Part shown: positions 1 to 64,000 of the stretch, one piece after another
Layout of the letters: every line of letters begins with the position of its first letter
Numbering within the stretch: position 1 is the first letter of the stretch
DNA from: Chitinophaga pinensis
GTDB taxonomy: Bacteria > Bacteroidota > Bacteroidia > NS11-12g > UBA955
Length of the DNA: 64,000 nt
Reading direction: 5' to 3'
Assembly: GCA_945890895.1 (NCBI GenBank)
Contig: CAMDDG010000006.1
Coordinates: 1,601 to 65,600, forward strand
Notes under the pieces: generated by a model
Databases searched by the model: none
Seen by the model: only the letters and a program-made list of their open reading frames with translations
What the model was told of the DNA's origin: nothing
Position numbers and translations under genes: made by a program

Positions 1-1162
1 CACACGATCATTTTACATGGTATTATTGCCCTTGTTGGTTTTGCTTTTTGTGGGGATATATGTGCGTATCGATTCCTATGGCGTTACCGTGGTTCGATAT
101 TTCTTAGCAGCTCTTGGAGTTTGGTTGTTGTTCATTTCATTGTATATGACCATCAGTCAGAAGAAGCGACTGTGGATCATCCCAGCCAGTTTAGGAGCCA
201 TGGCTTTTGTGGTGTTGTATATACCCTATTTGAATGCTTATTCTGTGGCTGAACGATCTCAAACCAAACGTTTGCATAACTATTTGGCTGCACAAGGGAT
301 GTATAAAGACGGAAAATTACAACCCTCTAAAACGGTTTTAACAGACTCTGTTTCTGGAAATGCTTTCAGTATTGTTGAGTATTTAACCAATTTTCATTTT
401 AAAACGGGGTTGGAACCTGTTATTAAAATGGAATTTGAACGAAATAAGCAAAATGAACAAATTTTAAATGAATTGGGTGTTTCAGATTACCAAAATTTGA
501 AAAGCGATTCATTGAATTCAGAATATAAAAAGAAGTATTTGTCAGAATGGGAATCGTCTCAAATATTGAATTACCAATTGAAGCAATACGGAATAGAATA
601 CCACTACTTAAGAGGAAATAATAATGAAGATGCTGAAAATACCGTCACAGATACGGTTACCGCAACGCCTGCGATTGAAGCTTTAGAGAGAATTTATCCT
701 GTGTTAAAATCCGATAAGTTCAATCAAATTGTTTTACCAAGTAATGGGGGAGTTGAGGCCACTTATTTATTAAACTATACCGCGCTATTTAATAGTCAAG
801 TCATTGATAAAAAACTCAAATTGGGTTATCAAACCAATACAAATCACCCGGAATTAACGGTTGTTTATCAAGGTAAAAAGGTGGTCTTCAAAATCCATGA
901 ACACTTTGAAAAAATTATGCCGACACTGGTTGTGGGCTCAAAACTGAATATTTCGAGCCAAACATACAGTATTTCTCACGAATTAATGACTATGACACAA
1001 GGAAACGTTCAACTTCAATTTTTCAGTGTACCGTTTGAAGTAAATTCGACTCAAGACAAAAAAGTGGCCAGTTGGCAATTTGATCAAAGTTTTGGCTCTA
1101 ACGAATTGAATTCGCGCGATGCCATAAATGGGGTGAGTTTTGCTATTTTGATACTCAAATAA
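1..1162 (+). CDS. DUF4153-like membrane protein, C-terminal part (5' end lies outside the window)
   Basis: ORF track gives 17..1162. Hydrophobic segment with RIDSYGVTVVRY and NAYSVAERSQTKRL resembles the DUF4153 family C-terminal membrane region. Confidence 0.6.
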   Translation, partial: TRSFYMVLLPLLVLLFVGIYVRIDSYGVTVVRYFLAALGVWLLFISLYMTISQKKRLWIIPASLGAMAFVVLYIPYLNAYSVAERSQTKRLHNYLAAQGMYKDGKLQPSKTVLTDSVSGNAFSIVEYLTNFHFKTGLEPVIKMEFERNKQNEQILNELGVSDYQNLKSDSLNSEYKKKYLSEWESSQILNYQLKQYGIEYHYLRGNNNEDAENTVTDTVTATPAIEALERIYPVLKSDKFNQIVLPSNGGVEATYLLNYTALFNSQVIDKKLKLGYQTNTNHPELTVVYQGKKVVFKIHEHFEKIMPTLVVGSKLNISSQTYSISHELMTMTQGNVQLQFFSVPFEVNSTQDKKVASWQFDQSFGSNELNSRDAINGVSFAILILK

Positions 1163-1246
1163 GTATTTCAAATAGTATCTTTATACGTGCATTCAAAACA
1201 AATGCATTTCGTTAATTATAATCGTATAAATTACTCAACCCACTAT

Positions 1247-2029
1247 TTACTTGTTTCGCTCTTGTTGTTTGGACACCGCATAAAGTTCTTCCATTTCAGC
1301 CAAGGTCATGTCTTTTAATGATTTACCCATGTCTTCTGCTTGGGCTTCCATCGATTGGAATCGACTCTTGAACTTAATGTTGCAACGCTCTAATGCCGTG
1401 TCGGGATTGATTCCACGCAAGCGGGCATAATTAATCAATGAAAACAAATAATCGCCAAATTCTTCCTCTTGGTGTTCGGGAGTTTTCGCCTCTTTGAATT
1501 CCTGCCATTCTTCTTCTACTTTTTCGTAAGCCAGTTCTGCATCGTCCCAATCAAAACCCACTTGGCTGGCCTTTTCCTGCATTCTATATGCTTTTACTAT
1601 GCTGTTCAATCCTTTGGGAACGCCATCCAATACGCCATTTTTCTTTTTGCCTTTCTCCTGGAGTTTAATCTGCTCCCAATTTTGAAGTACCGTTTCAGTA
1701 TTGTCAGCTTTCACATCACCATAAATATGAGGATGACGACGTATCAATTTTTCAATCAGCGTTTTACACACTTCACCGACATCAAAGTACTCCTTTTCGC
1801 TGGCTATCTTCGAGTAAAACACGATATGCAACATTAAATCACCGAGTTCTTTTTTCACCTCATCTACATCCCCCGACATAATTGCATCCGACAATTCATG
1901 CACTTCTTCAATGCTTAGGGTACGGATACTTTCCCATGTTTGTTCTTTATCCCAGGGACATTGGGCTCTCAAATCGTTCATCACATCCAGCAGTTGTGAA
2001 AACTGTTCCAATATTTCTTCTCTATTCAT
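1247..2029 (-). CDS. mazG: nucleoside triphosphate pyrophosphohydrolase MazG
   Basis: CPWDKEQTWESIR, EELGDL-type motif (KKELGDLM), KLIRRHPHIYG, tandem MazG domains, GFDW. Confidence 0.96.
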   Translation of the reverse strand: MNREEILEQFSQLLDVMNDLRAQCPWDKEQTWESIRTLSIEEVHELSDAIMSGDVDEVKKELGDLMLHIVFYSKIASEKEYFDVGEVCKTLIEKLIRRHPHIYGDVKADNTETVLQNWEQIKLQEKGKKKNGVLDGVPKGLNSIVKAYRMQEKASQVGFDWDDAELAYEKVEEEWQEFKEAKTPEHQEEEFGDYLFSLINYARLRGINPDTALERCNIKFKSRFQSMEAQAEDMGKSLKDMTLAEMEELYAVSKQQERNK

Positions 2030-2163
2030 GGTGAATGGGTTGTAAATGGTTGTATTTTAATTTAATAGGTATTTGAATGTATTCGAGTTGGATTTTCGGG
2101 GGATGTTAATTCTATTCGAGGTAATTATGATTTTTAGGGTATTTTGAACCGACAACTGTAGAG

Positions 2164-2171
2164 CAAATTTA
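2164..2171 (-). promoter_or_regulatory. Bacteroidota -7 promoter element (TAAATTTG) upstream of mazG
   Basis: CAAATTTA on + strand matches the TAnnTTTG consensus on - strand, about 135 nt upstream of the mazG ATG. Confidence 0.5.
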
Positions 2172-2233
2172 CTGTTGTAATGCGAAGTTAATTACCAAAA
2201 AAATGAAAAAAGTTAAACCAGAAGTTTATGGGT

Positions 2234-3409
2234 TTAAAACTCCAACATTAGATCCATGAGTGCCAAATTAGTCATGGCTTCTACAATTGGAACTGCCCTG
2301 GGCAACACGCAAGGATCATGTCGACCAGATGCACTGAACGAAATTTCCTCGAATAAGGAATTTAGGGTGTTTTGATCCTTTTTTATGGTGGAGGTAGGTT
2401 TGAATGCTACTTCGAAATACAAGTAGCTGCCGGTTGAAATTCCGCCAATGATTCCGCCCGCATGATTGGTACGAGTACCAATGGATCCGTCGGATTGTAT
2501 GCACCACTCATCGTTATTTTCAGCACCATTATTCAAAACAGCAGTAAAACCATCCCCAAAAGAAACCCCTTTTACCGCGTTGATATTCAATAGATAATGT
2601 CCTAAAACTGCTTGTAATTTTCCGAAAACGGGTTCGCCAATTCCCATAGGTACGTTTTCCACTACGCAAGCAATAATTCCGCCCAAACTATTTCCTGAAT
2701 TTCGGGCTTCTTCAATGGCCGACATCATCTCAACTTGTTGAGGAAAGGGACATCGAATCGGGGAAGCTTCTATGTTTTCAGGGGTAGGGAAGTGGGAATA
2801 TGGGTGTGTCGCTTGAGTTTTTGGATTCGAAGATGTAACATTCAATTCAGTGTTTATTGTAGATTCCATCGCCGAATCAGACTTACCAACGATTGAGTGA
2901 ATTTGTTTCACCCAAGCTCGGGTGTGAATTTTACTGCCCTTTAATGCTGGATGTTGCTTTGCTGACCTTGATTTCAGCCATTGCTGTGCTAATGCACCGG
3001 CAGCTACCCAACCAGCTGTGATTCGTGCGCTGGAACGTCCGCCTCCGCGATGATCACGGTGACCGTATTTAATTTGATACAATAAATCTGCATGTCCGGG
3101 ACGAAAAACTTCCTTTAAATGGTCGTAATCTTCTGGACGGGCATCTGTATTGGGAATGAGAATCGTTATGGGAGCACCGGTGGATTTATTTTCATACAAT
3201 CCAGAGATGATTTGAAATTCATCTTTTTCTTTTCTGGGGGATGTAAATGCGTTTTGACCCGGTTTTCTGCGGTTTAATTGTTGCTGAAGTTCGGTGTGGT
3301 TGATTCTGAAATTAGATGGAAAACCATCGATAACGACGCCCACAAAGGGACCATGACTTTCACCGAATGAAGTTATAACCAGGTTCTTTCCAATGCTATT
3401 TCGACTCAT
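2234..3409 (-). CDS. aroC: chorismate synthase
   Basis: FGESHG, RPGHAD, RGGGRSSARIT, FKPTSTI, GRHDPCVLPRAVPIVEAM signatures. Confidence 0.97.
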   Translation of the reverse strand: MSRNSIGKNLVITSFGESHGPFVGVVIDGFPSNFRINHTELQQQLNRRKPGQNAFTSPRKEKDEFQIISGLYENKSTGAPITILIPNTDARPEDYDHLKEVFRPGHADLLYQIKYGHRDHRGGGRSSARITAGWVAAGALAQQWLKSRSAKQHPALKGSKIHTRAWVKQIHSIVGKSDSAMESTINTELNVTSSNPKTQATHPYSHFPTPENIEASPIRCPFPQQVEMMSAIEEARNSGNSLGGIIACVVENVPMGIGEPVFGKLQAVLGHYLLNINAVKGVSFGDGFTAVLNNGAENNDEWCIQSDGSIGTRTNHAGGIIGGISTGSYLYFEVAFKPTSTIKKDQNTLNSLFEEISFSASGRHDPCVLPRAVPIVEAMTNLALMDLMLEF

Positions 3410-3429
3410 AGGATTTCAAAGTTACTTTT

Positions 3430-4980
3430 TTAACTACCCAATTTTTGAAATTCTTTCCAAAATTGGGGGAAGGATTTTTCCACGCAATCAACATCATCCA
3501 CCCATTGTGAAAATTCCTCTAGTTTATGGGTAGAATTATTTGTAAATCCAACTGTGAAGTTGGTTATTGAAGCAAATGTCATTGCCATTCTGTGATCTGA
3601 ACACGTACGGAAAGGCAAGTTCGGTAGATTTAAATCCGATTGAAACGAATTCAATTGGGTTGGCATCGAATTTAAGAAATAGTTATTGGGCCATTGACTG
3701 TCTTGAATCAATTGAAATCCAAAACGGGTTAAATTCTCGTTCAATACAGCTATTCGATTTGATTCTTTATAGATCAGATTATGAATGTTTCTTAAATAAG
3801 CTGATTTTTTCAAAATAACCAGTGCTGCTACTAACGATGGCACCGTGTCCGGGATATCTCCAAGGTCCCAATCGAAATCAAATTTATCGGTTTGAGTTGT
3901 TGGGTGGTTGGAGTTCTCGTGCAGGATTTCGGGAAAAGGAACTTCAGCTTCTTTGTTTTCGAATGCGCTTTGAAGATTTTTGGATTGGTTAGGATTGTTT
4001 AAGTTTGAATTTCTTCGTACCAACAGTTGATCCATTTTGAATTCGAATTCTAAACCCAATTCTTCATAGAACGAAATCATTTTCCGATCGCCTTGATACG
4101 AATCCATTCTCAAATATTTAAATGAAATTTCCGAATTTGAATCTTGAACCAGCATTTGATTTAAGAAATAACTCAAAGAACTCCAATCTGCTTCTACCGT
4201 ATATTCTTGTTTACCGTTATAATCTCCAGAAATAAATATCGTTTGATCGCGGAATTCAATCTGATACCCAAAATCACGCATCACAGATGCCGTCATTTTT
4301 ATGTATGAGTCGGAATGCGAATGTCCCAATAGCTCAATTTCAACGCAATAATTTTGTGTTTGACTGGAATCGTGGCAATTTAATTCTGTTGAAAAAATGG
4401 AATCAGAATTTGGAATCCTGTTTTCATGGACGGAATTAGAAATCGCATTGTTTTTTAATCTACTCATCAAGCTACAGCTAATCAACATGATAGCACTTAC
4501 AAATTGGCTCGAAATGCTACGATTTATCGCAAATTTTAATCGATTCGTCGCAATGTTATTATAATTTTCTCTAGGCAACAGTTGAACTGGGAAAAATCCA
4601 TATTGGTTTACGTACTGAATTTTACATCCCCCGAAAGAGAGAACATCCACCAACGATTCAATGCTTCGGTTTTGCAAGCTTTCATTGCCGGTTATGATAC
4701 ACGGTTTACCTAAAACAGCACACAGAGTCAGGAAAAAGCGGGAAGGGGTGCCGGCATCTAAAAAATCGAATGTCGGAATAACTTCTTTGGTATCCGATTC
4801 TTCATTGGAATCCGATTCAAGTTGACGTAATGCGTTTAAGAGCAACTGCGTGTCTCTGGAATCGGATAAACCGTAAATATTTTTGAAAGGTGCACCATGA
4901 AGGTACGCTAGAATCAAAGCGCGATTGGAGATGCTCTTGGAGCCAGGTAAATGAATTTCTTTGGCGTTGTTACGCGTCAT
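3430..4980 (-). CDS. aroA: 3-phosphoshikimate 1-carboxyvinyltransferase (EPSP synthase), lengthened by internal insertions
   Basis: LPGSKSISNRALIL, AGTPSRF, SSQFVSA, EADWSS, KESNRI, SDHRMAM, VEKSFPQFW. Confidence 0.93.
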   Translation of the reverse strand: MTRNNAKEIHLPGSKSISNRALILAYLHGAPFKNIYGLSDSRDTQLLLNALRQLESDSNEESDTKEVIPTFDFLDAGTPSRFFLTLCAVLGKPCIITGNESLQNRSIESLVDVLSFGGCKIQYVNQYGFFPVQLLPRENYNNIATNRLKFAINRSISSQFVSAIMLISCSLMSRLKNNAISNSVHENRIPNSDSIFSTELNCHDSSQTQNYCVEIELLGHSHSDSYIKMTASVMRDFGYQIEFRDQTIFISGDYNGKQEYTVEADWSSLSYFLNQMLVQDSNSEISFKYLRMDSYQGDRKMISFYEELGLEFEFKMDQLLVRRNSNLNNPNQSKNLQSAFENKEAEVPFPEILHENSNHPTTQTDKFDFDWDLGDIPDTVPSLVAALVILKKSAYLRNIHNLIYKESNRIAVLNENLTRFGFQLIQDSQWPNNYFLNSMPTQLNSFQSDLNLPNLPFRTCSDHRMAMTFASITNFTVGFTNNSTHKLEEFSQWVDDVDCVEKSFPQFWKEFQKLGS

Positions 4981-6031
4981 TTTCAGCTTCGAGTTCTTTA
5001 AGAACTGCGTGTTTCATAGCGAAATTACGCATTTCTTCTTCGGAAACTTCTATATTGTAATGACAATCTCCAATATTTTTAGCCAATGTAAATTGAATTT
5101 TACCGTGTGCATTCTTTTTATCGTGCATCAATAAACTCACTAATTGACTGGCTTCCTCTTCATCCCAAGAAATTTTTGGAAATAAAGGAAAAATTCGTTC
5201 TTCAATGATTTTTAAGGTTTCGAGGGATGTGAATCCCATTTCAACACCCATTACTGCTTCCCAATATATCCCGTTTGCAACAGAAATACCGTGAGTCATT
5301 TCTGGATCCTCGAAATAGATGGCCTCCAGTCCATGTCCGATGGTATGGCCTAAATTGAGAAGCTTGCGTTTTCCTTTTTCACGAAAATCGTCAGATACTA
5401 CATCTTGTTTAAAGGAAACATTTTCGCGAATAATTTCCATCCAGTTTTGAGTTTCTTCAATTGGAGGAATACCATCTTGCGTTTTATGCCAGATGTTGCC
5501 ACCTTGAATAATTCCATGTTTTAATATTTCCGCCCAACCGGATAAAATTTCTCTGTGAGTAAGGGATTTTAGAAAATCAATGTTTCTGAGAATTTTTGTG
5601 GGTTGCGTGAAAGTACCAATGATATTCTTGGTTCCGTAGAAATTGATTCCGGTTTTACCCCCTTCGGATCCATCTACCATAGATAACAGGGTAGTAGGAA
5701 TATAAATACAAGGAATACCTCGCATGTATACCGAGGCTGCGAAACCCCCAAAATCCAAAACGGCACCACCGCCAAGTGCAATAACAACCGAATTGCGATT
5801 TACATCATTGCGAATCATTGCTTCCCAAAAGTCTTCACAAAAACCCAAGGTTTTTGCTTCATCTCCATCGGGAATTTCGTAAATGATATTATCAATGTTC
5901 TTATAAATTTCCAAAATAGGAAGACACAAAGCGCGAGAGGTAGTGGAAACTACCAACACGATTTTGTCGGGAGAGTTTAACGAGATCCAATCTCCTAACC
6001 TCTGGTCGATGGTGTCGGTAAATACAATCAT
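4970..6031 (-). CDS. aroB: 3-dehydroquinate synthase
   Basis: ALGGGAVLDFGGF, PTTLLSMVD, GGKTGIN, LNLGHTIGHGLE, HDKKN. Confidence 0.96.
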   Translation of the reverse strand: MIVFTDTIDQRLGDWISLNSPDKIVLVVSTTSRALCLPILEIYKNIDNIIYEIPDGDEAKTLGFCEDFWEAMIRNDVNRNSVVIALGGGAVLDFGGFAASVYMRGIPCIYIPTTLLSMVDGSEGGKTGINFYGTKNIIGTFTQPTKILRNIDFLKSLTHREILSGWAEILKHGIIQGGNIWHKTQDGIPPIEETQNWMEIIRENVSFKQDVVSDDFREKGKRKLLNLGHTIGHGLEAIYFEDPEMTHGISVANGIYWEAVMGVEMGFTSLETLKIIEERIFPLFPKISWDEEEASQLVSLLMHDKKNAHGKIQFTLAKNIGDCHYNIEVSEEEMRNFAMKHAVLKELEAENDA

Positions 6032-6939
6032 TCTTTAATTTTTTCGTAACGTTTACTGTTTGTGGGGTCTAAATCATTCAGTAATCGGGTGATGATCGTC
6101 TTTTCCGCAGTAGTTCCTCCCTTATAGATCTCAACCAATTCTGGCCATTTAGTAGTAAAGAACAATTTTTGAAGCAAACTGTTTCGATTGCTTTGATTTG
6201 TTTCTGAAAGTTTTTGTAGGGATTCAGTAATTATCTTTCTTCCTTTCTCCGGATTTTCGTAAAATATATCCAAACCTTTACGATGGTATTCATACGTTAA
6301 CACGCGAAAATCCTTGAATCTGGGACTGTTTAAATTTTCAGCTAAATAAAAGCGATTTCGCATTCCTTTTCCATCGCTTTGATTCCAACCCGGCTTATTG
6401 GTCATTAAATTGACAATAGTCTGAGCTTTAGCAAAATATAAATTACCTCCTAATTCCGAAAAACTATCGAAATCCCATCCCAAAGACACATATACATAAT
6501 ATGCCAAAAGCGTGGTCAAGTCGTTTAAATTCAAATTTTCTTGATAATCTAAATTGTCAAACTCTCTGTAATTGAAGGCCACATCTTCGTCATTGAATTG
6601 TAAAATGGTGCTTTTATATGTGGAATTGAAGATCGGTCGGGTTACTTGAAGTTGAACGGTCCCTACGATGTCGTTGTTTTCGGAAATAGAATTGACTTCA
6701 AAAAATAGAGAAATTTCCAACCGTTCTGAGACTTCTACCTTTTCTTCCGTCCATTTTCGATTGTTAATGAACTGCTGAATACTTTGCTCTAATGTAGTAA
6801 GTATTTGTTTATTAGCCAATTGGACACGAGGTGCAACCACTTGAACCTGTGCTTTAATTTCTTGAGCATGTAATTGTATTGGGCTTATTGCAGCCGCAAT
6901 TAAACTTCCAATAAGGAAAATGGTGGATCGAAGCGACAT
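6028..6939 (-). CDS. DUF4835 family exported protein (T9SS-associated PorD-like)
   Basis: Signal peptide then AQE...FINNRKWT, RPIFNSTY, LAYYVY, YEYHRKGLD. Located downstream of coaBC as is usual in Bacteroidota. Confidence 0.8.
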   Translation of the reverse strand: MSLRSTIFLIGSLIAAAISPIQLHAQEIKAQVQVVAPRVQLANKQILTTLEQSIQQFINNRKWTEEKVEVSERLEISLFFEVNSISENNDIVGTVQLQVTRPIFNSTYKSTILQFNDEDVAFNYREFDNLDYQENLNLNDLTTLLAYYVYVSLGWDFDSFSELGGNLYFAKAQTIVNLMTNKPGWNQSDGKGMRNRFYLAENLNSPRFKDFRVLTYEYHRKGLDIFYENPEKGRKIITESLQKLSETNQSNRNSLLQKLFFTTKWPELVEIYKGGTTAEKTIITRLLNDLDPTNSKRYEKIKE

Positions 6940-6992
6940 AAAAAATAAATAGCTTCCGTGAATTTAATGAAATGATTGATTGTAACAAAAAA

Positions 6993-8192
6993 TTAATCAA
7001 AAATCCATTGATTCAATGTTTCTACTATCAAATGTGCAATATCCGATTTCGAGGCAATCTCAGATTCTTTTTGCCTTCCATCTTTATGGATAATGTGAAT
7101 TTTATTGGTGGGCGTTTTGAATCCGCTGTGTTCGGAAACAAGATTTAAAATCACGGCATCCAACTGTTTTTTTTCTAATTTTTCAACAGCATTTTGTAAG
7201 CCGTTATTGGTTTCGAGTGCAAATCCAACGGTTTTTTGATGAGGCTGCTTAGACAATGAAAGTGACTTCAAAATGTCCATGTTCTTCACCAAATTCAGCG
7301 TTAAATGTTCTTCAGATTTTTTTATTTTTTCGGGGGATGTCTGTTCAACTCGATAATCAGCAACCGCGGCAGACATGATCAACATATCACTACCAATAAA
7401 TGCGTTTTGGGTTTTTTCAAACATTTCTTGAGCTGAAATTACCCGAGTTGTTTTTATATGACTTGGAATTTCTAAATGAGATGGACCCATAATTAAATGG
7501 ACCTCGGCTCCCCAATCAGAAAGTACATGTGCAATTTCTAAACCCATTTGACCCGTAGAATGATTTCCAATAAATCGTACCGGGTCAATGGCCTCATACG
7601 TGGGACCTGCGGTTACTACCACCTTTTTACCGATAAATTGAGAGTTTTTTGGAGTAAAATGATCTTTCAGTACCGTAAATATGGTTTCTGGTTCTGCCAT
7701 TCTACCTTTCCCAGATAATCCTGAAGCTAAGGGACCATTTTCTGCATCGATGATGGAAACTCCGCGTTCGATTAATGTTTTTAGATTCGTTTGAACAGAC
7801 TCCTGCTGAAACATATCCAAATCCATTGCCGGTGCAATCCAAACAGGACAGCGAGCTGATAGGTAAGTAGTTAGTAGGAGATTATCGCATTGTCCGGATA
7901 CCATTTTAGCGATGGTATTAGAACCACAAGGTGCAATAACGAGGGCATCGGCCCAAAGTCCAAGTTGCACATGATGATTCCATTGTCCAGATTCTGGATC
8001 GAAGAAATCAACCAGGGTAGGTTCTTCGGATAAAACTGAAAGTGTTTGTTGTGTAACGAATTGAAGTGCGGCGGGAGTACAAATAACTTTTACGTTTGCT
8101 TTTTGAAGTTTAAGCAAACGGACTAACAGGGGTATTTTGTATGCCGCAATACCCCCGGTAATTCCGATTAATATGTTTTTATTTTGAAGCAT
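6993..8192 (-). CDS. coaBC: phosphopantothenoylcysteine decarboxylase / phosphopantothenate--cysteine ligase
   Basis: GITGGIAAYK, APAMDLDM, GKGRMAEP, TAGPTYEAIDPVRFIGNHSTGQMG, AAVADY, VGFALET. Confidence 0.97.
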   Translation of the reverse strand: MLQNKNILIGITGGIAAYKIPLLVRLLKLQKANVKVICTPAALQFVTQQTLSVLSEEPTLVDFFDPESGQWNHHVQLGLWADALVIAPCGSNTIAKMVSGQCDNLLLTTYLSARCPVWIAPAMDLDMFQQESVQTNLKTLIERGVSIIDAENGPLASGLSGKGRMAEPETIFTVLKDHFTPKNSQFIGKKVVVTAGPTYEAIDPVRFIGNHSTGQMGLEIAHVLSDWGAEVHLIMGPSHLEIPSHIKTTRVISAQEMFEKTQNAFIGSDMLIMSAAVADYRVEQTSPEKIKKSEEHLTLNLVKNMDILKSLSLSKQPHQKTVGFALETNNGLQNAVEKLEKKQLDAVILNLVSEHSGFKTPTNKIHIIHKDGRQKESEIASKSDIAHLIVETLNQWIFD

Positions 8193-8505
8193 TGTCCGAA
8201 TCGGGCAATCTCCAGTAGGTTTTGTTTTCGATGAACTCTTGAGTAGCCAAAATAGTTGGTTTAGGCATTCTCTCGTACATCAATGAAATCTCAATTTGCT
8301 CGCGATTTTCTTGAATTTCTTCTAAATTATCGCTGTCGTGAGCAAATGGTTCTAAACGATTTTTAAGTTCTTCCTTTTGCTTCTCTGCGATTTGGTCTGC
8401 ACGACGAGAAATGATAGAAGTAGTAAGATACACATTATGTGTTTCGTGTTCCATCAAACGTAAATCGCGGGTTTCTGCGTTGGTTTTACTTTTAATATGA
8501 CTCAT
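8179..8505 (-). CDS. rpoZ: DNA-directed RNA polymerase subunit omega (Bacteroidota type)
   Basis: LEEIQENREQIEISLMYERMPKP; conserved bamD-rpoZ-coaBC order. Confidence 0.88.
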   Translation of the reverse strand: MSHIKSKTNAETRDLRLMEHETHNVYLTTSIISRRADQIAEKQKEELKNRLEPFAHDSDNLEEIQENREQIEISLMYERMPKPTILATQEFIENKTYWRLPDSDNASK

Positions 8506-9311
8506 AGGATTTCTTTTAATTTTTTAATTTCGGTTTCACTGTTGGTTTTAAGTTCAAGGGCTTCAGCATAGTGTTTGCTTGTAGCATCGTTGTTGTAGCG
8601 ATAATCATCGAACAAAATAAGTACTTCTTCCAATCGAGCAATTCGCTTGGATTCAATGCTTTTCATGGCATATTGATACTGCGCTTTAACGGCCAGAAAT
8701 TCCAATTCTTCTCTTTGGGGAATATCCGGGTACAATTTAATGGTGGTTTTAGTAGCTGTAACCGTGGATTTGAATTCACCCATTTTATAGTACTGTATGG
8801 CAATTTCGTATTCTTTCTTTTGCAGTTTACCCCGCATTTCGTCAATCAATGCATTGCATTTTTCCGTGTATTCAGAGTCGGGATAATAATTAACAAAAGT
8901 TTGCATGGCTTCCATAACATTGCGCGTATCGGATTGATCCAAATCATGATCTCCAATCAACATGTAATCACAATAAATGGCCATGTATGAGCATTCAATA
9001 ACCCGATCGTTATTGGTAAAATTATCGGTGTAGTCTTTAAAAAACAAGGAAGCGTAAGAGTAATCCTTTAAATGATAATAACTCATTGCAATATGATAGT
9101 ACACGTTTTCAAGACTATCGGTGCGGCGGTAAATGTCGCGCAATTGCTCAAATAATTGCACGGCACGCGAGTAATCTTTCTCTTTGTACTTCTTCATGGC
9201 CATGGTGTATTTTGCCGAACTGTCTTTCGACTTATACACTTTATGGTATTCCCCGCAGGAAACCATCCCCAGAAAGAAAAACAATACTACGAAGACTCGA
9301 TTTATACGCAT
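8502..9311 (-). CDS. bamD: outer membrane protein assembly factor BamD (lipoprotein)
   Basis: Lipobox MVSC, TPR helices, LDQSDT, FVNYYPDSEY, YYKMG. Start may be 9311 or 9320. Confidence 0.9.
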   Translation of the reverse strand: MRINRVFVVLFFFLGMVSCGEYHKVYKSKDSSAKYTMAMKKYKEKDYSRAVQLFEQLRDIYRRTDSLENVYYHIAMSYYHLKDYSYASLFFKDYTDNFTNNDRVIECSYMAIYCDYMLIGDHDLDQSDTRNVMEAMQTFVNYYPDSEYTEKCNALIDEMRGKLQKKEYEIAIQYYKMGEFKSTVTATKTTIKLYPDIPQREELEFLAVKAQYQYAMKSIESKRIARLEEVLILFDDYRYNNDATSKHYAEALELKTNSETEIKKLKEIL

Positions 9312-9328
9312 TTTATGCAATTAACCCG

Positions 9329-9401
9329 CAAATATAACGAAATATAAGGTAATTATCGAGACGTATTTAGTGAATTATTCATAATTTTCGACGTAAATTT
9401 G
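9329..9401. promoter_or_regulatory. Divergent -7 promoter elements for bamD (TATATTTG on -, 9329-9336) and transketolase N (TAAATTTG on +, 9394-9401)
   Basis: Both match TAnnTTTG and lie just upstream of the respective starts. Confidence 0.6.
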
Positions 9402-9408
9402 TGGCTTT

Positions 9409-10257
9409 ATGAGCAATTTATCCAATCTACCAGAAATCGCTACACAGATTCGCCGCGATATTCTTCGAATGGTACACGCCGTAAACAGTGGTCACCCCGG
9501 TGGTTCTTTGGGCTGCGCTGATTACTTAACAGCATTGTATTTTCACTACATGAAACACAATCCTGAGGCGTTTGAAATTTCCGGAAACGAACAAGATATT
9601 TTTGTATTAAGTAACGGTCATATTTCGCCTGTTTACTATTCGGCGTTAGCTCGTAGTGGCTATTTCCCCGTGTCAGAATTGGCAACCTTCCGCAAATTAA
9701 ATACTCGTTTACAAGGACATCCAACTACGCATGAAGGTTTGCCTGGTGTGCGAGTGGCTACCGGTTCTTTGGGACAAGGATTAAGCGTTGCAGTGGGTTT
9801 TGCACTTCAAAAAAAGTTGGATAACGATTCTTCTACAGTTTGGACTTTAACCGGTGATGGAGAATTGCAGGAAGGTCAGATTTGGGAAGCCGTGATGTTC
9901 GCTGCTCATCGAAAGGTCGATAATCTAATCGTGGCGGTTGATTTCAACCAAAAACAAATCGACGGTACTACGGGCGATGTTATGGGTATTACCGAACTTA
10001 GTAGCAAATTCCAAGCTTTTGGCTGGACGGTTTTAGAAATGGATGGAAATGATTGGGATAATATTCATCAGGTAATTCCTCAAGCCCAATCGCAATTAGG
10101 ACAAGGTAAACCGATCGTTATTATCATGAAAACCGAAATGGGTCAAGGTGTTGACTTTATGATGGGCACCCATGCTTGGCATGGAAAAGCGCCTAACGAT
10201 GAACAATTAGAAAAAGCATTGAATCAATTGCCGGTAACTACTTTGGGTGATTATTAA
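9409..10257 (+). CDS. transketolase, N-terminal (TPP-binding) subunit
   Basis: SGHPGGSLG, LSNGH, LQGHP, GSLGQGLS, GDGELQEGQIWEA, WHGKAP. Confidence 0.95.
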   Translation: MSNLSNLPEIATQIRRDILRMVHAVNSGHPGGSLGCADYLTALYFHYMKHNPEAFEISGNEQDIFVLSNGHISPVYYSALARSGYFPVSELATFRKLNTRLQGHPTTHEGLPGVRVATGSLGQGLSVAVGFALQKKLDNDSSTVWTLTGDGELQEGQIWEAVMFAAHRKVDNLIVAVDFNQKQIDGTTGDVMGITELSSKFQAFGWTVLEMDGNDWDNIHQVIPQAQSQLGQGKPIVIIMKTEMGQGVDFMMGTHAWHGKAPNDEQLEKALNQLPVTTLGDY

Positions 10258-10329
10258 TGCCTAAAGCCAATCCGGTTAATCATTGAATTAAACCAATAAT
10301 CAGTCCTGTTTTGCGTTAAATAATTGACT

Positions 10330-11748
10330 ATGAAAAAATCCATCAGATTGATTCTCACTTTTTTGGTTTTCGGGGGATATTTTTTCACCTCGCAAGCCCA
10401 AATGGTCAATGCATTTAAAGGGCGCAAAACACGCATACTGTTTTTGCTGGATGCCAGCGGAAGTATGTTGGCTCAAATGGATCAATCCAATCGCTGGTCG
10501 GTTGCAGTAACCTTTATTTCGAATATGGTGGATAGCTTAAGAGCAGTTTCCGATGTTGAAGTGGGTTTACGGGTGTTTGGGCATACACAACCCAACGATA
10601 AGCGCGATTGTCATGATACCAAATTGGAGGTTCCATTTTCAGCATTCAACCACAAAGAATTCCAAAAACGCATAAAACAGATCAAACCTCTTGGCTATAC
10701 GTCGATAACACAATCATTGTTAGCTACAGAGAATGATTTCCCCCAGGATAAAACAGCCAGAAACATCATCATTATCATTACCGATGGGGTGGAAGAATGT
10801 AACGGAGATCCATGTCAAGTAAGCGAGCTATTACAGCGCAAAGGAATAATTTTAAAACCATTCATTGTAGGTATGGGAACGGACAGTGAAGCTTTCAGAA
10901 AGCAATATCTTTGTGCCGGAAAATATTACAACGCCGAAACTGCTTCCGAATTCAATAAAATTATGGGTGTTATTGTGAATCAGTCACTGAACAATACTTC
11001 CGTTCAATTTAATTTGTTGGATGAAGCCGGAATGCCCCGCGAAAGCGATATTCCCATTACGTTATTTGATGCAGATAATGGGCAAATGGTGGAACATTTT
11101 GTACATACAATGAATGGTAAAGGAATTCCCGATACGCTCTATCTTGATCCTTTACGAAAATACAATATGTTGGTGCATACCTTGCCACCGTTGAGTAAAA
11201 ATAACATTGAAATTATTCCTGGAATACACAATACAGTGGCCCTTCCTACACCTCGTGGGGATCTTCAATTGAAAATTGGAGGAATAACATCCTATCGTTC
11301 TTTGGGTGCTGTAGTGATTCCATCGCCGGGATACAAGGCCCCAAACGGTGAATCGATCGATCCAAACATCATCAATCACCAGTTATTTAATTCATCTAAA
11401 AAATACATTACCGGTAGCTACGACGTGGAAATTTTGTCTACCCCAAGAATTCGATTTAATGGTGTAACAATCCGACAAAATAAGACAACCACGTTAGAGA
11501 TTCCTTCACCTGGAATGTTGCAACTATCCTTATCTCGGGATATTGCAGGAGCGGTATTTGTTAAAAGGGAAAACCAAAAATTGGAATGGGTCATGGATTT
11601 ACCTTTGGGTTCAGGAAAGCACAATTTAGTGATGCAACCCGGTGTATATCAAGTAATTTACCGTCCTAAAAGCGAAACAAGAACACTGTATACAAAAAAT
11701 AAAGAATTTAAAATAACCACGGGAACCAATACAATGCTTACGTTATAG
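10330..11748 (+). CDS. exported von Willebrand factor A domain protein
   Basis: Signal peptide; MIDAS motif LLDASGSM; ITDGVEECNGDPC. Confidence 0.85.
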   Translation: MKKSIRLILTFLVFGGYFFTSQAQMVNAFKGRKTRILFLLDASGSMLAQMDQSNRWSVAVTFISNMVDSLRAVSDVEVGLRVFGHTQPNDKRDCHDTKLEVPFSAFNHKEFQKRIKQIKPLGYTSITQSLLATENDFPQDKTARNIIIIITDGVEECNGDPCQVSELLQRKGIILKPFIVGMGTDSEAFRKQYLCAGKYYNAETASEFNKIMGVIVNQSLNNTSVQFNLLDEAGMPRESDIPITLFDADNGQMVEHFVHTMNGKGIPDTLYLDPLRKYNMLVHTLPPLSKNNIEIIPGIHNTVALPTPRGDLQLKIGGITSYRSLGAVVIPSPGYKAPNGESIDPNIINHQLFNSSKKYITGSYDVEILSTPRIRFNGVTIRQNKTTTLEIPSPGMLQLSLSRDIAGAVFVKRENQKLEWVMDLPLGSGKHNLVMQPGVYQVIYRPKSETRTLYTKNKEFKITTGTNTMLTL

Positions 11749-11800
11749 TTGTAACTGCATGCAGCAGATTATTCTAGTTTAATACCAAACGGAATTAAAA

Positions 11801-11832
11801 TTAAACGTAAAAAAATTCAATTTTACGTTTAA
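11801..11832. promoter_or_regulatory. AT-rich inverted repeat between the VWA gene and transketolase C
   Basis: TTAAACGTAAAA-N8-TTTTACGTTTAA; operator or weak terminator. Confidence 0.4.
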
Positions 11833-11951
11833 ATGGATTTCATTGAAAGCGTTAAAACTGGAAATCAGTTAGTGTATTAAAACAATTAAAATCGAAGCGT
11901 AAAGATCATTTTTTTGGTAACCCCACTTGAATAAAGAAACTGAAAATATTT

Positions 11952-12911
11952 ATGAAATCTTTTGAAATATTAGGCAACAAAGACACGCGCAGCGGATTTG
12001 GCGCGGGATTACTCGAAGCAGGCAAAAACAATCCCAATGTAGTGGCTTTGTGTGCAGATCTAACAGGATCATTAATGATGAATGATTTTCAGGATCAATT
12101 TCCTGAGCGATTTTTTCAAGCTGGAATTGCTGAAGCAAATATGATGGGTGTTGCTGCAGGTCTGGCTTTGGGAGGTAAAATTCCATTTACAGGTACTTTT
12201 GCTAATTTCTCAACCGGTCGGGTGTACGATCAAATTCGTCAGAGCATTGCTTATTCCGATTCTAATGTTAAAATTTGTGCTTCACACGCGGGATTAACCT
12301 TAGGAGAAGATGGTGCTACTCACCAAATTTTAGAAGATTTAGGTTTGATGAAAATGTTGCCAAATATGGTTGTAATTAACCCTTGTGATTACAATCAAAC
12401 CAAGGCTGCAACTATAGCAATTGCCAATCATCATGGACCTGTGTACTTACGTTTTGGACGTCCAAAATGGCCTGTATTTATTTCGGAAGATACCCCATTT
12501 GTTATTGGAAAAGCATTGATGTTGAGTGAGGGTGCTGATGTGAGTATTTTTGCTACGGGTCATATGGTATGGAAAGCTATAGAAGCGGGTCATATCTTAG
12601 CAGAAAAAGGAATTTCAGCTGAAGTAATAAACATACATACGATTAAACCTTTAGATGATGACGCTGTTTTAGCATCTGTTTTGAAAACACGTTGCGCAGT
12701 TACAGCAGAAGAACATCAAATGAACGGTGGTTTGGGTGATTCAATAGCTCAATTATTGTCGAGAAAACAACCTACACCATTAGAGATGGTTGCAGTTAAC
12801 GATTCATTTGGTGAAAGTGGAAAGCCAGAAGAATTGTTGGTAAAATATGGTTTAGATACCGTGAATATTGTTGAAGCAGCGGAAAAAGCCATTGCAAGAA
12901 AAAACGGTTAA
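11952..12911 (+). CDS. transketolase, C-terminal (pyrimidine-binding) subunit
   Basis: [38 protein letters not shown]. Confidence 0.95.
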
Positions 12912-12947
12912 TCTTTAGAGGGTAATTGCCCCATAAAATTTAAAATT

Positions 12948-12980
12948 AACCTCAGCGGTTCTGAAACAACTGCTGAGGTT
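12948..12980 (+). terminator. stem-loop downstream of transketolase C
   Basis: AACCTCAGCGGTT-CTGAAAC-AACTGCTGAGGTT. Confidence 0.6.
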
Positions 12981-12996
12981 ATGTGTTTATAGTGGA

Positions 12997-15900
12997 ATGA
13001 ATACGAAGGAAATACTTTCCCGGGTAGAGAAGTCAGAACCGGTTGTTGAACTCTTGGGATTTTTGCAATCTCAGCAACCCGTATATGTTCAAGGGATATG
13101 TGGATCCGGAGGAGCGTTGATTTCTGCGGTTACTTTCGCAAATAATCAACAACCTCAATTAATAGTTCTTCCCAACAAAGAAGAAGCTCAGTACTTCAAA
13201 AGTGATTTAGAAAATCTTTTAACGGGTCAGAGCATCTATTTTCTGCCCGATTCGTTTATCAAGTCGTTTCAATCCAACCGCGAAAATGCGATGGGGGTTC
13301 AAGAACGCATCGAAACACTCAACATGCTTCGAAAGAATCCTCGTCGAATAGTTGTTACCTATTTAGAAGCCATTACCGAGCTGGTAGTTCAAAAAACAGC
13401 CCTTGAAAGCAATTCATTTGATATTGCAACGGGTCAAAATTTGGATGTCGAGTTTTTATCTGAATTCTTATACGAAAATGGGTTTGAACGCGAAGATTTT
13501 GTTTTTGAACCGGGACAGTTTTCAGTTCGAGGAGGAATCATCGATTTATTTTCTTTCGCCCACGAATATCCATTTCGGGTGGAATTGGATGGAGATATCA
13601 TTGAGAGTATTCGTGCATTCGACGTAAATACCCAGCTTTCCATTAAAGAAATGGCCCATTTTACTTTGGTTCCCAAATTAGCTGGACAAAAGGAAATGGA
13701 AGAAAAATCCACCGTTTTTAGTTACTTCCCCGAAGACACTTTATTGTTTTCGGTGGATTTAAATCTGCAATTAGAAAAGTTAGCAAAAGCATGGGAAAAA
13801 TCCTTGCAAGATTTTCAAACTGCAACGGATAACCGCAGCGATAACATCCCCAAACATCCCAAAGAACTATGGATGAGTCCCAAACAATGGATGAATGAGG
13901 TAACTCGTTTCAAACAAATCTTTTTGGGGGGTGAACGTCCATTGGATAAACATCATACCGTTGGATTCAAACAAGAGCCTCAGCCCTTATTTAAGCGTAA
14001 TATGGATATGCTTAAACAATGGTTACGCGACAATCTAAAACTCGGCTACAACACATTGGTTTTCAGTGATAACAGTCGACAAATCGAGCGTTTGATGGTA
14101 CTGATGAAAGAGGATCAGTTGGAGGAAGCGTTTTCACCGGTTTATGTAGGACTTTCATCGGGTTTTGTTGATAAAGATGTTCGTTTAGCATTAGTAACCG
14201 AACATCAATTGTTTGATAAATACTATAAGCCCAAAGGTCGTCAGGTGTATTCGGGGAGTACATCGCTCACGCTTCGCGAATTACGAAATCTAAAACCGGG
14301 CGATTATGTAACGCACATAGATCATGGGATTGGTCGTTTTGCAGGGTTGGAGAAGATGGAAATGAACAGTGTAATGCAAGAAGTGCTTCGCTTAGTTTAT
14401 CGCGACAATGATTTATTGTATGTTTCGGTAAACAGCTTACATAAAATTTCTAAATACACAGGCAAAGATGGTACAGCTCCAACCATGCATAAATTGGGCA
14501 GTCCTGCTTGGGATAAGCAGAAGAAAAATACGAAACGCAAAGTAAAAGATATTGCTCGTGAGTTGATTCAACTTTATGCTAAACGGAAGCAGGAAAAAGG
14601 ATTTGCGTTTTCACCCGATTCATACTTACAAACGGAATTAGAAGCCAGTTTTTTTTACGAAGACACTCCCGATCAAGGCAAAGCCATTGAACAAGTAAAA
14701 CGGGATATGGAAGGCGAACAGCCCATGGATCGTTTGGTCTGTGGGGATGTGGGATTTGGAAAAACAGAAGTAGCCATACGTGCTGCTTTTAAGTCTGTTT
14801 GCGACAGTAAACAAGTGGCTGTTTTGGTACCTACCACCATTCTCGCACAACAACATTATCGTACGTTTTCAAAACGATTTGCGGGTTTCCCCGTAAAAGT
14901 AGATTATTTGAACCGTTTTAAGTCCCCAAAAGAACAAAAAGCGGTCATTGAAAAATTGGCCAAAGGTCAAGTGGATATAGTTATCGGAACCCATCGATTA
15001 ATCAGTTCTGACATTAAATTCAAGGATTTGGGTTTATTGATCATTGATGAAGAGCAAAAATTTGGGGTAGGAGCCAAAGAGAAATTGAAGAATATACGCG
15101 TAAATGTTGATACGCTTACGTTAACTGCAACTCCCATTCCTCGAACACTGCATTTTAGTTTGATGGGTGCACGAGATTTAAGTGTTATCAATACTCCGCC
15201 ACCCAATCGTCAGCCGGTTCATACGGAATTAGCTACTTTTAGTCGTGAAATTTTAGGGAAAGCTGTTTTCGATGAAATTAATCGCGGTGGACAGGTTTTT
15301 GTGGTTCATACCCGAATCAAAGATATTTTTGAATTGGCATCGATTATCACGGCCGAAGTTCCTGAAGCCAAAGTTTGTGTAGCGCATGGACAAATGGAAG
15401 GACATCAACTGGAAGACGTGATGGTTCGATTTATTGAAGGCGAATACGATGTTTTGGTGGCAACCAGTATCATTGAAAGTGGATTGGATATTCCCAATGC
15501 CAACACCATTATTGTAAACAATGCACATTTGTTTGGCTTATCGGATTTGCACCAAATGCGCGGAAGGGTAGGACGTTCAAATATAAAGGCGTATTGTTAT
15601 TTATTGTCGCCTCCGTTGTCCAATCTGCCCGAAGATTCGCGTAAACGCTTGCGCACCTTGGAGGAGTACAGTGATTTGGGATCGGGATTTCAGGTGGCAA
15701 TGCGCGATTTGGATATTCGGGGTGCTGGTAATTTACTAGGTGCAGAGCAAAGCGGTTTTATAGCAGATATGGGATTTGATATGTACCATAAAATCTTAGA
15801 TGAAGCCGTACAAGAATTGAAACAAGAAGAATTCGCTGATTTGTATTCAGAAGAGCAAACCGATGTGAAAATTGAAAGTCGTGATTGTCAAGTAGATACC

Positions 15901-16365
15901 TATTATGAAATATTGATTCCTTCCGATTACGTAGTTCAAACCTCGGAAAGAATCAGCTTATACAGCGAACTGTCGAATATAAACACGGAATTGGGATTGC
16001 AGAATTTTGTTTCGGAGTTGAAAGACCGATTTGGTCGTCCGCCCGATGCCGTACTATCTTTGGTTGATTCGGTTCGATTGAAATGGGCTGCCAAAGAATT
16101 GGGTTTAGAAAAGGTATCTTTACTTCCTACTAAATTGAAGTGTTTTTTTCCGGGGGATGCAAGCGCGGCCGTATATCAAAGCGAAGCGTTTAGTTTATTG
16201 ATCGCCATGTTGGCACAGAATTCACAAAAATACAACGCAAAGCAAACCGATAAGGCGTTCATCGTTGAAGTTCGTGGAATTACCGATGTGTTTCAGGCCT
16301 TGTATGAATTGAACCATTGGAAAACAGTAATTTTGCCAAGTAGTCTAAATCGCGTTGCTTTGTAA
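12997..16365 (+). CDS. mfd: transcription-repair coupling factor
   Basis: CarD-like GDYVTHIDHGIGRF, DRLVCGDVGFGKTEVA, DEEQKFG, TATPIPRTL, QMRGRVGRS, TRCF C-terminus. Confidence 0.98.
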   Translation: MNTKEILSRVEKSEPVVELLGFLQSQQPVYVQGICGSGGALISAVTFANNQQPQLIVLPNKEEAQYFKSDLENLLTGQSIYFLPDSFIKSFQSNRENAMGVQERIETLNMLRKNPRRIVVTYLEAITELVVQKTALESNSFDIATGQNLDVEFLSEFLYENGFEREDFVFEPGQFSVRGGIIDLFSFAHEYPFRVELDGDIIESIRAFDVNTQLSIKEMAHFTLVPKLAGQKEMEEKSTVFSYFPEDTLLFSVDLNLQLEKLAKAWEKSLQDFQTATDNRSDNIPKHPKELWMSPKQWMNEVTRFKQIFLGGERPLDKHHTVGFKQEPQPLFKRNMDMLKQWLRDNLKLGYNTLVFSDNSRQIERLMVLMKEDQLEEAFSPVYVGLSSGFVDKDVRLALVTEHQLFDKYYKPKGRQVYSGSTSLTLRELRNLKPGDYVTHIDHGIGRFAGLEKMEMNSVMQEVLRLVYRDNDLLYVSVNSLHKISKYTGKDGTAPTMHKLGSPAWDKQKKNTKRKVKDIARELIQLYAKRKQEKGFAFSPDSYLQTELEASFFYEDTPDQGKAIEQVKRDMEGEQPMDRLVCGDVGFGKTEVAIRAAFKSVCDSKQVAVLVPTTILAQQHYRTFSKRFAGFPVKVDYLNRFKSPKEQKAVIEKLAKGQVDIVIGTHRLISSDIKFKDLGLLIIDEEQKFGVGAKEKLKNIRVNVDTLTLTATPIPRTLHFSLMGARDLSVINTPPPNRQPVHTELATFSREILGKAVFDEINRGGQVFVVHTRIKDIFELASIITAEVPEAKVCVAHGQMEGHQLEDVMVRFIEGEYDVLVATSIIESGLDIPNANTIIVNNAHLFGLSDLHQMRGRVGRSNIKAYCYLLSPPLSNLPEDSRKRLRTLEEYSDLGSGFQVAMRDLDIRGAGNLLGAEQSGFIADMGFDMYHKILDEAVQELKQEEFADLYSEEQTDVKIESRDCQVDTYYEILIPSDYVVQTSERISLYSELSNINTELGLQNFVSELKDRFGRPPDAVLSLVDSVRLKWAAKELGLEKVSLLPTKLKCFFPGDASAAVYQSEAFSLLIAMLAQNSQKYNAKQTDKAFIVEVRGITDVFQALYELNHWKTVILPSSLNRVAL

Positions 16366-16450
16366 TTGTTTTTAATTGGGCTTCATAGGATCAATCCTGC
16401 TAGATGTCCATTTGAAGAATTTACCCAATAAATTGAATTTAATCCGATAA

Positions 16451-17527
16451 ATGAATCCAATCACGCGAACATTACGACTGCTTTTTGTTTCTATAATATT
16501 TGGAAAACTAAGTATGGCTCAAGCTCAAAAACAACTTCCCCAGTACAATCCCGAATTACGATTTATACATCACAGAGAAGATTGGAAAGGAAATCCAATC
16601 GTTAAAGGTATGTACGTTAATCATGAATTTCCACAAATGAATGGATTTAAGGATGTGCTCAAATGGAAAAGAATGAAAAATCCGTATGAAAAGTTGAAAA
16701 AGATGGACACCTTTGAAATGCCCATAAAGGTGGATTCAGTCATTTTTGATAAATCTCAAGACGGTATTTTTTGGTTGGGACATGCCACTTTTTTGATTCG
16801 TTTTGGAGGAAAACAGTTCATTACAGATCCTGTTTTTAAAAAGGCAGCCGTAGTTAAACGGCACTCTAAATTACCTGTTAAAATTAAAGAGTTACCCGAA
16901 TCTGATATTGTTTTAATGAGCCACGATCATCGCGATCATTGCGATAAAAATAGCTTGCGAAAATTAAGAAAACAGAATCCTGAAATTCAATATTATTCTG
17001 GATTGAATATGGATAAACTATTGAAGAAGTATTTGCGTAAAGCTCCTGGTCAAACCGCCGGTTGGTTTCAACAATACAATACTCAGGGACTGGGTTTTGA
17101 ACTGTACTTTCTGCCCACCCGTCATTGGTCAAAACGCGGATTATTCGACACGAATAAACGATTGTGGGGATCGTTTATATTGGTAATTGATGGAGTTACC
17201 ATTTACTTTGGAGGAGATTCAGGATATGGTAGCCATTACAAGGAGATTGCTACGCTATTCCCACATATTGATTATGCTATATTAGGTATTGGTGCTTATG
17301 AGCCGGAATGGTTTATGGAATCGAATCATTCATCGCCAGCTAAATCGTATCAAGCATTTTTAGATTTAAATGCTCAACATTTGATTCCCATGCATTATGG
17401 AACTTTTGACTTGAGTGATGAACCCATAGGTTATCCCATTCAAGTATTGGAAGACATAAAAAAAAGGGAAGGAGATTCACGGATTGTGATTCCTTCCCTT
17501 GGTGAGAATTTATTTAATTCTAAATGA
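16451..17527 (+). CDS. MBL-fold metallo-hydrolase (RomA/NAPE-PLD-like)
   Basis: WLGHATF, SHDHRDHCD, RHWSKRG, YFGGDSGY, IPMHYGTF; signal peptide. Confidence 0.85.
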   Translation: MNPITRTLRLLFVSIIFGKLSMAQAQKQLPQYNPELRFIHHREDWKGNPIVKGMYVNHEFPQMNGFKDVLKWKRMKNPYEKLKKMDTFEMPIKVDSVIFDKSQDGIFWLGHATFLIRFGGKQFITDPVFKKAAVVKRHSKLPVKIKELPESDIVLMSHDHRDHCDKNSLRKLRKQNPEIQYYSGLNMDKLLKKYLRKAPGQTAGWFQQYNTQGLGFELYFLPTRHWSKRGLFDTNKRLWGSFILVIDGVTIYFGGDSGYGSHYKEIATLFPHIDYAILGIGAYEPEWFMESNHSSPAKSYQAFLDLNAQHLIPMHYGTFDLSDEPIGYPIQVLEDIKKREGDSRIVIPSLGENLFNSK

Positions 17528-17539
17528 GATGATTTAGAT

Positions 17540-19690
17540 TTAATTTTTCATTAAATCAGTCATTTCATCATTAACGGACTTCTTTTTCTTGCTTGTATTT
17601 TCCGAATTCAATGTTTTTTTTGCGGAAGTAGTAGCAGTAGTTTTTACTGCATTCAAGTCCTTATTGACAGTTTTATCTGAATTTGACACGATAGGAGCAT
17701 CGTTAACTGCGGCAGGGTTACTTGTTCCAGAAGCAACTTGAGCAGCATCAGTAGCAGTTTCGCTAGCAACAGGAGAAGATTTTTCAGTTGTTGCAGGTGC
17801 TTGAGGAGCTGGTTCTCTAGAAGATTTCTTCATAGTGGAGGCAGCAGTTCCATTCATAGTTCCTGTTTTTGCCGCAGAAACAGATTTTGAACCAGAAGAG
17901 TTCAATTTTTCCGCCGACACTACTAATTCGATGGAATCTTTTCTTGCTTGTTCTTCATCCAGAACTTGGTCTAAGTAGGTTGTATCTAAAGGTAAATTAT
18001 TCAATTTTTCATCAAACAATGCCGTATCAACCGGAGCCACTGATGCAAAGTCTTCTGTTCCTTCAATAATGGTTGCACCTTTTATTTTAGTGGGTTCTAG
18101 TTCCGGATTGGGTGCGTTTTTTTCTTCTTCTGTGATTTCATTTACTGGTTTTACTTCCTCCGATTCATCTATTTCTGGATAGTTCATGGATGTTCCCAAA
18201 AATCCTAACTCACAACCATTGTTGGAAATTGCACCAAACTTTCCACGACAGCTATCGCGCTTATCGGGAACCATATCGTGGTCTTTGTCTTTCCATCTGC
18301 CAATATTCAAATTGAAACCAGCCATTCCGGAAATGTTTTGAGTGGAACCATAATTAGTAACAGCCAAAATATCATTGATGTTAATAAATGCTTGGAAGGG
18401 ACCTAAATTGAAACTCATACCCAATCCAACACGAGTAGCTTTTGCATCAACCAATGTAAAACTACCCCGAATATCGACCCATTCACCCAATTCTTGATTG
18501 ATCGACAATGTGTTCATTGTTTTATCTCCTTTAACACCAAAACCATATCCACCAATCCATTGAACCTGTGTTCTGGGTGTAATGAAGTATTCTGCACTCA
18601 GAATATAACGGGGTTTTAAATTGGTTGTGTAGGATTCCACGGAACGAGAATTAACCGATAATTTATCAATTAAAGAATCTGCTATACCTTGAAGAACATC
18701 ATCATTCCCTCCACCTAACTCATCAATCTGATTGGTGTCTAAACCATTAAATGTCCAAGAAAACAAAGGGGTATTGAAATCTTGGGCAGCATTTTTCCAT
18801 TTAATATAACCAAGGTTTTGGACGCTTCCTGAAATGCGTAGTTTTTCTATGGGACGGTACATGAAACCCACTCCAAAATTGTAACCACGATTAGAGCCAA
18901 AATCAAAATTATTGACATTGTTTTCAATCATTTGTTCAAGATTCTCGCGATATGAGCTATCTGAAGAGAGTTTTCCTAAATCTACACCAAACAAAGATGC
19001 ATTACCTTGCATTTGACCATTCACACCGATGGAATAAATGCTGGATGTGCCTGTATCGGTAGAAATACCCAAACGTGCTTGGTTCAATCCAACATGAGCT
19101 ATCCCATTTAATACTCCAAAATTGGCACCAACAGACAATTTATTGTTGATGAATCGTCCGTAGGAAAATTGATTTTGATTGTAAGCCATAAAATGGGTAC
19201 CAGCAAAATCCAAGTTCGCATCACGCTCTATGTAAGCGCCGTTTCCTAAAAACATCAAACCAAATAGATCTTTAGGAATGCGAATGGAACCTTCCATGTG
19301 CATGGACGAGTTGAAAGAAAAATACGATTTTTTAGTTCTGAATCCGGCAAAAAACAAATTGGATTGCAAAGAATTATCAATTCCAATTTGTTTTTCATCT
19401 TCATTAATTAAACGAGAAACCGTTTGTAAAGCAGTTTCATTTGAATTAAAGAAGGAATTCATATTTCCACCGGTTAAATCCAAACCGCTGGAAAAGTAAC
19501 CCAAGCCTAAACTAAAGCGGTATTGCGGTAGAAATGCTGGGTTAATGGTATGTGATTGAGGTAAATGTCGATTGTTGTATTCAAAAAAGTTCTGTGCTTG
19601 GATGGATTTTGTAGAAGTAAATCCTGCGATAAAACATCCCCCGAAAACAAGAACACGACGATATATAGATTGATTTGTAATTTGTCTCAT
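17540..19690 (-). CDS. DUF5723-family outer-membrane beta-barrel protein with one TSP3-like repeat and a low-complexity C-terminal tail
   Basis: PQSHTINPAF, NLGYIKW, NLGPFQ barrel motifs; DKDHDMVPDKRDSC...NNGC; Ala/Thr/Ser/Lys-rich tail. Confidence 0.7.
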   Translation of the reverse strand: MRQITNQSIYRRVLVFGGCFIAGFTSTKSIQAQNFFEYNNRHLPQSHTINPAFLPQYRFSLGLGYFSSGLDLTGGNMNSFFNSNETALQTVSRLINEDEKQIGIDNSLQSNLFFAGFRTKKSYFSFNSSMHMEGSIRIPKDLFGLMFLGNGAYIERDANLDFAGTHFMAYNQNQFSYGRFINNKLSVGANFGVLNGIAHVGLNQARLGISTDTGTSSIYSIGVNGQMQGNASLFGVDLGKLSSDSSYRENLEQMIENNVNNFDFGSNRGYNFGVGFMYRPIEKLRISGSVQNLGYIKWKNAAQDFNTPLFSWTFNGLDTNQIDELGGGNDDVLQGIADSLIDKLSVNSRSVESYTTNLKPRYILSAEYFITPRTQVQWIGGYGFGVKGDKTMNTLSINQELGEWVDIRGSFTLVDAKATRVGLGMSFNLGPFQAFININDILAVTNYGSTQNISGMAGFNLNIGRWKDKDHDMVPDKRDSCRGKFGAISNNGCELGFLGTSMNYPEIDESEEVKPVNEITEEEKNAPNPELEPTKIKGATIIEGTEDFASVAPVDTALFDEKLNNLPLDTTYLDQVLDEEQARKDSIELVVSAEKLNSSGSKSVSAAKTGTMNGTAASTMKKSSREPAPQAPATTEKSSPVASETATDAAQVASGTSNPAAVNDAPIVSNSDKTVNKDLNAVKTTATTSAKKTLNSENTSKKKKSVNDEMTDLMKN

Positions 19691-19699
19691 GATGTGGAA

Positions 19700-21775
19700 T
19701 TAAAATTGTTTGTTGTACTTGGCGCGCAAGGCAATAGAGACATCTAAAGTGCAATCGGTGTATATGGATACGGGAGTGTTGCCATTGTTGTAGGTGTCGA
19801 ATTTGGTTTTGAATACAATAAATTTGCATCTATCAGCATCCAATTTTTGCAATGTTTGTTTTTGCAAAAGGAAGGTCGACATGTTTTCAGATGGAGTAAC
19901 TACCTTACCGTTGCTGTTTGCGATTCCGCTCACTAACAATGTTACATCTTTAATTGAGTCAATTGGATTATACAGTGAATCGGTGAAAACTAGATCCAAT
20001 GAACCTCCCATGGGGAAACCATTTTTTGTTTTAATTTTTAACTCAACAAAATCGAAGTCAGTCAACCCTCTCAAGCTACTTCCAACATCAGAAGTATCCT
20101 TGTAAGTGAAATTCTTGGCCGTAAGTGTCATAGGAATGTTGGCTTCAAATCCAACTGAAAAACTACTTTGATTGGTAATGTGATTTTCATAAGTTCCTGT
20201 AAAACCTTCTGGATTCATGGTTGCGGTACCTTTTAAATCAAAGCTGGCTGCCGGCATGGCTAAAGCATCAACAATGTTGGAGTTGGTTTTATCCACGGTA
20301 AAATCCAATGTTTTGGTAACACCTCTTTCAGCAATACTGGGGAAAGGAAAATTTAACTCAGGTGCGTTCAAATCTAACGTGTTGCCATCTTTATCCCTAG
20401 CGATGATATCAAATTTAACCGTAACGGGTATTCCCGCTGAATTTTTAACTTTGATAATCATACTCGGATCCTCTAATCTTAAACCTTTGCCTAATTCGGC
20501 CAATTGTGAAACATCCAAGCCGTTGATATCAAAATCATAGGATCTGGTACCCAAGAAACCATCGATGTAGTTGAATTTCGCTGGACTGGCATCAAAATCC
20601 ATTTGAATGTAATTCGATGAATCAAACTCCACCATTCCTACGCTGGGTTGAATTTTAGTAACCAAATTTAATCTTAGAATGTTGTGATCTTTGTTTGGAT
20701 CCGCACCTAAGAATACCGAAGTATTGGACAAATCTACTTCGGTTGTGTTTTGTCCGGTGGGTGCAGAAATGTCAATTTTAGGAAGTGCAACACCGGCTTT
20801 TTTAGCATCGGGTAGAACCACTTCTAAATTTATTTGAGTATTAATAGTTGAGGTTGTAGTAAGTGGTAATTTTCCATATGCCATTTCTACATTTCTAAAT
20901 CTCGAGTTCAATGAAGCATTGGTTAAATCCAAAGAAAGAGCTTCAAGTGGCAATGTTTGTGCGGGAATTTTTGCTTTACCACCAATACATTTAACTCCTG
21001 AATACTGAACATCTACATCAATTCGATCGTTTAAATTGATCAAAACCGAATCATTGGATTTTTCGATTTCAATAGTGGGAACAACAAATCCCAAGTCATT
21101 GCTCAATTGTTTATTCGAAATATCGATACTGTCTTTAACGGTTGCAAATGGAGCAATATTCAACAATGTTGCTGATCCTACTAAGGTTTGAGTGGGTTTA
21201 TTGTCGTATAAACTCACATTGATTTTTGAGATGTTCGTAGGAAGTTTATTGGTAATCTTAAATACTAAATAACCACTTGAAATTTTTAAATATTCGTATT
21301 CCGCACTTTCTGCAATGTTAGTTAATGAAGTTAATTCACTTTTAATTTCTGGGAAAGTGTCTTTTGATCCGTCTTTATCTTGAAAATATTGTTTTGTAGT
21401 GTCATTCAATCCGCTAAGTACATCATTCAGCGTTACAAAAGCAGATTCGGAAATATTGTTAACAGTCAATTCACCGATGCTCACTTTTGTAAAATTGCTA
21501 CCTAATTTCAATTCATTCAGCACCGTATCTGCTTGAATCGATAATACGTCATCTTGTTTAACCGACAATCGAATTAAACCATCAGGATCGTATTGAATAA
21601 TGCTATCTTGTTTTAAGATGTCGGTAATTCTCACTTTGGCGTTAGCTAAGGGAGTTAAAACTTCGGGGTTGATGTTTGGATTATTAAACTTACCAAAATC
21701 AACTTCGTTTTTTTTACATTGCCAGGTTCCAAAAAGGAAAGTTGCAACCGATAAATAAAGTAATGGTTTCTTCAT
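19700..21775 (-). CDS. large beta-rich lipoprotein of unknown function, co-transcribed with the DUF5723 gene
   Basis: Lipoprotein signal ending WQC; repeated 'N..P' strand motifs (TNKLP, KNSAGIP, KNGFP); 9 bp gap to the next gene. Confidence 0.6.
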   Translation of the reverse strand: MKKPLLYLSVATFLFGTWQCKKNEVDFGKFNNPNINPEVLTPLANAKVRITDILKQDSIIQYDPDGLIRLSVKQDDVLSIQADTVLNELKLGSNFTKVSIGELTVNNISESAFVTLNDVLSGLNDTTKQYFQDKDGSKDTFPEIKSELTSLTNIAESAEYEYLKISSGYLVFKITNKLPTNISKINVSLYDNKPTQTLVGSATLLNIAPFATVKDSIDISNKQLSNDLGFVVPTIEIEKSNDSVLINLNDRIDVDVQYSGVKCIGGKAKIPAQTLPLEALSLDLTNASLNSRFRNVEMAYGKLPLTTTSTINTQINLEVVLPDAKKAGVALPKIDISAPTGQNTTEVDLSNTSVFLGADPNKDHNILRLNLVTKIQPSVGMVEFDSSNYIQMDFDASPAKFNYIDGFLGTRSYDFDINGLDVSQLAELGKGLRLEDPSMIIKVKNSAGIPVTVKFDIIARDKDGNTLDLNAPELNFPFPSIAERGVTKTLDFTVDKTNSNIVDALAMPAASFDLKGTATMNPEGFTGTYENHITNQSSFSVGFEANIPMTLTAKNFTYKDTSDVGSSLRGLTDFDFVELKIKTKNGFPMGGSLDLVFTDSLYNPIDSIKDVTLLVSGIANSNGKVVTPSENMSTFLLQKQTLQKLDADRCKFIVFKTKFDTYNNGNTPVSIYTDCTLDVSIALRAKYNKQF

Positions 21776-21992
21776 TGAATTTAATTAGGATGAATTTACT
21801 TAGCTTTAAGCTTTTTAATTGTTGGGGAATTTCAACCCAACTTTGATTTACAAAAATTTAAAGGAAAAAAAGAGTAAAACACCTTCGATCACACCATGCA
21901 AAATAACCACTAAAAATTAATAAATACTATCATTTTATTAATAAAAAACCATTATTTTTGGTGAACTAACCTTAAGTCAAGACACATTTGTA

Positions 21993-22631
21993 ATGAAAAT
22001 TAGCCCTGAACATTTAAAATTGAAGTTCCCCGATGTTGAGATCGAGCTTCTGAATCAAATATCAGAATTCGGCGAAGTTAAGGAAGTAGAAGCAGGTGAA
22101 GTTTTAATTCGTACAGGTCAACATCTCACATCTGTTATTATTGTACTCAGTGGAACACTAAAAATATATCGTGAAGGAGAGGATGGAGGTGAATATTTCT
22201 TATATTATTTGAAAAATAGTCAGGCTTGCGCAATGTCTTTGGCTTGTTTACGCCATCAAGAAACCAGTCAAGTTATGGCCATCGCTACCGAAGATACCGA
22301 AGTGCTCTTGATACCTATGATTAAAGTGAATGAATGGGTTAGAGAATACCAAACTTGGCAAGAATTTGTAATCAATACCTACCGAAATCGGTTTGAGGAA
22401 GTATTAACCGTTTTAGATCATGTAGCTTTTCGAGGAATGGATGAACGTCTTGAGTTCTATCTCAAAAAACAAAAATCCTTTCTGAAAAAAGGAAACGATA
22501 TTGAAATGTCTCATCAATCAATCGCTAACGATCTAAATACTTCCCGTGAAGTGGTATCTAGACTATTAAAGAAAATGGAACAACGAGGAATGTTAAAACT
22601 CCATCGTAACCATATCGAAATGTTGGGTTGA
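21993..22631 (+). CDS. Crp/Fnr family transcriptional regulator
   Basis: cNMP-binding fold (GTLKIYRE, CAMSLAC) and HTH SHQSIANDLNTSREVVSRLLK; TATTTTTG -7 box at 21953-21960. Confidence 0.92.
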   Translation: MKISPEHLKLKFPDVEIELLNQISEFGEVKEVEAGEVLIRTGQHLTSVIIVLSGTLKIYREGEDGGEYFLYYLKNSQACAMSLACLRHQETSQVMAIATEDTEVLLIPMIKVNEWVREYQTWQEFVINTYRNRFEEVLTVLDHVAFRGMDERLEFYLKKQKSFLKKGNDIEMSHQSIANDLNTSREVVSRLLKKMEQRGMLKLHRNHIEMLG

Positions 22632-22759
22632 TTGCTAATTAGATCACTTTCTGATGTATTAATTCAACTTGCAAATTACCCGGTTGCTGTTAATTGCAGG
22701 TAAATGATGCTGAAGCTACACTCCAATTGGATCCGAGGCTGTAGTAACCCTTACAACTA

Positions 22760-25108
22760 TTATTTAAGCAAGTTTACCGTGCCTTTGTAAACTTGAATTT
22801 CCTTTTCAGGATTTTTAAATGTGGCTTGGTATATATATTGACCCGGTTGACACATAGAACCATTGTAGCTACCATCCCATTTTTCATTGGGATCGTTTGT
22901 TAGGAAAATTAACTGCCCCCAACGATTGTAAACCGTAAACTCAAATTCCGTAATTCGCAATGGTGTAACTAATCCAAATTCATCATTTCGATCCTCTGAA
23001 TTTGCGGGTGTAAACGCATTTGGAAACCAATATAACGGTATGGATCGCACAATCACGGGTTTTGTTACAGTATCTGCACAACCATATTGAGTGCTGGCAA
23101 TTAGTGAAACAGTATAGGTGTTGTGTGTTTCAAATGAGTGAGAAGTATTTTCTAAAGTTGAAAAGTATCCATCCCCAAAATCCCATTCCCAACGGTCTTC
23201 AAATTTGGAATTGTCGGTAAAAATAGTGGGTTCTAACATTTTAGGTTCATCGGGATTGAAGGAAAAGTCAGCTATTGCCCTAGGGTAAATTTCAAGTGGT
23301 GATAATACTGTATCTGAACAACCATACGAATTTTCAACGCTAAAATAAATCGTATAAATTCCAAAATCTTTAAATGCTAAATTTTCTGAAGGGTTATTCG
23401 ATTTTCTGCCATCATTGAAATCCCATAAGTAACGTGAAATAGTACCAGCTCCTGGAGTGGAACCATTGGTGAATTGTATGGGTGTATACTGACAATCATT
23501 TTTGAATTGAACCGATGCATACGGTTTGGGTGCAATATAAGCTTGACGAAGGAAAGTATCTTTGCAACCTTTGCTGTTGTAAACAATTAATCGAATATCG
23601 GGCAAACCTACAGATCCGTAATAATGCTGCACTTTTTTCCCTTCTTCTTGAATGGACCCATCCCCAAAATCCCAATATTCTGCAGAAATAAAACCCGAAC
23701 CTGGCCAGCTGAATGATTCAAATCCCACTACACTGTTTTCGCAGGTGTCGGTGAGCAGAAATTTCGCCGTTGGAGCTGCTAAAATCAATGCGTTTTTATA
23801 TGCCGTGTCTTGGCAACCCGATTGAGAACGAATGACTAATCGAACGGGAAAGTTTCCAGAAGGACTGTAGTAATGAACGGGATTTTGCTGACCGCTGAAT
23901 CGACCATCTCCAAAACTCCATTGCCATTGAATGATTTTGTCGGAAGTTACGCCGGACTTATCTGTAAAAGCTACGGAGTCTTTTTCGCAATTTCCAATGA
24001 AATTAAATGCAGCACGGGGATACGGCGTGGTATCAGAGAGTGTCCAAACGCCAGAAAAATTTTGCTTGGTTCGGTAGGTTAATTGATTCTTAGATGAATT
24101 CAATGTTCCAGAAATGGGATACATCCATTTGCCCAGTGCGTCATTCCATTTAATGCTTCCCAAGTTATTTTCAGTTATTGCATCGTTACCTCCTTGAAAA
24201 TCCAAATCAGCATATTGAAAGTCCAGTGTTAAGTCGGGTTTTATTGAATATCCACCATCCTCCAATATCCAAAATCGATTTATCAAGCGTTCAGAATTTT
24301 CTCCATCACATTCATTGTCAGTATTAAATACGCCAGAAGGTAAAGGTCTATTATTGGGTTTGGGGACGTCCGGAGTGGGGTAGGTTGAAACCGATACATA
24401 TCCCGAATCCAACAGGTTTTGACCAATATTATTGGCTGTGAATTGAAATGTAACCCGCTGACCATTCATATTCAGAAACGGGATGGTAAAAACAGGACCA
24501 CCATCTGCTTTTCGAATATTCCACTGCAAACGTCCATACCCAGAAGAAGGACTGCTTTCTGAAATAATTCCTCCTGTACTTGAATAGGTAAGGGCAGTAG
24601 AATTTTTGTTATTTACAATGAGCGTTCTTGAATTTAAAAACAATTGGGTATTATTTAGTCTTAAAACTCCTGAACCACCGCCGTTAACTCCTCCACCAAC
24701 CAAAGTATTCACAAATAGACCTACAGTTCCATTTCCGCTCAAGTTCAAATCGGGAAAATGGGTTGTAAAATTACCATCAACGGATATATTGCTTCCGCGA
24801 AGTACAACTCGACCGTCGTTAGAAACAAAAACAGGGGAGGATCCATTATTGGTCCAATTATTACTAACAATGAAAAATGAATTGGGTGCTAATTTAATAG
24901 CCGATTTCCCGTTTGATTTATAATTACCATTAATGCCATTTACAATAATGTTGGATCCAGGTGTTTGAACAATGAAGCCGCCGTTTTGAACCAATCCTTG
25001 TGCTTTAACCACAAAGAAACAGCACATAAATAAAAGAGCTGTAAAACTGCGTTTAATGAAATGGTTTGAACGAAAAGAAATCATAAGTGCAGACGTTTTA
25101 ACTTTCAA
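22760..25108 (-). CDS. PKD-repeat surface protein with T9SS type B C-terminal sorting domain
   Basis: Four WxFGDG/WDFNDG PKD repeats; C-terminal PNAFTP...YNRWGQ..WDG..G.YIY..GTVNLLK. Start TTG 25108 or ATG 25084. Confidence 0.88.
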   Translation of the reverse strand: MKVKTSALMISFRSNHFIKRSFTALLFMCCFFVVKAQGLVQNGGFIVQTPGSNIIVNGINGNYKSNGKSAIKLAPNSFFIVSNNWTNNGSSPVFVSNDGRVVLRGSNISVDGNFTTHFPDLNLSGNGTVGLFVNTLVGGGVNGGGSGVLRLNNTQLFLNSRTLIVNNKNSTALTYSSTGGIISESSPSSGYGRLQWNIRKADGGPVFTIPFLNMNGQRVTFQFTANNIGQNLLDSGYVSVSTYPTPDVPKPNNRPLPSGVFNTDNECDGENSERLINRFWILEDGGYSIKPDLTLDFQYADLDFQGGNDAITENNLGSIKWNDALGKWMYPISGTLNSSKNQLTYRTKQNFSGVWTLSDTTPYPRAAFNFIGNCEKDSVAFTDKSGVTSDKIIQWQWSFGDGRFSGQQNPVHYYSPSGNFPVRLVIRSQSGCQDTAYKNALILAAPTAKFLLTDTCENSVVGFESFSWPGSGFISAEYWDFGDGSIQEEGKKVQHYYGSVGLPDIRLIVYNSKGCKDTFLRQAYIAPKPYASVQFKNDCQYTPIQFTNGSTPGAGTISRYLWDFNDGRKSNNPSENLAFKDFGIYTIYFSVENSYGCSDTVLSPLEIYPRAIADFSFNPDEPKMLEPTIFTDNSKFEDRWEWDFGDGYFSTLENTSHSFETHNTYTVSLIASTQYGCADTVTKPVIVRSIPLYWFPNAFTPANSEDRNDEFGLVTPLRITEFEFTVYNRWGQLIFLTNDPNEKWDGSYNGSMCQPGQYIYQATFKNPEKEIQVYKGTVNLLK

Positions 25109-25122
25109 AACAACAGTGCGAT

Positions 25123-26955
25123 TTATTTTGAACGGGATTGTTCGATCAACGATTTATTCAATTGAATAATCTCTTGATTTTGCTTAATTAATTCCTGAAT
25201 TTGTAGTTGCTGTTGTTGCAATTGAAGTGCTTGTTTTTCTATCATGACTTGTTGCTCTTGAACTGCCTTTACCAAGGGAACAACGAATTCGCTGTATCGC
25301 AAACCGTAATAATCTTTGTCATTTTTAGGTTTATCAACACCCGAAAAATCGTAACCAACAGAATTCGCAGCTTTTTCAACTTCTTGAGCAATAAAACCGG
25401 AGTAACGGATTTTTTCTTGGTCGTATTTCCCTTTGAATTTGATGGTATCGGAATCCATACCCAAAAAGGCATTGATTCCTCGAACATCGAGATTGTAAGT
25501 TACCGGTTCTAATTTCATTATAAATTCCAAACCCTTAACTGATTTTTGTATGTTTCGTTTGAAACGGGCATCACTTAAATTCGTCCAAGCCACACTTCCC
25601 CCAATACTCGTAACGGATGTATTGCCTACACGAACTTGGTTACTTGCAGTAGTACGGGTTGAAGAACCTAAAGCGGTAGTGTTGTCCAAATCGGTTTGAT
25701 TGGGTCCGTTATAATACCCCAAAGAACTGTTGTAGTATCCTGTGCCATTTTGAAATCCCGCATAATAACCCACACCTTGATTGTAGTATCCCGAACTGTT
25801 GTAATAACCAGCTGCATAACCTACAAATGCATTTCCAATACCCAGATTATTAGAAGCCAGAGAATAGTTCCCCAAACCAGAATTGTAGTGACCATAAACA
25901 TTATATCCCAAAGCGTAATACCCAACTGCTGCATTCATTACACCTGAAATGTTGTAGTATAACGTGTACATTCCAACACCCACATTGTAGGTCCCCGATG
26001 TATTGGTATACAAGCTTCGATAACCAATACCCACATTATAGCTACCTGAGGTGTTTGACCTCAACGGTTCATATCCAATTCCCACATTGTACGAACCGGT
26101 AGAATTGGCATACAATGAAGCCGCTCCCAATCCCGTGTTGTAATTACCGGTGTTGTTGTCGTACATCGCTTGCCATCCTAAAGCAGTATTGTAATAACCA
26201 CCCTGATTGGCACTTAACGCTTCTCTTCCAATTGCAATATTGGAATATCCAGTAGAACTTGAATTGGATAAGTATCCCAAAGATATGTTGCTGTTGGTAT
26301 GGTTTAATTCTCCGAACCACGTATTGTTTACACGAAATTTCAAAGGCACCGAACTCAAGGTACCTATAAAGTTATTGGTATTTAAACCACTGTTACCAGA
26401 AGTCCCCCAAAATCCGTTTAAATGTACAAACCCACCGTTTTTTGATAAATAAACAGTGTCTTTCGAAAGTCGAATTTTTTGAATTTCATTATTGGTATCG
26501 TTGTCGATGAATTTTTTTGTAGTTGCAACGGTTATTTGGCCGTACTCATTCACCGTTAAAAGCGGATATTCTTGGTCATTTCCATAAGTTCCAGATGTAA
26601 CTCCAGGTTTAACCATATCAACTGCTCCTTTTCCTTGGACATACCCTCCAGTTAATCCCTTTCCAAATGTCATGGAACGCATGAGAGGTACCCATTTATT
26701 GGACTCGTAATACCAGAATCCAACAGTGTCGTCAGTTTGGTAAATCAATAATCCATTCGCAGGTGTATTTATTAAAAATTTTTGAGCGCGCGTTAACCTT
26801 GGAACTAAAATACCCTTGTTTGTTGAAGTTACATCCAACATAGCCGATCCATCAGGATTGGACCCCGTTTCATTAATACCTACGTTTTGGGAATATAACC
26901 CGCAAGAAAATAAAAAAAGCGCAACGAAAAATTGAATTTTGTAGTATTTTACCAT
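25123..26955 (-). CDS. secreted tail-fibre-like protein with 17-aa Gly/Asn/Tyr repeats and peptidase S74 intramolecular chaperone domain
   Basis: QNVGIN...SAMLDVTSTNKGILVPRL head; repeats; SDARFKRNI, GFIAQEVE, LRYSEFVVPLVKAVQEQ then coiled coil. Confidence 0.85.
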   Translation of the reverse strand: MVKYYKIQFFVALFLFSCGLYSQNVGINETGSNPDGSAMLDVTSTNKGILVPRLTRAQKFLINTPANGLLIYQTDDTVGFWYYESNKWVPLMRSMTFGKGLTGGYVQGKGAVDMVKPGVTSGTYGNDQEYPLLTVNEYGQITVATTKKFIDNDTNNEIQKIRLSKDTVYLSKNGGFVHLNGFWGTSGNSGLNTNNFIGTLSSVPLKFRVNNTWFGELNHTNSNISLGYLSNSSSTGYSNIAIGREALSANQGGYYNTALGWQAMYDNNTGNYNTGLGAASLYANSTGSYNVGIGYEPLRSNTSGSYNVGIGYRSLYTNTSGTYNVGVGMYTLYYNISGVMNAAVGYYALGYNVYGHYNSGLGNYSLASNNLGIGNAFVGYAAGYYNSSGYYNQGVGYYAGFQNGTGYYNSSLGYYNGPNQTDLDNTTALGSSTRTTASNQVRVGNTSVTSIGGSVAWTNLSDARFKRNIQKSVKGLEFIMKLEPVTYNLDVRGINAFLGMDSDTIKFKGKYDQEKIRYSGFIAQEVEKAANSVGYDFSGVDKPKNDKDYYGLRYSEFVVPLVKAVQEQQVMIEKQALQLQQQQLQIQELIKQNQEIIQLNKSLIEQSRSK

Positions 26956-27016
26956 TCGTTTGTCGATAAATTAATTTAGATATTGAAATTTTACAGCGCG
27001 TAAATATAGGTAAATT

Positions 27017-27793
27017 TCAACACTTTTTAATTAATATTACGGGTTCGAATGGATTTAAATGATGAATTTCTTTAGTGATTGATTGCTGGATATCCGACAA
27101 GCTAGCATTAATTCCCCAAGATTTCCAACGATCAACGAAATCATTGCCATAAAGTCGTACATGATCCCATTGTCCTAATAAATCTTGCCTCTTTCGGCTG
27201 TTCCAATTTCGTTCGGCTTCAATAGTTTCAGATAAAATTGGAGAAAATGGAATTTGCACTATTGCCATTCCATCGGGTTTTAATACGCGACTGATTTCTA
27301 AGAGTGCTTGCTTTTCTTCTAAAATATGCTCTAAAACGTGATTGCAAATAATCCAATCGAATGAATTGTCCTTAAATTTTAATCGCCTTAAATCACCAAA
27401 TTGGACTTCATGACTATATGCGAATTTATATCCTTTTGATCGATTATCGATTCCGCTAATTTCGCAATTGAATTTTCGTTTAATGGCATTAAACAATGGA
27501 CGTTCCGGTGCTACATGTAATACTTTTATGCTTTTCTGGGGATGGAATACTTGTTCGCACAAAAACTGAAAAACCAAACGATCTCTGTCAGAAGAAGCAC
27601 AACGAGGACAATCAACATATCGTTTACCGCCACCAATTACTTTGAACTTTTGTAGAACGGGTAAATCGTGACCTCTTGGAAACCAATAATTTGGATAAAA
27701 ACCACAAATGTTACATTGCTTAAGGTTTTTCTTTGCAGAATTCCAATATTTGGCATCAAAAAAAAATTGCGGTATGAACTGAAACCATTTCAA
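27017..27793 (-). CDS. class I SAM-dependent methyltransferase with N-terminal CxxC pairs
   Basis: CNIC, CPRC..RDR, LHVAPE, FDWIICNHVLEH, GQWDHVRLYG. Confidence 0.85.
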   Translation of the reverse strand: MKWFQFIPQFFFDAKYWNSAKKNLKQCNICGFYPNYWFPRGHDLPVLQKFKVIGGGKRYVDCPRCASSDRDRLVFQFLCEQVFHPQKSIKVLHVAPERPLFNAIKRKFNCEISGIDNRSKGYKFAYSHEVQFGDLRRLKFKDNSFDWIICNHVLEHILEEKQALLEISRVLKPDGMAIVQIPFSPILSETIEAERNWNSRKRQDLLGQWDHVRLYGNDFVDRWKSWGINASLSDIQQSITKEIHHLNPFEPVILIKKC

Positions 27794-27872
27794 TACCGCA
27801 ATTTAAACTATAGAAATAAAAAATAGTACTTTTATCGGTTCATTCAGCAGATAAAAGCGCTCATTCGTTAAA

Positions 27873-28931
27873 TTATTTAACGCTTACTAACTCTGTGTCG
27901 AAAATTAATGTGGCATTCGGAGGAATCACTCCACCCGCACCGCGTTTGCCATAACCCAATTCAGAAGGGATAATTAATTTGTATTTCGCACCCACTTTCA
28001 TTAAAGCAATACCTTCGTCCCAACCCGGAATAACTTGACCAATACCCAATTTGAAATCAATAGGTTGACCGCGTTTATACGAATTATCAAACTCAGTACC
28101 GTTGGCCAATTTACCAGAATAATGAACAGCAACGGTCTTGCCTTTTGAAGCCAATTCACCTGTACCTTCTTGTTCAACTACGTACCAAAGACCTGTTCCT
28201 GTAGGCTTTGCTGTTGGGTAGGTGGTTTTTACCCAGTTTTCAAATTTCATTTTTTCAGCTTCTTCAGCTTTTGCTTTTTTCTGTACCATGTCTGATTGAT
28301 ATTGTGCCATTGCAGCCTGATCTGCCTTGAAGTTCTTTGCCTCTTTTCCTACACGGATGATTTCTATCGTTTCAATTTTATCGCCTTGTTGAATGGCATT
28401 CACTACATCTTGACCGGTTATTACTTTTCCAAAAACGGTATGCATACCATCCAACCAAGGAGTAGCAACGTGAGTGATAAAGAATTGAGAGCCGTTGGTT
28501 CCAGGTCCAGCATTAGCCATGGATAAAATGCCGGGTCCAGTGTGCTTTAATTCTGGCACGATTTCATCATCAAAGCGGTATCCAGGTCCACCAGAACCAT
28601 TGCCCGATGGATCGCCACCTTGAATCATGAAGTCAGCAATTACACGGTGAAAAGTCAATCCATTGTAGAACGGAGTTCCTTTTTCTTTGGCGTTATTATC
28701 AATTTTACCTTCTGCTAATCCAACAAAGTTACACACTGTTAAAGGAGTTTTATCGTAATGCAATTGCAATAAAATTTCACCTTTGTTGGTAATCATTTTT
28801 GCGTAAAGTCCATCGGGTAGACCATTTCCACCACCTGAAACTTCGGGATCGTTATACTGATTTGTCATAATGTTTGCAGATAAAAAGCTACTGGTCAACA
28901 CTGCGGTTGAAAGTAGGAACCAATTTTTCAT
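27873..28931 (-). CDS. peptidyl-prolyl cis-trans isomerase, cyclophilin + FKBP fusion
   Basis: [33 protein letters not shown] (cyclophilin); [24 protein letters not shown] (FKBP). Start 28931 or 28943. Confidence 0.95.
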
Positions 28932-28932
28932 T

Positions 28933-29295
28933 TTAGTTATCATGGTTATTTGTTCTAATTTGTTGTTGTAGTTTTTTAGGCAATTTTTGTACCACAAGTT
29001 CATAGCTGTTATCAATTTGTTCGGAAATAAATACTTCAGAAAGCCCATTGAGCTCAATTTGATTCCATAATTTCTTATTCATGTGATATGCCCCTTGAAT
29101 TTGTTCGTATTGTTCGCGGAGTTCAACAGCTAAATCTGGGTCGCATTTTACTGCAATGGTGTTGAAATCTTGAATGTCAGCCAAGCAAAACATTTTACCC
29201 GCTACTTTCCAAACACAAGTCGTTTCATCAAACGGAAACGTTGCTTCGGTTGCAGGTTTGCTCAGACAATATTCGTTGACCCAGTCAAAATTCAT
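28933..29295 (-). CDS. MmcQ/YjbR family DNA-binding protein
   Basis: [29 protein letters not shown]. Start set at MNFDWVNEY. Confidence 0.9.
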
Positions 29296-29476
29296 CGGCG
29301 ATAATTTTACAAAACTAACCATTCCGTGTAAATTTGTAAAATTAATCGACCAACACATTCGTTTAAACTATTGTTTAAAGTTCGAATTGCCCTATATGAA
29401 GAACCGAAATTTCGAAATGTGCACAGCACAACCATCCCCCGAAAAGCTGAAAAATCCCATGCAAAATCCCCTAGTA

Positions 29477-30688
29477 ATGTTGAAATTTAGAATATTATAC
29501 TCTTATTTACTCCTTTTGGGGATGCTAATTCTGCTCCCATCTTGGTTGATTTCTCAAACATCCAAGCCAACTACAATAAAAAATAAATCGAATAAAGTTG
29601 CGATGGATAACAGAACCATCCAAGAACAAGGCTTGCCTCCCATAACTCAACTAAAAAAGCGAAGAATTCGATGGGAAGCCATTCAATTTATGGACAATGG
29701 CGATGCATATTACAAAGATGAACCCTATACAGGTGGTGCTTACGCGCTATTTCCTTCGAAAAATCCCAATACAACAGAAGCACCTAAAATTGCCAAAGAA
29801 GGGGAGTTTTTAAACGGAAAACTTCACGGAGAGTATAAAGTGTACAATCCCAAAGGACAATTCATCTCTCGAGAGACCTACAATCAAGGAAAAAAAGACG
29901 GTATATTTTACTACTATTATGAAACCGGTGAATTGGAAGTAAAAGGGGTTATGAAATTGGAAGTTTTACACGGTTTGGTGGAAGGATTTTACGCTTCTGG
30001 AGCGAAGTACTATATTAATGTATACACTGACGGCGCAAGAGATGGTAAATGCGTATCGTACTTTGAAAATGGTCAATTGGAAAATGAATCAGAATACAAA
30101 ATGGGTATTCCCGTGGGAGTTCATTACGGTTATTTCCCCGATGGTACAGTGAGATATATGAAATCATTTAATTCAGAAGGACAGCTACACGGTGCTAATT
30201 ATGTGTTTCATCGCACTGGTTGCGAAGCTTTGGAAGAATATTATAAAAACGGAAAATTGGATTCAGTTCAACGTGCTTGGGATGCATTGAGTTGTTTTTT
30301 AATTCGTTCAGGCAATTATAAATTAGGTGAGAAAGATGGTATTTTTGCTGAGCTGAATATGTTTGGCGATACCTTAAAAATTGAATCCTATAAAAACGGA
30401 ATAAGACATGGTTTTTTCGGATCTTACATAGAACAAAAACCGGAAGAAGATGATGCAAATCCACGTCCTCGAATTGTTACAGAAATGGAAGGACTTTATT
30501 TGGATGGTTTGGCTGAAGGCTATTGGGTTTACGGTCAGGTTTCGCATTATCAAGAGCGAAAAGGCACTTACAAAAAAGGCGTAAAAATAGGTACTTGGTT
30601 ATACTACGATCATCGTGGTGAATTGCTTTTGGAACAGAATTTTGATGAAAACGGAGACCAAATTGGAGGGAAAATCTATGAAAATTGA
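29477..30688 (+). CDS. exported MORN-variant repeat protein (YwqK-like)
   Basis: Many Y..G..HG/DG...YY.NG repeats. Signal peptide from 29477 (alternative starts 29396, 29459). -7 box TAAATTTG at 29329-29336. Confidence 0.8.
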   Translation: MLKFRILYSYLLLLGMLILLPSWLISQTSKPTTIKNKSNKVAMDNRTIQEQGLPPITQLKKRRIRWEAIQFMDNGDAYYKDEPYTGGAYALFPSKNPNTTEAPKIAKEGEFLNGKLHGEYKVYNPKGQFISRETYNQGKKDGIFYYYYETGELEVKGVMKLEVLHGLVEGFYASGAKYYINVYTDGARDGKCVSYFENGQLENESEYKMGIPVGVHYGYFPDGTVRYMKSFNSEGQLHGANYVFHRTGCEALEEYYKNGKLDSVQRAWDALSCFLIRSGNYKLGEKDGIFAELNMFGDTLKIESYKNGIRHGFFGSYIEQKPEEDDANPRPRIVTEMEGLYLDGLAEGYWVYGQVSHYQERKGTYKKGVKIGTWLYYDHRGELLLEQNFDENGDQIGGKIYEN

Positions 30689-31322
30689 GCCCTTCGTTGT
30701 AGGGATGACCGGTTTATCCGGCGCAGGTAAAACCTTTTATGTAGACGCGCTGAAAGATAAATTTGGTAAAAATATTACCGTGGTAGGTTTTGATGATTAT
30801 TACAAACCACTGGAAATGCAGCATATTGATGAGTTTGGCGAGGCAAATTACGACTTACCCAGTGCATTATATTCAGATAAATTCTATCAAGATTTGATGC
30901 AACTTATCGAATATCACCCGGTTACATTGAAGAAATATCAATTTGAGCATTATGATGCACCAGAAGTAATCGAAACGCTGTCGCCAGCACCCATTTTATT
31001 GGTTGAAGGATTATTTGTTATGGAATTTCATCCGGTTGATGCTTTGTTGAATTATCGAGTATTTATTGACTGCGATACGGATCTGTGCTACCACCGGAGG
31101 CTCAAACGAGATATTGCAGAAAGAAATATTCCGGAGGCTCGTAGTGTGCATCAATGGGAACACCATGTAATGCCGGCATATAATCAATTTATTTTCCCTC
31201 ACAAAGAACGTTGTGATATAGTTATTTGGAATGAAGGAACGGCAGATCACAATATCGATGTAATTTCAAAGGCAATTATGGAACAAGCACATCCATCTGT
31301 GATTGAAGCGTTGTTGTCGTAA
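30678..31322 (+). CDS. udk: uridine kinase
   Basis: P-loop GLSGAGKT, DDYYK, NYDLP, VEGLF, RRLKRD. Confidence 0.82.
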   Translation: MKIEPFVVGMTGLSGAGKTFYVDALKDKFGKNITVVGFDDYYKPLEMQHIDEFGEANYDLPSALYSDKFYQDLMQLIEYHPVTLKKYQFEHYDAPEVIETLSPAPILLVEGLFVMEFHPVDALLNYRVFIDCDTDLCYHRRLKRDIAERNIPEARSVHQWEHHVMPAYNQFIFPHKERCDIVIWNEGTADHNIDVISKAIMEQAHPSVIEALLS

Positions 31323-31404
31323 AAAAATTGCCTCGGTAATCGAAGAGTTGTAATCGTAAAATAACTGCCCCGGTAATCGAAGTCAAGTTGTCGTTAAAAA
31401 AACT
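31313..31404. repeat. imperfect tandem repeat, about 2.5 copies of a ~34-40 bp unit, in the convergent udk / phosphoesterase gap
   Basis: AATTGCCTCGGTAATCGAAG (31326-31345) and AACTGCCCCGGTAATCGAAG (31363-31382); GTTGT..TCGT-AAAA recurs three times. Confidence 0.75.
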
Positions 31405-31909
31405 ACTCTAGTTCAATAAACTCGGAGGTTTGATATACGGTATCGTATATAGCAAACGAAGGATTATTCAGTACACCAGCAATTTCACCGGGATTCATAA
31501 AAAGTGCCTTGCCATATTTTTGCTTGTGTTGTTTGTGAGTGTGACCAAAGAACACAGCGTCGTACCAGCCAGTTTTTACCATGGTTTGGGCGTAGAAAGG
31601 GTAGTGAGTAACGCCGATTTTTACTCCATCTAACGTTAAAATATTATCCGTATCACCAATGTATTCTCCATACAATCGAATGTTGGGATAATTCTGAGCT
31701 TGGTTCAAAATATGAAACCGATCGCCATCATTGTTTCCAAAAACGGCGTGTATGGTTTTTCCAGATTCCCCTAAAACTTTAATAACAAAAGGAGAGCAAA
31801 AATCACCACAGAATACAATGGTATCAATTCCGCGTTCTGTAAGAATGTTCAAACATTGATTCAATCGATCTACTCGATCGTGTATGTCGCTAATTATTGC
31901 AAATTCCAT
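31403..31909 (-). CDS. YfcE-like metallophosphoesterase
   Basis: ISDIH, CGDF, GNND, VTHYP, FGHTH, NPG. Confidence 0.9.
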   Translation of the reverse strand: MEFAIISDIHDRVDRLNQCLNILTERGIDTIVFCGDFCSPFVIKVLGESGKTIHAVFGNNDGDRFHILNQAQNYPNIRLYGEYIGDTDNILTLDGVKIGVTHYPFYAQTMVKTGWYDAVFFGHTHKQHKQKYGKALFMNPGEIAGVLNNPSFAIYDTVYQTSEFIELE

Positions 31910-31989
31910 AAATGTTTAAGATGTATTAGTCGAAAATTATTCAACGAAATTACAAAAGGGTTGTAAATTTGCACCAATAATTTACAAAC

Positions 31990-32337
31990 ATGGCCATAAT
32001 TATAACCGAAGAGTGCATCAATTGTGGAGCTTGCGAGCCCGAATGTCCAAATAATGCCATTTATGAAGCAGGAGTAGAATGGGCCATAGCCGATGGCACA
32101 GAGGTAGAAGGAGAATATTTGATGTCGAGCGGTAAAACGGTAAGTGTAAATGAGAAGTTTCGAGCTATCAGCGATGAAGTTTATTTTATAGTTCCTGACA
32201 AATGCACCGAATGCATGGGCTTTCATGAAGAACCCCAATGTGCTGCTGTTTGCCCAGTTGATTGCTGTGTGCCAGATCCAGAGCATCGCGAATCCGAAGC
32301 GGTACTATTAGACCGAAAAGCGCGATTGCACGTATAG
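31990..32337 (+). CDS. 2[4Fe-4S] ferredoxin (YfhL-like)
   Basis: [12 protein letters not shown] and CTECMG...PQCAAVCP; -7 box TAAATTTG about 20 nt upstream. Confidence 0.93.
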
Positions 32338-32400
32338 AAATCCGTTTGGCTTATACGACCGCATTCTTCAACGCCATCATTTATTCATTATCTTTGAGCC

Positions 32401-33162
32401 ATGACGGTGAGAAAGATATGCTTAGTCAGTTGGGTCCCTCTTCGCAAAGAACCCAGTAGCGCATCGGAAATGGTTTCTTGCTTGCTTTTTGGGGAAACTT
32501 GTACTGTGGTTTCTCAAGAAGGGGAGTGGCTTTCTGTAATCTGTGAGCACGATCAGTACCCTGGATTCATTCCTGAGAAATACCTAGCAGATGAAACCCT
32601 AATCCTTCCAGAAAATCATGTAAAGTGGTTGAACTTTGGACCCGTAATAGCTCGTCCTGTTTTAACAGAAGAAGATTCCGAAAATTGGTTCGGATCTCTT
32701 ATTTTAAGTCCTGGAAGTTGGGTGTCGAGTTCTGGAGTTTTGGAAATTCAAGGAAACGAATACTATTTTCATGCCAACTCATCCCTTTTTGATTCTCGTA
32801 AATTCTTGAAACAATTTATCAATACACCCTATTTGTGGGGCGGTAGAAGTATTTTTGGAATGGATTGCAGTGGTTTAACACAATTGTATGCAGCAGCTCA
32901 AGGTATTCCGATCCCACGAGATGCATACCAACAAATAGAAATGGGACATTCCATCGATTTTTTGGACCGTCAAGAAGGGGATTTCGCTTTTTTTCAAAAT
33001 AAAACAGGGAAAATCACGCATGTGGGAATTGTATTAAACGGAGGACAAATAATTCACGCATCGAATCAGGTTCGGGTAGATAAACTGTCTAAAATTGGAA
33101 TCACTCACAGCAATACACAAGAATTAACGCACGAATTAGTCGAAATTCGTAGAATCTTATAA
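32401..33162 (+). CDS. SH3 + NlpC/P60 (C40) peptidase
   Basis: PLRKEPSSASEMVSCLLFGE; PYLWGG..GMDCSG, PRDAYQQ, HVGI, IIHAS. Confidence 0.9.
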   Translation: MTVRKICLVSWVPLRKEPSSASEMVSCLLFGETCTVVSQEGEWLSVICEHDQYPGFIPEKYLADETLILPENHVKWLNFGPVIARPVLTEEDSENWFGSLILSPGSWVSSSGVLEIQGNEYYFHANSSLFDSRKFLKQFINTPYLWGGRSIFGMDCSGLTQLYAAAQGIPIPRDAYQQIEMGHSIDFLDRQEGDFAFFQNKTGKITHVGIVLNGGQIIHASNQVRVDKLSKIGITHSNTQELTHELVEIRRIL

Positions 33163-33251
33163 ATAAATTTGAATCCATCCACCGAATTCCCAAGTGAGTA
33201 AAAAGGGTTTGAATTTAAATGTTTTAAACAATTGGTTAAATAGAAGTTAGA

Positions 33252-33698
33252 ATGAAATTACAAGAGTATATCAATGAAATGAAACCGGATTTTCATCGAT
33301 TGTATGGTGAAAAATACCAATTTCAAGTTGCACAATCGGAGGTACATATCGATTTGACCTTGAATGCTTGCATTCAATATGTTCAAAAATTGGCCATGTC
33401 GGGCAAACTGAAAGAAATCCAAGATATGGCAACTGGTGGGGCTGAGGCGCTTAAAAACAGCACCTATTATGCTGAACTGTTAGGCAATTGTGCCCAAAGC
33501 TATTATGGTTTGGATTGGGAAATTCAACGAAAAACAGCACTTGCTGAAGATATTTTGGTGTTTATTTTAGATGGATTAAAATACAAATTTATTCAAGGTG
33601 GGTATTCAATGGATCAAGCCGGCGTAATGAAATTTTTAGGTTTAGATTTAGGTATTTTAGGAAAAATGGGTGGAATGTTTGGTCGATTTTTTCGTTAA
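33252..33698 (+). CDS. hypothetical helical protein
   Basis: 148-aa ORF filling the gap; ends with Gly-rich amphipathic GILGKMGGMFGRFFR. Confidence 0.6.
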   Translation: MKLQEYINEMKPDFHRLYGEKYQFQVAQSEVHIDLTLNACIQYVQKLAMSGKLKEIQDMATGGAEALKNSTYYAELLGNCAQSYYGLDWEIQRKTALAEDILVFILDGLKYKFIQGGYSMDQAGVMKFLGLDLGILGKMGGMFGRFFR

Positions 33699-33808
33699 TG
33701 GTGTAATTAGCAAAAGAAAAATTTACTTTTAACTTTCTACTAAGTATTGAATCTTCAGTATTTTACAACTTCAAGATTAAAACGCCTCCAAGAAAATTAA
33801 ATGATCAA

Positions 33809-36508
33809 TTGAGCAATCAAAGTAAAACATATCAAATAGGGTTAATATTTTTTCTGTTCCTTTTCGGGGGATGGAATAGCGGAATTTCGCAGTTTTGGAG
33901 TCCTCAAAACATCCAAGATCGGTATAAAACCAGTATGATCATTCGCAATTACCGCGAATTAAAAATGGTTTCCTCCGAATTAAACCGCTTTATTCATATT
34001 GAGCGCTTACGAATTGATGGAGATGTGGATGTAAATACCGTTTCTCAGTTGGTTTCAAAAATGCCCTGGGTAGACGAATTGCAACTGATTCAATTTCAAG
34101 GTATTATTTCTGATGTGGACTTGAGAAATTTGGAATGGGTTCCTTCTATTTATTTGTATGTTCCCAAAGATCGAGAAGATGCACTGCTCTTGAACGACCA
34201 ATGGAAGAATATTGCCAATATCACGTTGCAATTCCAAGAGGTTCCTGAACAATGGGACTTTATGAAAGGGTGGAAAAATTGTCAGTCATTAACGGTTTTG
34301 GCAACTATGTCAAAATCCGATGCCGAAAATCTTTTGAAACAAGTTGTAGAATCGATCCCCAATATTAAACGTTTAGGACTGTCATTGGCTTCGGTTAAAC
34401 ACATTCCAACTTCCATTAAAAAATTGAATTCGTTAAAAGAAATAACCATTATTAATGCTGCCGATGTAGAAATAAAAAATCCTGATGCTCAAGGTACCCA
34501 AATGAATAATTCGGATGTGTTAATGGGATTGGTGTATTCGGATTTAGGTAGGGAAACCATTCCGGTTGAAATTCGCGCAAAAAATGTGGCCGTTTCTCGT
34601 GGTGATACTCGAACCGGAGATCAATTAGTTGAGGAAGTTCATATTCCCATCTTTGTTCCATTTCATTATGTTGCTGCCGATCCAAAATTATTGTCTTCGG
34701 ATTTGAAATATATTTATGAATTGTTTCCAAATTCGCCAAAGGACCCCAATTTCAGTTGGACTACAGAAGAAAATACAACCATTGATTTTGTTGAATTCAC
34801 CGAGTTGAAACGGGAGAAATTATCCGCCAAATACGGAATTCAGAAGCAGGCATTTGTAAATGACTATAACGACGGCATTTACGAATATGAAGGAAATGCC
34901 AATAATGATGAGACCTTTTATGGGGAAGGGAAATGGGCGGTTTTAGTTCCGAAAAATGCATTAATTCCTAAATTATCATTGAAGAATATTGAAAAGAAAT
35001 TCGCAACGGAAAACGCCAACAGTTCAAGTAAAAATGCATCAATTGCAATGGCTGCATGGCAGCAAGACTATCGGTTAATTGTAAAAGCGAGTCAATCTGC
35101 AGAGCGCAATGCTGCGTTAGGCAGAAGTTTTCAATATGATTCGTCCGGCAAAGTGTATTTATTGGATGCCGGAGTTTGGTTTGAAATCTCAGCCACATCT
35201 TTGGATGGTGATATAGACTTGGAAGTTCGTCCGGGTTATTTTTTGCAAATCAATTATCAGGCATCCGTGCGCGACTCCAGTCGATTCTACGCCTATAACA
35301 TCCCCCGAAAAAAATGGGTAAATTATTATGACTACGATTATGATTTCGACGATGAGTTCGTGGCAAAAATTGATTTTTATCAATTTAATCAAGGTGCAAA
35401 TTCTGCGAAGAAACATTCGGAAAACGATGTATTAAATCTGGATGAGATTTTTGAATCTGCTGGATATCATTATTTATTATCACCGACGGAATTAAAGGCC
35501 CAATTGATACCGGTAAAGGGAAATTATATTCAAAAAAGTTCAACGCCACCATCCAGTGGAACCAGTTTTCCTCTATTTCGCGGACGATCTAATGTGCGAG
35601 TTCGTGTTCTGGGTGCATTGAAAATACCAGACGTAGTTGGAATCGAAATATCAGATGTGTCTATGGGGAAATTGTTCCCAGAATTAGGATCATTCGAAGG
35701 ATTTGTATTCTATATTCAGACTAAAGCATCGCGAAAATACGTCGTAGATTTTTTCAAATCCCAAAGAATTGTCGATGTACGGATAAAAAAATACGGTGAT
35801 CATCCGCAATTGGAATTCAAAACCGATCAGTGGATTCTAGAACTGTCTTGTATGGGCTATAAAAATCTATCTGCCTATGGTGTAGCGAGTTCAGAACAAA
35901 TAGCATTGCAAAAAAAATGGGACCAAAAGTTCATGCAGTATCAAAATCGTCGAAATTTAAAGAATCAATATTGGCTTAATTGGAGAAAGAATCAAGAGAG
36001 TTTAGCTATGCAAAAAACGGCTGAAACGGTTTTTGGTACCTCAAAACTGCTTGCTGGGAATAAACGAGGTTCAATGAAAGTTCGAAGTATGGGGGAGTTT
36101 GTAATTGCAAGACCCAGTGCCCTAATTTCCACTCATTATTTAGAAATTGTATTTTGCGACGCCGGGAAAATACCTTTAAAATGTACGGACGTTTTGGTTG
36201 TATTGGAGCAGCCACAATCTGCATTAAAATTAGAAAATCCCAATAAAAATGCAACATCAGCTACTGATGCACCGCGATATAAATTGAATATAAATCCGAA
36301 GCAAATTTCCACCATTTTGGTTAAAACCCAACAGGGACAAGTGTACTACATGACTGGAGATGCGTTTAGAAAATTGAATTTAATGGATAATTCGATTTCT
36401 TATGTTTCTTTGCAACCGCTGCCAGATAAAGTGTATAATTCGGAAATTTTATCCGATCAGTTGGGGATTAAAACAAAGAAGCAAAAAACAGTTCCTAAAG
36501 CTCCATAG
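33809..36508 (+). CDS. large exported hypothetical protein, N-terminal LRR-like region
   Basis: 899-aa ORF, signal peptide, LRR-like IKRLGLSLASVKHIPTSIKKLNSLKEITI. Confidence 0.6.
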   Translation: MSNQSKTYQIGLIFFLFLFGGWNSGISQFWSPQNIQDRYKTSMIIRNYRELKMVSSELNRFIHIERLRIDGDVDVNTVSQLVSKMPWVDELQLIQFQGIISDVDLRNLEWVPSIYLYVPKDREDALLLNDQWKNIANITLQFQEVPEQWDFMKGWKNCQSLTVLATMSKSDAENLLKQVVESIPNIKRLGLSLASVKHIPTSIKKLNSLKEITIINAADVEIKNPDAQGTQMNNSDVLMGLVYSDLGRETIPVEIRAKNVAVSRGDTRTGDQLVEEVHIPIFVPFHYVAADPKLLSSDLKYIYELFPNSPKDPNFSWTTEENTTIDFVEFTELKREKLSAKYGIQKQAFVNDYNDGIYEYEGNANNDETFYGEGKWAVLVPKNALIPKLSLKNIEKKFATENANSSSKNASIAMAAWQQDYRLIVKASQSAERNAALGRSFQYDSSGKVYLLDAGVWFEISATSLDGDIDLEVRPGYFLQINYQASVRDSSRFYAYNIPRKKWVNYYDYDYDFDDEFVAKIDFYQFNQGANSAKKHSENDVLNLDEIFESAGYHYLLSPTELKAQLIPVKGNYIQKSSTPPSSGTSFPLFRGRSNVRVRVLGALKIPDVVGIEISDVSMGKLFPELGSFEGFVFYIQTKASRKYVVDFFKSQRIVDVRIKKYGDHPQLEFKTDQWILELSCMGYKNLSAYGVASSEQIALQKKWDQKFMQYQNRRNLKNQYWLNWRKNQESLAMQKTAETVFGTSKLLAGNKRGSMKVRSMGEFVIARPSALISTHYLEIVFCDAGKIPLKCTDVLVVLEQPQSALKLENPNKNATSATDAPRYKLNINPKQISTILVKTQQGQVYYMTGDAFRKLNLMDNSISYVSLQPLPDKVYNSEILSDQLGIKTKKQKTVPKAP

Positions 36509-36608
36509 AATTTCTCATTTTCAATAAAATCTGCTGAAACCATTATTTTCCTGATCCAGTTTTATTTTAAAAACACCACCAATTTCAATTAAATATCATT
36601 AAAATTTC

Positions 36609-38108
36609 ATGAATCCAACCGTTATATTAATAGGGCTTGTTTCGTATTTTCTTGTTCTCCTGCTCATAGGGTTTATTACCGGTCGAAAAGCCAATGAAGA
36701 TTCCTATTTCTTGGGAAATAAACAAAGTATTTGGTGGATGGTAGCCTTAGGAATGTTGTCTGATTCCATGAGTGGTGTCAGTTTTATCAGCGTTCCAGGT
36801 GCCGTATACAACGATCAATTCAATTATTTACAAGTCGTTATGGGGTACGTGTTGGGATACCTGGTTATTGCGTATTTCTTGCTACCGTTGTATTACAAGG
36901 CCAATGTTACCAGTATTTATGAGTATTTAGAACAACGTTTTGGAGGAGTTTCTCAAAAAACAGGAGCATTTTTCTTTGTGATTTCTCGATTGTTGGGTGC
37001 CGGTGGAAGGTTGTTTTTGACCGCTCTGGTATTTCAACAATTTCTTTTTCAGCCACTTGGAATGCCTTTTGAAGTAACAGTAGCCGTAATTATATTGCTG
37101 ATATTGACTTACACCGTTAAAGGAGGTATTCGAACCCTGGTATTTACCGATGCTCTTCAGAGTGTTTTTTTGATCGGGGGATTGGTGGTCTGCATCGTGT
37201 CTATGGTGAGGTCTCCTGAGTTATCTCAAATTAATGCGCTGGAAATTTTTACCATGAAGTCTGACTTCACGAGCATATTTAATTGGGATGTAAATAGCAA
37301 TAAATATTTCTGGAAGCATTTAATCGGAGGGATGTTTATTACCATCGCAATGACTGGATTGGACCAAAATATGATGCAAAAGAATTTAAGTTGTAAATCA
37401 CTGTCGGATGCTCAAAAAAACATGTTGGTTACAGCAGTTGTAGTGTTCTTCGTTAATGTATTGTTCTTGTCGCTGGGAGTATTTATGATTGAATTTCTGA
37501 AAAATTCGGGTGGTATTATTGTTGATCCGTTAACTGGAAAGCCAAGTACAGATTTGTTTTTTCCAACCATTGCATTACAAAAGTTGGGACTTTTTGCAGG
37601 TTTGGCGTTTGTTTTGGGATTATCGGCCGCTACTTTCTCAAGTGCGGACAGTGTTCTCACTACATTAACTACAAGTACGTATGTAGATATTTTTTCTGTA
37701 CCAAAGAGAAATTGGAATATTCAACTTAAACACAAGTACCGAGTAGTGCTCCATCTAACGTACTCGGTTTTGTTGTATTTGTGTATTTTGGGTTTCCATA
37801 AATATTCGGATGGTGCGGTAATTAATGTGGTTTTAGGTTTAGCAAACTACACATATGGACCGTTACTTGGTTTATTTGCATTGGGGATGTTTACTCAGGT
37901 TAAACCAAGTAATATGGCGGTGATTGTGGTTAGTATAGTGGTGCCAACTATATGCTGGTATTTCGGAAAGAATGTATTTATATCTGAATTACTAGGATGG
38001 AAACCCTTGAATTGGAAATATCAATTCGGATTTGAACTTTTGCTTTTAAATGGATTGGGTTCGTTTATAGGGTATTATGTATGGGCTAAATTTAAACCCG
38101 CAAACTGA
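36609..38108 (+). CDS. sodium:solute symporter (SSS family)
   Basis: SFISVPG, SIYEYLEQRFG, GGIRTLVFTDALQ, GLDQNMMQKNL, YTYGPLLGLF; many TM segments. Confidence 0.92.
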   Translation: MNPTVILIGLVSYFLVLLLIGFITGRKANEDSYFLGNKQSIWWMVALGMLSDSMSGVSFISVPGAVYNDQFNYLQVVMGYVLGYLVIAYFLLPLYYKANVTSIYEYLEQRFGGVSQKTGAFFFVISRLLGAGGRLFLTALVFQQFLFQPLGMPFEVTVAVIILLILTYTVKGGIRTLVFTDALQSVFLIGGLVVCIVSMVRSPELSQINALEIFTMKSDFTSIFNWDVNSNKYFWKHLIGGMFITIAMTGLDQNMMQKNLSCKSLSDAQKNMLVTAVVVFFVNVLFLSLGVFMIEFLKNSGGIIVDPLTGKPSTDLFFPTIALQKLGLFAGLAFVLGLSAATFSSADSVLTTLTTSTYVDIFSVPKRNWNIQLKHKYRVVLHLTYSVLLYLCILGFHKYSDGAVINVVLGLANYTYGPLLGLFALGMFTQVKPSNMAVIVVSIVVPTICWYFGKNVFISELLGWKPLNWKYQFGFELLLLNGLGSFIGYYVWAKFKPAN

Positions 38109-38123
38109 ATTTTAAATTGGTTT

Positions 38124-38165
38124 ACATAAGAAGGGCCAGCTCAATCGAGCTGGCCCTTCTTATGT
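38124..38165. terminator. perfect 19-bp stem hairpin, probable bidirectional terminator
   Basis: ACATAAGAAGGGCCAGCTC-AATC-GAGCTGGCCCTTCTTATGT between convergent SSS and speA genes. Confidence 0.85.
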
Positions 38166-38396
38166 GATATTATTTTGCTTTCTATTGAATTTTTAAAAAT
38201 TCCATTACGTTTTCCCGTTTTTAACATTGCAATTGTGTTTAGAATTCTATTGTATCAAAAAGTTAAATTCGAAAAATGGAGTTATTTTTCTTTACAAGTA
38301 TCAATTGATTTGTATCCAAAGTCGAGGAAATTTTAATATTTGAACACCTTAATAACGAAAAACAGGACAAATAATCTCGTTAAATTGAATTTTTAT

Positions 38397-39794
38397 TTAG
38401 AAATAACCTAGGGTTTTTAACATGCTTTTATACGACTGCTCTTTGGAGAACAACTTGAAATAATAATCACCGTTCTCATCTAAGTCAATAATTACGTGTT
38501 TTGGAGCAGGAGTTAAACAGTGTTGAATACCACCATACCCGCCAATACTTTCTTGATATGCACCGGTATGAAAGAATCCTATATATAATGGTTCGTCTTT
38601 TTTATATTCTGGTAAGTAAATGGCATTAACGTGTTGTTCTGAGTTATAGTAATCATCGCTATCGCAAGTAATACCTCCCAATAACACCCGTTCATATTCC
38701 TCGTGCCAACGATTTACTGGCAGCATTATAAACTTTTTATTTATGGCCCATGCATCAGGTAACTGTGTCATGAATGACGAATCAATCATATTCCACTTTT
38801 CTCGATCGTTCTGTGCCTTTTGATCCAAAACTGAAAAGATAGCACCACCTGCTTCCCCTACAGTATATGAACCAAATTCCGTGAAAATATCAGGATCAGG
38901 TACTCCATGCTCTTCGCAAACCTGTTTGATCTGACTCACGATTTCATTGGCCATGTATTCATAGTCGTAACTAAAACTTAAACTATTTTTAATAGGAAAT
39001 CCACCACCAATATTTAATGTGTCTAAGTCGGGACATTCTTTCTTTAACTCACAATAAACTCTTAAACACTTATGCAGTTCATTCCAGTAATAAGCAGTAT
39101 CGTAGATACCAGTATTGATAAAGAAGTGAAGCATCTTTAGTTTTACTTGCTTGTTGTTCTTGATTGAAGAACGATAAAATGGCAGAATATCCTTATATCC
39201 AATTCCTAAACGACTGGTATAAAATTCAAATTTAGGTTCTTCTTCCGCTGCAATACGTATACCACAAGTAATAGGTTCTTGTGTGAATTGAGTTAATTGA
39301 TGTATTTCACGTTGATTATCAAATACAGGAATAACATTTTTCCAACCATTATTTATTAGCCCTGCAATGTTTTCAATGTAATTCTCTTTTTTGAATCCAT
39401 TACATACAACGTAGCGTTCTTTGTTTAACTTACCTTGCTCTTCTAAGGTTTCAATGATATTGATATCGAAGGCCGATGATGTTTCAATATGCACATCGTT
39501 TTTAAGTACTTCGTCTAAAGTGTGTTGAAAATGATTGCTTTTAGTGCAATAACAATAGTAGTATTTGCCGTTGTAATCGGCTTTTGCAATTGCCACATTA
39601 AACAAAGACCGCGCTTTCTTTATATTCTCACTTATTTTAGGTAGGTATGTGAATTTTAAGGGTGTTCCATACTGTTTAATCATTTCCATCAGAGGAATAT
39701 TGTGAAAGTATAGATTGCCATCATCGTCCAAATCAAACTCGTGAATTGGGAAATCAAAAGTCTGTTGAATTAGGTCCTTGTATTTGTTTTTCAT
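38397..39794 (-). CDS. speA: arginine decarboxylase (short Bacteroidota type)
   Basis: YCTKS PLP lysine, CNGFK, LNIGGG, TEFG, GGITCDSDDYY, GAYQE. Confidence 0.88.
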   Translation of the reverse strand: MKNKYKDLIQQTFDFPIHEFDLDDDGNLYFHNIPLMEMIKQYGTPLKFTYLPKISENIKKARSLFNVAIAKADYNGKYYYCYCTKSNHFQHTLDEVLKNDVHIETSSAFDINIIETLEEQGKLNKERYVVCNGFKKENYIENIAGLINNGWKNVIPVFDNQREIHQLTQFTQEPITCGIRIAAEEEPKFEFYTSRLGIGYKDILPFYRSSIKNNKQVKLKMLHFFINTGIYDTAYYWNELHKCLRVYCELKKECPDLDTLNIGGGFPIKNSLSFSYDYEYMANEIVSQIKQVCEEHGVPDPDIFTEFGSYTVGEAGGAIFSVLDQKAQNDREKWNMIDSSFMTQLPDAWAINKKFIMLPVNRWHEEYERVLLGGITCDSDDYYNSEQHVNAIYLPEYKKDEPLYIGFFHTGAYQESIGGYGGIQHCLTPAPKHVIIDLDENGDYYFKLFSKEQSYKSMLKTLGYF

Positions 39795-39984
39795 TAATGT
39801 AAGTGAGTTGGATTGTAAATTTTTTACAAATGTAAGTCAATTGGATTTTATTTTCGTTACAAAAAATACCTATTTACAGAAAATAATTGCAGATTATCCA
39901 ACTATCCCCCAAAAAATTAAACATTTCCCTTAAGAATTGAATGAATTCAGTTAATTTCGCACTACGAAAAACCAACACATTTAT

Positions 39985-40908
39985 ATGAGTAAAATTAGCG
40001 TTATTGGAGCAGGTAATGTAGGTGCAAGTTGTGCCGAATACATTGCTATGAAAAACTTTGCAGCGGAAGTAGTTTTGTTAGATATCAAAGAAAACTTCGC
40101 TGAAGGTAAAGCATTGGACTTAATGCAAACAGCGGCATTGAATGGATTTGATACCCGAATTTCTGGAAGTACCAATGATTACTCCAAAACTGCCGGCAGT
40201 GATGTGGTTGTTATTACCAGTGGTGTTCCGCGTAAACCAGGTATGACTCGTGAAGAGTTAATCGGAATTAATGCAGGTATCGTAAAGAATGTTATGGAAA
40301 ATTGCTTAGCTCATTCTCCAAACGCGGTATTTGTTATTGTTTCAAATCCGATGGATACTATGACGTATTTGGCAAAAACGACTTCGGGTTTACCAAAGAA
40401 CCGTATTATTGGAATGGGCGGAGCTTTGGATAGCGCGCGTTTTAAATATTATTTGTCAACTGCGTTGGGTTGCCCAGCATCGGATGTAGATGGTATGGTT
40501 ATTGGTGGTCACGGTGATACAACCATGATTCCTTTAACTCGTTTGGCATCTTATAAAGGAGTTCCTGTTTCTCAAATGCTTTCTGAAGAACAATTGGGCA
40601 AAATCAAAGCAGATACTATGGTGGGTGGTGCAACCTTGACCGGAATGTTAGGTACTTCTGCTTGGTATGCTCCAGGTGCTGCGGTATCCACTTTGGTTCA
40701 ATCTATTGTTTGTGATCAAAAGAAAATGATGCCTTGCTGCGTTTCTTTGGAAGGTGAATACGGACAAAATGATATTTGCATCGGTGTTCCCGTAATTCTG
40801 GGTAAAAACGGATGGGAAAAAATCGTTGAGTTGGAATTAAACAGCGAAGAAAAAGCGGAATTTGAAAAATCCGCAGCAGCAGTGCGTAATATGAATGCTG
40901 CACTTTAA
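39985..40908 (+). CDS. mdh: malate dehydrogenase (LDH-like)
   Basis: GAGNVG, PRKPGMTREEL, VSNPMD, LDSARF, IGGHGD. Confidence 0.96.
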   Translation: MSKISVIGAGNVGASCAEYIAMKNFAAEVVLLDIKENFAEGKALDLMQTAALNGFDTRISGSTNDYSKTAGSDVVVITSGVPRKPGMTREELIGINAGIVKNVMENCLAHSPNAVFVIVSNPMDTMTYLAKTTSGLPKNRIIGMGGALDSARFKYYLSTALGCPASDVDGMVIGGHGDTTMIPLTRLASYKGVPVSQMLSEEQLGKIKADTMVGGATLTGMLGTSAWYAPGAAVSTLVQSIVCDQKKMMPCCVSLEGEYGQNDICIGVPVILGKNGWEKIVELELNSEEKAEFEKSAAAVRNMNAAL

Positions 40909-40963
40909 TCTGCAACTTCATTTTTATCAAATTTAATCGTATTTAACACTGAGCCAAAATACA

Positions 40964-41887
40964 TTGTCGCTCAAATCTAATTTAAAATTATCTCGTGGCG
41001 TTTCTATGATGTTGATTGCCAGTTTGGCATTTGGCTTTATGAACGTCACGGTAAAAATGATTTCCGGGATGCACGTCTCGGAAATCGTTTTTTTTAGGGC
41101 TATCGTGCAGATTATAATCGCATCCGTTATCCTATTTAAGCAGAATGAAAGTCCGCTTGGAAAGAATCCCAAGATGCTTTTTATGCGTGGACTTTTCGGC
41201 TCTTTGGGATTGCTGTGCTATTTTTACTCACTGCAATTAATGCCCCTAAGTAACGCTCTCGTTATTCATTATATTTCTCCCATTTTAACCACAATTTTAG
41301 CCATGCTCATGGGAGATGAACGCGTTCAACCCATTCAATGGTTCTTCTTCCTGATCTGTTTTGTGGGTGTGATTGTTGTAAACAGTGAAATTTCATTGAA
41401 TCAAATTCAATTGTTGCAAGGTGTAACTCCATTTGGAATACTTATGGGATTAGGTGGTGCATTCTTTTCTGCCTTTGCCTACAATACGATCCGTAGGTTG
41501 AAGGGCATTGAAAATCCAAACGTGGTAGTGCTGTATTTTCCATTGGTAACAATTCCGATTTCTTTGATTTTTCCTCTCGGGGGATGGGGGACATGGCACT
41601 GGCCAAAAATGGGTGATTATTGGTGGCAAATTGCCTCTAATGAATGGATATGGCTTATTTTAACGGGTGTTTTTACACAAGTGGGACAGTTTTTTATGAC
41701 CCGTGCTTATCAAGAAGCCGAAACAAAATTGGTGTCTGCAATTAGTTATGCTGGAATTATTTGGGGAACAGCATTTGGATTGTTCCTATTTGATGAGTCA
41801 TATAATGGGTTTCAATACATGGGTATGGTGCTGGTTATATTGGGAATGGTACTGAATGTTCAAATCAATAAACAAACTTCAAAATAA
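40964..41887 (+). CDS. DMT/EamA family transporter
   Basis: Ten TM segments, EIVFFR, RGLFG, duplicated EamA fold. Confidence 0.88.
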   Translation: MSLKSNLKLSRGVSMMLIASLAFGFMNVTVKMISGMHVSEIVFFRAIVQIIIASVILFKQNESPLGKNPKMLFMRGLFGSLGLLCYFYSLQLMPLSNALVIHYISPILTTILAMLMGDERVQPIQWFFFLICFVGVIVVNSEISLNQIQLLQGVTPFGILMGLGGAFFSAFAYNTIRRLKGIENPNVVVLYFPLVTIPISLIFPLGGWGTWHWPKMGDYWWQIASNEWIWLILTGVFTQVGQFFMTRAYQEAETKLVSAISYAGIIWGTAFGLFLFDESYNGFQYMGMVLVILGMVLNVQINKQTSK

Positions 41888-41964
41888 CTTGTAAATAATA
41901 GATGAAATCATTATATTTGCAGTCCTTTTTGTAAAAATCATCTAAACATTAAATTAACAAACCG

Positions 41965-42213
41965 ATGAAAACCGATATACATCCAAAAAATTACCGTAAA
42001 GTTGTGTTCAAGGATATGAGCTGTGATCATTCTTTTATCACACATTCTTGTGTTGACACCAAAGAAACTATTGTTTGGGAAGATGGTAATGAGTATCCTT
42101 TGTATAAGTTAGAGATTTCTTCACAATCTCACCCTTTCTACACAGGTAAGCAAAACTTAGTGGATACTGCAGGACGTATCGACAAGTTCATGAAGCGTTA
42201 CGGAAAGAAGTAA
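41965..42213 (+). CDS. rpmE2: 50S ribosomal protein L31 type B
   Basis: [39 protein letters not shown]; TATATTTG box at 41912-41919. Confidence 0.95.
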
Positions 42214-42244
42214 TTTGCTTTTTCCACATTAAACCATGTTTTAT

Positions 42245-42271
42245 AAAGGTTGCTTAGGCAACCTTTTTTTT
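42245..42271 (+). terminator. rho-independent terminator after rpmE2
   Basis: AAAGGTTGC-TTAG-GCAACCTTT followed by T run. Confidence 0.85.
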
Positions 42272-42314
42272 GTTATAAACTTTTTTGTATCATCCGACTA
42301 TAGTAGCTTTGAAT

Positions 42315-43559
42315 ATGCATTTTCAATTTTTCGACGATTCACAGATTAATCACCTGTTTCCATTAACTTTAACCCGTCCATCCGCAGATCTAAGAGTGGG
42401 AATTTTAACCATAGCCGAAAAGTGGTTGCATGATTTTTCAATTCAAGATTCTAATTCATTTGGATTTCAAACACGCGATTATTTGTCGAAAAAGTTTTTA
42501 TCCATTCATGCAAAATCAACATCCCCCGAAATAATAACGTATATAAACGGAAAAGTGGTTCCTAACGAGGCCTTGAATCATCAAGTTCGCAATTTATCCA
42601 CTAACCAAAAATTGGTTAAAGAGGGTGTATTGATTGCATTTCGCAGCCAATTACTCAATTTTACTGAGTTCAATACCCTTTTGGAAAACGATTTTTCGCA
42701 ATTTGATTCCGTAGAGTTTGAGTCAAATATCACCGTTATTTCTCGTCCATTTCATATTTTTAAACTCAATGCTCAAGAAATCCAAGCCGATTTTGAGCGA
42801 TTAACCGCAGGGAAAACCAGTCAACCGCTGTCACAAACCAATACTAAATTGGGTAAATTTCCGGTATTTTTAGAGGAAGGAGCACAAGTAGAATGTTCCA
42901 TATTAAATGCATTGGACGGACCGATTTATCTGGGTAAAAATTCAGAAATTATGGAAGGTTCTGTTGTGCGTGGCCCGCTGGCTTTATGCGAAGGTTCTAA
43001 ATTAAAATTATCAACTAAAGTTTACGGAGCAACCACCTTAGGACCTTATTCCAATGTGGGCGGAGAGGTGAATAATATTGTTATTCAAGGATATAGCAAC
43101 AAAGGGCACGATGGATTTTTGGGAAATGCAGTTTTAGGCGAATGGTGCAATATCGGAGCCGATTCAAATTGTTCTAATTTAAAGAACACCTACGACGAAG
43201 TGAAAGTTTGGAATTATGCTACGCGTAGATTCGATAAAAGTGGTATGCAATTTTGTGGACTAATCATGGGGGATCATTCCAAATGCGGAATTAATACTAT
43301 GTTTAACACGGGAACTGTTGTGGGTGTTGCATGCAATTTATTTGGTGCAGGATTTCCACGTCAATTCGTACCTGATTTTTCGTGGGGAGGTGCTTCCGGT
43401 TTTGTAACACATAAATTGACGGCAGTAGATAAAACGGCTGCATTGGTATTGGTGCGAAGAGGGAAGGAGTACAACGAATTAGAACAAGAAATAATGCATT
43501 ACTTGTATCAAAATACGGCAGGCGAACGTACTTGGGAGATAGAAGAATCAGGTTCTTAA
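42315..43559 (+). CDS. GlmU-related putative sugar nucleotidyltransferase/acyltransferase
   Basis: LFPLTLTRPSADLRVGILTIAEKW; hexapeptide region; NKGHDGFLG, GDHSKCGIN. Confidence 0.85.
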   Translation: MHFQFFDDSQINHLFPLTLTRPSADLRVGILTIAEKWLHDFSIQDSNSFGFQTRDYLSKKFLSIHAKSTSPEIITYINGKVVPNEALNHQVRNLSTNQKLVKEGVLIAFRSQLLNFTEFNTLLENDFSQFDSVEFESNITVISRPFHIFKLNAQEIQADFERLTAGKTSQPLSQTNTKLGKFPVFLEEGAQVECSILNALDGPIYLGKNSEIMEGSVVRGPLALCEGSKLKLSTKVYGATTLGPYSNVGGEVNNIVIQGYSNKGHDGFLGNAVLGEWCNIGADSNCSNLKNTYDEVKVWNYATRRFDKSGMQFCGLIMGDHSKCGINTMFNTGTVVGVACNLFGAGFPRQFVPDFSWGGASGFVTHKLTAVDKTAALVLVRRGKEYNELEQEIMHYLYQNTAGERTWEIEESGS

Positions 43560-43597
43560 TTATTACCCAAAATTTGGTATAAATTCTGGATTCTGAT

Positions 43598-43643
43598 GAT
43601 GTTCAGAAATGCATTTGGTAGATGTACAGAAATACATTTGGTA
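43598..43643. repeat. 23-bp tandem duplication in a convergent intergenic gap
   Basis: GATGTTCAGAAATGCATTTGGTA / GATGTACAGAAATACATTTGGTA. Confidence 0.8.
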
Positions 43644-43648
43644 AAAAA

Positions 43649-45871
43649 TCAATCACCTAATCCGCTAATATCCAATCCTCCGCCTAAGTCGCTTCGATTG
43701 TTGTTCGCTTTATCACAATTGAACCAATCGGGATTGAAATTATCTGGGCCAGTAAAAGGTTCTGCTTTGTATTTCAATTTAGGATTTTTCTGAATACTGC
43801 TCATAAAATAACCAAAAATTGGCATGGCCATTTGAGAACCTTGACCGATTAATGAAGAACGAACACGAACTGAAGGGTCATCAGCGCCCACCCAAGTAGC
43901 GCAAACCAATCCTTTGGTGATACCCACAAACCAACCGTCGGCAGCACCTTGAGTTGTACCTGTTTTTCCACCTACACTTCCCTCAATTCCAAATCTTCCG
44001 GTCATGCCGTAAGCAGTACCGCGTTGAACAACACGTTCTAATAGATGGGTCATGATGTATGCTTTTTCTGCACTCAAAACTTGATCGTGCTTAGGATTTT
44101 GGAATTCTTCTAAAACATTTCCATCTTTATCTTCAATGCGAGTAATGAAAGAGGGTTCTACCCAAAGACCTTTATTAACAAAAGCCGAGTAGGCGCTGGC
44201 CATTTCAAAAGGAGATAGCTCTACCGTCCCCAAACAGATAGAAGGTACACGAGGTATGCGGTCTTTTTGAATACCGATTCTCTCAGCAAATTGAACTACT
44301 AAGTCGGGTCCATCATCACCTAAACTTTTCATTATCTGCGCTGTGATTAAGTTATCCGACAATGCCAAACCCTTCCACATGGGCCAAATACCACCTGATT
44401 TTCCATCGAAGTTTTTGGGAGACCATTCCTGACCACCAGAAATGAAAACCGTGCGTTCACGTGGAAATTCGGTACATGGAGTGAATTTATTGATATCGAT
44501 GGCGGTAGCATATACAATGGGTTTAAATGTAGAACCCACTTGGCGACGAGCATTTACGTTTACGTGGTCGTATTTGAAAAATTTGTGATTGATACCACCA
44601 ACCCAAGCTTTAATATAACCTGTTTCAGGTTCAATAGCAATGAAACCGGCATGCAAAACTTTTTTAATGTAGACCATTGAATCATAGGGACTCATGGTAG
44701 TATCTCGATCACCATTCCAGGTAAAAATGGTCATTTTTACTGGTTTTTTAAGTTCAGAAATAATTTTTTTATGATCATCGCCAAATTGATCCGCTAGCAA
44801 TTTATATCGATCGGTGCGTTTCAATGCATCTTCAATAAAATTTGGAATTACTCTACGATCGGTAATATATCTCCAAGGTTGCTCTTTACCCCAAGAAGAG
44901 GTAAATTTCTTTTGAAAATCCGTCATGTGTTTTTTCATGGCTTCTTCTGCTGCCATTTGCATTTCACTGTTGATGGTGGTATAAATTTTAAGACCGCTTC
45001 GATATAGATTGTAGTTATGATCTTTGCACCATTTTTTTAAATATTCACCCAAATAGGTTTTAAAGTAGGGTGCGAGTCCTTCGCTTTCTGCACTTCTGTA
45101 ATTTAATTTTATGGGAAGTTCTTTTAGAATACTCAATGAATCGTCTGAAAGCATGTTGTACTTATTCATTTGATTCAACACAGTATTTCTTCTATTTAGA
45201 GAATTCTCGGCATTGTATTTGGGATTGTAGCGCCAATTCGCTTTTAGCATACCTACCAATACTGCTGCTTCTTCCAGTTTTAGTTTATTGGGACTTTTGT
45301 TAAAAAACTCTTTACTTGCTGCAGTGATACCGAAAGACAATCCGGAGAATGGCACTGTATTTAGATACATCACCAATATTTCCTTCTTTGTGTAGCGCTT
45401 TTCAAGTTCTACAGAAATCACCCATTCTTTGAACTTTTGCATGACTCTACCCAATTTAGAACTGGGTTTATCAAAACGGCTGAACATATTTTTAGACAAT
45501 TGCTGGGTTATGGTAGATGCACCCCCATCCGTACCCAAACTAACAACTGCTCGTAATGTGCCACGAAAATCTATACCAGAGTGATTGAAAAATCGAATAT
45601 CTTCAGTTGCAACTAAGGCATTATAAATATGTGGGCTAATATCCTCATACTTGGCATTAATTCTATTCTCAAGAAAAAACTGTCCAATTACAACGCCGTC
45701 TTCACCGTAAATCTCTGAACTTAAAGCATTTTTTGGATTTTCTAAATCTTCTACTTCGGGCATTTCACCAAAAAATCCCTTAGAAACACCTAAAAAAAAT
45801 AAGAACCCCAAAAGGAATAAGCCCAACAGACCTATCCATACATTCTTTATGAAGCGAAAGCCTTTCAGCAT
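43649..45871 (-). CDS. mrcA: class A penicillin-binding protein 1A
   Basis: EDIRF..HSGID, GASTITQQL (transglycosylase); GSTFKP (SxxK), SDN, KTG (transpeptidase). Confidence 0.93.
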   Translation of the reverse strand: MLKGFRFIKNVWIGLLGLFLLGFLFFLGVSKGFFGEMPEVEDLENPKNALSSEIYGEDGVVIGQFFLENRINAKYEDISPHIYNALVATEDIRFFNHSGIDFRGTLRAVVSLGTDGGASTITQQLSKNMFSRFDKPSSKLGRVMQKFKEWVISVELEKRYTKKEILVMYLNTVPFSGLSFGITAASKEFFNKSPNKLKLEEAAVLVGMLKANWRYNPKYNAENSLNRRNTVLNQMNKYNMLSDDSLSILKELPIKLNYRSAESEGLAPYFKTYLGEYLKKWCKDHNYNLYRSGLKIYTTINSEMQMAAEEAMKKHMTDFQKKFTSSWGKEQPWRYITDRRVIPNFIEDALKRTDRYKLLADQFGDDHKKIISELKKPVKMTIFTWNGDRDTTMSPYDSMVYIKKVLHAGFIAIEPETGYIKAWVGGINHKFFKYDHVNVNARRQVGSTFKPIVYATAIDINKFTPCTEFPRERTVFISGGQEWSPKNFDGKSGGIWPMWKGLALSDNLITAQIMKSLGDDGPDLVVQFAERIGIQKDRIPRVPSICLGTVELSPFEMASAYSAFVNKGLWVEPSFITRIEDKDGNVLEEFQNPKHDQVLSAEKAYIMTHLLERVVQRGTAYGMTGRFGIEGSVGGKTGTTQGAADGWFVGITKGLVCATWVGADDPSVRVRSSLIGQGSQMAMPIFGYFMSSIQKNPKLKYKAEPFTGPDNFNPDWFNCDKANNNRSDLGGGLDISGLGD

Positions 45872-45907
45872 ATTGCTTCAAATATACAACGATTATTGAT
45901 TGAATTC

Positions 45908-48565
45908 CTACAGATTATTCTGTTCTTTGTACCAATTCAAATAGGAATTCCAATTTAAAGATTTGACTAATAATTGCATGTTTTCATCCGAAATAGTGCA
46001 AACTTCGTATTCAAATAAACCTTTTCCGCTGAAATAAGAAGTTTGCTTTCTTAAAAACTGTGCGTAAAATTTACTTTTATCGGGTGAGGCGAAATTCTCA
46101 ATGAAGATTAAATATTTTTGATCCGCTGCGATGGAGGGTCCCATTTGAATACTTTCAAACGAAAATTCCTTCTTATTCAAATCACTAATGGCTGATTTAA
46201 TCATATTTACGTTGGAATTTTTGGGAATGATAATTACACATTGAAGCGGAGTTGTTGCTTTATCCATTGCATAAATACCGGTATTTTCGATTGGTTCAAC
46301 TTTTGGTGCGCTCAATCGTTTTTTAGCTTGTAAAATAGCCAAAGATTTTTCAGATACGTCGGTATTCGGATAATCTTGAATGATCTGTTCGAGTAAGTCA
46401 AAACATTTATTGTCGTTTTGTTTTAATAAACAAAGGGCATACACATAGTCAAATCGAGGTTGTAAGGCATTTCCAGAATACGATTTGTCGGTTTCTAGTT
46501 TTACTTCCATCGCTTCCTTGTACAATCCTTTTTGGAAATACTCCAACATAGAATCGTAGTGGTTGGAAATTATTATATTGGTTTTATTATCTGTTGAATT
46601 CGATGTAACCACCAGTCCAGGATTTTCCAACATTTTAATATAAATACTCTCTGGATACTCTTTTTGAAGACTGTTTTTATACTTTTCAGTGTTTACATCC
46701 TCTTTTAAATATTTGTAAATCTTGATAATTTCATAATAAGCTTGGGGTTTATAGACCGAATTGGGATAACGATTTAGAAGATTTAAAAATTGCTCCAATG
46801 CTGGTTTTTCCTCATTCAATCGTGTAGCATAGATTTCACCCGATTTCATGTACGACTCTTCAATTTCAGTACCTAATTTTAAACGACTGTTTTCTGACAT
46901 GGGCAAATCCATGTAATATTTGCGTTCATCTTCAGGAATACTTTTTAGTATAGCAGAGTCGATGGAACTTTTTTATGCGGTAGCATCATTCGATTTATTG
47001 CCAGAATTATCGTTGGGATTGGAGCTGCTTGAATTTTCCGATGAATTTGCTTTGGATGAATACTTCCAGAAATCATTATTGGTGCGGTTTCCCCAAATGC
47101 GATTAAAATCAGTTATACCTTTTTTACGAAGTGTAATATTGTAAAATGGGAATGAACTTCCACCCATTACCATTCCAGGCATTTGCATATCTCCGGTATT
47201 TGGCATGCTACCCGGCATGTTCATTCCCGGATTGTTGGATGTTTTAGACTTTTGATTTTTTTCGAATTGTTCCTTGGCTAATTTTTCTGCATTTTTAGCT
47301 TCACGAATTTTCTTTTGTCTCCAATCGGCATCAGTTGCCATCCGTATCAACGAATCGTTGTTCTTTATACGCAATAGGTGTTCCAATAAATCACCCAATA
47401 CCTGGTTTTTCGCTAATATGGTTTCAAAATCTGGGTGTTTATCATCCAAAGTTTTGTTTGCAGAGTCATAATACAATCCAGCAACTTGATAATTGCGTTT
47501 ATCAAAATATACATCCCCAATTTTTAAATAACTGGTAGTTTTTTGCGCTTTATCGGTCAATGAATTCTGAACACTTAACTTCAAAGTCTGCAATCCTTTT
47601 TCTGACTTCCCGCTTTTGATTTCATTGAGTGCAATTCGGTAATATATTTGGCCCTTGTACTCCAAGTTTTTATCGTCTCTAAGCATATCATTCAAAATTC
47701 GATTGGCTTTAGTAAAATTATTTTGATTGGATGTTAATAATTCAACTCGAGCAAGTTGCGCATTGAATGCAATTTCGTATGGTGGATTAAATAAAGGAAC
47801 TTTGGAGAAACATTTTTCCGCTAATTCGATTTGATTGTTTTTCTGATATGCTTGTCCCAAAGCAAAATAGATGCGATATCGATCCATTCTATTTCTTACT
47901 TTCGGAAGGGCTTTCGCCATTAATTCTGCAGATTGTTGGTATTTCTTTTGCTTGTGATAAATTGCACCCAAAGTTAATTGCGCCTGCCACAATAACTTTT
48001 TAGGGAGTTCTTTATTGTCAACAATTGACTGAGCCATGGCTTCTGCCTCGATTACTTTGTCTTTAACCAATAATCCTTGAACGGTCCACAATCGAGCAGT
48101 AAATCGAATTTCTGGATCGCTGTACTGGTTAAATACATAGTCAAAAATATCGATAGCAGCATTGGGGTCACCTTTCAAGAAGTAGGCTTTTCCAGTGAGC
48201 AGAAACGCATCATCCACCCACTTACTTTTAGGATGACGATCAATCATGGTGCTGGCTTTTTTTATCACTTCATCCATGCTGGATTGATTTCCCATCAATG
48301 TTTCTGTTGAACCAAAATTGAATATTTCTATGGGTTTACGAAAATCTTCATTGTAAGATTCTCTAACCATATCGTAGGTTTCCAGCCATTTTTGTTCAGC
48401 ATTAAAATACGTATTGTAATGTGCTAATGTATTATGCCATTGTTTATATCCCCAACTTTGTTCATCCTTACACGAGCTAATTGCAAACAAGAGCAAAAAG
48501 AAAAATAATGTGTAAAATGTGTGCTTTTGGGGAAACTTGACCCTCGATATCCTTAGTGAACGCAT
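45908..48565 (-). pseudogene. sprE: T9SS periplasmic TPR lipoprotein SprE/PorW, interrupted by one in-frame TAA at 46975-46973
   Basis: Lipobox ISSC, HNTLAHYNTYFNA, SKWVDDA, FPFYN...F.RIWGNR..DFW. The 530-aa and 334-aa ORFs are in the same frame, joined by TAA plus 20 sense codons. Divergent from the bactofilin-atp cluster as in other Bacteroidota. Confidence 0.8.
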
Positions 48566-48651
48566 GGAATTATCCTATAAAAACGATATTTTTGAATTAA
48601 TATTGAAAATGAACCTACAAAGGTTCCCAAAAATACCAAGAATTTTTGGCT

Positions 48652-49032
48652 ATGACGAAAAAAGGAAATAAAATAATCCGCAATTTACGCAACAAGCATC
48701 GCTTCGTGTTAATAAATGACAATACTTTTGCAGAAGTATTCTCTATTCGCTTAACTCCACTCAACATATTGAGTTTGGTCAGTGGGTTGTTTATTTTCTT
48801 TACGTTTCTAATTTATTTGTTGTTTGCATTTACACCCATGCGCAGTCTTATACCTACGAAAATTGCTAGCAGTGATCGTGAGGAATTAATACAATTAAAT
48901 CAAGAATTGGAAGATTTGAAACTGCAAATTGAAGTAAAGAATTCCAAAACAAAAATTCTGAATAATTTATTGAGCGACAAAGAGTCCGTTTATGACTCAT
49001 CTTCAGTTCGAATGAATACAAAGCAGAATTAA
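48652..49032 (+). CDS. N-terminal membrane-anchor part of a Bacteroidota M23-family peptidase, catalytic domain absent
   Basis: RNKHRFVLINDNTFAEVFSIRLT...FTPMRSLIP, TM helix, coiled coil, then stop; no HxxxD/HxH. Confidence 0.65.
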   Translation: MTKKGNKIIRNLRNKHRFVLINDNTFAEVFSIRLTPLNILSLVSGLFIFFTFLIYLLFAFTPMRSLIPTKIASSDREELIQLNQELEDLKLQIEVKNSKTKILNNLLSDKESVYDSSSVRMNTKQN

Positions 49033-49096
49033 TGTAACCTCTTTTACTTTACCTTGTAATAACAATTTGTTATATTTGTAGAAATCGAAAATTTGA

Positions 49097-49468
49097 ATGC
49101 TTATGTTAGGGTCCTCCAAAAATAAAGAAAAGAATAACTCATTACCCGGTCAAGCTGTAATCAATCTCATTGGAGTTGGAACCCAAATTCAAGGTAATAT
49201 TCAATGTAACGGTGATATTCGGATTGACGGTGAAGTTTTTGGAGATGTTACTGTTGGACAGAAATTAGTTGTCGGTTCAACGGGTTCAATTAAAGGCAAT
49301 GTTTTTGCATCAGAAGTAAGTGTTTCAGGCACTATTTTGGGTAATATTAAATCCGATAATGCAACCATTTTAATGGGTAAAAGTACCGTAACTGGCGATG
49401 TTTTTACCGCTCAAATCGTAATTGAACAAGGCGCTACATTCAATGGTAAGTGCGAAATGAAAGGGTAG
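49097..49468 (+). CDS. bactofilin (polymer-forming cytoskeletal protein)
   Basis: IGVGTQIQGNI..GDIRIDG.V.GDV, IEQGATFNGKCEM; TATATTTG box at 49071. Confidence 0.92.
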   Translation: MLMLGSSKNKEKNNSLPGQAVINLIGVGTQIQGNIQCNGDIRIDGEVFGDVTVGQKLVVGSTGSIKGNVFASEVSVSGTILGNIKSDNATILMGKSTVTGDVFTAQIVIEQGATFNGKCEMKG

Positions 49469-49476
49469 GAGCAGTT

Positions 49477-49698
49477 ATGCATCCCTCAAATAAAAAAACC
49501 AATGTTTCATTTTTATCCTTTGTGGGGATAGCATTTCAAATGATTGCCACAATTCTCATTTTTACTTTTTTAGGATTGCAAGCCGATAAAATGAACTGGA
49601 TAAAGAGCCGAATTCCCGTATTTACACTCACAGGCATATTTATGGGTTTGGGTGTATCTTTCTATTCGATATTTAAATCTTTGAAAAATTTGAAATAA
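49477..49698 (+). CDS. AtpZ/AtpI family membrane protein
   Basis: GIAFQMIATI..G..AD..PVFTL two-TM pattern upstream of atpB. Confidence 0.8.
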   Translation: MHPSNKKTNVSFLSFVGIAFQMIATILIFTFLGLQADKMNWIKSRIPVFTLTGIFMGLGVSFYSIFKSLKNLK

Positions 49699-49756
49699 GT
49701 TCAGTCATTCTCGAACTTAATACTACCTTTGCACCGATTTTTAAATCAAATCGTAG

Positions 49757-50155
49757 ATGAAAGGGTATATCATCAAATTTAGTGTATTATCGGTAGCCAT
49801 GATTTTAAGCATAGCCTTGGCGAAGATATTTACGAGTTATCCAATCAACTCTTGGATTTATTTGGGCATCATTTACCTAGCTGTTTTGTTTATTGCTGTT
49901 CATTATTTTACGCTACATGATGACAAAAATAACCCCAATAAAGGAATTCGAAAGATTATGATGGGTACCATGATACGTTTGTTCGCCACGGTTATATTTT
50001 TGATAATCAGCGTAATGAACAATGGAAAACCCGAATTAGGATTCGTTCTTACCTATCTTCTTTCATTTCTAATGTTTCTATTCTTTGATATATCAGAAAT
50101 GCGTAGTAAATTGCGCCCCGATTTAGAAAAATCTAAAAATAACACAAATGCCTGA
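49757..50155 (+). CDS. four-TM ATP synthase-associated membrane protein (protein I-like)
   Basis: Four hydrophobic segments, overlaps the atpB start; TACCTTTG box at 49724-49731. Confidence 0.65.
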   Translation: MKGYIIKFSVLSVAMILSIALAKIFTSYPINSWIYLGIIYLAVLFIAVHYFTLHDDKNNPNKGIRKIMMGTMIRLFATVIFLIISVMNNGKPELGFVLTYLLSFLMFLFFDISEMRSKLRPDLEKSKNNTNA

Positions 50156-51365
50156 AAATCAATTATTTGCAAAATTTCAAAGTGTAACAAAAAAATCTCT
50201 GCTTGTTGGATTTGCTCTTTTTGTTGGAATTCAACTTCAGGCAAACAAGGTAGTGTCTGCCGAGCATGCTATTGAAGCACATGAAGTAAATGCACATGCA
50301 AACGAGGAGCATGAAAATGCTCACCAACAGGATCATGGAACAATAACACCGGATCAAGTAAATGCACATGCTGAGTCAGAGCAAAACAATGCTCATGGAA
50401 AAGCACAAGCTCACGAGAAAGAAGGTTTCGATGCGGGTAAAATGATTTTTGAGCACATCGGCGATGCACACGATTGGCATCTGTGGGGAGAAGGTGAACA
50501 TGCGGTATCTATACCATTGCCTGTAATACTATACACAGAATCGGGTGGATTGACAGTATTCTCATCTTCAAATTTCCATCACGGTCATGCCGCTTACAAT
50601 GGGTTTGTGTTGCATGAAGGTAAAGTTACTTGGGAAGATGCGAATAAAACGGAGTCTATTTATGATTTTTCAATAACCAAAAACGTTTTGGCAATGTTGA
50701 TAGCCACCCTAGTTTTGTTGTTAATCGTAATTTCAATGGCCAAGCACTATACCTCCAATCAAGGGAAGGCGCCAAAAGGATTCTACAACTTAGTTGAGCC
50801 ATTGATTTTGTTTTTAAGGGACGACATTGCTAAACCTTCTATTGGACACAAAGCAGATAAGTTTATGCCTTTGTTATTGTCCATATTTTTCTTTATTTTC
50901 ATCAATAACATATTTGGTTTAATTCCCATTTTTCCAGGTGGAGCGAATGTTACTGGAAATATCGCTATAACATTAGTATTGGCATTAGTTGTGTTTGTTA
51001 CCGTTACAATAAACGGAAACAAGTACTATTGGAAACATATCTTTATGCCTGATGTACCTGGTTTTATGTACATCATTATTATTCCGATTGAAATATTGGG
51101 TGTAATATTAAAGCCATTCGTATTGATGTTACGTCTATTTGCAAACATCACAGCAGGACACATCATCATTTTAGGATTCTTTTCTTTGATTTTCATTTTT
51201 GGAGCAATGAGTCCAGGATTGGGTTATTTGGTGAGTCCTTTAAGTGTTGCGTTCACCGTATTTATGAGTATGTTGGAAATGTTAGTGGCCTTTTTACAAG
51301 CATTTGTATTCACATTGTTGAGTGCAATTTACATTGGAATGGCTGTTGAAGAACATCATCATTAA
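50148..51365 (+). CDS. atpB: ATP synthase F0 subunit a with His-rich N-terminal extension
   Basis: HIGDAHDWH, DFSITKNV, LMLRLFANITAGH, LQAFVFTLLS. Confidence 0.96.
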   Translation: MPENQLFAKFQSVTKKSLLVGFALFVGIQLQANKVVSAEHAIEAHEVNAHANEEHENAHQQDHGTITPDQVNAHAESEQNNAHGKAQAHEKEGFDAGKMIFEHIGDAHDWHLWGEGEHAVSIPLPVILYTESGGLTVFSSSNFHHGHAAYNGFVLHEGKVTWEDANKTESIYDFSITKNVLAMLIATLVLLLIVISMAKHYTSNQGKAPKGFYNLVEPLILFLRDDIAKPSIGHKADKFMPLLLSIFFFIFINNIFGLIPIFPGGANVTGNIAITLVLALVVFVTVTINGNKYYWKHIFMPDVPGFMYIIIIPIEILGVILKPFVLMLRLFANITAGHIIILGFFSLIFIFGAMSPGLGYLVSPLSVAFTVFMSMLEMLVAFLQAFVFTLLSAIYIGMAVEEHHH

Positions 51366-51463
51366 TTTTTTGAATTACAACGAATAAAGATTGTAAGTTT
51401 GCAGTAGAATAAAAAGAAACCAAACGATGCAGTAAAATTTTAGAATTGCATTGTTGAAATTAA

Positions 51464-51760
<297 letters not shown>

Positions 51761-51768
51761 AAAAAATC

Positions 51769-51793
51769 CGGGGACTGTGAACAACGGTCCCCG
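51769..51793 (+). terminator. GC-rich hairpin between atpE and atpF
   Basis: CGGGGACTGT-GAACA-ACGGTCCCCG followed by TTAATTTTT. Confidence 0.65.
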
Positions 51794-51809
51794 TTAATTT
51801 TTTAAAAAA

Positions 51810-52313
51810 ATGCAATTAGTTACACCTGCTATAGGATTGGTATTTTGGATGTTGGTGACGTTTGTCATCGTACTTACCATATTGAAGAAATTTGCATGGA
51901 AGCCCATTTTGTCTTCCATCAAAGAGCGTGAAGATACAATTTCAAATGCTCTTAATCAAGCGGAACAAGCTAAAAACGAAATGGCACGTTTGCACGGTGA
52001 AAATGAGCAATTATTGGCTCAAGCAAGATCTGAGCGCGATGCTATGATGAAAGAAGCCCGTGAGATGAAAGAGAAAATTGTAGGCGACGCAAAAACTACG
52101 GCTGAAGAAGAAGCTAAGAAATTGATTGCACGTGCAAACGACGAAATCAATAAGCAAAAGCTAGCAGCTATGGATGAGTTAAAGAAAGAAATTGCTCATT
52201 TTTCAGTTCAAATCGCTGAGAAATTGGTTGCTGATAAATTAGAAAACAGCGAAGCTCAGCAGAAGTTGATCGCAACGTATTTGTCGGACTTAAACAACAA
52301 AGCACAAGCTTAA
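51810..52313 (+). CDS. atpF: ATP synthase F0 subunit b
   Basis: PAIGLVFW..LKKFAWKPIL, long charged helix. Confidence 0.96.
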   Translation: MQLVTPAIGLVFWMLVTFVIVLTILKKFAWKPILSSIKEREDTISNALNQAEQAKNEMARLHGENEQLLAQARSERDAMMKEAREMKEKIVGDAKTTAEEEAKKLIARANDEINKQKLAAMDELKKEIAHFSVQIAEKLVADKLENSEAQQKLIATYLSDLNNKAQA

Positions 52314-52317
52314 TATT

Positions 52318-52857
52318 ATGTCTGAACAAAGAGTTGCCTCACGTTATGCCAAAGCACTTTTCGATAAAGCTGTAGAGGATAACGCTTTAGAAGCGGTTAA
52401 AAATGACATGCTTCACCTGATGGAGTTGTCTCAAGAAAGTCGAGATTTCGTTTTGTTCTTAGAAAGTCCTTTGTATAAAATGGCTGTTAAGAAAAACGCA
52501 ATTGAGAAGTTAACTGCATCGTATCATCCGTTAAGCAAAGGTTTGTTTAATTTGATGATTGATAAATTCAGAGAGGCATATATTCCAGCCGTTGGAAATT
52601 TGTTCATTCAGATGTACAACAGAAAATTCCAAATTATGGATGTTTTCGTTACTTCGGCGGTGGAATTATCGAAGGAAACACTGAGCAACATCGAAAAGTA
52701 TGTTGTTGAGCAGACCCAGGCGAAGAGTGTGGTTTTAAACACACAAATAAATAGCCGTGTTATTGGAGGATTGACCATTGAATTCGATGGTAAAATCTAT
52801 GATAGCACTGTAGTAAATCAGTTAAATAAAATTAAAAAAGAACTTCAAATCGCATAA
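52318..52857 (+). CDS. atpH: ATP synthase F1 subunit delta
   Basis: [19 protein letters not shown]...YDST. Confidence 0.95.
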
Positions 52858-52862
52858 AAATT

Positions 52863-54443
52863 ATGTCACAAATCAGGCCAGACGAAGTATCCAGCATTTT
52901 GAAAGACCAAATTTCTGGTTTTAGTAATGCTGCGAGTTTAGAAGAGGTAGGTACTGTACTTCAAGTTGGAGACGGTATCGCTCGTATTTACGGACTTTTC
53001 GGAGTTCAAAGTGGTGAGCTCGTTGAGTTCGAAAATGGTGTACGCGCCGTTGTACTTAACCTTGAAGAAGATAACGTGGGTGCGGTATTGATGGGAAGTA
53101 GCTCTGAAATCAAAGAAGGTGATAAGGTAAAACGTACCAATAAAATTGCTAGTATCAATGTAGGACATGGCATGTTAGGTCGTGTTGTAAATGCATTGGG
53201 AGAGCCTATCGATGGTAAGGGTCCAATTTCTGGTGATGTTTACGAAATGCCTTTGGAGCGTAAAGCACCGGGTGTATTGTTTCGTGAACCTGTAACTGAA
53301 CCGTTGCAAACAGGTATCAAAGCGATTGATGCTATGATTCCAATTGGTCGTGGACAACGTGAGTTAATCATTGGTGACCGTCAGACAGGGAAGACAGCAA
53401 TTGCATTAGATACCATTATCAATCAAAAAGAATTTTTTGAACAAGGTAAACCTGTATATTGTATTTATGTTGCTTGTGGTCAGAAAGAATCAACTGTTAA
53501 ACAAGTTGTAAAATCATTGGAAGAGAATGGCGCTATGGCATACACAGTAGTAGTTTCTGCTCCTGCTTCAGCTCCTGCTCCTTTGCAATTCTTTGCTCCA
53601 ATGTCAGGTTGTGCAATTGGTGAATATTTCCGCGATTTAGGTTTACCAGCATTGGTTGTTTACGACGATTTGTCTAAACAAGCAGTTGCTTATCGTGAAG
53701 TATCATTGTTGTTACGTCGTCCTCCAGGGCGTGAAGCATATCCTGGTGACGTATTCTATTTGCATAGTCGTATTCTTGAGAGAGCTTGTAAATTGAACTC
53801 AAACGATGAAATCACTTCCAAAATGAACGATTTGCCACCGTCATTGGCTGGCAAAGTTAAAGGTGGTGGATCGTTAACTGCATTACCAATCATCGAAACA
53901 CAAGCGGGTGACGTATCTGCATACATTCCAACCAACGTAATTTCGATTACAGATGGTCAGATTTTCTTGGAATCTAACTTGTTTAACTCAGGTGTTCGTC
54001 CAGCAATTAACGTGGGTATCTCCGTTAGTCGTGTGGGTGGTAACGCTCAAATCAAGTCAATGAAGAAAGTTGCTGGTACATTGAAATTGGATCAAGCGCA
54101 GTACAGAGAGTTGGAAGCGTTTGCAAAGTTCGGTTCTGATTTAGATGCTGCAACTAAGAATGTATTGGATAAAGGTGCTCGTAACGTAGAATTGTTGAAA
54201 CAAGCCCAATTCAGTCCTCAAACAGTTGAGAATCAAATCGCTATGATTTACTTGGGAACTAAGAATTTATTGCGTTCTATTCCTGTAAATAAAGTACGCG
54301 AATTTGAAGTAGCTTTTGTTGATTACATGAATGCAAAACATAAAGATGTATTGAATCAATTGAAAGCTGGTAAAATTGACGATTCTGTTACTTCTGTTAT
54401 AGAATCAGTTGGTGCTGAAATTGCTAAGAATTACGCTGCATAA
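52863..54443 (+). CDS. atpA: ATP synthase F1 subunit alpha
   Basis: [39 protein letters not shown]. Confidence 0.99.
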
Positions 54444-54451
54444 AATAAACC

Positions 54452-55327
54452 ATGTCAAATCAAAAGGAAATCCGGGCTCGAATTTCATCGACCATCAGTA
54501 CACAGCAAATCACCAAAGCTATGAAATTGGTGAGTGCTACAAAATTGCGTAAGGCAACTGAAGCTATCATTCGCATGCGTCCGTATGCAATGAAACTTCA
54601 AGGCATTATGTCAAATTTACAAGATAGTGCAGATGACGAGCGTTTAGCGGTTTACTTTAACTCCAGAGATCTAAAGAAAGTAGCTTTAGTGGTTATTACT
54701 TCGGATCGCGGTTTGTGTGGGGCATTTAATTCAAACGTGGTTAAAAGAACTCGAGCTCTTCTTGAAAATGATTATAGTTCCTTGGTACAATCAGGAAATG
54801 TTGACATCATTTGTATTGGAAAGAAAGGGGCAGAAACTTTAAAACGTTTAGGTTACAATGTAAATACATCTTACCAAGGTTTGTTGTTAGATTTGAATGC
54901 TCAAAATGCATTTGATTTTGCTGAAACTTTAATCCAACGTTTCCGTTCAAATGAAATTGATAAAGTAGAGGTTATTTACAATCAATTTAAAAATGCAGCA
55001 ACTCAAATTCTAACCAACGATACTTTATTGCCAATTGCTGGTGCAAAACAAGTGGATTCTCAGAATCATGAGTTCTTGTTTGAACCAAGTAAAGTTGAAA
55101 TTTTGGAAGATTTGATTCCTCGTAGTTTGAAGACTCAATTGTACCGTTCGATTTTGGATTCTTTAGCTTCTGAACATGGAGCAAGAATGGTAGCAATGGA
55201 CAAAGCAACTGATAACGCTGGAGAATTGTTAAGCGCGCTTAAATTGGCGTATAACCAAGCACGTCAGGCTGCGATTACTCGTGAAATTTCTGAGATCGTA
55301 GGTGGTGTTGCCGCATTAGAAGGTTAA
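54452..55327 (+). CDS. atpG: ATP synthase F1 subunit gamma
   Basis: QITKAMKLVS, TSDRGLCGAFN, ARMVAMDKATDNA, RQAAITREISEIVGG. Confidence 0.98.
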   Translation: MSNQKEIRARISSTISTQQITKAMKLVSATKLRKATEAIIRMRPYAMKLQGIMSNLQDSADDERLAVYFNSRDLKKVALVVITSDRGLCGAFNSNVVKRTRALLENDYSSLVQSGNVDIICIGKKGAETLKRLGYNVNTSYQGLLLDLNAQNAFDFAETLIQRFRSNEIDKVEVIYNQFKNAATQILTNDTLLPIAGAKQVDSQNHEFLFEPSKVEILEDLIPRSLKTQLYRSILDSLASEHGARMVAMDKATDNAGELLSALKLAYNQARQAAITREISEIVGGVAALEG

Positions 55328-55350
55328 TTCTTTTACTAATAACTAGTATA

Positions 55351-55392
55351 AATAATAAAAAAAGAGGCTCAAGAGCCTCTTTTTTTATTATT
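55351..55392. terminator. bidirectional rho-independent terminator after atpG
   Basis: AATAATAAAAAAAGAGGCTC-AA-GAGCCTCTTTTTTTATTATT. Confidence 0.9.
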
Positions 55393-55404
55393 TATTGTTA
55401 AAAT

Positions 55405-55580
55405 ATGACTATTGAATATTTCTTCTAATTGCAATTATGAAATTTCTATTCAAATGGTAATCAGAAAGTTCCTGAACATATGATGACTATTGAATATTTC
55501 TTCTAATTGCAATTATGAAATTTCTATTCAAATGGTAATCTGAAAGTTCCTGTGCATTTGATGACTATTGAATTTCTCTT
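55405..55580. repeat. 78-bp tandem repeat (two near-identical units plus start of a third)
   Basis: Units begin ATGACTATTGAAT at 55405, 55483, 55561; the two full units contain the palindrome TAATTGCAATTA. Confidence 0.92.
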
Positions 55581-55721
55581 CCAACTTTACCCATTATACT
55601 CTGTTGTTAGACAACAAACTTGTGAATTTTTCCAAATAAATACATACAAATTGGTCCGTGGCCATAAATTATTTATTTGGCACATAAATAAAATTGAAAA
55701 TCGAACTTTAAATCACAAAAG

Positions 55722-57956
55722 TTATTCTACGGTTTCATCAATTCGCGAAACTTCAATGTATTTGTGCGTAGATTTAATTTTGTGAACCAACAAATCCAAA
55801 TCATGGGAAGTGTTTACCATAACTTCAATAATTCCCCCAAATGTGCCATCGTCATTCGCTCTAATATTGATGCTTTTCATATTTACCTCCATGTCTTTAG
55901 AGATGATATCTGCAATTTTACTCACGATACCTACATCGTCAATTCCACGAACCGATAATTTTACATCGAATGCATTCTTGTATTGAGTTTGCCAGCTCGC
56001 TGGAATAATCCGATATCCATATTGACTCATTAATTTGGATGCATTAGGACAAGTGGTTCGATGGATTTTAACTCCGTCACTAACAGTTACAAATCCAAAA
56101 ATGGGTTCACCGGGCAAAGGATTACAGCATTTTGCCAAAGAATAGGGTAGTTCATAATCTTCACCGAATACTATCTGTCCTGCAGATTTTTTCTTTTCTT
56201 TGATTTCAATTTCTTTAGTTTCAGAAATTGGAGTTTTTTTGGCAAGAATATCTAACAACAAATCCTTGGTCATACGAATTTTACCCAGAGCTACGGCATT
56301 GAAAAATTCATTGGGTGAACTGTATTTATAGAATTTAGTAATGGTTTTTATGGAATTATCGGTGAAATTTAAACCGTGTTTTTGGAATAAACGAGCCATG
56401 ATATTTCTGCCCTGTCCGGATAATTTAGTCTTTTCATCCTTTAAAAATTCACGAATTTTCGATTTAGCTCTCGCGGTTTTAACCATTTCGAGCCAGCTTT
56501 CTGTAGCTCTTGGTTTTTGAGTAGTTAAAACTTCTACAATGTCTCCATTTTTCAATGAGTAACTGATAGGCACGAGTTTACCATTTACCTTAGCCCCAAT
56601 GGTTTTAAGTCCTACTTCGGTATGAATATTAAAACCAAAATCCAACGCCACCGAACCTATCGGCAATGCTTTCACGTCTCCTTTTGGAGTAAAAACATAT
56701 ATATCTTCACCGAGTAATGTGCTCTTAAATTCATTAACAAGATCTAATGCGGATAAATCATTATTTTCTAAGGTTTCCTTAACTGAATTCAACCAATTAT
56801 CGAAAGCATCATCTTGCTGCGAGTGCTTATTTGATTTTCCAGAAGGATTTTCTGCTTTATATCTCCAATGCGCGGCTAAACCTCTTTCCGCAATATCATC
56901 CATTCGCTTAGAACGAATTTGAACTTCGACCCAACGTCCTTTAGGGCCTAAAACAGTAGTGTGTAAAGCAGAGTAACCATTGTTTTTAGGTCTACTTAAC
57001 CAATCCCGTAATCTTCCTTCATGCGGTCTGTATTGGTCCGTAACAATGCTATAAACCCGCCAACAATCAATTTTTTCTCTATGAATTGGAGCGTTTACAA
57101 TAACTCGAATGGCGAATGCATCGTAAACTTCTTCAAAAGGAATGCCTTGTTTTTGCATTTTACGATGAATCGAATAAATGCTTTTGGGTCTACCTTTAAT
57201 TTCCGAAATATCCACACCCGAGGATTCTAATTCGGCTTTCAGCGGTTCAATGAACTCACGAATGTATCTTTGTCGGGATTGCTTTGATTCTGCAATTTTT
57301 GCGGAAATATCACGGTAAGTCTGAGGCTCTGTGAATTTCAACGACAAATCCTCCATTTCTGTTTTTATGGCATTCAAACCCAATCGATGTGCCAATGGAG
57401 CATAAATATAAAGCGTTTCAGATGCAATTTTCAGCTTTGTTTTATCTGGAACGGATCCTAAAGTGCGCATATTGTGCAAACGATCACACAGTTTGATTAG
57501 AATTACGCGTAAATCTTCCCCCAAAGTAAGAAGCATTTTCTTGAAATTCTCTGCCTGTAGACTGGAGTCTTTGTCTACCGTTTCAAATACTACGGAAATT
57601 TTGGTTAATCCATTGATAATTTCGGAGACTTTGGATCCAAACTTTCGTTCGATATCATCTAAGGTAATATCGGTATCCTCAACTACATCATGAAGTAGTG
57701 CACTAATAACAGAAGTAGTGCCTAACCCCAATTCGCCGGCTGCAATTTGTGCAACGGCCAAAGGATGAAAAATATAGGGTTCACCACTTTTTCTGAAGGT
57801 TCCTTCATGGGCCCGGGCAGCATAATCAAATGCCTCCCGGACTTTTTTAATTTTATCTTTGGTGACTTTATCGCCTAAGGTTCGCAATAATTGGCGATAA
57901 CGATTCAGCAACTCGTGCCGATAGGCTTCGTAAACTTCACCATCGAGCAATGCCAT
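55722..57956 (-). CDS. bifunctional (p)ppGpp synthetase/hydrolase, RelA/SpoT homolog
   Basis: RKSGEPY, LLHDVVED (HD), DRLHNMRT, PKNNGYSALHT, EVQIR, TGS, CC.P.PG zinc finger, ACT. Confidence 0.96.
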   Translation of the reverse strand: MALLDGEVYEAYRHELLNRYRQLLRTLGDKVTKDKIKKVREAFDYAARAHEGTFRKSGEPYIFHPLAVAQIAAGELGLGTTSVISALLHDVVEDTDITLDDIERKFGSKVSEIINGLTKISVVFETVDKDSSLQAENFKKMLLTLGEDLRVILIKLCDRLHNMRTLGSVPDKTKLKIASETLYIYAPLAHRLGLNAIKTEMEDLSLKFTEPQTYRDISAKIAESKQSRQRYIREFIEPLKAELESSGVDISEIKGRPKSIYSIHRKMQKQGIPFEEVYDAFAIRVIVNAPIHREKIDCWRVYSIVTDQYRPHEGRLRDWLSRPKNNGYSALHTTVLGPKGRWVEVQIRSKRMDDIAERGLAAHWRYKAENPSGKSNKHSQQDDAFDNWLNSVKETLENNDLSALDLVNEFKSTLLGEDIYVFTPKGDVKALPIGSVALDFGFNIHTEVGLKTIGAKVNGKLVPISYSLKNGDIVEVLTTQKPRATESWLEMVKTARAKSKIREFLKDEKTKLSGQGRNIMARLFQKHGLNFTDNSIKTITKFYKYSSPNEFFNAVALGKIRMTKDLLLDILAKKTPISETKEIEIKEKKKSAGQIVFGEDYELPYSLAKCCNPLPGEPIFGFVTVSDGVKIHRTTCPNASKLMSQYGYRIIPASWQTQYKNAFDVKLSVRGIDDVGIVSKIADIISKDMEVNMKSINIRANDDGTFGGIIEVMVNTSHDLDLLVHKIKSTHKYIEVSRIDETVE

Positions 57957-57959
57957 AAA

Positions 57960-59327
57960 TTACTTGTTTAGTTCAGCAAAATGATGGAAGAAGCGAGGAA
58001 TTGTTTCAATACCTTTGAAGTAATTAAATACTCCGTAATGTTCATTCGGACTGTGAATTGCATCTGTATCCAATCCGAATCCCATTAAAACAGTTTTGGT
58101 TTGAAGTTCTTTTTCAAACAATGCTACAATGGGTATACTTCCACCGCCTCGAGTAGCAATCGGTTCAACGCCAAAAGTATCTAACATGGCTAATGAAGCT
58201 GCTTTAAACGGTACGCTATTGGTTGGTGTTAGTACGGGTTCTCCACCGTGATGTGGGCTCACCTTTACTTTTACAGAAGCAGGAGCGATACTTTCGAAGT
58301 GCTTTTGGAATAATTCAGTGATTTTATCAGAACTTTGATTGGGAACCAAACGCATGGAAATTTTGGCAAATGCTTTACTTGGCAATACCGTTTTAGCACC
58401 CTCACCAATATATCCACCCCAAATTCCATTTACATCAAGTGTTGGACGAATACCTGTTCTTTCAATGGTAGAAAAACCTTTTTCTCCAAGAACATCGTCT
58501 ATATCCAAATGCTTTTTGTATTCTTCCAAATCAAAAGGAATTCGAGCTAAAGAATCGCGGTCCTCAACTGAAACTTCCAATACATCATCGTAAAAACCGG
58601 GTATGGTAATGTGCCTGTTTTCATCGTGCAAACTAGCAATCATGGTACACAATACATTAATTGGATTGGCAACTGCTCCGCCATAAACACCGCTATGTAA
58701 ATCAATGTTGGGTCCGGTAACTTCTACTTCTACATAACTCAATCCACGTAACCCTACATCAATCGATGGGATGTCATTCGCAAGAATTCCGGTATCGGAG
58801 ATCAAAATAACATCCGCTTTTAATTTTTCTTTATTATTACGACAATAGGTACCTAAATTAGAACTTCCCACTTCCTCTTCTCCTTCAATCATAAACTTTA
58901 CATTGCAGGTTAAAGATTGAGTCTGCATCATCGTTTCAAACGCTTTCACGTGCATGAAAAACTGTCCTTTATCGTCGCATGCTCCACGAGCATAAATTTT
59001 ACCATCTTTAATCGTGGGTTCAAATGGGGGAGTATGCCACAATTCATTAGGAACAGATGGTTGTACATCATAATGTCCGTAAACCAAAACCGTTGGCAAA
59101 CTGGGATCAATAATTTTTTCACCGTAAACAATGGGATATCCTGCGGTTTCTTCAAGTACCACATTTTCAGCACCTGCTTTGGTCAAAAATTCAGCTACCG
59201 ATTCAGCACATTTGCGTACATCCCCTGCAAAAGCAGAGTCGGCACTGATACTTGGAATTCTCAATAGTTGAAATAATTCTTCTAAAAAACGCTCTCTATT
59301 TGATTCAATATAACTCAATGTAGACAT
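57960..59327 (-). CDS. M20 family dipeptidase
   Basis: YGHYDVQP, ARGACDDKGQ, EGEEE, DLHSG, GGSIP, HSPNE. Confidence 0.93.
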   Translation of the reverse strand: MSTLSYIESNRERFLEELFQLLRIPSISADSAFAGDVRKCAESVAEFLTKAGAENVVLEETAGYPIVYGEKIIDPSLPTVLVYGHYDVQPSVPNELWHTPPFEPTIKDGKIYARGACDDKGQFFMHVKAFETMMQTQSLTCNVKFMIEGEEEVGSSNLGTYCRNNKEKLKADVILISDTGILANDIPSIDVGLRGLSYVEVEVTGPNIDLHSGVYGGAVANPINVLCTMIASLHDENRHITIPGFYDDVLEVSVEDRDSLARIPFDLEEYKKHLDIDDVLGEKGFSTIERTGIRPTLDVNGIWGGYIGEGAKTVLPSKAFAKISMRLVPNQSSDKITELFQKHFESIAPASVKVKVSPHHGGEPVLTPTNSVPFKAASLAMLDTFGVEPIATRGGGSIPIVALFEKELQTKTVLMGFGLDTDAIHSPNEHYGVFNYFKGIETIPRFFHHFAELNK

Positions 59328-59462
59328 AGGTGCAATTTACGATTTTTTTATCTTATCGAGGGATAAAAACACGTAAAAATTCGAGGAATATTGAGTTATT
59401 TTGCACCTGTGAATCCAGATACTACTCAGATATCAATTGACTCTTTTAAGAGCGAAGTTTTT

Positions 59463-59585
59463 ATGTACGAAGTGATTTTCACCGTAATCATTTTTACAGC
59501 GGTTTACTTCGTGCTTAAGCAGTTTAAATCCAAAGAAAAGTCGGCTAAAGACCAGAATTCTAAATACAATTCCGACTTACAATGA
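59463..59585 (+). CDS. possible small single-TM protein (40 aa)
   Basis: MYEVIFTVIIFTAVYFVLKQFKSKEK...: hydrophobic helix plus basic tail, fills the intergenic gap. Confidence 0.4.
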   Translation: MYEVIFTVIIFTAVYFVLKQFKSKEKSAKDQNSKYNSDLQ

Positions 59586-60230
59586 GATTTCAGGAATTTC
59601 ACCTTCCACAACGAGACGCCCTTCGGTTTTTGAACGTATTTCGTCGATACTTACACCAGGAGCACGTTCTCGTAATTCGAACCCGAGTTCCGTAATTTCA
59701 AATACGCCCAATTCTGTAACTACTTTTTTAACACATCCCAATCCGGTAATGGGTAATGTGCATTTGGAAAGTAATTTGCTTTCACCCGCTTTGTTGGTGT
59801 GTTGCATGGCTACAATAATGTTTTTTGCAGAAGCTACTAAATCCATAGCTCCACCCATACCTTTCACCATTTTACCGGGGATTTTCCAATTGGCAATATC
59901 ACCATTATCACTAACTTCCATAGCTCCCAAAACGGTTAAGTCTACTTTTCCAGCACGTATCATTCCGAAGGATGTAGCGCTATCAAACACAGCTGAACCC
60001 TTGGTCATGGTAATAGTTTGTTTACCTGCATTAATTAAATCGGCATCTTCTTCTCCTTCAAACGGGAATGGACCCATTCCCAATAACCCATTTTCACTTT
60101 GTAAAACTACTTCGATTCCCTTGGGAATGTAATTCGCCACCAAAGTGGGTATTCCAATTCCTAAGTTCACGTAGTACCCGTCTTTTAATTCACGAGCTAT
60201 CACTTGGGCGATTCCGAATTTATCTAACAT
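59577..60230 (-). CDS. scoB: 3-oxoacid CoA-transferase subunit B
   Basis: YVNLGIGIPT, QSENG (catalytic Glu), DLINAGK, GMGGAMDL. Confidence 0.94.
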   Translation of the reverse strand: MLDKFGIAQVIARELKDGYYVNLGIGIPTLVANYIPKGIEVVLQSENGLLGMGPFPFEGEEDADLINAGKQTITMTKGSAVFDSATSFGMIRAGKVDLTVLGAMEVSDNGDIANWKIPGKMVKGMGGAMDLVASAKNIIVAMQHTNKAGESKLLSKCTLPITGLGCVKKVVTELGVFEITELGFELRERAPGVSIDEIRSKTEGRLVVEGEIPEISL

Positions 60231-60271
60231 CTCTACAAATTTGAGGAAAAAAATCTAAAATCGAAATATTC

Positions 60272-62425
60272 CTATTTCGATAATCTCAAATGATAAACGC
60301 TTTTTTCCGTTTCACCAACCTTCCCATACAATTCACTTAGATATAAATGTGCAGTTTTATTATCTGGTGTTAACCATATAACTTGTTCAAAGTGACGTTT
60401 TGCTTGTGCTAAATTCCCTTCTAAATAATACACAGACCCTAAATTCAACCAAGTTAATGCGTGTCGTTTTGCTGAATTCATCTGCTTAATTAATATAAAC
60501 TTAGCTTCTGAAATTCGTTTTACTCGAATGAGTGCGTTGGCATATTCTGCTCCAAAATCCAAGTTCAAAGGCATTTTTTGATACGCCAAACGATAGTATT
60601 CGAGCGCAACCGTCAATTTTTTACTGTAATCAAAACTCTTTGCCAATCGATAATATGTCCAAACATCTACCGATTTTTGGTTCGATTCTTCAGTCAACTC
60701 CTCCAGTCCCTCCAACTGAATTACATTCGAATACATTCTTTTGAGGAAATACAAGTGAATCTGTTTCTCTAATTTAATAATATCTGCATTCAGAATTCCA
60801 AAATTGGGATCATCGAATTCCGTTGTGTTTATTAATTGTTCAGCTTTTTGCAAGTATAAGGGTTGAGGATCGAATTTTTCAAAATACGACAAGTAAGCAG
60901 AAATTTCCGACAGTTGATTGGGGGATGGGTTATTTACGCAATACAATCCCAGTAATTTACCCTTATTTATGTCTCCAATTTCTTTAGTTTCTGAGGAATT
61001 AGATACCGTGCGATTCACTTTTCCGTTTACTCGAGATGTTCTCGAGGTTTGATTTTTTTGAACTGTTTGTGGGGATGAATTTTCTGAAAGTATTGATTTG
61101 CCAGAACCCGAAATAGATGGAGTATTCAATAAATTCAAATTTTTAGGCCGTTGAATTTTATGATCATGAACCATCACATGCGGAATGTCTTCTGCACCAC
61201 TAGCAGGCATATGACATCCAACGCATCCATTTTCGTGAATTTGTTTATTTGCAGGCAGTTTGCATTGATGTAATTTACTTTTTTTACTTTGATCCTGATG
61301 ACAACCCATGCAAGTTTGATTAAAAACTTGTTTCTGTGTGGCCTTCACACTCACATGTGGATTATGACAATTAATGCACGTAAAGTTGATTTTTGCATTG
61401 TATGATTCTAATTGATTTTTTGGATTGGAAGCTATAAAACATGCACTTTGTTGGAAACGATCTGAATGTCCTGCCATTACGAAATAATCGTTGTTTTCGT
61501 ACTTGGGCATGTAAACCTCAAAAACATCGCTTAGTTTCATGCCTGGTCGGAAATCACTAAATAATTTACCGGGTTTTAGAACATTATTTCCTTGCAAATG
61601 ACATCGTTGACAGATATCTACTTGACGTGAGTAGGGCAATCGTTTTGGATTTACAATACTTCGATCGGCTTCTTTGGACGTATCCACCAAAATACCTTGT
61701 CGCTTTAAATTAACATGCAATTCACCCGGCCCATGACAGCGTTCACAATCAATACCTTTAGGAATTTTATTGAAGATATTGATCGATTGAGGATTAACCT
61801 CCGGCATTCCATTATGACAGCTCATACACTCCATATCAATTTTACGTTCAAAGGATGTGTTTACTGTTTCAAAACCCGGCGGTAAATCCCAAATTCCTTT
61901 TTGAGTGTAATAGGTTAAAGGTGCTTGATGAAGATAGGGTCCATCTTTCCAAAAATGAGAATTGGTGTGTTGTCCGCTGCCAATTATGTAGGAAATATAT
62001 TCTTTTCTTTGATGCGTTTTAATCAAATTCTCAACTCTAAATTCCTCAATAAAGAGCGAATCGTTCGACCAAAAAGGGTAGTAGTATAAATTTCGGTTTT
62101 TATCGTAAACGGTATATCGAAAGGAGGTATTGGGAATGGTTTTGAACTGTTGAAACGTGCCTTTTGATTTTGAGCGAGTTGCCGAATCAAAGGATTGTCC
62201 CATTCCCGTATGAACAAAAGTAGAATGGACATTTTCATGACACGTCATGCACGTTGACATTCCCACATAATTGACCGTATCGTGTAAATTCCAGAAATAT
62301 TCAGGAGTATCCCTGTTATTGGTTATTGATGTCGGAGATGTGGTGCAAAAATTGAGTGATACAATCGAAATGCATCCCACAAAAAAAAATAAAACAAGAT
62401 AATGAAGCTTTATTTTCTTTTGCAT
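60272..62425 (-). CDS. exported multiheme cytochrome c (7 CXXCH) with C-terminal TPR region
   Basis: CMTCH, CMSCH, CERCH, CQRCH, CINCH, CMGCH, CVGCH; N-terminal signal; TPR-like C-terminus. Confidence 0.85.
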   Translation of the reverse strand: MQKKIKLHYLVLFFFVGCISIVSLNFCTTSPTSITNNRDTPEYFWNLHDTVNYVGMSTCMTCHENVHSTFVHTGMGQSFDSATRSKSKGTFQQFKTIPNTSFRYTVYDKNRNLYYYPFWSNDSLFIEEFRVENLIKTHQRKEYISYIIGSGQHTNSHFWKDGPYLHQAPLTYYTQKGIWDLPPGFETVNTSFERKIDMECMSCHNGMPEVNPQSINIFNKIPKGIDCERCHGPGELHVNLKRQGILVDTSKEADRSIVNPKRLPYSRQVDICQRCHLQGNNVLKPGKLFSDFRPGMKLSDVFEVYMPKYENNDYFVMAGHSDRFQQSACFIASNPKNQLESYNAKINFTCINCHNPHVSVKATQKQVFNQTCMGCHQDQSKKSKLHQCKLPANKQIHENGCVGCHMPASGAEDIPHVMVHDHKIQRPKNLNLLNTPSISGSGKSILSENSSPQTVQKNQTSRTSRVNGKVNRTVSNSSETKEIGDINKGKLLGLYCVNNPSPNQLSEISAYLSYFEKFDPQPLYLQKAEQLINTTEFDDPNFGILNADIIKLEKQIHLYFLKRMYSNVIQLEGLEELTEESNQKSVDVWTYYRLAKSFDYSKKLTVALEYYRLAYQKMPLNLDFGAEYANALIRVKRISEAKFILIKQMNSAKRHALTWLNLGSVYYLEGNLAQAKRHFEQVIWLTPDNKTAHLYLSELYGKVGETEKSVYHLRLSK

Positions 62426-62458
62426 AAAAAGGGTTCTAGCAAACCTAATGTTAGAATA

Positions 62459-62764
62459 TTATTCAAATTCTTTTTGCCAATCCAAAACACCGCCGATTAG
62501 GTTTCTTACGTTTTGAAATCCACTTTGAAGTAGAAATTGCTGTGCCGTTGCGCTTCTTTTTCCGCTTCTGCAGTGAACAATGATTTCTTGATCTTTCCAG
62601 TCTTCTATTTCATCTAAACGACCCGGTAATTCACCCAAGGGGATTAATTTTCCATTTAAATTGAATTCATCAAACTCAAACGATTCTCTTACATCCAATA
62701 AATTAATGGGTTCACCAGCGTCCATTCGCTGTTTTAATTTGATAACGGAAATATCTTCAATCAT
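62459..62764 (-). CDS. rhodanese-like domain protein
   Basis: LLDVRE..EF, HCRSGKRS, NLIGG. Confidence 0.92.
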   Translation of the reverse strand: MIEDISVIKLKQRMDAGEPINLLDVRESFEFDEFNLNGKLIPLGELPGRLDEIEDWKDQEIIVHCRSGKRSATAQQFLLQSGFQNVRNLIGGVLDWQKEFE

Positions 62765-62798
62765 AATTGAAGCAAATTTACAAATACTTCCGAATGAT

Positions 62799-64000
62799 TT
62801 AATGATTGTTTATTTTTTGGAACGAAACACTTCCCCAACGACCGTCGGAAAGTTGCACTCGAGTATAATAAGAACCGGGTTTTAAATCGCTAATATCAAT
62901 ATCGGGAGTATTTTCAACCGACTTTACCAATCTACCCGAAGCGTCCATGATTTTTACTTTTTTCACTTCAAATATTCCACAATCTACCTTAATGATATTC
63001 TGTGCCGGGTTGGGATAAATCCGAGCTGAAACAGCCGGAATTTTTTCTGTTGAAAAGGAATAATTAACGCGTTCACCAAACATCATACGAATCATAGGTG
63101 TTCCTTTTATCGAGTAATCTGCGCGCTCCCAGCTTCCCAAGAGATTGTAAAAAAGATGCGGATTGTACACGTCATTACCCATGAAACGATAATTGTTGTC
63201 GTATCCAACATTCAGTACATAAGGCATTTGTTGAATCCAACCCACGTAGTACTGGCCTTTGGGTAAAAACAACACACTATCGAAGAAAATGTAATTAAAA
63301 TGATTGATGGAATCACGATACACTGGGCGATTTACCGCAAATTCATAGATCAATTGGTCTTGATTATCCGGACTACCCAAGGGTGAAAGTTTTTTCCAAA
63401 TTCTCAATTTAAAACTTCTGAAACTCACGTCTTCTTTAACTTGGGTAAAGTAAATGGCTAAGCCACGGAGTGAATCGTCTTGCAAGGTGTTGAATTCCAT
63501 GGCAAATTGCCCGCGAATATTACCCAAAAATGCATAATCCAAACCAAAACCACCTTCAGCAGAACCATCGTCGTACGAATACCAAGGCATGAATTGGTGC
63601 GTGAGAGAATATCGATTATTTTGATTGAGTGAATTATAATTCTGAGGCGTGTTATCGTTACTTCTTGGATCTATTACCCAGGAGTAATTCAGTTTAGGTG
63701 TGTTTCCGGTCAGAGTATCGAAAACGGGGGTATTGAAATTTTCCGCGGTATCTGATTTGGGTAATACATTTCGAGAACTAACGGTAAAATCTTGCTCAAA
63801 CAACCTCTGTCCAAATCCGTTTTTGATTTCTAATTGAAAACGGGTTTGCACGGTGGCGGTTTCATTTAAATTTCGAATTCTTAATTGTGCACCTTTTCCG
63901 CGAATGCTATTAACATTGCTTTTATAATGACTGTATGGAACATTTGAATAATCCGTGCATAATCCCGCTTGAGCCGTAACCACACCTACATCTTCAATAT
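62799..64000 (-). CDS. T9SS type A sorting-domain protein, C-terminal part (5' end outside the window)
   Basis: YDDGSAEGG; C-terminal IYPNPA..I.D.SGR..DISDLKPG.Y CTD; frame open to the window edge. Confidence 0.85.
   Translation of the reverse strand, partial: IEDVGVVTAQAGLCTDYSNVPYSHYKSNVNSIRGKGAQLRIRNLNETATVQTRFQLEIKNGFGQRLFEQDFTVSSRNVLPKSDTAENFNTPVFDTLTGNTPKLNYSWVIDPRSNDNTPQNYNSLNQNNRYSLTHQFMPWYSYDDGSAEGGFGLDYAFLGNIRGQFAMEFNTLQDDSLRGLAIYFTQVKEDVSFRSFKLRIWKKLSPLGSPDNQDQLIYEFAVNRPVYRDSINHFNYIFFDSVLFLPKGQYYVGWIQQMPYVLNVGYDNNYRFMGNDVYNPHLFYNLLGSWERADYSIKGTPMIRMMFGERVNYSFSTEKIPAVSARIYPNPAQNIIKVDCGIFEVKKVKIMDASGRLVKSVENTPDIDISDLKPGSYYTRVQLSDGRWGSVSFQKINNH

What the first reader, a model, noticed from the sequence alone, without database searches (positions are those of the whole stretch)
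1867..42531. Dispersed, strand-unbiased 12-14 bp motif (A)CATCCCCCGAAA(A): candidate DNA-uptake-sequence-like or HIP-like signal in a Bacteroidota genome
Seen: 8 exact copies (2094-,4625+,7328-,19635+,29433+,33862-,35299+,42520+) and 7 single-mismatch copies (1867,5218,9264,10368,16148,27533,41575). Four copies extend to the exact 14-mer ACATCCCCCGAAAA, and the 3' flank is usually A-rich. A rough zero-order estimate at ~36% GC gives about 0.003 exact copies expected on both strands of 64 kb. The motif is not a protein motif: it is read as F-G-G-x (aroA, DUF5723, 899-aa gene, VWA), S-P-E (coaBC, GlmU-like) and I-P-R (899-aa gene), and also occurs in non-coding DNA upstream of mazG. It sits in unrelated core genes, is not palindromic, and its 5:3 strand split argues against Chi/KOPS-type polar signals. 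Known: this distribution matches Neisseriaceae DUS and Pasteurellaceae USS (transformation uptake bias) and cyanobacterial HIP1 (methyltransferase-linked). I know of no equivalent in Bacteroidota. Inference: a sequence-specific DNA uptake/self-recognition system, or the binding site of an unknown nucleoid or repair protein. The GGATG/CATCC core equals the FokI-type recognition site, so a methylation-linked mechanism is an alternative. Unlike DUS, no copy lies in the terminator hairpins of this window.
Basis: partly seen in the sequence, partly recalled or inferred. Interest (0 to 1): 0.88.

Follow-up and report, generated by a model that had tools for sequence, protein, structure and literature searches.

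The report
Genome-wide DNA word with dialects
A 10-12 base DNA word is written hundreds of times into unrelated genes of this uncultured Bacteroidota bacterium, and sister species carry one-letter "dialects" of it, a pattern so far known only from the DNA-uptake signals of two proteobacterial families.

Summary
All 8 exact and 7 one-mismatch copies lie at the stated coordinates; shuffles give 0 and 0.24.

Genome-wide (2.87 Mb), CATCCCCCGAAA is the commonest 12-mer (163 copies) and TCCCCCGAAA the commonest 10-mer (317). It occurs in all six frames and in intergenic DNA. It exceeds a synonymous-codon shuffle: 125 coding 12-mers against about 2. It overrides codon usage: S-P-E is spelt TCC-CCC-GAA 105 of 300 times, 8.8 expected.

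Copies arise by point substitution, not insertion. They are conserved above their flanks in close relatives: 25 of 41, 5.5 expected.

22 of 27 genomes of the genus carry one of three single-step dialects: TCCCCCGAAA, TCCCCCAAAA or TCCCTCAAAA. 108 genomes of 23 other genera in the order carry none.

Best reading (about 0.4): a DUS/USS-like signal spread by biased DNA uptake, through machinery without type IV pili. Function is unproven.

Points against:
- density is lower than for DUS;
- G000 shows a 63% replication-type polarity;
- no depletion in accessory DNA was seen.

The FokI/methylation idea is not supported.

The parts
2094..2105 (-). Exact CATCCCCCGAAA (within exact 14-mer 2093-2106), intergenic
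4625..4636 (+). Exact copy, antisense in ORF 3430..4980(-), read S-F-G-G-C
   Evidence: conserved 12/12 in G002 and G022 while flanks are 71-77% identical
7328..7339 (-). Exact copy (14-mer 7327-7340), sense in ORF 6993..8192(-), read T-S-P-E-K
   Evidence: G022 exact, G002 TATCCCCCGAAA, G004 lacks it
19635..19646 (+). Exact copy (14-mer 19634-19647), antisense in ORF 17540..19690(-), read V-F-G-G-C
29433..29444 (+). Exact copy, sense in ORF 29174..30688(+), read P-S-P-E-K
33862..33873 (-). Exact copy, antisense in the 899-aa ORF 33809..36508(+), read L-F-G-G-W
35299..35310 (+). Exact copy (14-mer 35298-35311), sense in the same 899-aa ORF, read N-I-P-R-K
42520..42531 (+). Exact copy, sense in ORF 42285..43559(+), read T-S-P-E-I; last copy before a 24-kb stretch without the word
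1867..1878 (+). One-mismatch copy CATCCCCCGACA, antisense in ORF 1247..2029(-)
   Evidence: G002/G022 have CATCCCCCGCCA, G004 an unrelated sequence
5218..5229 (-). One-mismatch copy CATCCCTCGAAA, sense in ORF 4970..6031(-)
9264..9275 (+). One-mismatch copy CATCCCCAGAAA, antisense in ORF 8502..9320(-)
10368..10379 (-). One-mismatch copy TATCCCCCGAAA (exact 10-mer core), antisense in ORF 10324..11748(+)
   Evidence: identical in G002 and G022
16148..16159 (-). One-mismatch copy CATCCCCCGGAA, antisense in ORF 12997..16365(+)
   Evidence: same variant in G002, G022 and G004, absent in G001 and G008
27533..27544 (-). One-mismatch copy CATCCCCAGAAA, sense in ORF 27017..27793(-)
41575..41586 (-). One-mismatch copy CATCCCCCGAGA, antisense in ORF 40964..41887(+)

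Best explanation
The word is the core of a longer, asymmetric DNA signal: about 35 bp, roughly cCGAAwwnA-CATCCCCCGAAAA followed by an A-rich, T-poor tract. A sequence-specific directional process, not coding needs, has written and keeps it in hundreds of places in the chromosome.

The mechanism I think most likely is the one known for the uptake sequences of Neisseriaceae (DUS) and Pasteurellaceae (USS). A DNA receptor of the cell's transformation machinery prefers fragments that carry the word. Such fragments from relatives are taken up and recombined more often. Chance near-matches, above all where S-P-E, F-G-G, I-P-R or similar peptides allow it by synonymous change, are therefore converted to the word and then held there. 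When the receptor's specificity shifts by one base, the old word decays and a new one builds up. This gives the three dialects in the genus.

No type IV pilus ATPase is present, so the uptake route would have to be the pilus-independent Bacteroidota type described genetically in Riemerella: ComEC, DprA, ComF, a helix-hairpin-helix protein and outer-membrane proteins of unknown family.

Shown here: the hyper-abundance, its DNA-level nature, origin by substitution, conservation within a dialect group, derived status across dialect groups, the dialects, and restriction to the genus.

Inferred, not shown: that the directional process is biased DNA uptake, and that a receptor exists.
For: Abundance:
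- Top-ranked 10- and 12-mer: 317 and 163 copies. My arithmetic from the composition expects about 0.13 copies of the 12-mer.

DNA-level nature:
- 128 sense, 128 antisense and 61 intergenic 10-mers, in all frames.
- Synonymous-codon shuffle: 163 observed against a mean of 40.4, of which 38 are untouched intergenic copies.
- The motif spelling is the commonest encoding of each compatible tripeptide, 8-24 times above codon-usage expectation, even though GGG is the rarest Gly codon.

Specificity:
- T4-A13 of the 14-mer tolerate almost no single change: 0-12 against 54.
- Flank signals occur in the sense, antisense and intergenic classes alike. A second CpG lies exactly 15 bp upstream in 117 of 369 sites (background 13). 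The 16 nt downstream are A 0.49-0.57 and T 0.16-0.17. This architecture resembles the USS: a core with AT-rich flanks (recalled).

Origin and maintenance:
- Flanks are unrelated.
- Orthologues differ by substitutions such as GGGGGA against GGTGGT.
- G002 against G000: 25 of 41 exact, neutral expectation 5.5; core identity 0.93 against flank 0.80 (one search gives 23 of 34 for the 10-mer).
- Sites of dialect B (G017) are less conserved in G000 than their flanks (0.63 against 0.70; 3 of 48 exact, 2.8 expected), so they are derived in that lineage.

Dialects:
- A (TCCCCCGAAA): 54-344 copies in 14 genomes.
- B (TCCCTCAAAA): 265-464 copies in 8 genomes that hold only 3-20 copies of A.
- C (TCCCCCAAAA): dominant in G041, where all the words are interleaved on the same contigs.
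- None of these in 5 genomes.
- Sub-dialects at the 5' flank.
- Replacing hundreds of sites wholesale is natural for a drive and hard for sites each selected for a local function (inference).

Distribution:
- Restricted to the genus: 136-619 copies of TCCCYCRAAA in 13 genus genomes, against 5-46 in 108 genomes of 23 other genera.

Machinery:
- ComEC 24 of 27, DprA 23 of 27, and a ComEA-like HhH protein a few kb from comEC.

Precedent in the phylum:
- Riemerella transforms without a type IV pilus (passages of PMC8459023).
- R. columbina prefers its own DNA, and no uptake word was found with k of 10 or less (passages of PMC7965970).
Against: - ComEC, DprA and HHH_3 also ring in non-competent control genomes, so their presence says little.
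- No type IV pilus or T2SS ATPase over cut-off in 27 of 27 genomes, so the only receptor type known for a DUS (the pilin ComP) cannot be present.
- Density is 0.06-0.27 per kb. DUS/USS reach about 1 per kb (recalled).
- In G000 the word shows a replication-type polarity: 184:108 on the G-rich strand, while composition-matched words sit there 37-42% of the time. The polarity holds for intergenic (37:17) and antisense sites. No general orientation bias is reported for DUS/USS (passage of PMC2346458). In samples of three other genomes the split is 87:80.
- No lower density in DNA that does not align to G000: G002 1.25 against 1.34 per 10 kb. No word-free stretch is longer than chance allows.
- No inverted pairs or terminator copies. 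Close pairs are direct, 15-16 bp apart.
- DprA status does not separate genomes with the word from those without: 19 of 22 against 3 of 5 intact (my count).
Confidence: 0.4

Rival explanations
1. The word is the binding site of an intracellular protein of the chromosome (a nucleoid-, replication- or repair-associated factor). Its density, rather than any single position, is under selection, or it is spread by a repair or conversion bias inside the cell. This is the HIP1 situation: hyper-abundant, conserved, function unknown.
For: - Equal density in DNA alignable and not alignable to G000, and no significant word-free islands. This fits a process acting on all resident DNA.
- Replication-type polarity in G000, strongest in intergenic DNA.
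- A long asymmetric footprint with two CpGs 15 bp apart and an A-tract suits a DNA-binding protein.
- Conservation above flanks parallels what is reported for HIP1 (start of the abstract of PMC5861425, seen in the search listing only).
Against: - Three dialects replace each other completely within one genus, and five members have none. That would need hundreds of functional sites to be re-evolved or given up without harm.
- Positions are not conserved across dialects or deeper splits.
- No candidate protein was identified.
- No Vsr (0 of 27) and no reverse transcriptase in G000 to provide a known conversion mechanism.
Confidence: 0.28
2. The word is a Chi-like regulator of an AddAB/RecBCD-type end-resection enzyme. 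It would be read on single-stranded DNA and mark 'self' DNA.
For: - A helicase-nuclease of the AddA/RecB type is present: PDDEXK_1 in an open frame of 1100 aa, with sub-threshold NCBIfam similarity to AddA, RecB and UvrD.
- Leading-type polarity of 63-66% in G000, against the compositional trend.
- The density of the whole word family, 529 copies of TCCCYCRAAA in 2.87 Mb or about 1 per 5 kb, is like that of Chi in E. coli (recalled).
Against: - Known Chi sites are 5-8 nt, a few-fold over-represented and about 75% or more skewed (recalled). Here 10-12 specified bases plus flank signals are about 1000 times over-represented.
- Polarity is weak or absent elsewhere: G017 58:51, G001 22:22, G004 7:7.
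- No RecC was found.
- Fast dialect turnover within a genus is not known for Chi (recalled).
Confidence: 0.1
3. The drive comes from another route of biased DNA transfer: pac-like packaging sites of a transducing phage or gene-transfer agent, or nick sites of a conjugative relaxase. These would promote their own transfer between relatives.
For: - The logic is the same as for uptake sequences and would equally give dialects and point-substitution origin (inference).
- A bipartite asymmetric site of about 30 bp is the kind of site that terminase small subunits or relaxases bind (recalled).
Against: - No Terminase_6N match in G000. Only that one terminase family was searched.
- Only 6 integrase-type matches in G000.
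Confidence: 0.07
4. A methylation-linked bias: a methyltransferase that recognises GGATG/CATCC or the CpG, together with very-short-patch repair, enriches the word.
For: - The G-to-A change at the CpG is the commonest variant: 12 against 54 in the 14-mer table, and CATCCCCCAAAA has 71 copies. This is as expected for a methylated CpG.
- A second CpG lies at a fixed distance of 15 bp.
Against: - CATCC is absent from the other dialects.
- Vsr was found in 0 of 27 genomes.
- 10-12 specified bases exceed the specificity of known methyltransferases (recalled).
- Methyltransferase genes themselves were not searched.
Confidence: 0.04
5. It is an artefact, or the end of a mobile repeat such as a MITE or REP.
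For: None found.
Against: - Flanks are unrelated beyond about 35 bp.
- Reading frames stay open, and orthologues show substitutions, not insertions.
- The same words recur in independent assemblies.
Confidence: 0.01

Closest known systems
DNA uptake sequences of Neisseriaceae (DUS, 10-12 nt) and uptake signal sequences of Pasteurellaceae (USS, 9-nt core with AT-rich flanks)
   Same: - A non-palindromic 10-12-mer that is the top word of the genome, on both strands, in all frames and in intergenic DNA.
- A sharp core with a halo of one-off variants.
- Weaker flank signals, including an AT-rich tract.
- Gained by point substitution at peptide-compatible places.
- Conserved in close relatives.
- One-letter dialects between related lineages. 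DUS dialects are cited as Frye et al. 2013 in the reference list of PMC7965970 and described in passages of 10.1101/2025.10.24.684340.
   Different: - A different phylum.
- No type IV pilus ATPase, hence no ComP-type pilin receptor.
- Density about 4-15 times lower (the DUS figure is recalled).
- No inverted pairs or terminator copies.
- Replication-type polarity in G000.
- No depletion in accessory DNA detected.
- Uptake function untested.
HIP1 (GCGATCGC) of cyanobacteria
   Same: - A hyper-abundant word inside unrelated genes, conserved beyond neutral expectation, with no established function (start of the abstract of PMC5861425, from the search listing).
- Restricted to a lineage.
   Different: - HIP1 is a palindromic octamer; this word is asymmetric and longer.
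- The link of HIP1 to methyltransferases is recalled, not checked here.
- No Vsr was found in this genus.
Chi sites of RecBCD/AddAB
   Same: - Asymmetric, dispersed through genes, with leading-type polarity in G000.
- An AddA/RecB-like enzyme is present.
   Different: - Much longer and far more over-represented.
- Polarity is weak and not reproduced in the three other genomes sampled.
- Dialect turnover within a genus.
Natural transformation of Riemerella (Bacteroidota) without a type IV pilus
   Same: - The same phylum.
- ComEC, DprA and an HhH protein are present here too.
- R. columbina prefers its own DNA (passages of PMC7965970).
   Different: - No uptake word was found in Riemerella with k of 10 or less (passages of PMC7965970).
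- Whether this genus is competent is unknown.
- The Riemerella proteins of unknown family could not be compared, because I had no sequence of them from any tool.

Membership tests
DUS/USS-type DNA uptake sequence | Short asymmetric word, hyper-abundant genome-wide on both strands, inside and between genes | tested here: met
   Top 10- and 12-mer; all six frames plus intergenic; far above the codon-preserving null
DUS/USS-type DNA uptake sequence | The word increases uptake or transformation of DNA that carries it | not testable with these tools
   Uncultured lineage; needs an uptake or competition assay
DUS/USS-type DNA uptake sequence | Competence machinery with type IV pilus (for DUS, the minor pilin ComP as receptor) | tested here: not met
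   T2SSE/PilB-PilT family over cut-off in 0 of 27 genus genomes, while 13 of 14 control genomes ring. ComEC 24 of 27, DprA 23 of 27 and a ComEA-like protein are present. Pilins and secretin were not searched
DUS/USS-type DNA uptake sequence | Dialects in related taxa | tested here: met
   Words A, B and C with near-exclusive distributions in 22 of 27 genomes; 5'-flank sub-dialects
DUS/USS-type DNA uptake sequence | No orientation bias relative to replication | tested here: inconclusive
   G000 184:108 towards the G-rich strand. G017 58:51, G001 22:22, G004 7:7. All assemblies are fragmented, and the strand was inferred from local GC skew only
DUS/USS-type DNA uptake sequence | Lower density in recently acquired DNA | tested here: inconclusive
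   No difference between chunks alignable and not alignable to G000. Longest word-free stretch is 45 kb against 39 kb expected by chance. Word-free stretches hold a polysaccharide locus, a PUL and also the ribosomal operon. A 19-kb low-GC contig with two integrase genes has no copy, which is too short to be significant
DUS/USS-type DNA uptake sequence | Frequent inverted pairs acting as terminators | tested here: not met
   Close pairs are direct repeats 15-16 bp apart. No copy in the terminator-like hairpins of window 1-20000
Chi site | Strong skew to the leading strand in all carriers | tested here: not met
   63-66% in G000; about 50% in samples of G017, G001 and G004
Chi site | RecBCD or AddAB present | tested here: inconclusive
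   No RecC. One AddA/RecB-like helicase-nuclease. An AddB partner was not looked for
HIP1-type highly iterated palindrome | Palindromic word | tested here: not met
   The word and its flanks are asymmetric
KOPS/SRS-type polar sequences | Skew of about 85% or more, switching at dif | tested here: not met
   63% at most. No switch of orientation at the skew change of G017 contig 1
REP/MITE-type mobile repeat | Copies share longer flanking sequence, are inserted, and lie mostly between genes | tested here: not met
   Flanks unrelated; 81% of 10-mers lie inside ORFs; orthologues differ by substitution
Methyltransferase/VSP-repair-driven word | Vsr-type endonuclease present and a recognition site shared by all carriers | tested here: not met
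   Vsr in 0 of 27 genomes; CATCC is not shared by the dialects. Methyltransferases were not searched

The most novel reading that the evidence does not exclude
This genus holds the first DNA-uptake-signal system outside the Proteobacteria. It would work without type IV pili, through a Bacteroidota-type outer-membrane uptake route whose receptor is unknown and reads a bipartite site of about 30 bp. It is caught in the act of changing specificity: three single-step dialects, one transitional genome, and five members that have lost or never had it.
Probability: 0.35. Interest if true: 0.9.

Novelty: new variant of a known kind. Interest (0 to 1): 0.8.

Why it matters
Words spread through a genome by a sequence-specific drive are known from very few lineages. 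A 2025 preprint still treats uptake-enhancing sequences as a matter of Neisseriaceae and Pasteurellaceae (passages of 10.1101/2025.10.24.684340). HIP1 in cyanobacteria remains unexplained.

A third, independent case would have several uses:
- It lies in another phylum, in free-living uncultured bacteria, and lacks the pilus machinery. This gives a natural comparison for how such signals arise, what they cost in codon and residue choice, and how specificity and genome co-evolve.
- The dialect structure (14, 8 and 1 genomes with a word, 5 without, and 108 outgroup genomes without) is an unusually clean design for finding the responsible protein by phyletic and co-variation profiling.
- If it is an uptake signal, it would show that natural transformation with self-preference operates in environmental Bacteroidota. 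It would also point to the unknown DNA receptor of the pilus-independent pathway found genetically in Riemerella.
- The words are also practical markers for binning and for spotting foreign DNA in these genomes.

Tried and rejected
- **Protein motif.** Rejected: all six frames, both strands and intergenic DNA.
- **Codon-usage by-product.** Rejected.
- **Longer repeat, MITE or insertion scar.** Rejected: flanks are unrelated and orthologues differ by substitutions.
- **Retron or reverse-transcriptase-templated conversion.** RVT_1 in only 3 of 27 genomes and not in G000.
- **VSP-repair drive.** Vsr in 0 of 27.
- **FokI-type site.** CATCC is not conserved between dialects.
- **Promoter or leader element.** Intergenic copies show no orientation preference towards the adjacent gene start: 21 against 16 by my count.
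- **RNA-level signal.** Unlikely, because sense and antisense copies are equally frequent.
- **Even spacing as for USS.** CV 0.94 against 1.03 ± 0.06 for random placement, not significant.
- **Core against accessory depletion.** Not seen. The classification is crude: 1-kb chunks alignable to G000.
- **Prophage test.** No Terminase_6N match. Six integrase matches, with one 19-kb low-GC contig carrying two integrases and no copy, which is too short to be significant.
- **Scans of public collections with the 14-mer.** The viral-contig scan gave no fetched stretch with more than 2 copies of the 9-mer core.
- **Named relatives.** They carry only coarse or evidently unreliable titles, so I give no name below 'Bacteroidota'. 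SusC/SusD and T9SS sorting domains fit that phylum.
- **The gene next to comEC.** It is conserved in 5 of 5 genomes compared and looked like a receptor candidate. It is an acidic, low-complexity-linker protein with no family, so I dropped it.
- **DprA.** Not found in G003 (98% complete) and interrupted by a stop in G018, both without the word. DprA is present in the other three genomes without the word and was not found in three incomplete genomes with it, so there is no significant link.
- **G004 contig 1 as an independent polarity test.** Only 14 sites and almost no GC skew, so uninformative.
- **Not used.** Structure prediction, the complex prediction job, the protein database searches and the sequencing-run tools. 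No supplementary files were consulted. The k-mer table of PMC7965970 was seen only as far as the passages show.

Full report
**1. Observation**

The window is G000:C6:1601-65600, from a 2,873,269-base assembly of 163 contigs with 36.8% G+C.

Dinucleotide-preserving shuffles give 0 and 0.24 matches.
- Four copies are the exact 14-mer.
- Their contexts are as described: xFGGx in antisense, xSPEx and IPR in sense, and one intergenic copy.

**2. Genome-wide abundance**

- CATCCCCCGAAA is the commonest canonical 12-mer: 163 copies, 75 forward and 88 reverse.
- TCCCCCGAAA is the commonest 10-mer (317), ahead of all A/T-rich low-complexity words. From the base composition about 0.13 copies of the 12-mer are expected (my arithmetic).
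- A crude ORF-based gene set (2,338 ORFs, 89% of the DNA) places the 317 10-mers as 128 sense, 128 antisense and 61 intergenic or at ORF edges, in every frame. Of the 163 12-mers, 38 are intergenic, about twice the non-coding share.
- I ran 40 shuffles that permute synonymous codons within each gene and leave intergenic DNA untouched. The 12-mer falls to a mean of 40.4 (sd 1.6, max 44), so about 2 of 125 coding copies are regenerated. The 10-mer falls from 317 to 74.8.
- The motif spelling is the single commonest way to encode each compatible tripeptide:
  - S-P-E as TCC-CCC-GAA: 105 of 300 (8.8 expected from codon usage).
  - F-G-G as TTC-GGG-GGA: 89 of 346 (4.1 expected), although GGG is the rarest glycine codon.
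  - I-P-R: 29 of 103 (1.2 expected).
  - S-G-D: 39 of 227 (2.2 expected).

This is a force acting on DNA that overrides codon preference.

**3. Anatomy**

- In the 14-mer ACATCCCCCGAAAA, positions T4 to A13 tolerate almost no single change: 0-12 copies against 54. The commonest variant is G10 to A.
- Outside the core there are weaker but real signals:
  - A at -4, C at -3 and A at -2, counted from the first C of the C-run.
  - A second CpG exactly 15 bp upstream of the core CpG in 117 of 369 sites (background 13). It lies in a context c-C-G-A-A-w-w.
  - An A-rich, T-poor tract of about 16-20 nt downstream (A 0.49-0.57, T 0.16-0.17).
- These flank signals are equally present in the sense, antisense and intergenic classes, so coding does not explain them.
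- Beyond that the flanks are unrelated.
- Close pairs are rare and direct, 15-16 bp apart, and all intergenic.
- Spacing is otherwise close to random: CV 0.94 against 1.03 ± 0.06. The longest word-free stretch, 45 kb, is within chance.
- The long word-free stretches hold a polysaccharide-synthesis locus, a SusC/SusD locus, the ribosomal-protein operon and DNA polymerase III. These are both accessory and highly constrained DNA.

**4. Origin and maintenance**

I compared orthologous DNA of five relatives for window 1-20000 and 250-400-kb samples of G001, G002, G003, G004 and G017.

- In the close trio G000/G002/G022 (80-85% identical) the copies persist while their flanks diverge.
- Of 41 G002 sites alignable to G000, 25 are exact in G000 against 5.5 expected from flank identity. 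Core identity is 0.93 against flank 0.80. Most of the rest are one step away (one search gives 23 of 34 for the 10-mer).
- At about 70% identity positions are mostly not shared: G001 1 of 10, G004 2 of 5.
- The differences are substitutions, often synonymous, such as GGGGGA against GGTGGT, and not insertions.
- At the 48 alignable sites of G017's word, G000 is less similar than in the flanks (0.63 against 0.70; 3 exact, 2.8 expected). Those sites were therefore made in the G017 lineage.

**5. Dialects**

All 27 genomes of the genus were searched.

| Group | Word | Genomes | Copies |
|---|---|---|---|
| A | TCCCCCGAAA | 14 | 54-344 |
| B | TCCCTCAAAA | 8 | 265-464 (only 3-20 copies of A) |
| C | TCCCCCAAAA | 1 (G041) | dominant among 471 copies of TCCCYCRAAA |
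| none | - | 5 (G003, G005, G007, G011, G018) | 66-120 copies of TCCCNCNAAA, reversed-word controls 38-73 |

- Within group A, 7 genomes carry the CA-prefixed 12-mer in 41-163 copies. The other 18 genus genomes searched have 0-5.
- G001 uses yTTCCCCCGA(A/G)AA.
- In G017 the B core is rTCCCTCAA(AA), with 109 copies in 400 kb.
- In G041 only 71 of the 471 copies are word A and 90 are word B. All the words are interleaved on the same contigs, so this is not a mixed bin.
- The three words are linked by single steps: A to C is G to A, and C to B is C to T.
- G003 shows no outstanding word in 253 kb.
- Outside the genus, 108 genomes of 23 genera of the same order hold 5-46 copies of TCCCYCRAAA, no more than their reversed-word controls. 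The 13 genus genomes in that search hold 136-619.

**6. Polarity**

- In G000 the C-rich form lies on the locally G-rich strand 184:108 (63%, p = 1e-5; 66% where |skew| is at least 0.05). Composition-matched C-rich words lie there only 37-42% of the time. Contig-level Spearman is 0.40.
- The bias is seen in intergenic copies (37:17). It is also seen in antisense copies, which favour genes on the minority strand (65:51, although 63% of coding DNA is on the G-rich strand). It therefore follows the neighbourhood, not the gene.
- In the samples of G017 (58:51), G001 (22:22) and G004 (7:7) the split is even. Pooled at 87:80, it differs from G000 at about p = 0.02 (my arithmetic).
- Orientation in G017 does not switch at the skew change of its contig 1.
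- Leading and lagging strands are inferred from GC skew only. I cannot explain this polarity.

**7. Genes**

- ComEC is found in 24 of 27 genomes, DprA in 23 of 27, and HHH_3 proteins in 27 of 27. The HHH_3 proteins include a ComEA-like one a few kb from comEC. All three families also ring in non-competent control genomes.
- The type IV pilus/T2SS ATPase family reaches its cut-off in 0 of 27.
- Vsr is found in 0 of 27. Reverse transcriptase is found in 3 of 27 and not in G000.
- G000 has no RecC but does have one AddA/RecB-like helicase-nuclease.
- No gene whose presence follows the words was identified. Whole proteomes of the relatives were not available to my scripts.

**8. Interpretation**

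- The shown facts call for a directional, sequence-specific process on DNA that is lineage-specific and whose specificity drifts in single steps.
- The only established mechanism with all these signatures is the molecular drive of uptake sequences. (That model is recalled. DUS dialects are cited in PMC7965970 and described in passages of 10.1101/2025.10.24.684340.)
- Complete replacement of one word by another, a transitional genome, and members with no word at all fit a by-product of a biased process better than hundreds of individually functional sites.
- A pilus-independent transformation route exists in the phylum (passages of PMC8459023). R. columbina prefers its own DNA, without a known word (passages of PMC7965970).
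- Against this reading stand the lower density, the lack of terminator pairs, the G000 polarity (USS/DUS show no general orientation bias; passage of PMC2346458), and the lack of depletion in non-alignable DNA.
- My odds are:
  - uptake-signal reading: 0.4;
  - intracellular binding or repair site of the HIP1 kind: 0.28;
  - Chi-like site: 0.1;
  - other transfer-bias sites: 0.07;
  - methylation-linked bias: 0.04;
  - artefact or mobile repeat: 0.01;
  - something not listed: the rest.

**9. Novelty**

- Searches for the word itself found nothing relevant.
- Searches for uptake sequences or over-represented or iterated words in Bacteroidetes/Bacteroidota also found nothing relevant.
- A 2025 preprint still treats uptake-enhancing sequences as a feature of two proteobacterial families (passages of 10.1101/2025.10.24.684340).
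- The library does not hold most subscription journals, and supplements were closed, so 'not in print' is limited to these searches.

Noticed in passing
G000, outside the window (not located): A family of overlapping 14-mers (for example within AAAAATACAATTTTGAAAGCAATTCACAAC) occurs 30-33 times each. It looks like the repeat of a CRISPR array; the resemblance to Bacteroidota type II-C repeats is recalled, not tested.
   Followed up: no
G000:C13:10780-18782 (loci L219): The comEC ORF (577 aa) matches only the Competence domain, with no beta-lactamase-domain match. It sits beside an ORF with conserved N- and C-terminal parts and a very acidic linker of variable length, found next to comEC in 5 of 5 genomes compared. 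A TatD DNase, a 5'-nucleotidase, thymidine kinase and a ComEA-like protein lie within 8 kb.
   Followed up: partly
G003 and G018 (genus members without the word): DprA was not found in G003 (98% complete). The G018 match carries an internal TAA. The other three genomes without the word have DprA.
   Followed up: partly
G017:C1:1-400000 (L172-L191): A second, unrelated repeat family is present (words such as GGACGGGGACC and AAGGTGGCGGATTCA, 13-17 copies per 400 kb). The GC skew changes sign near 115 kb.
   Followed up: no
G004:C1 (L370-L387): Periodic words such as ACCATGTACCAT, GTCCATAGTCCA and CCCGGTACCC occur 9-12 times. They suggest tandem or collagen-like repeat genes.
   Followed up: no
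G000:C45 (19,131 bases): This contig has tyrosine-recombinase genes near both ends, low G+C (0.326) and no copy of the word. It is possibly an integrated mobile element.
   Followed up: partly
window 42532-64000 (continues to G000:C6:68386): A 24-kb stretch carries no copy of TCCCCCGAA, after 15 copies or near-copies in the first 42.5 kb. This is within the range expected by chance.
   Followed up: partly
G000:C1:28147-28190, C54:359, C2:24185, C25:26034; also two 15-bp pairs in G023: Intergenic direct tandem pairs of the word lie 15-16 bp apart. This is the same distance as the second CpG of the extended motif.
   Followed up: partly
loci L011, L076, L091, L097 (genome contigs): Public records that align to G000 at 68-84% identity carry titles of unrelated taxa (Chitinophaga pinensis, Rhizobium sp., Oligoflexia). 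The names of these bins are probably unreliable.
   Followed up: no
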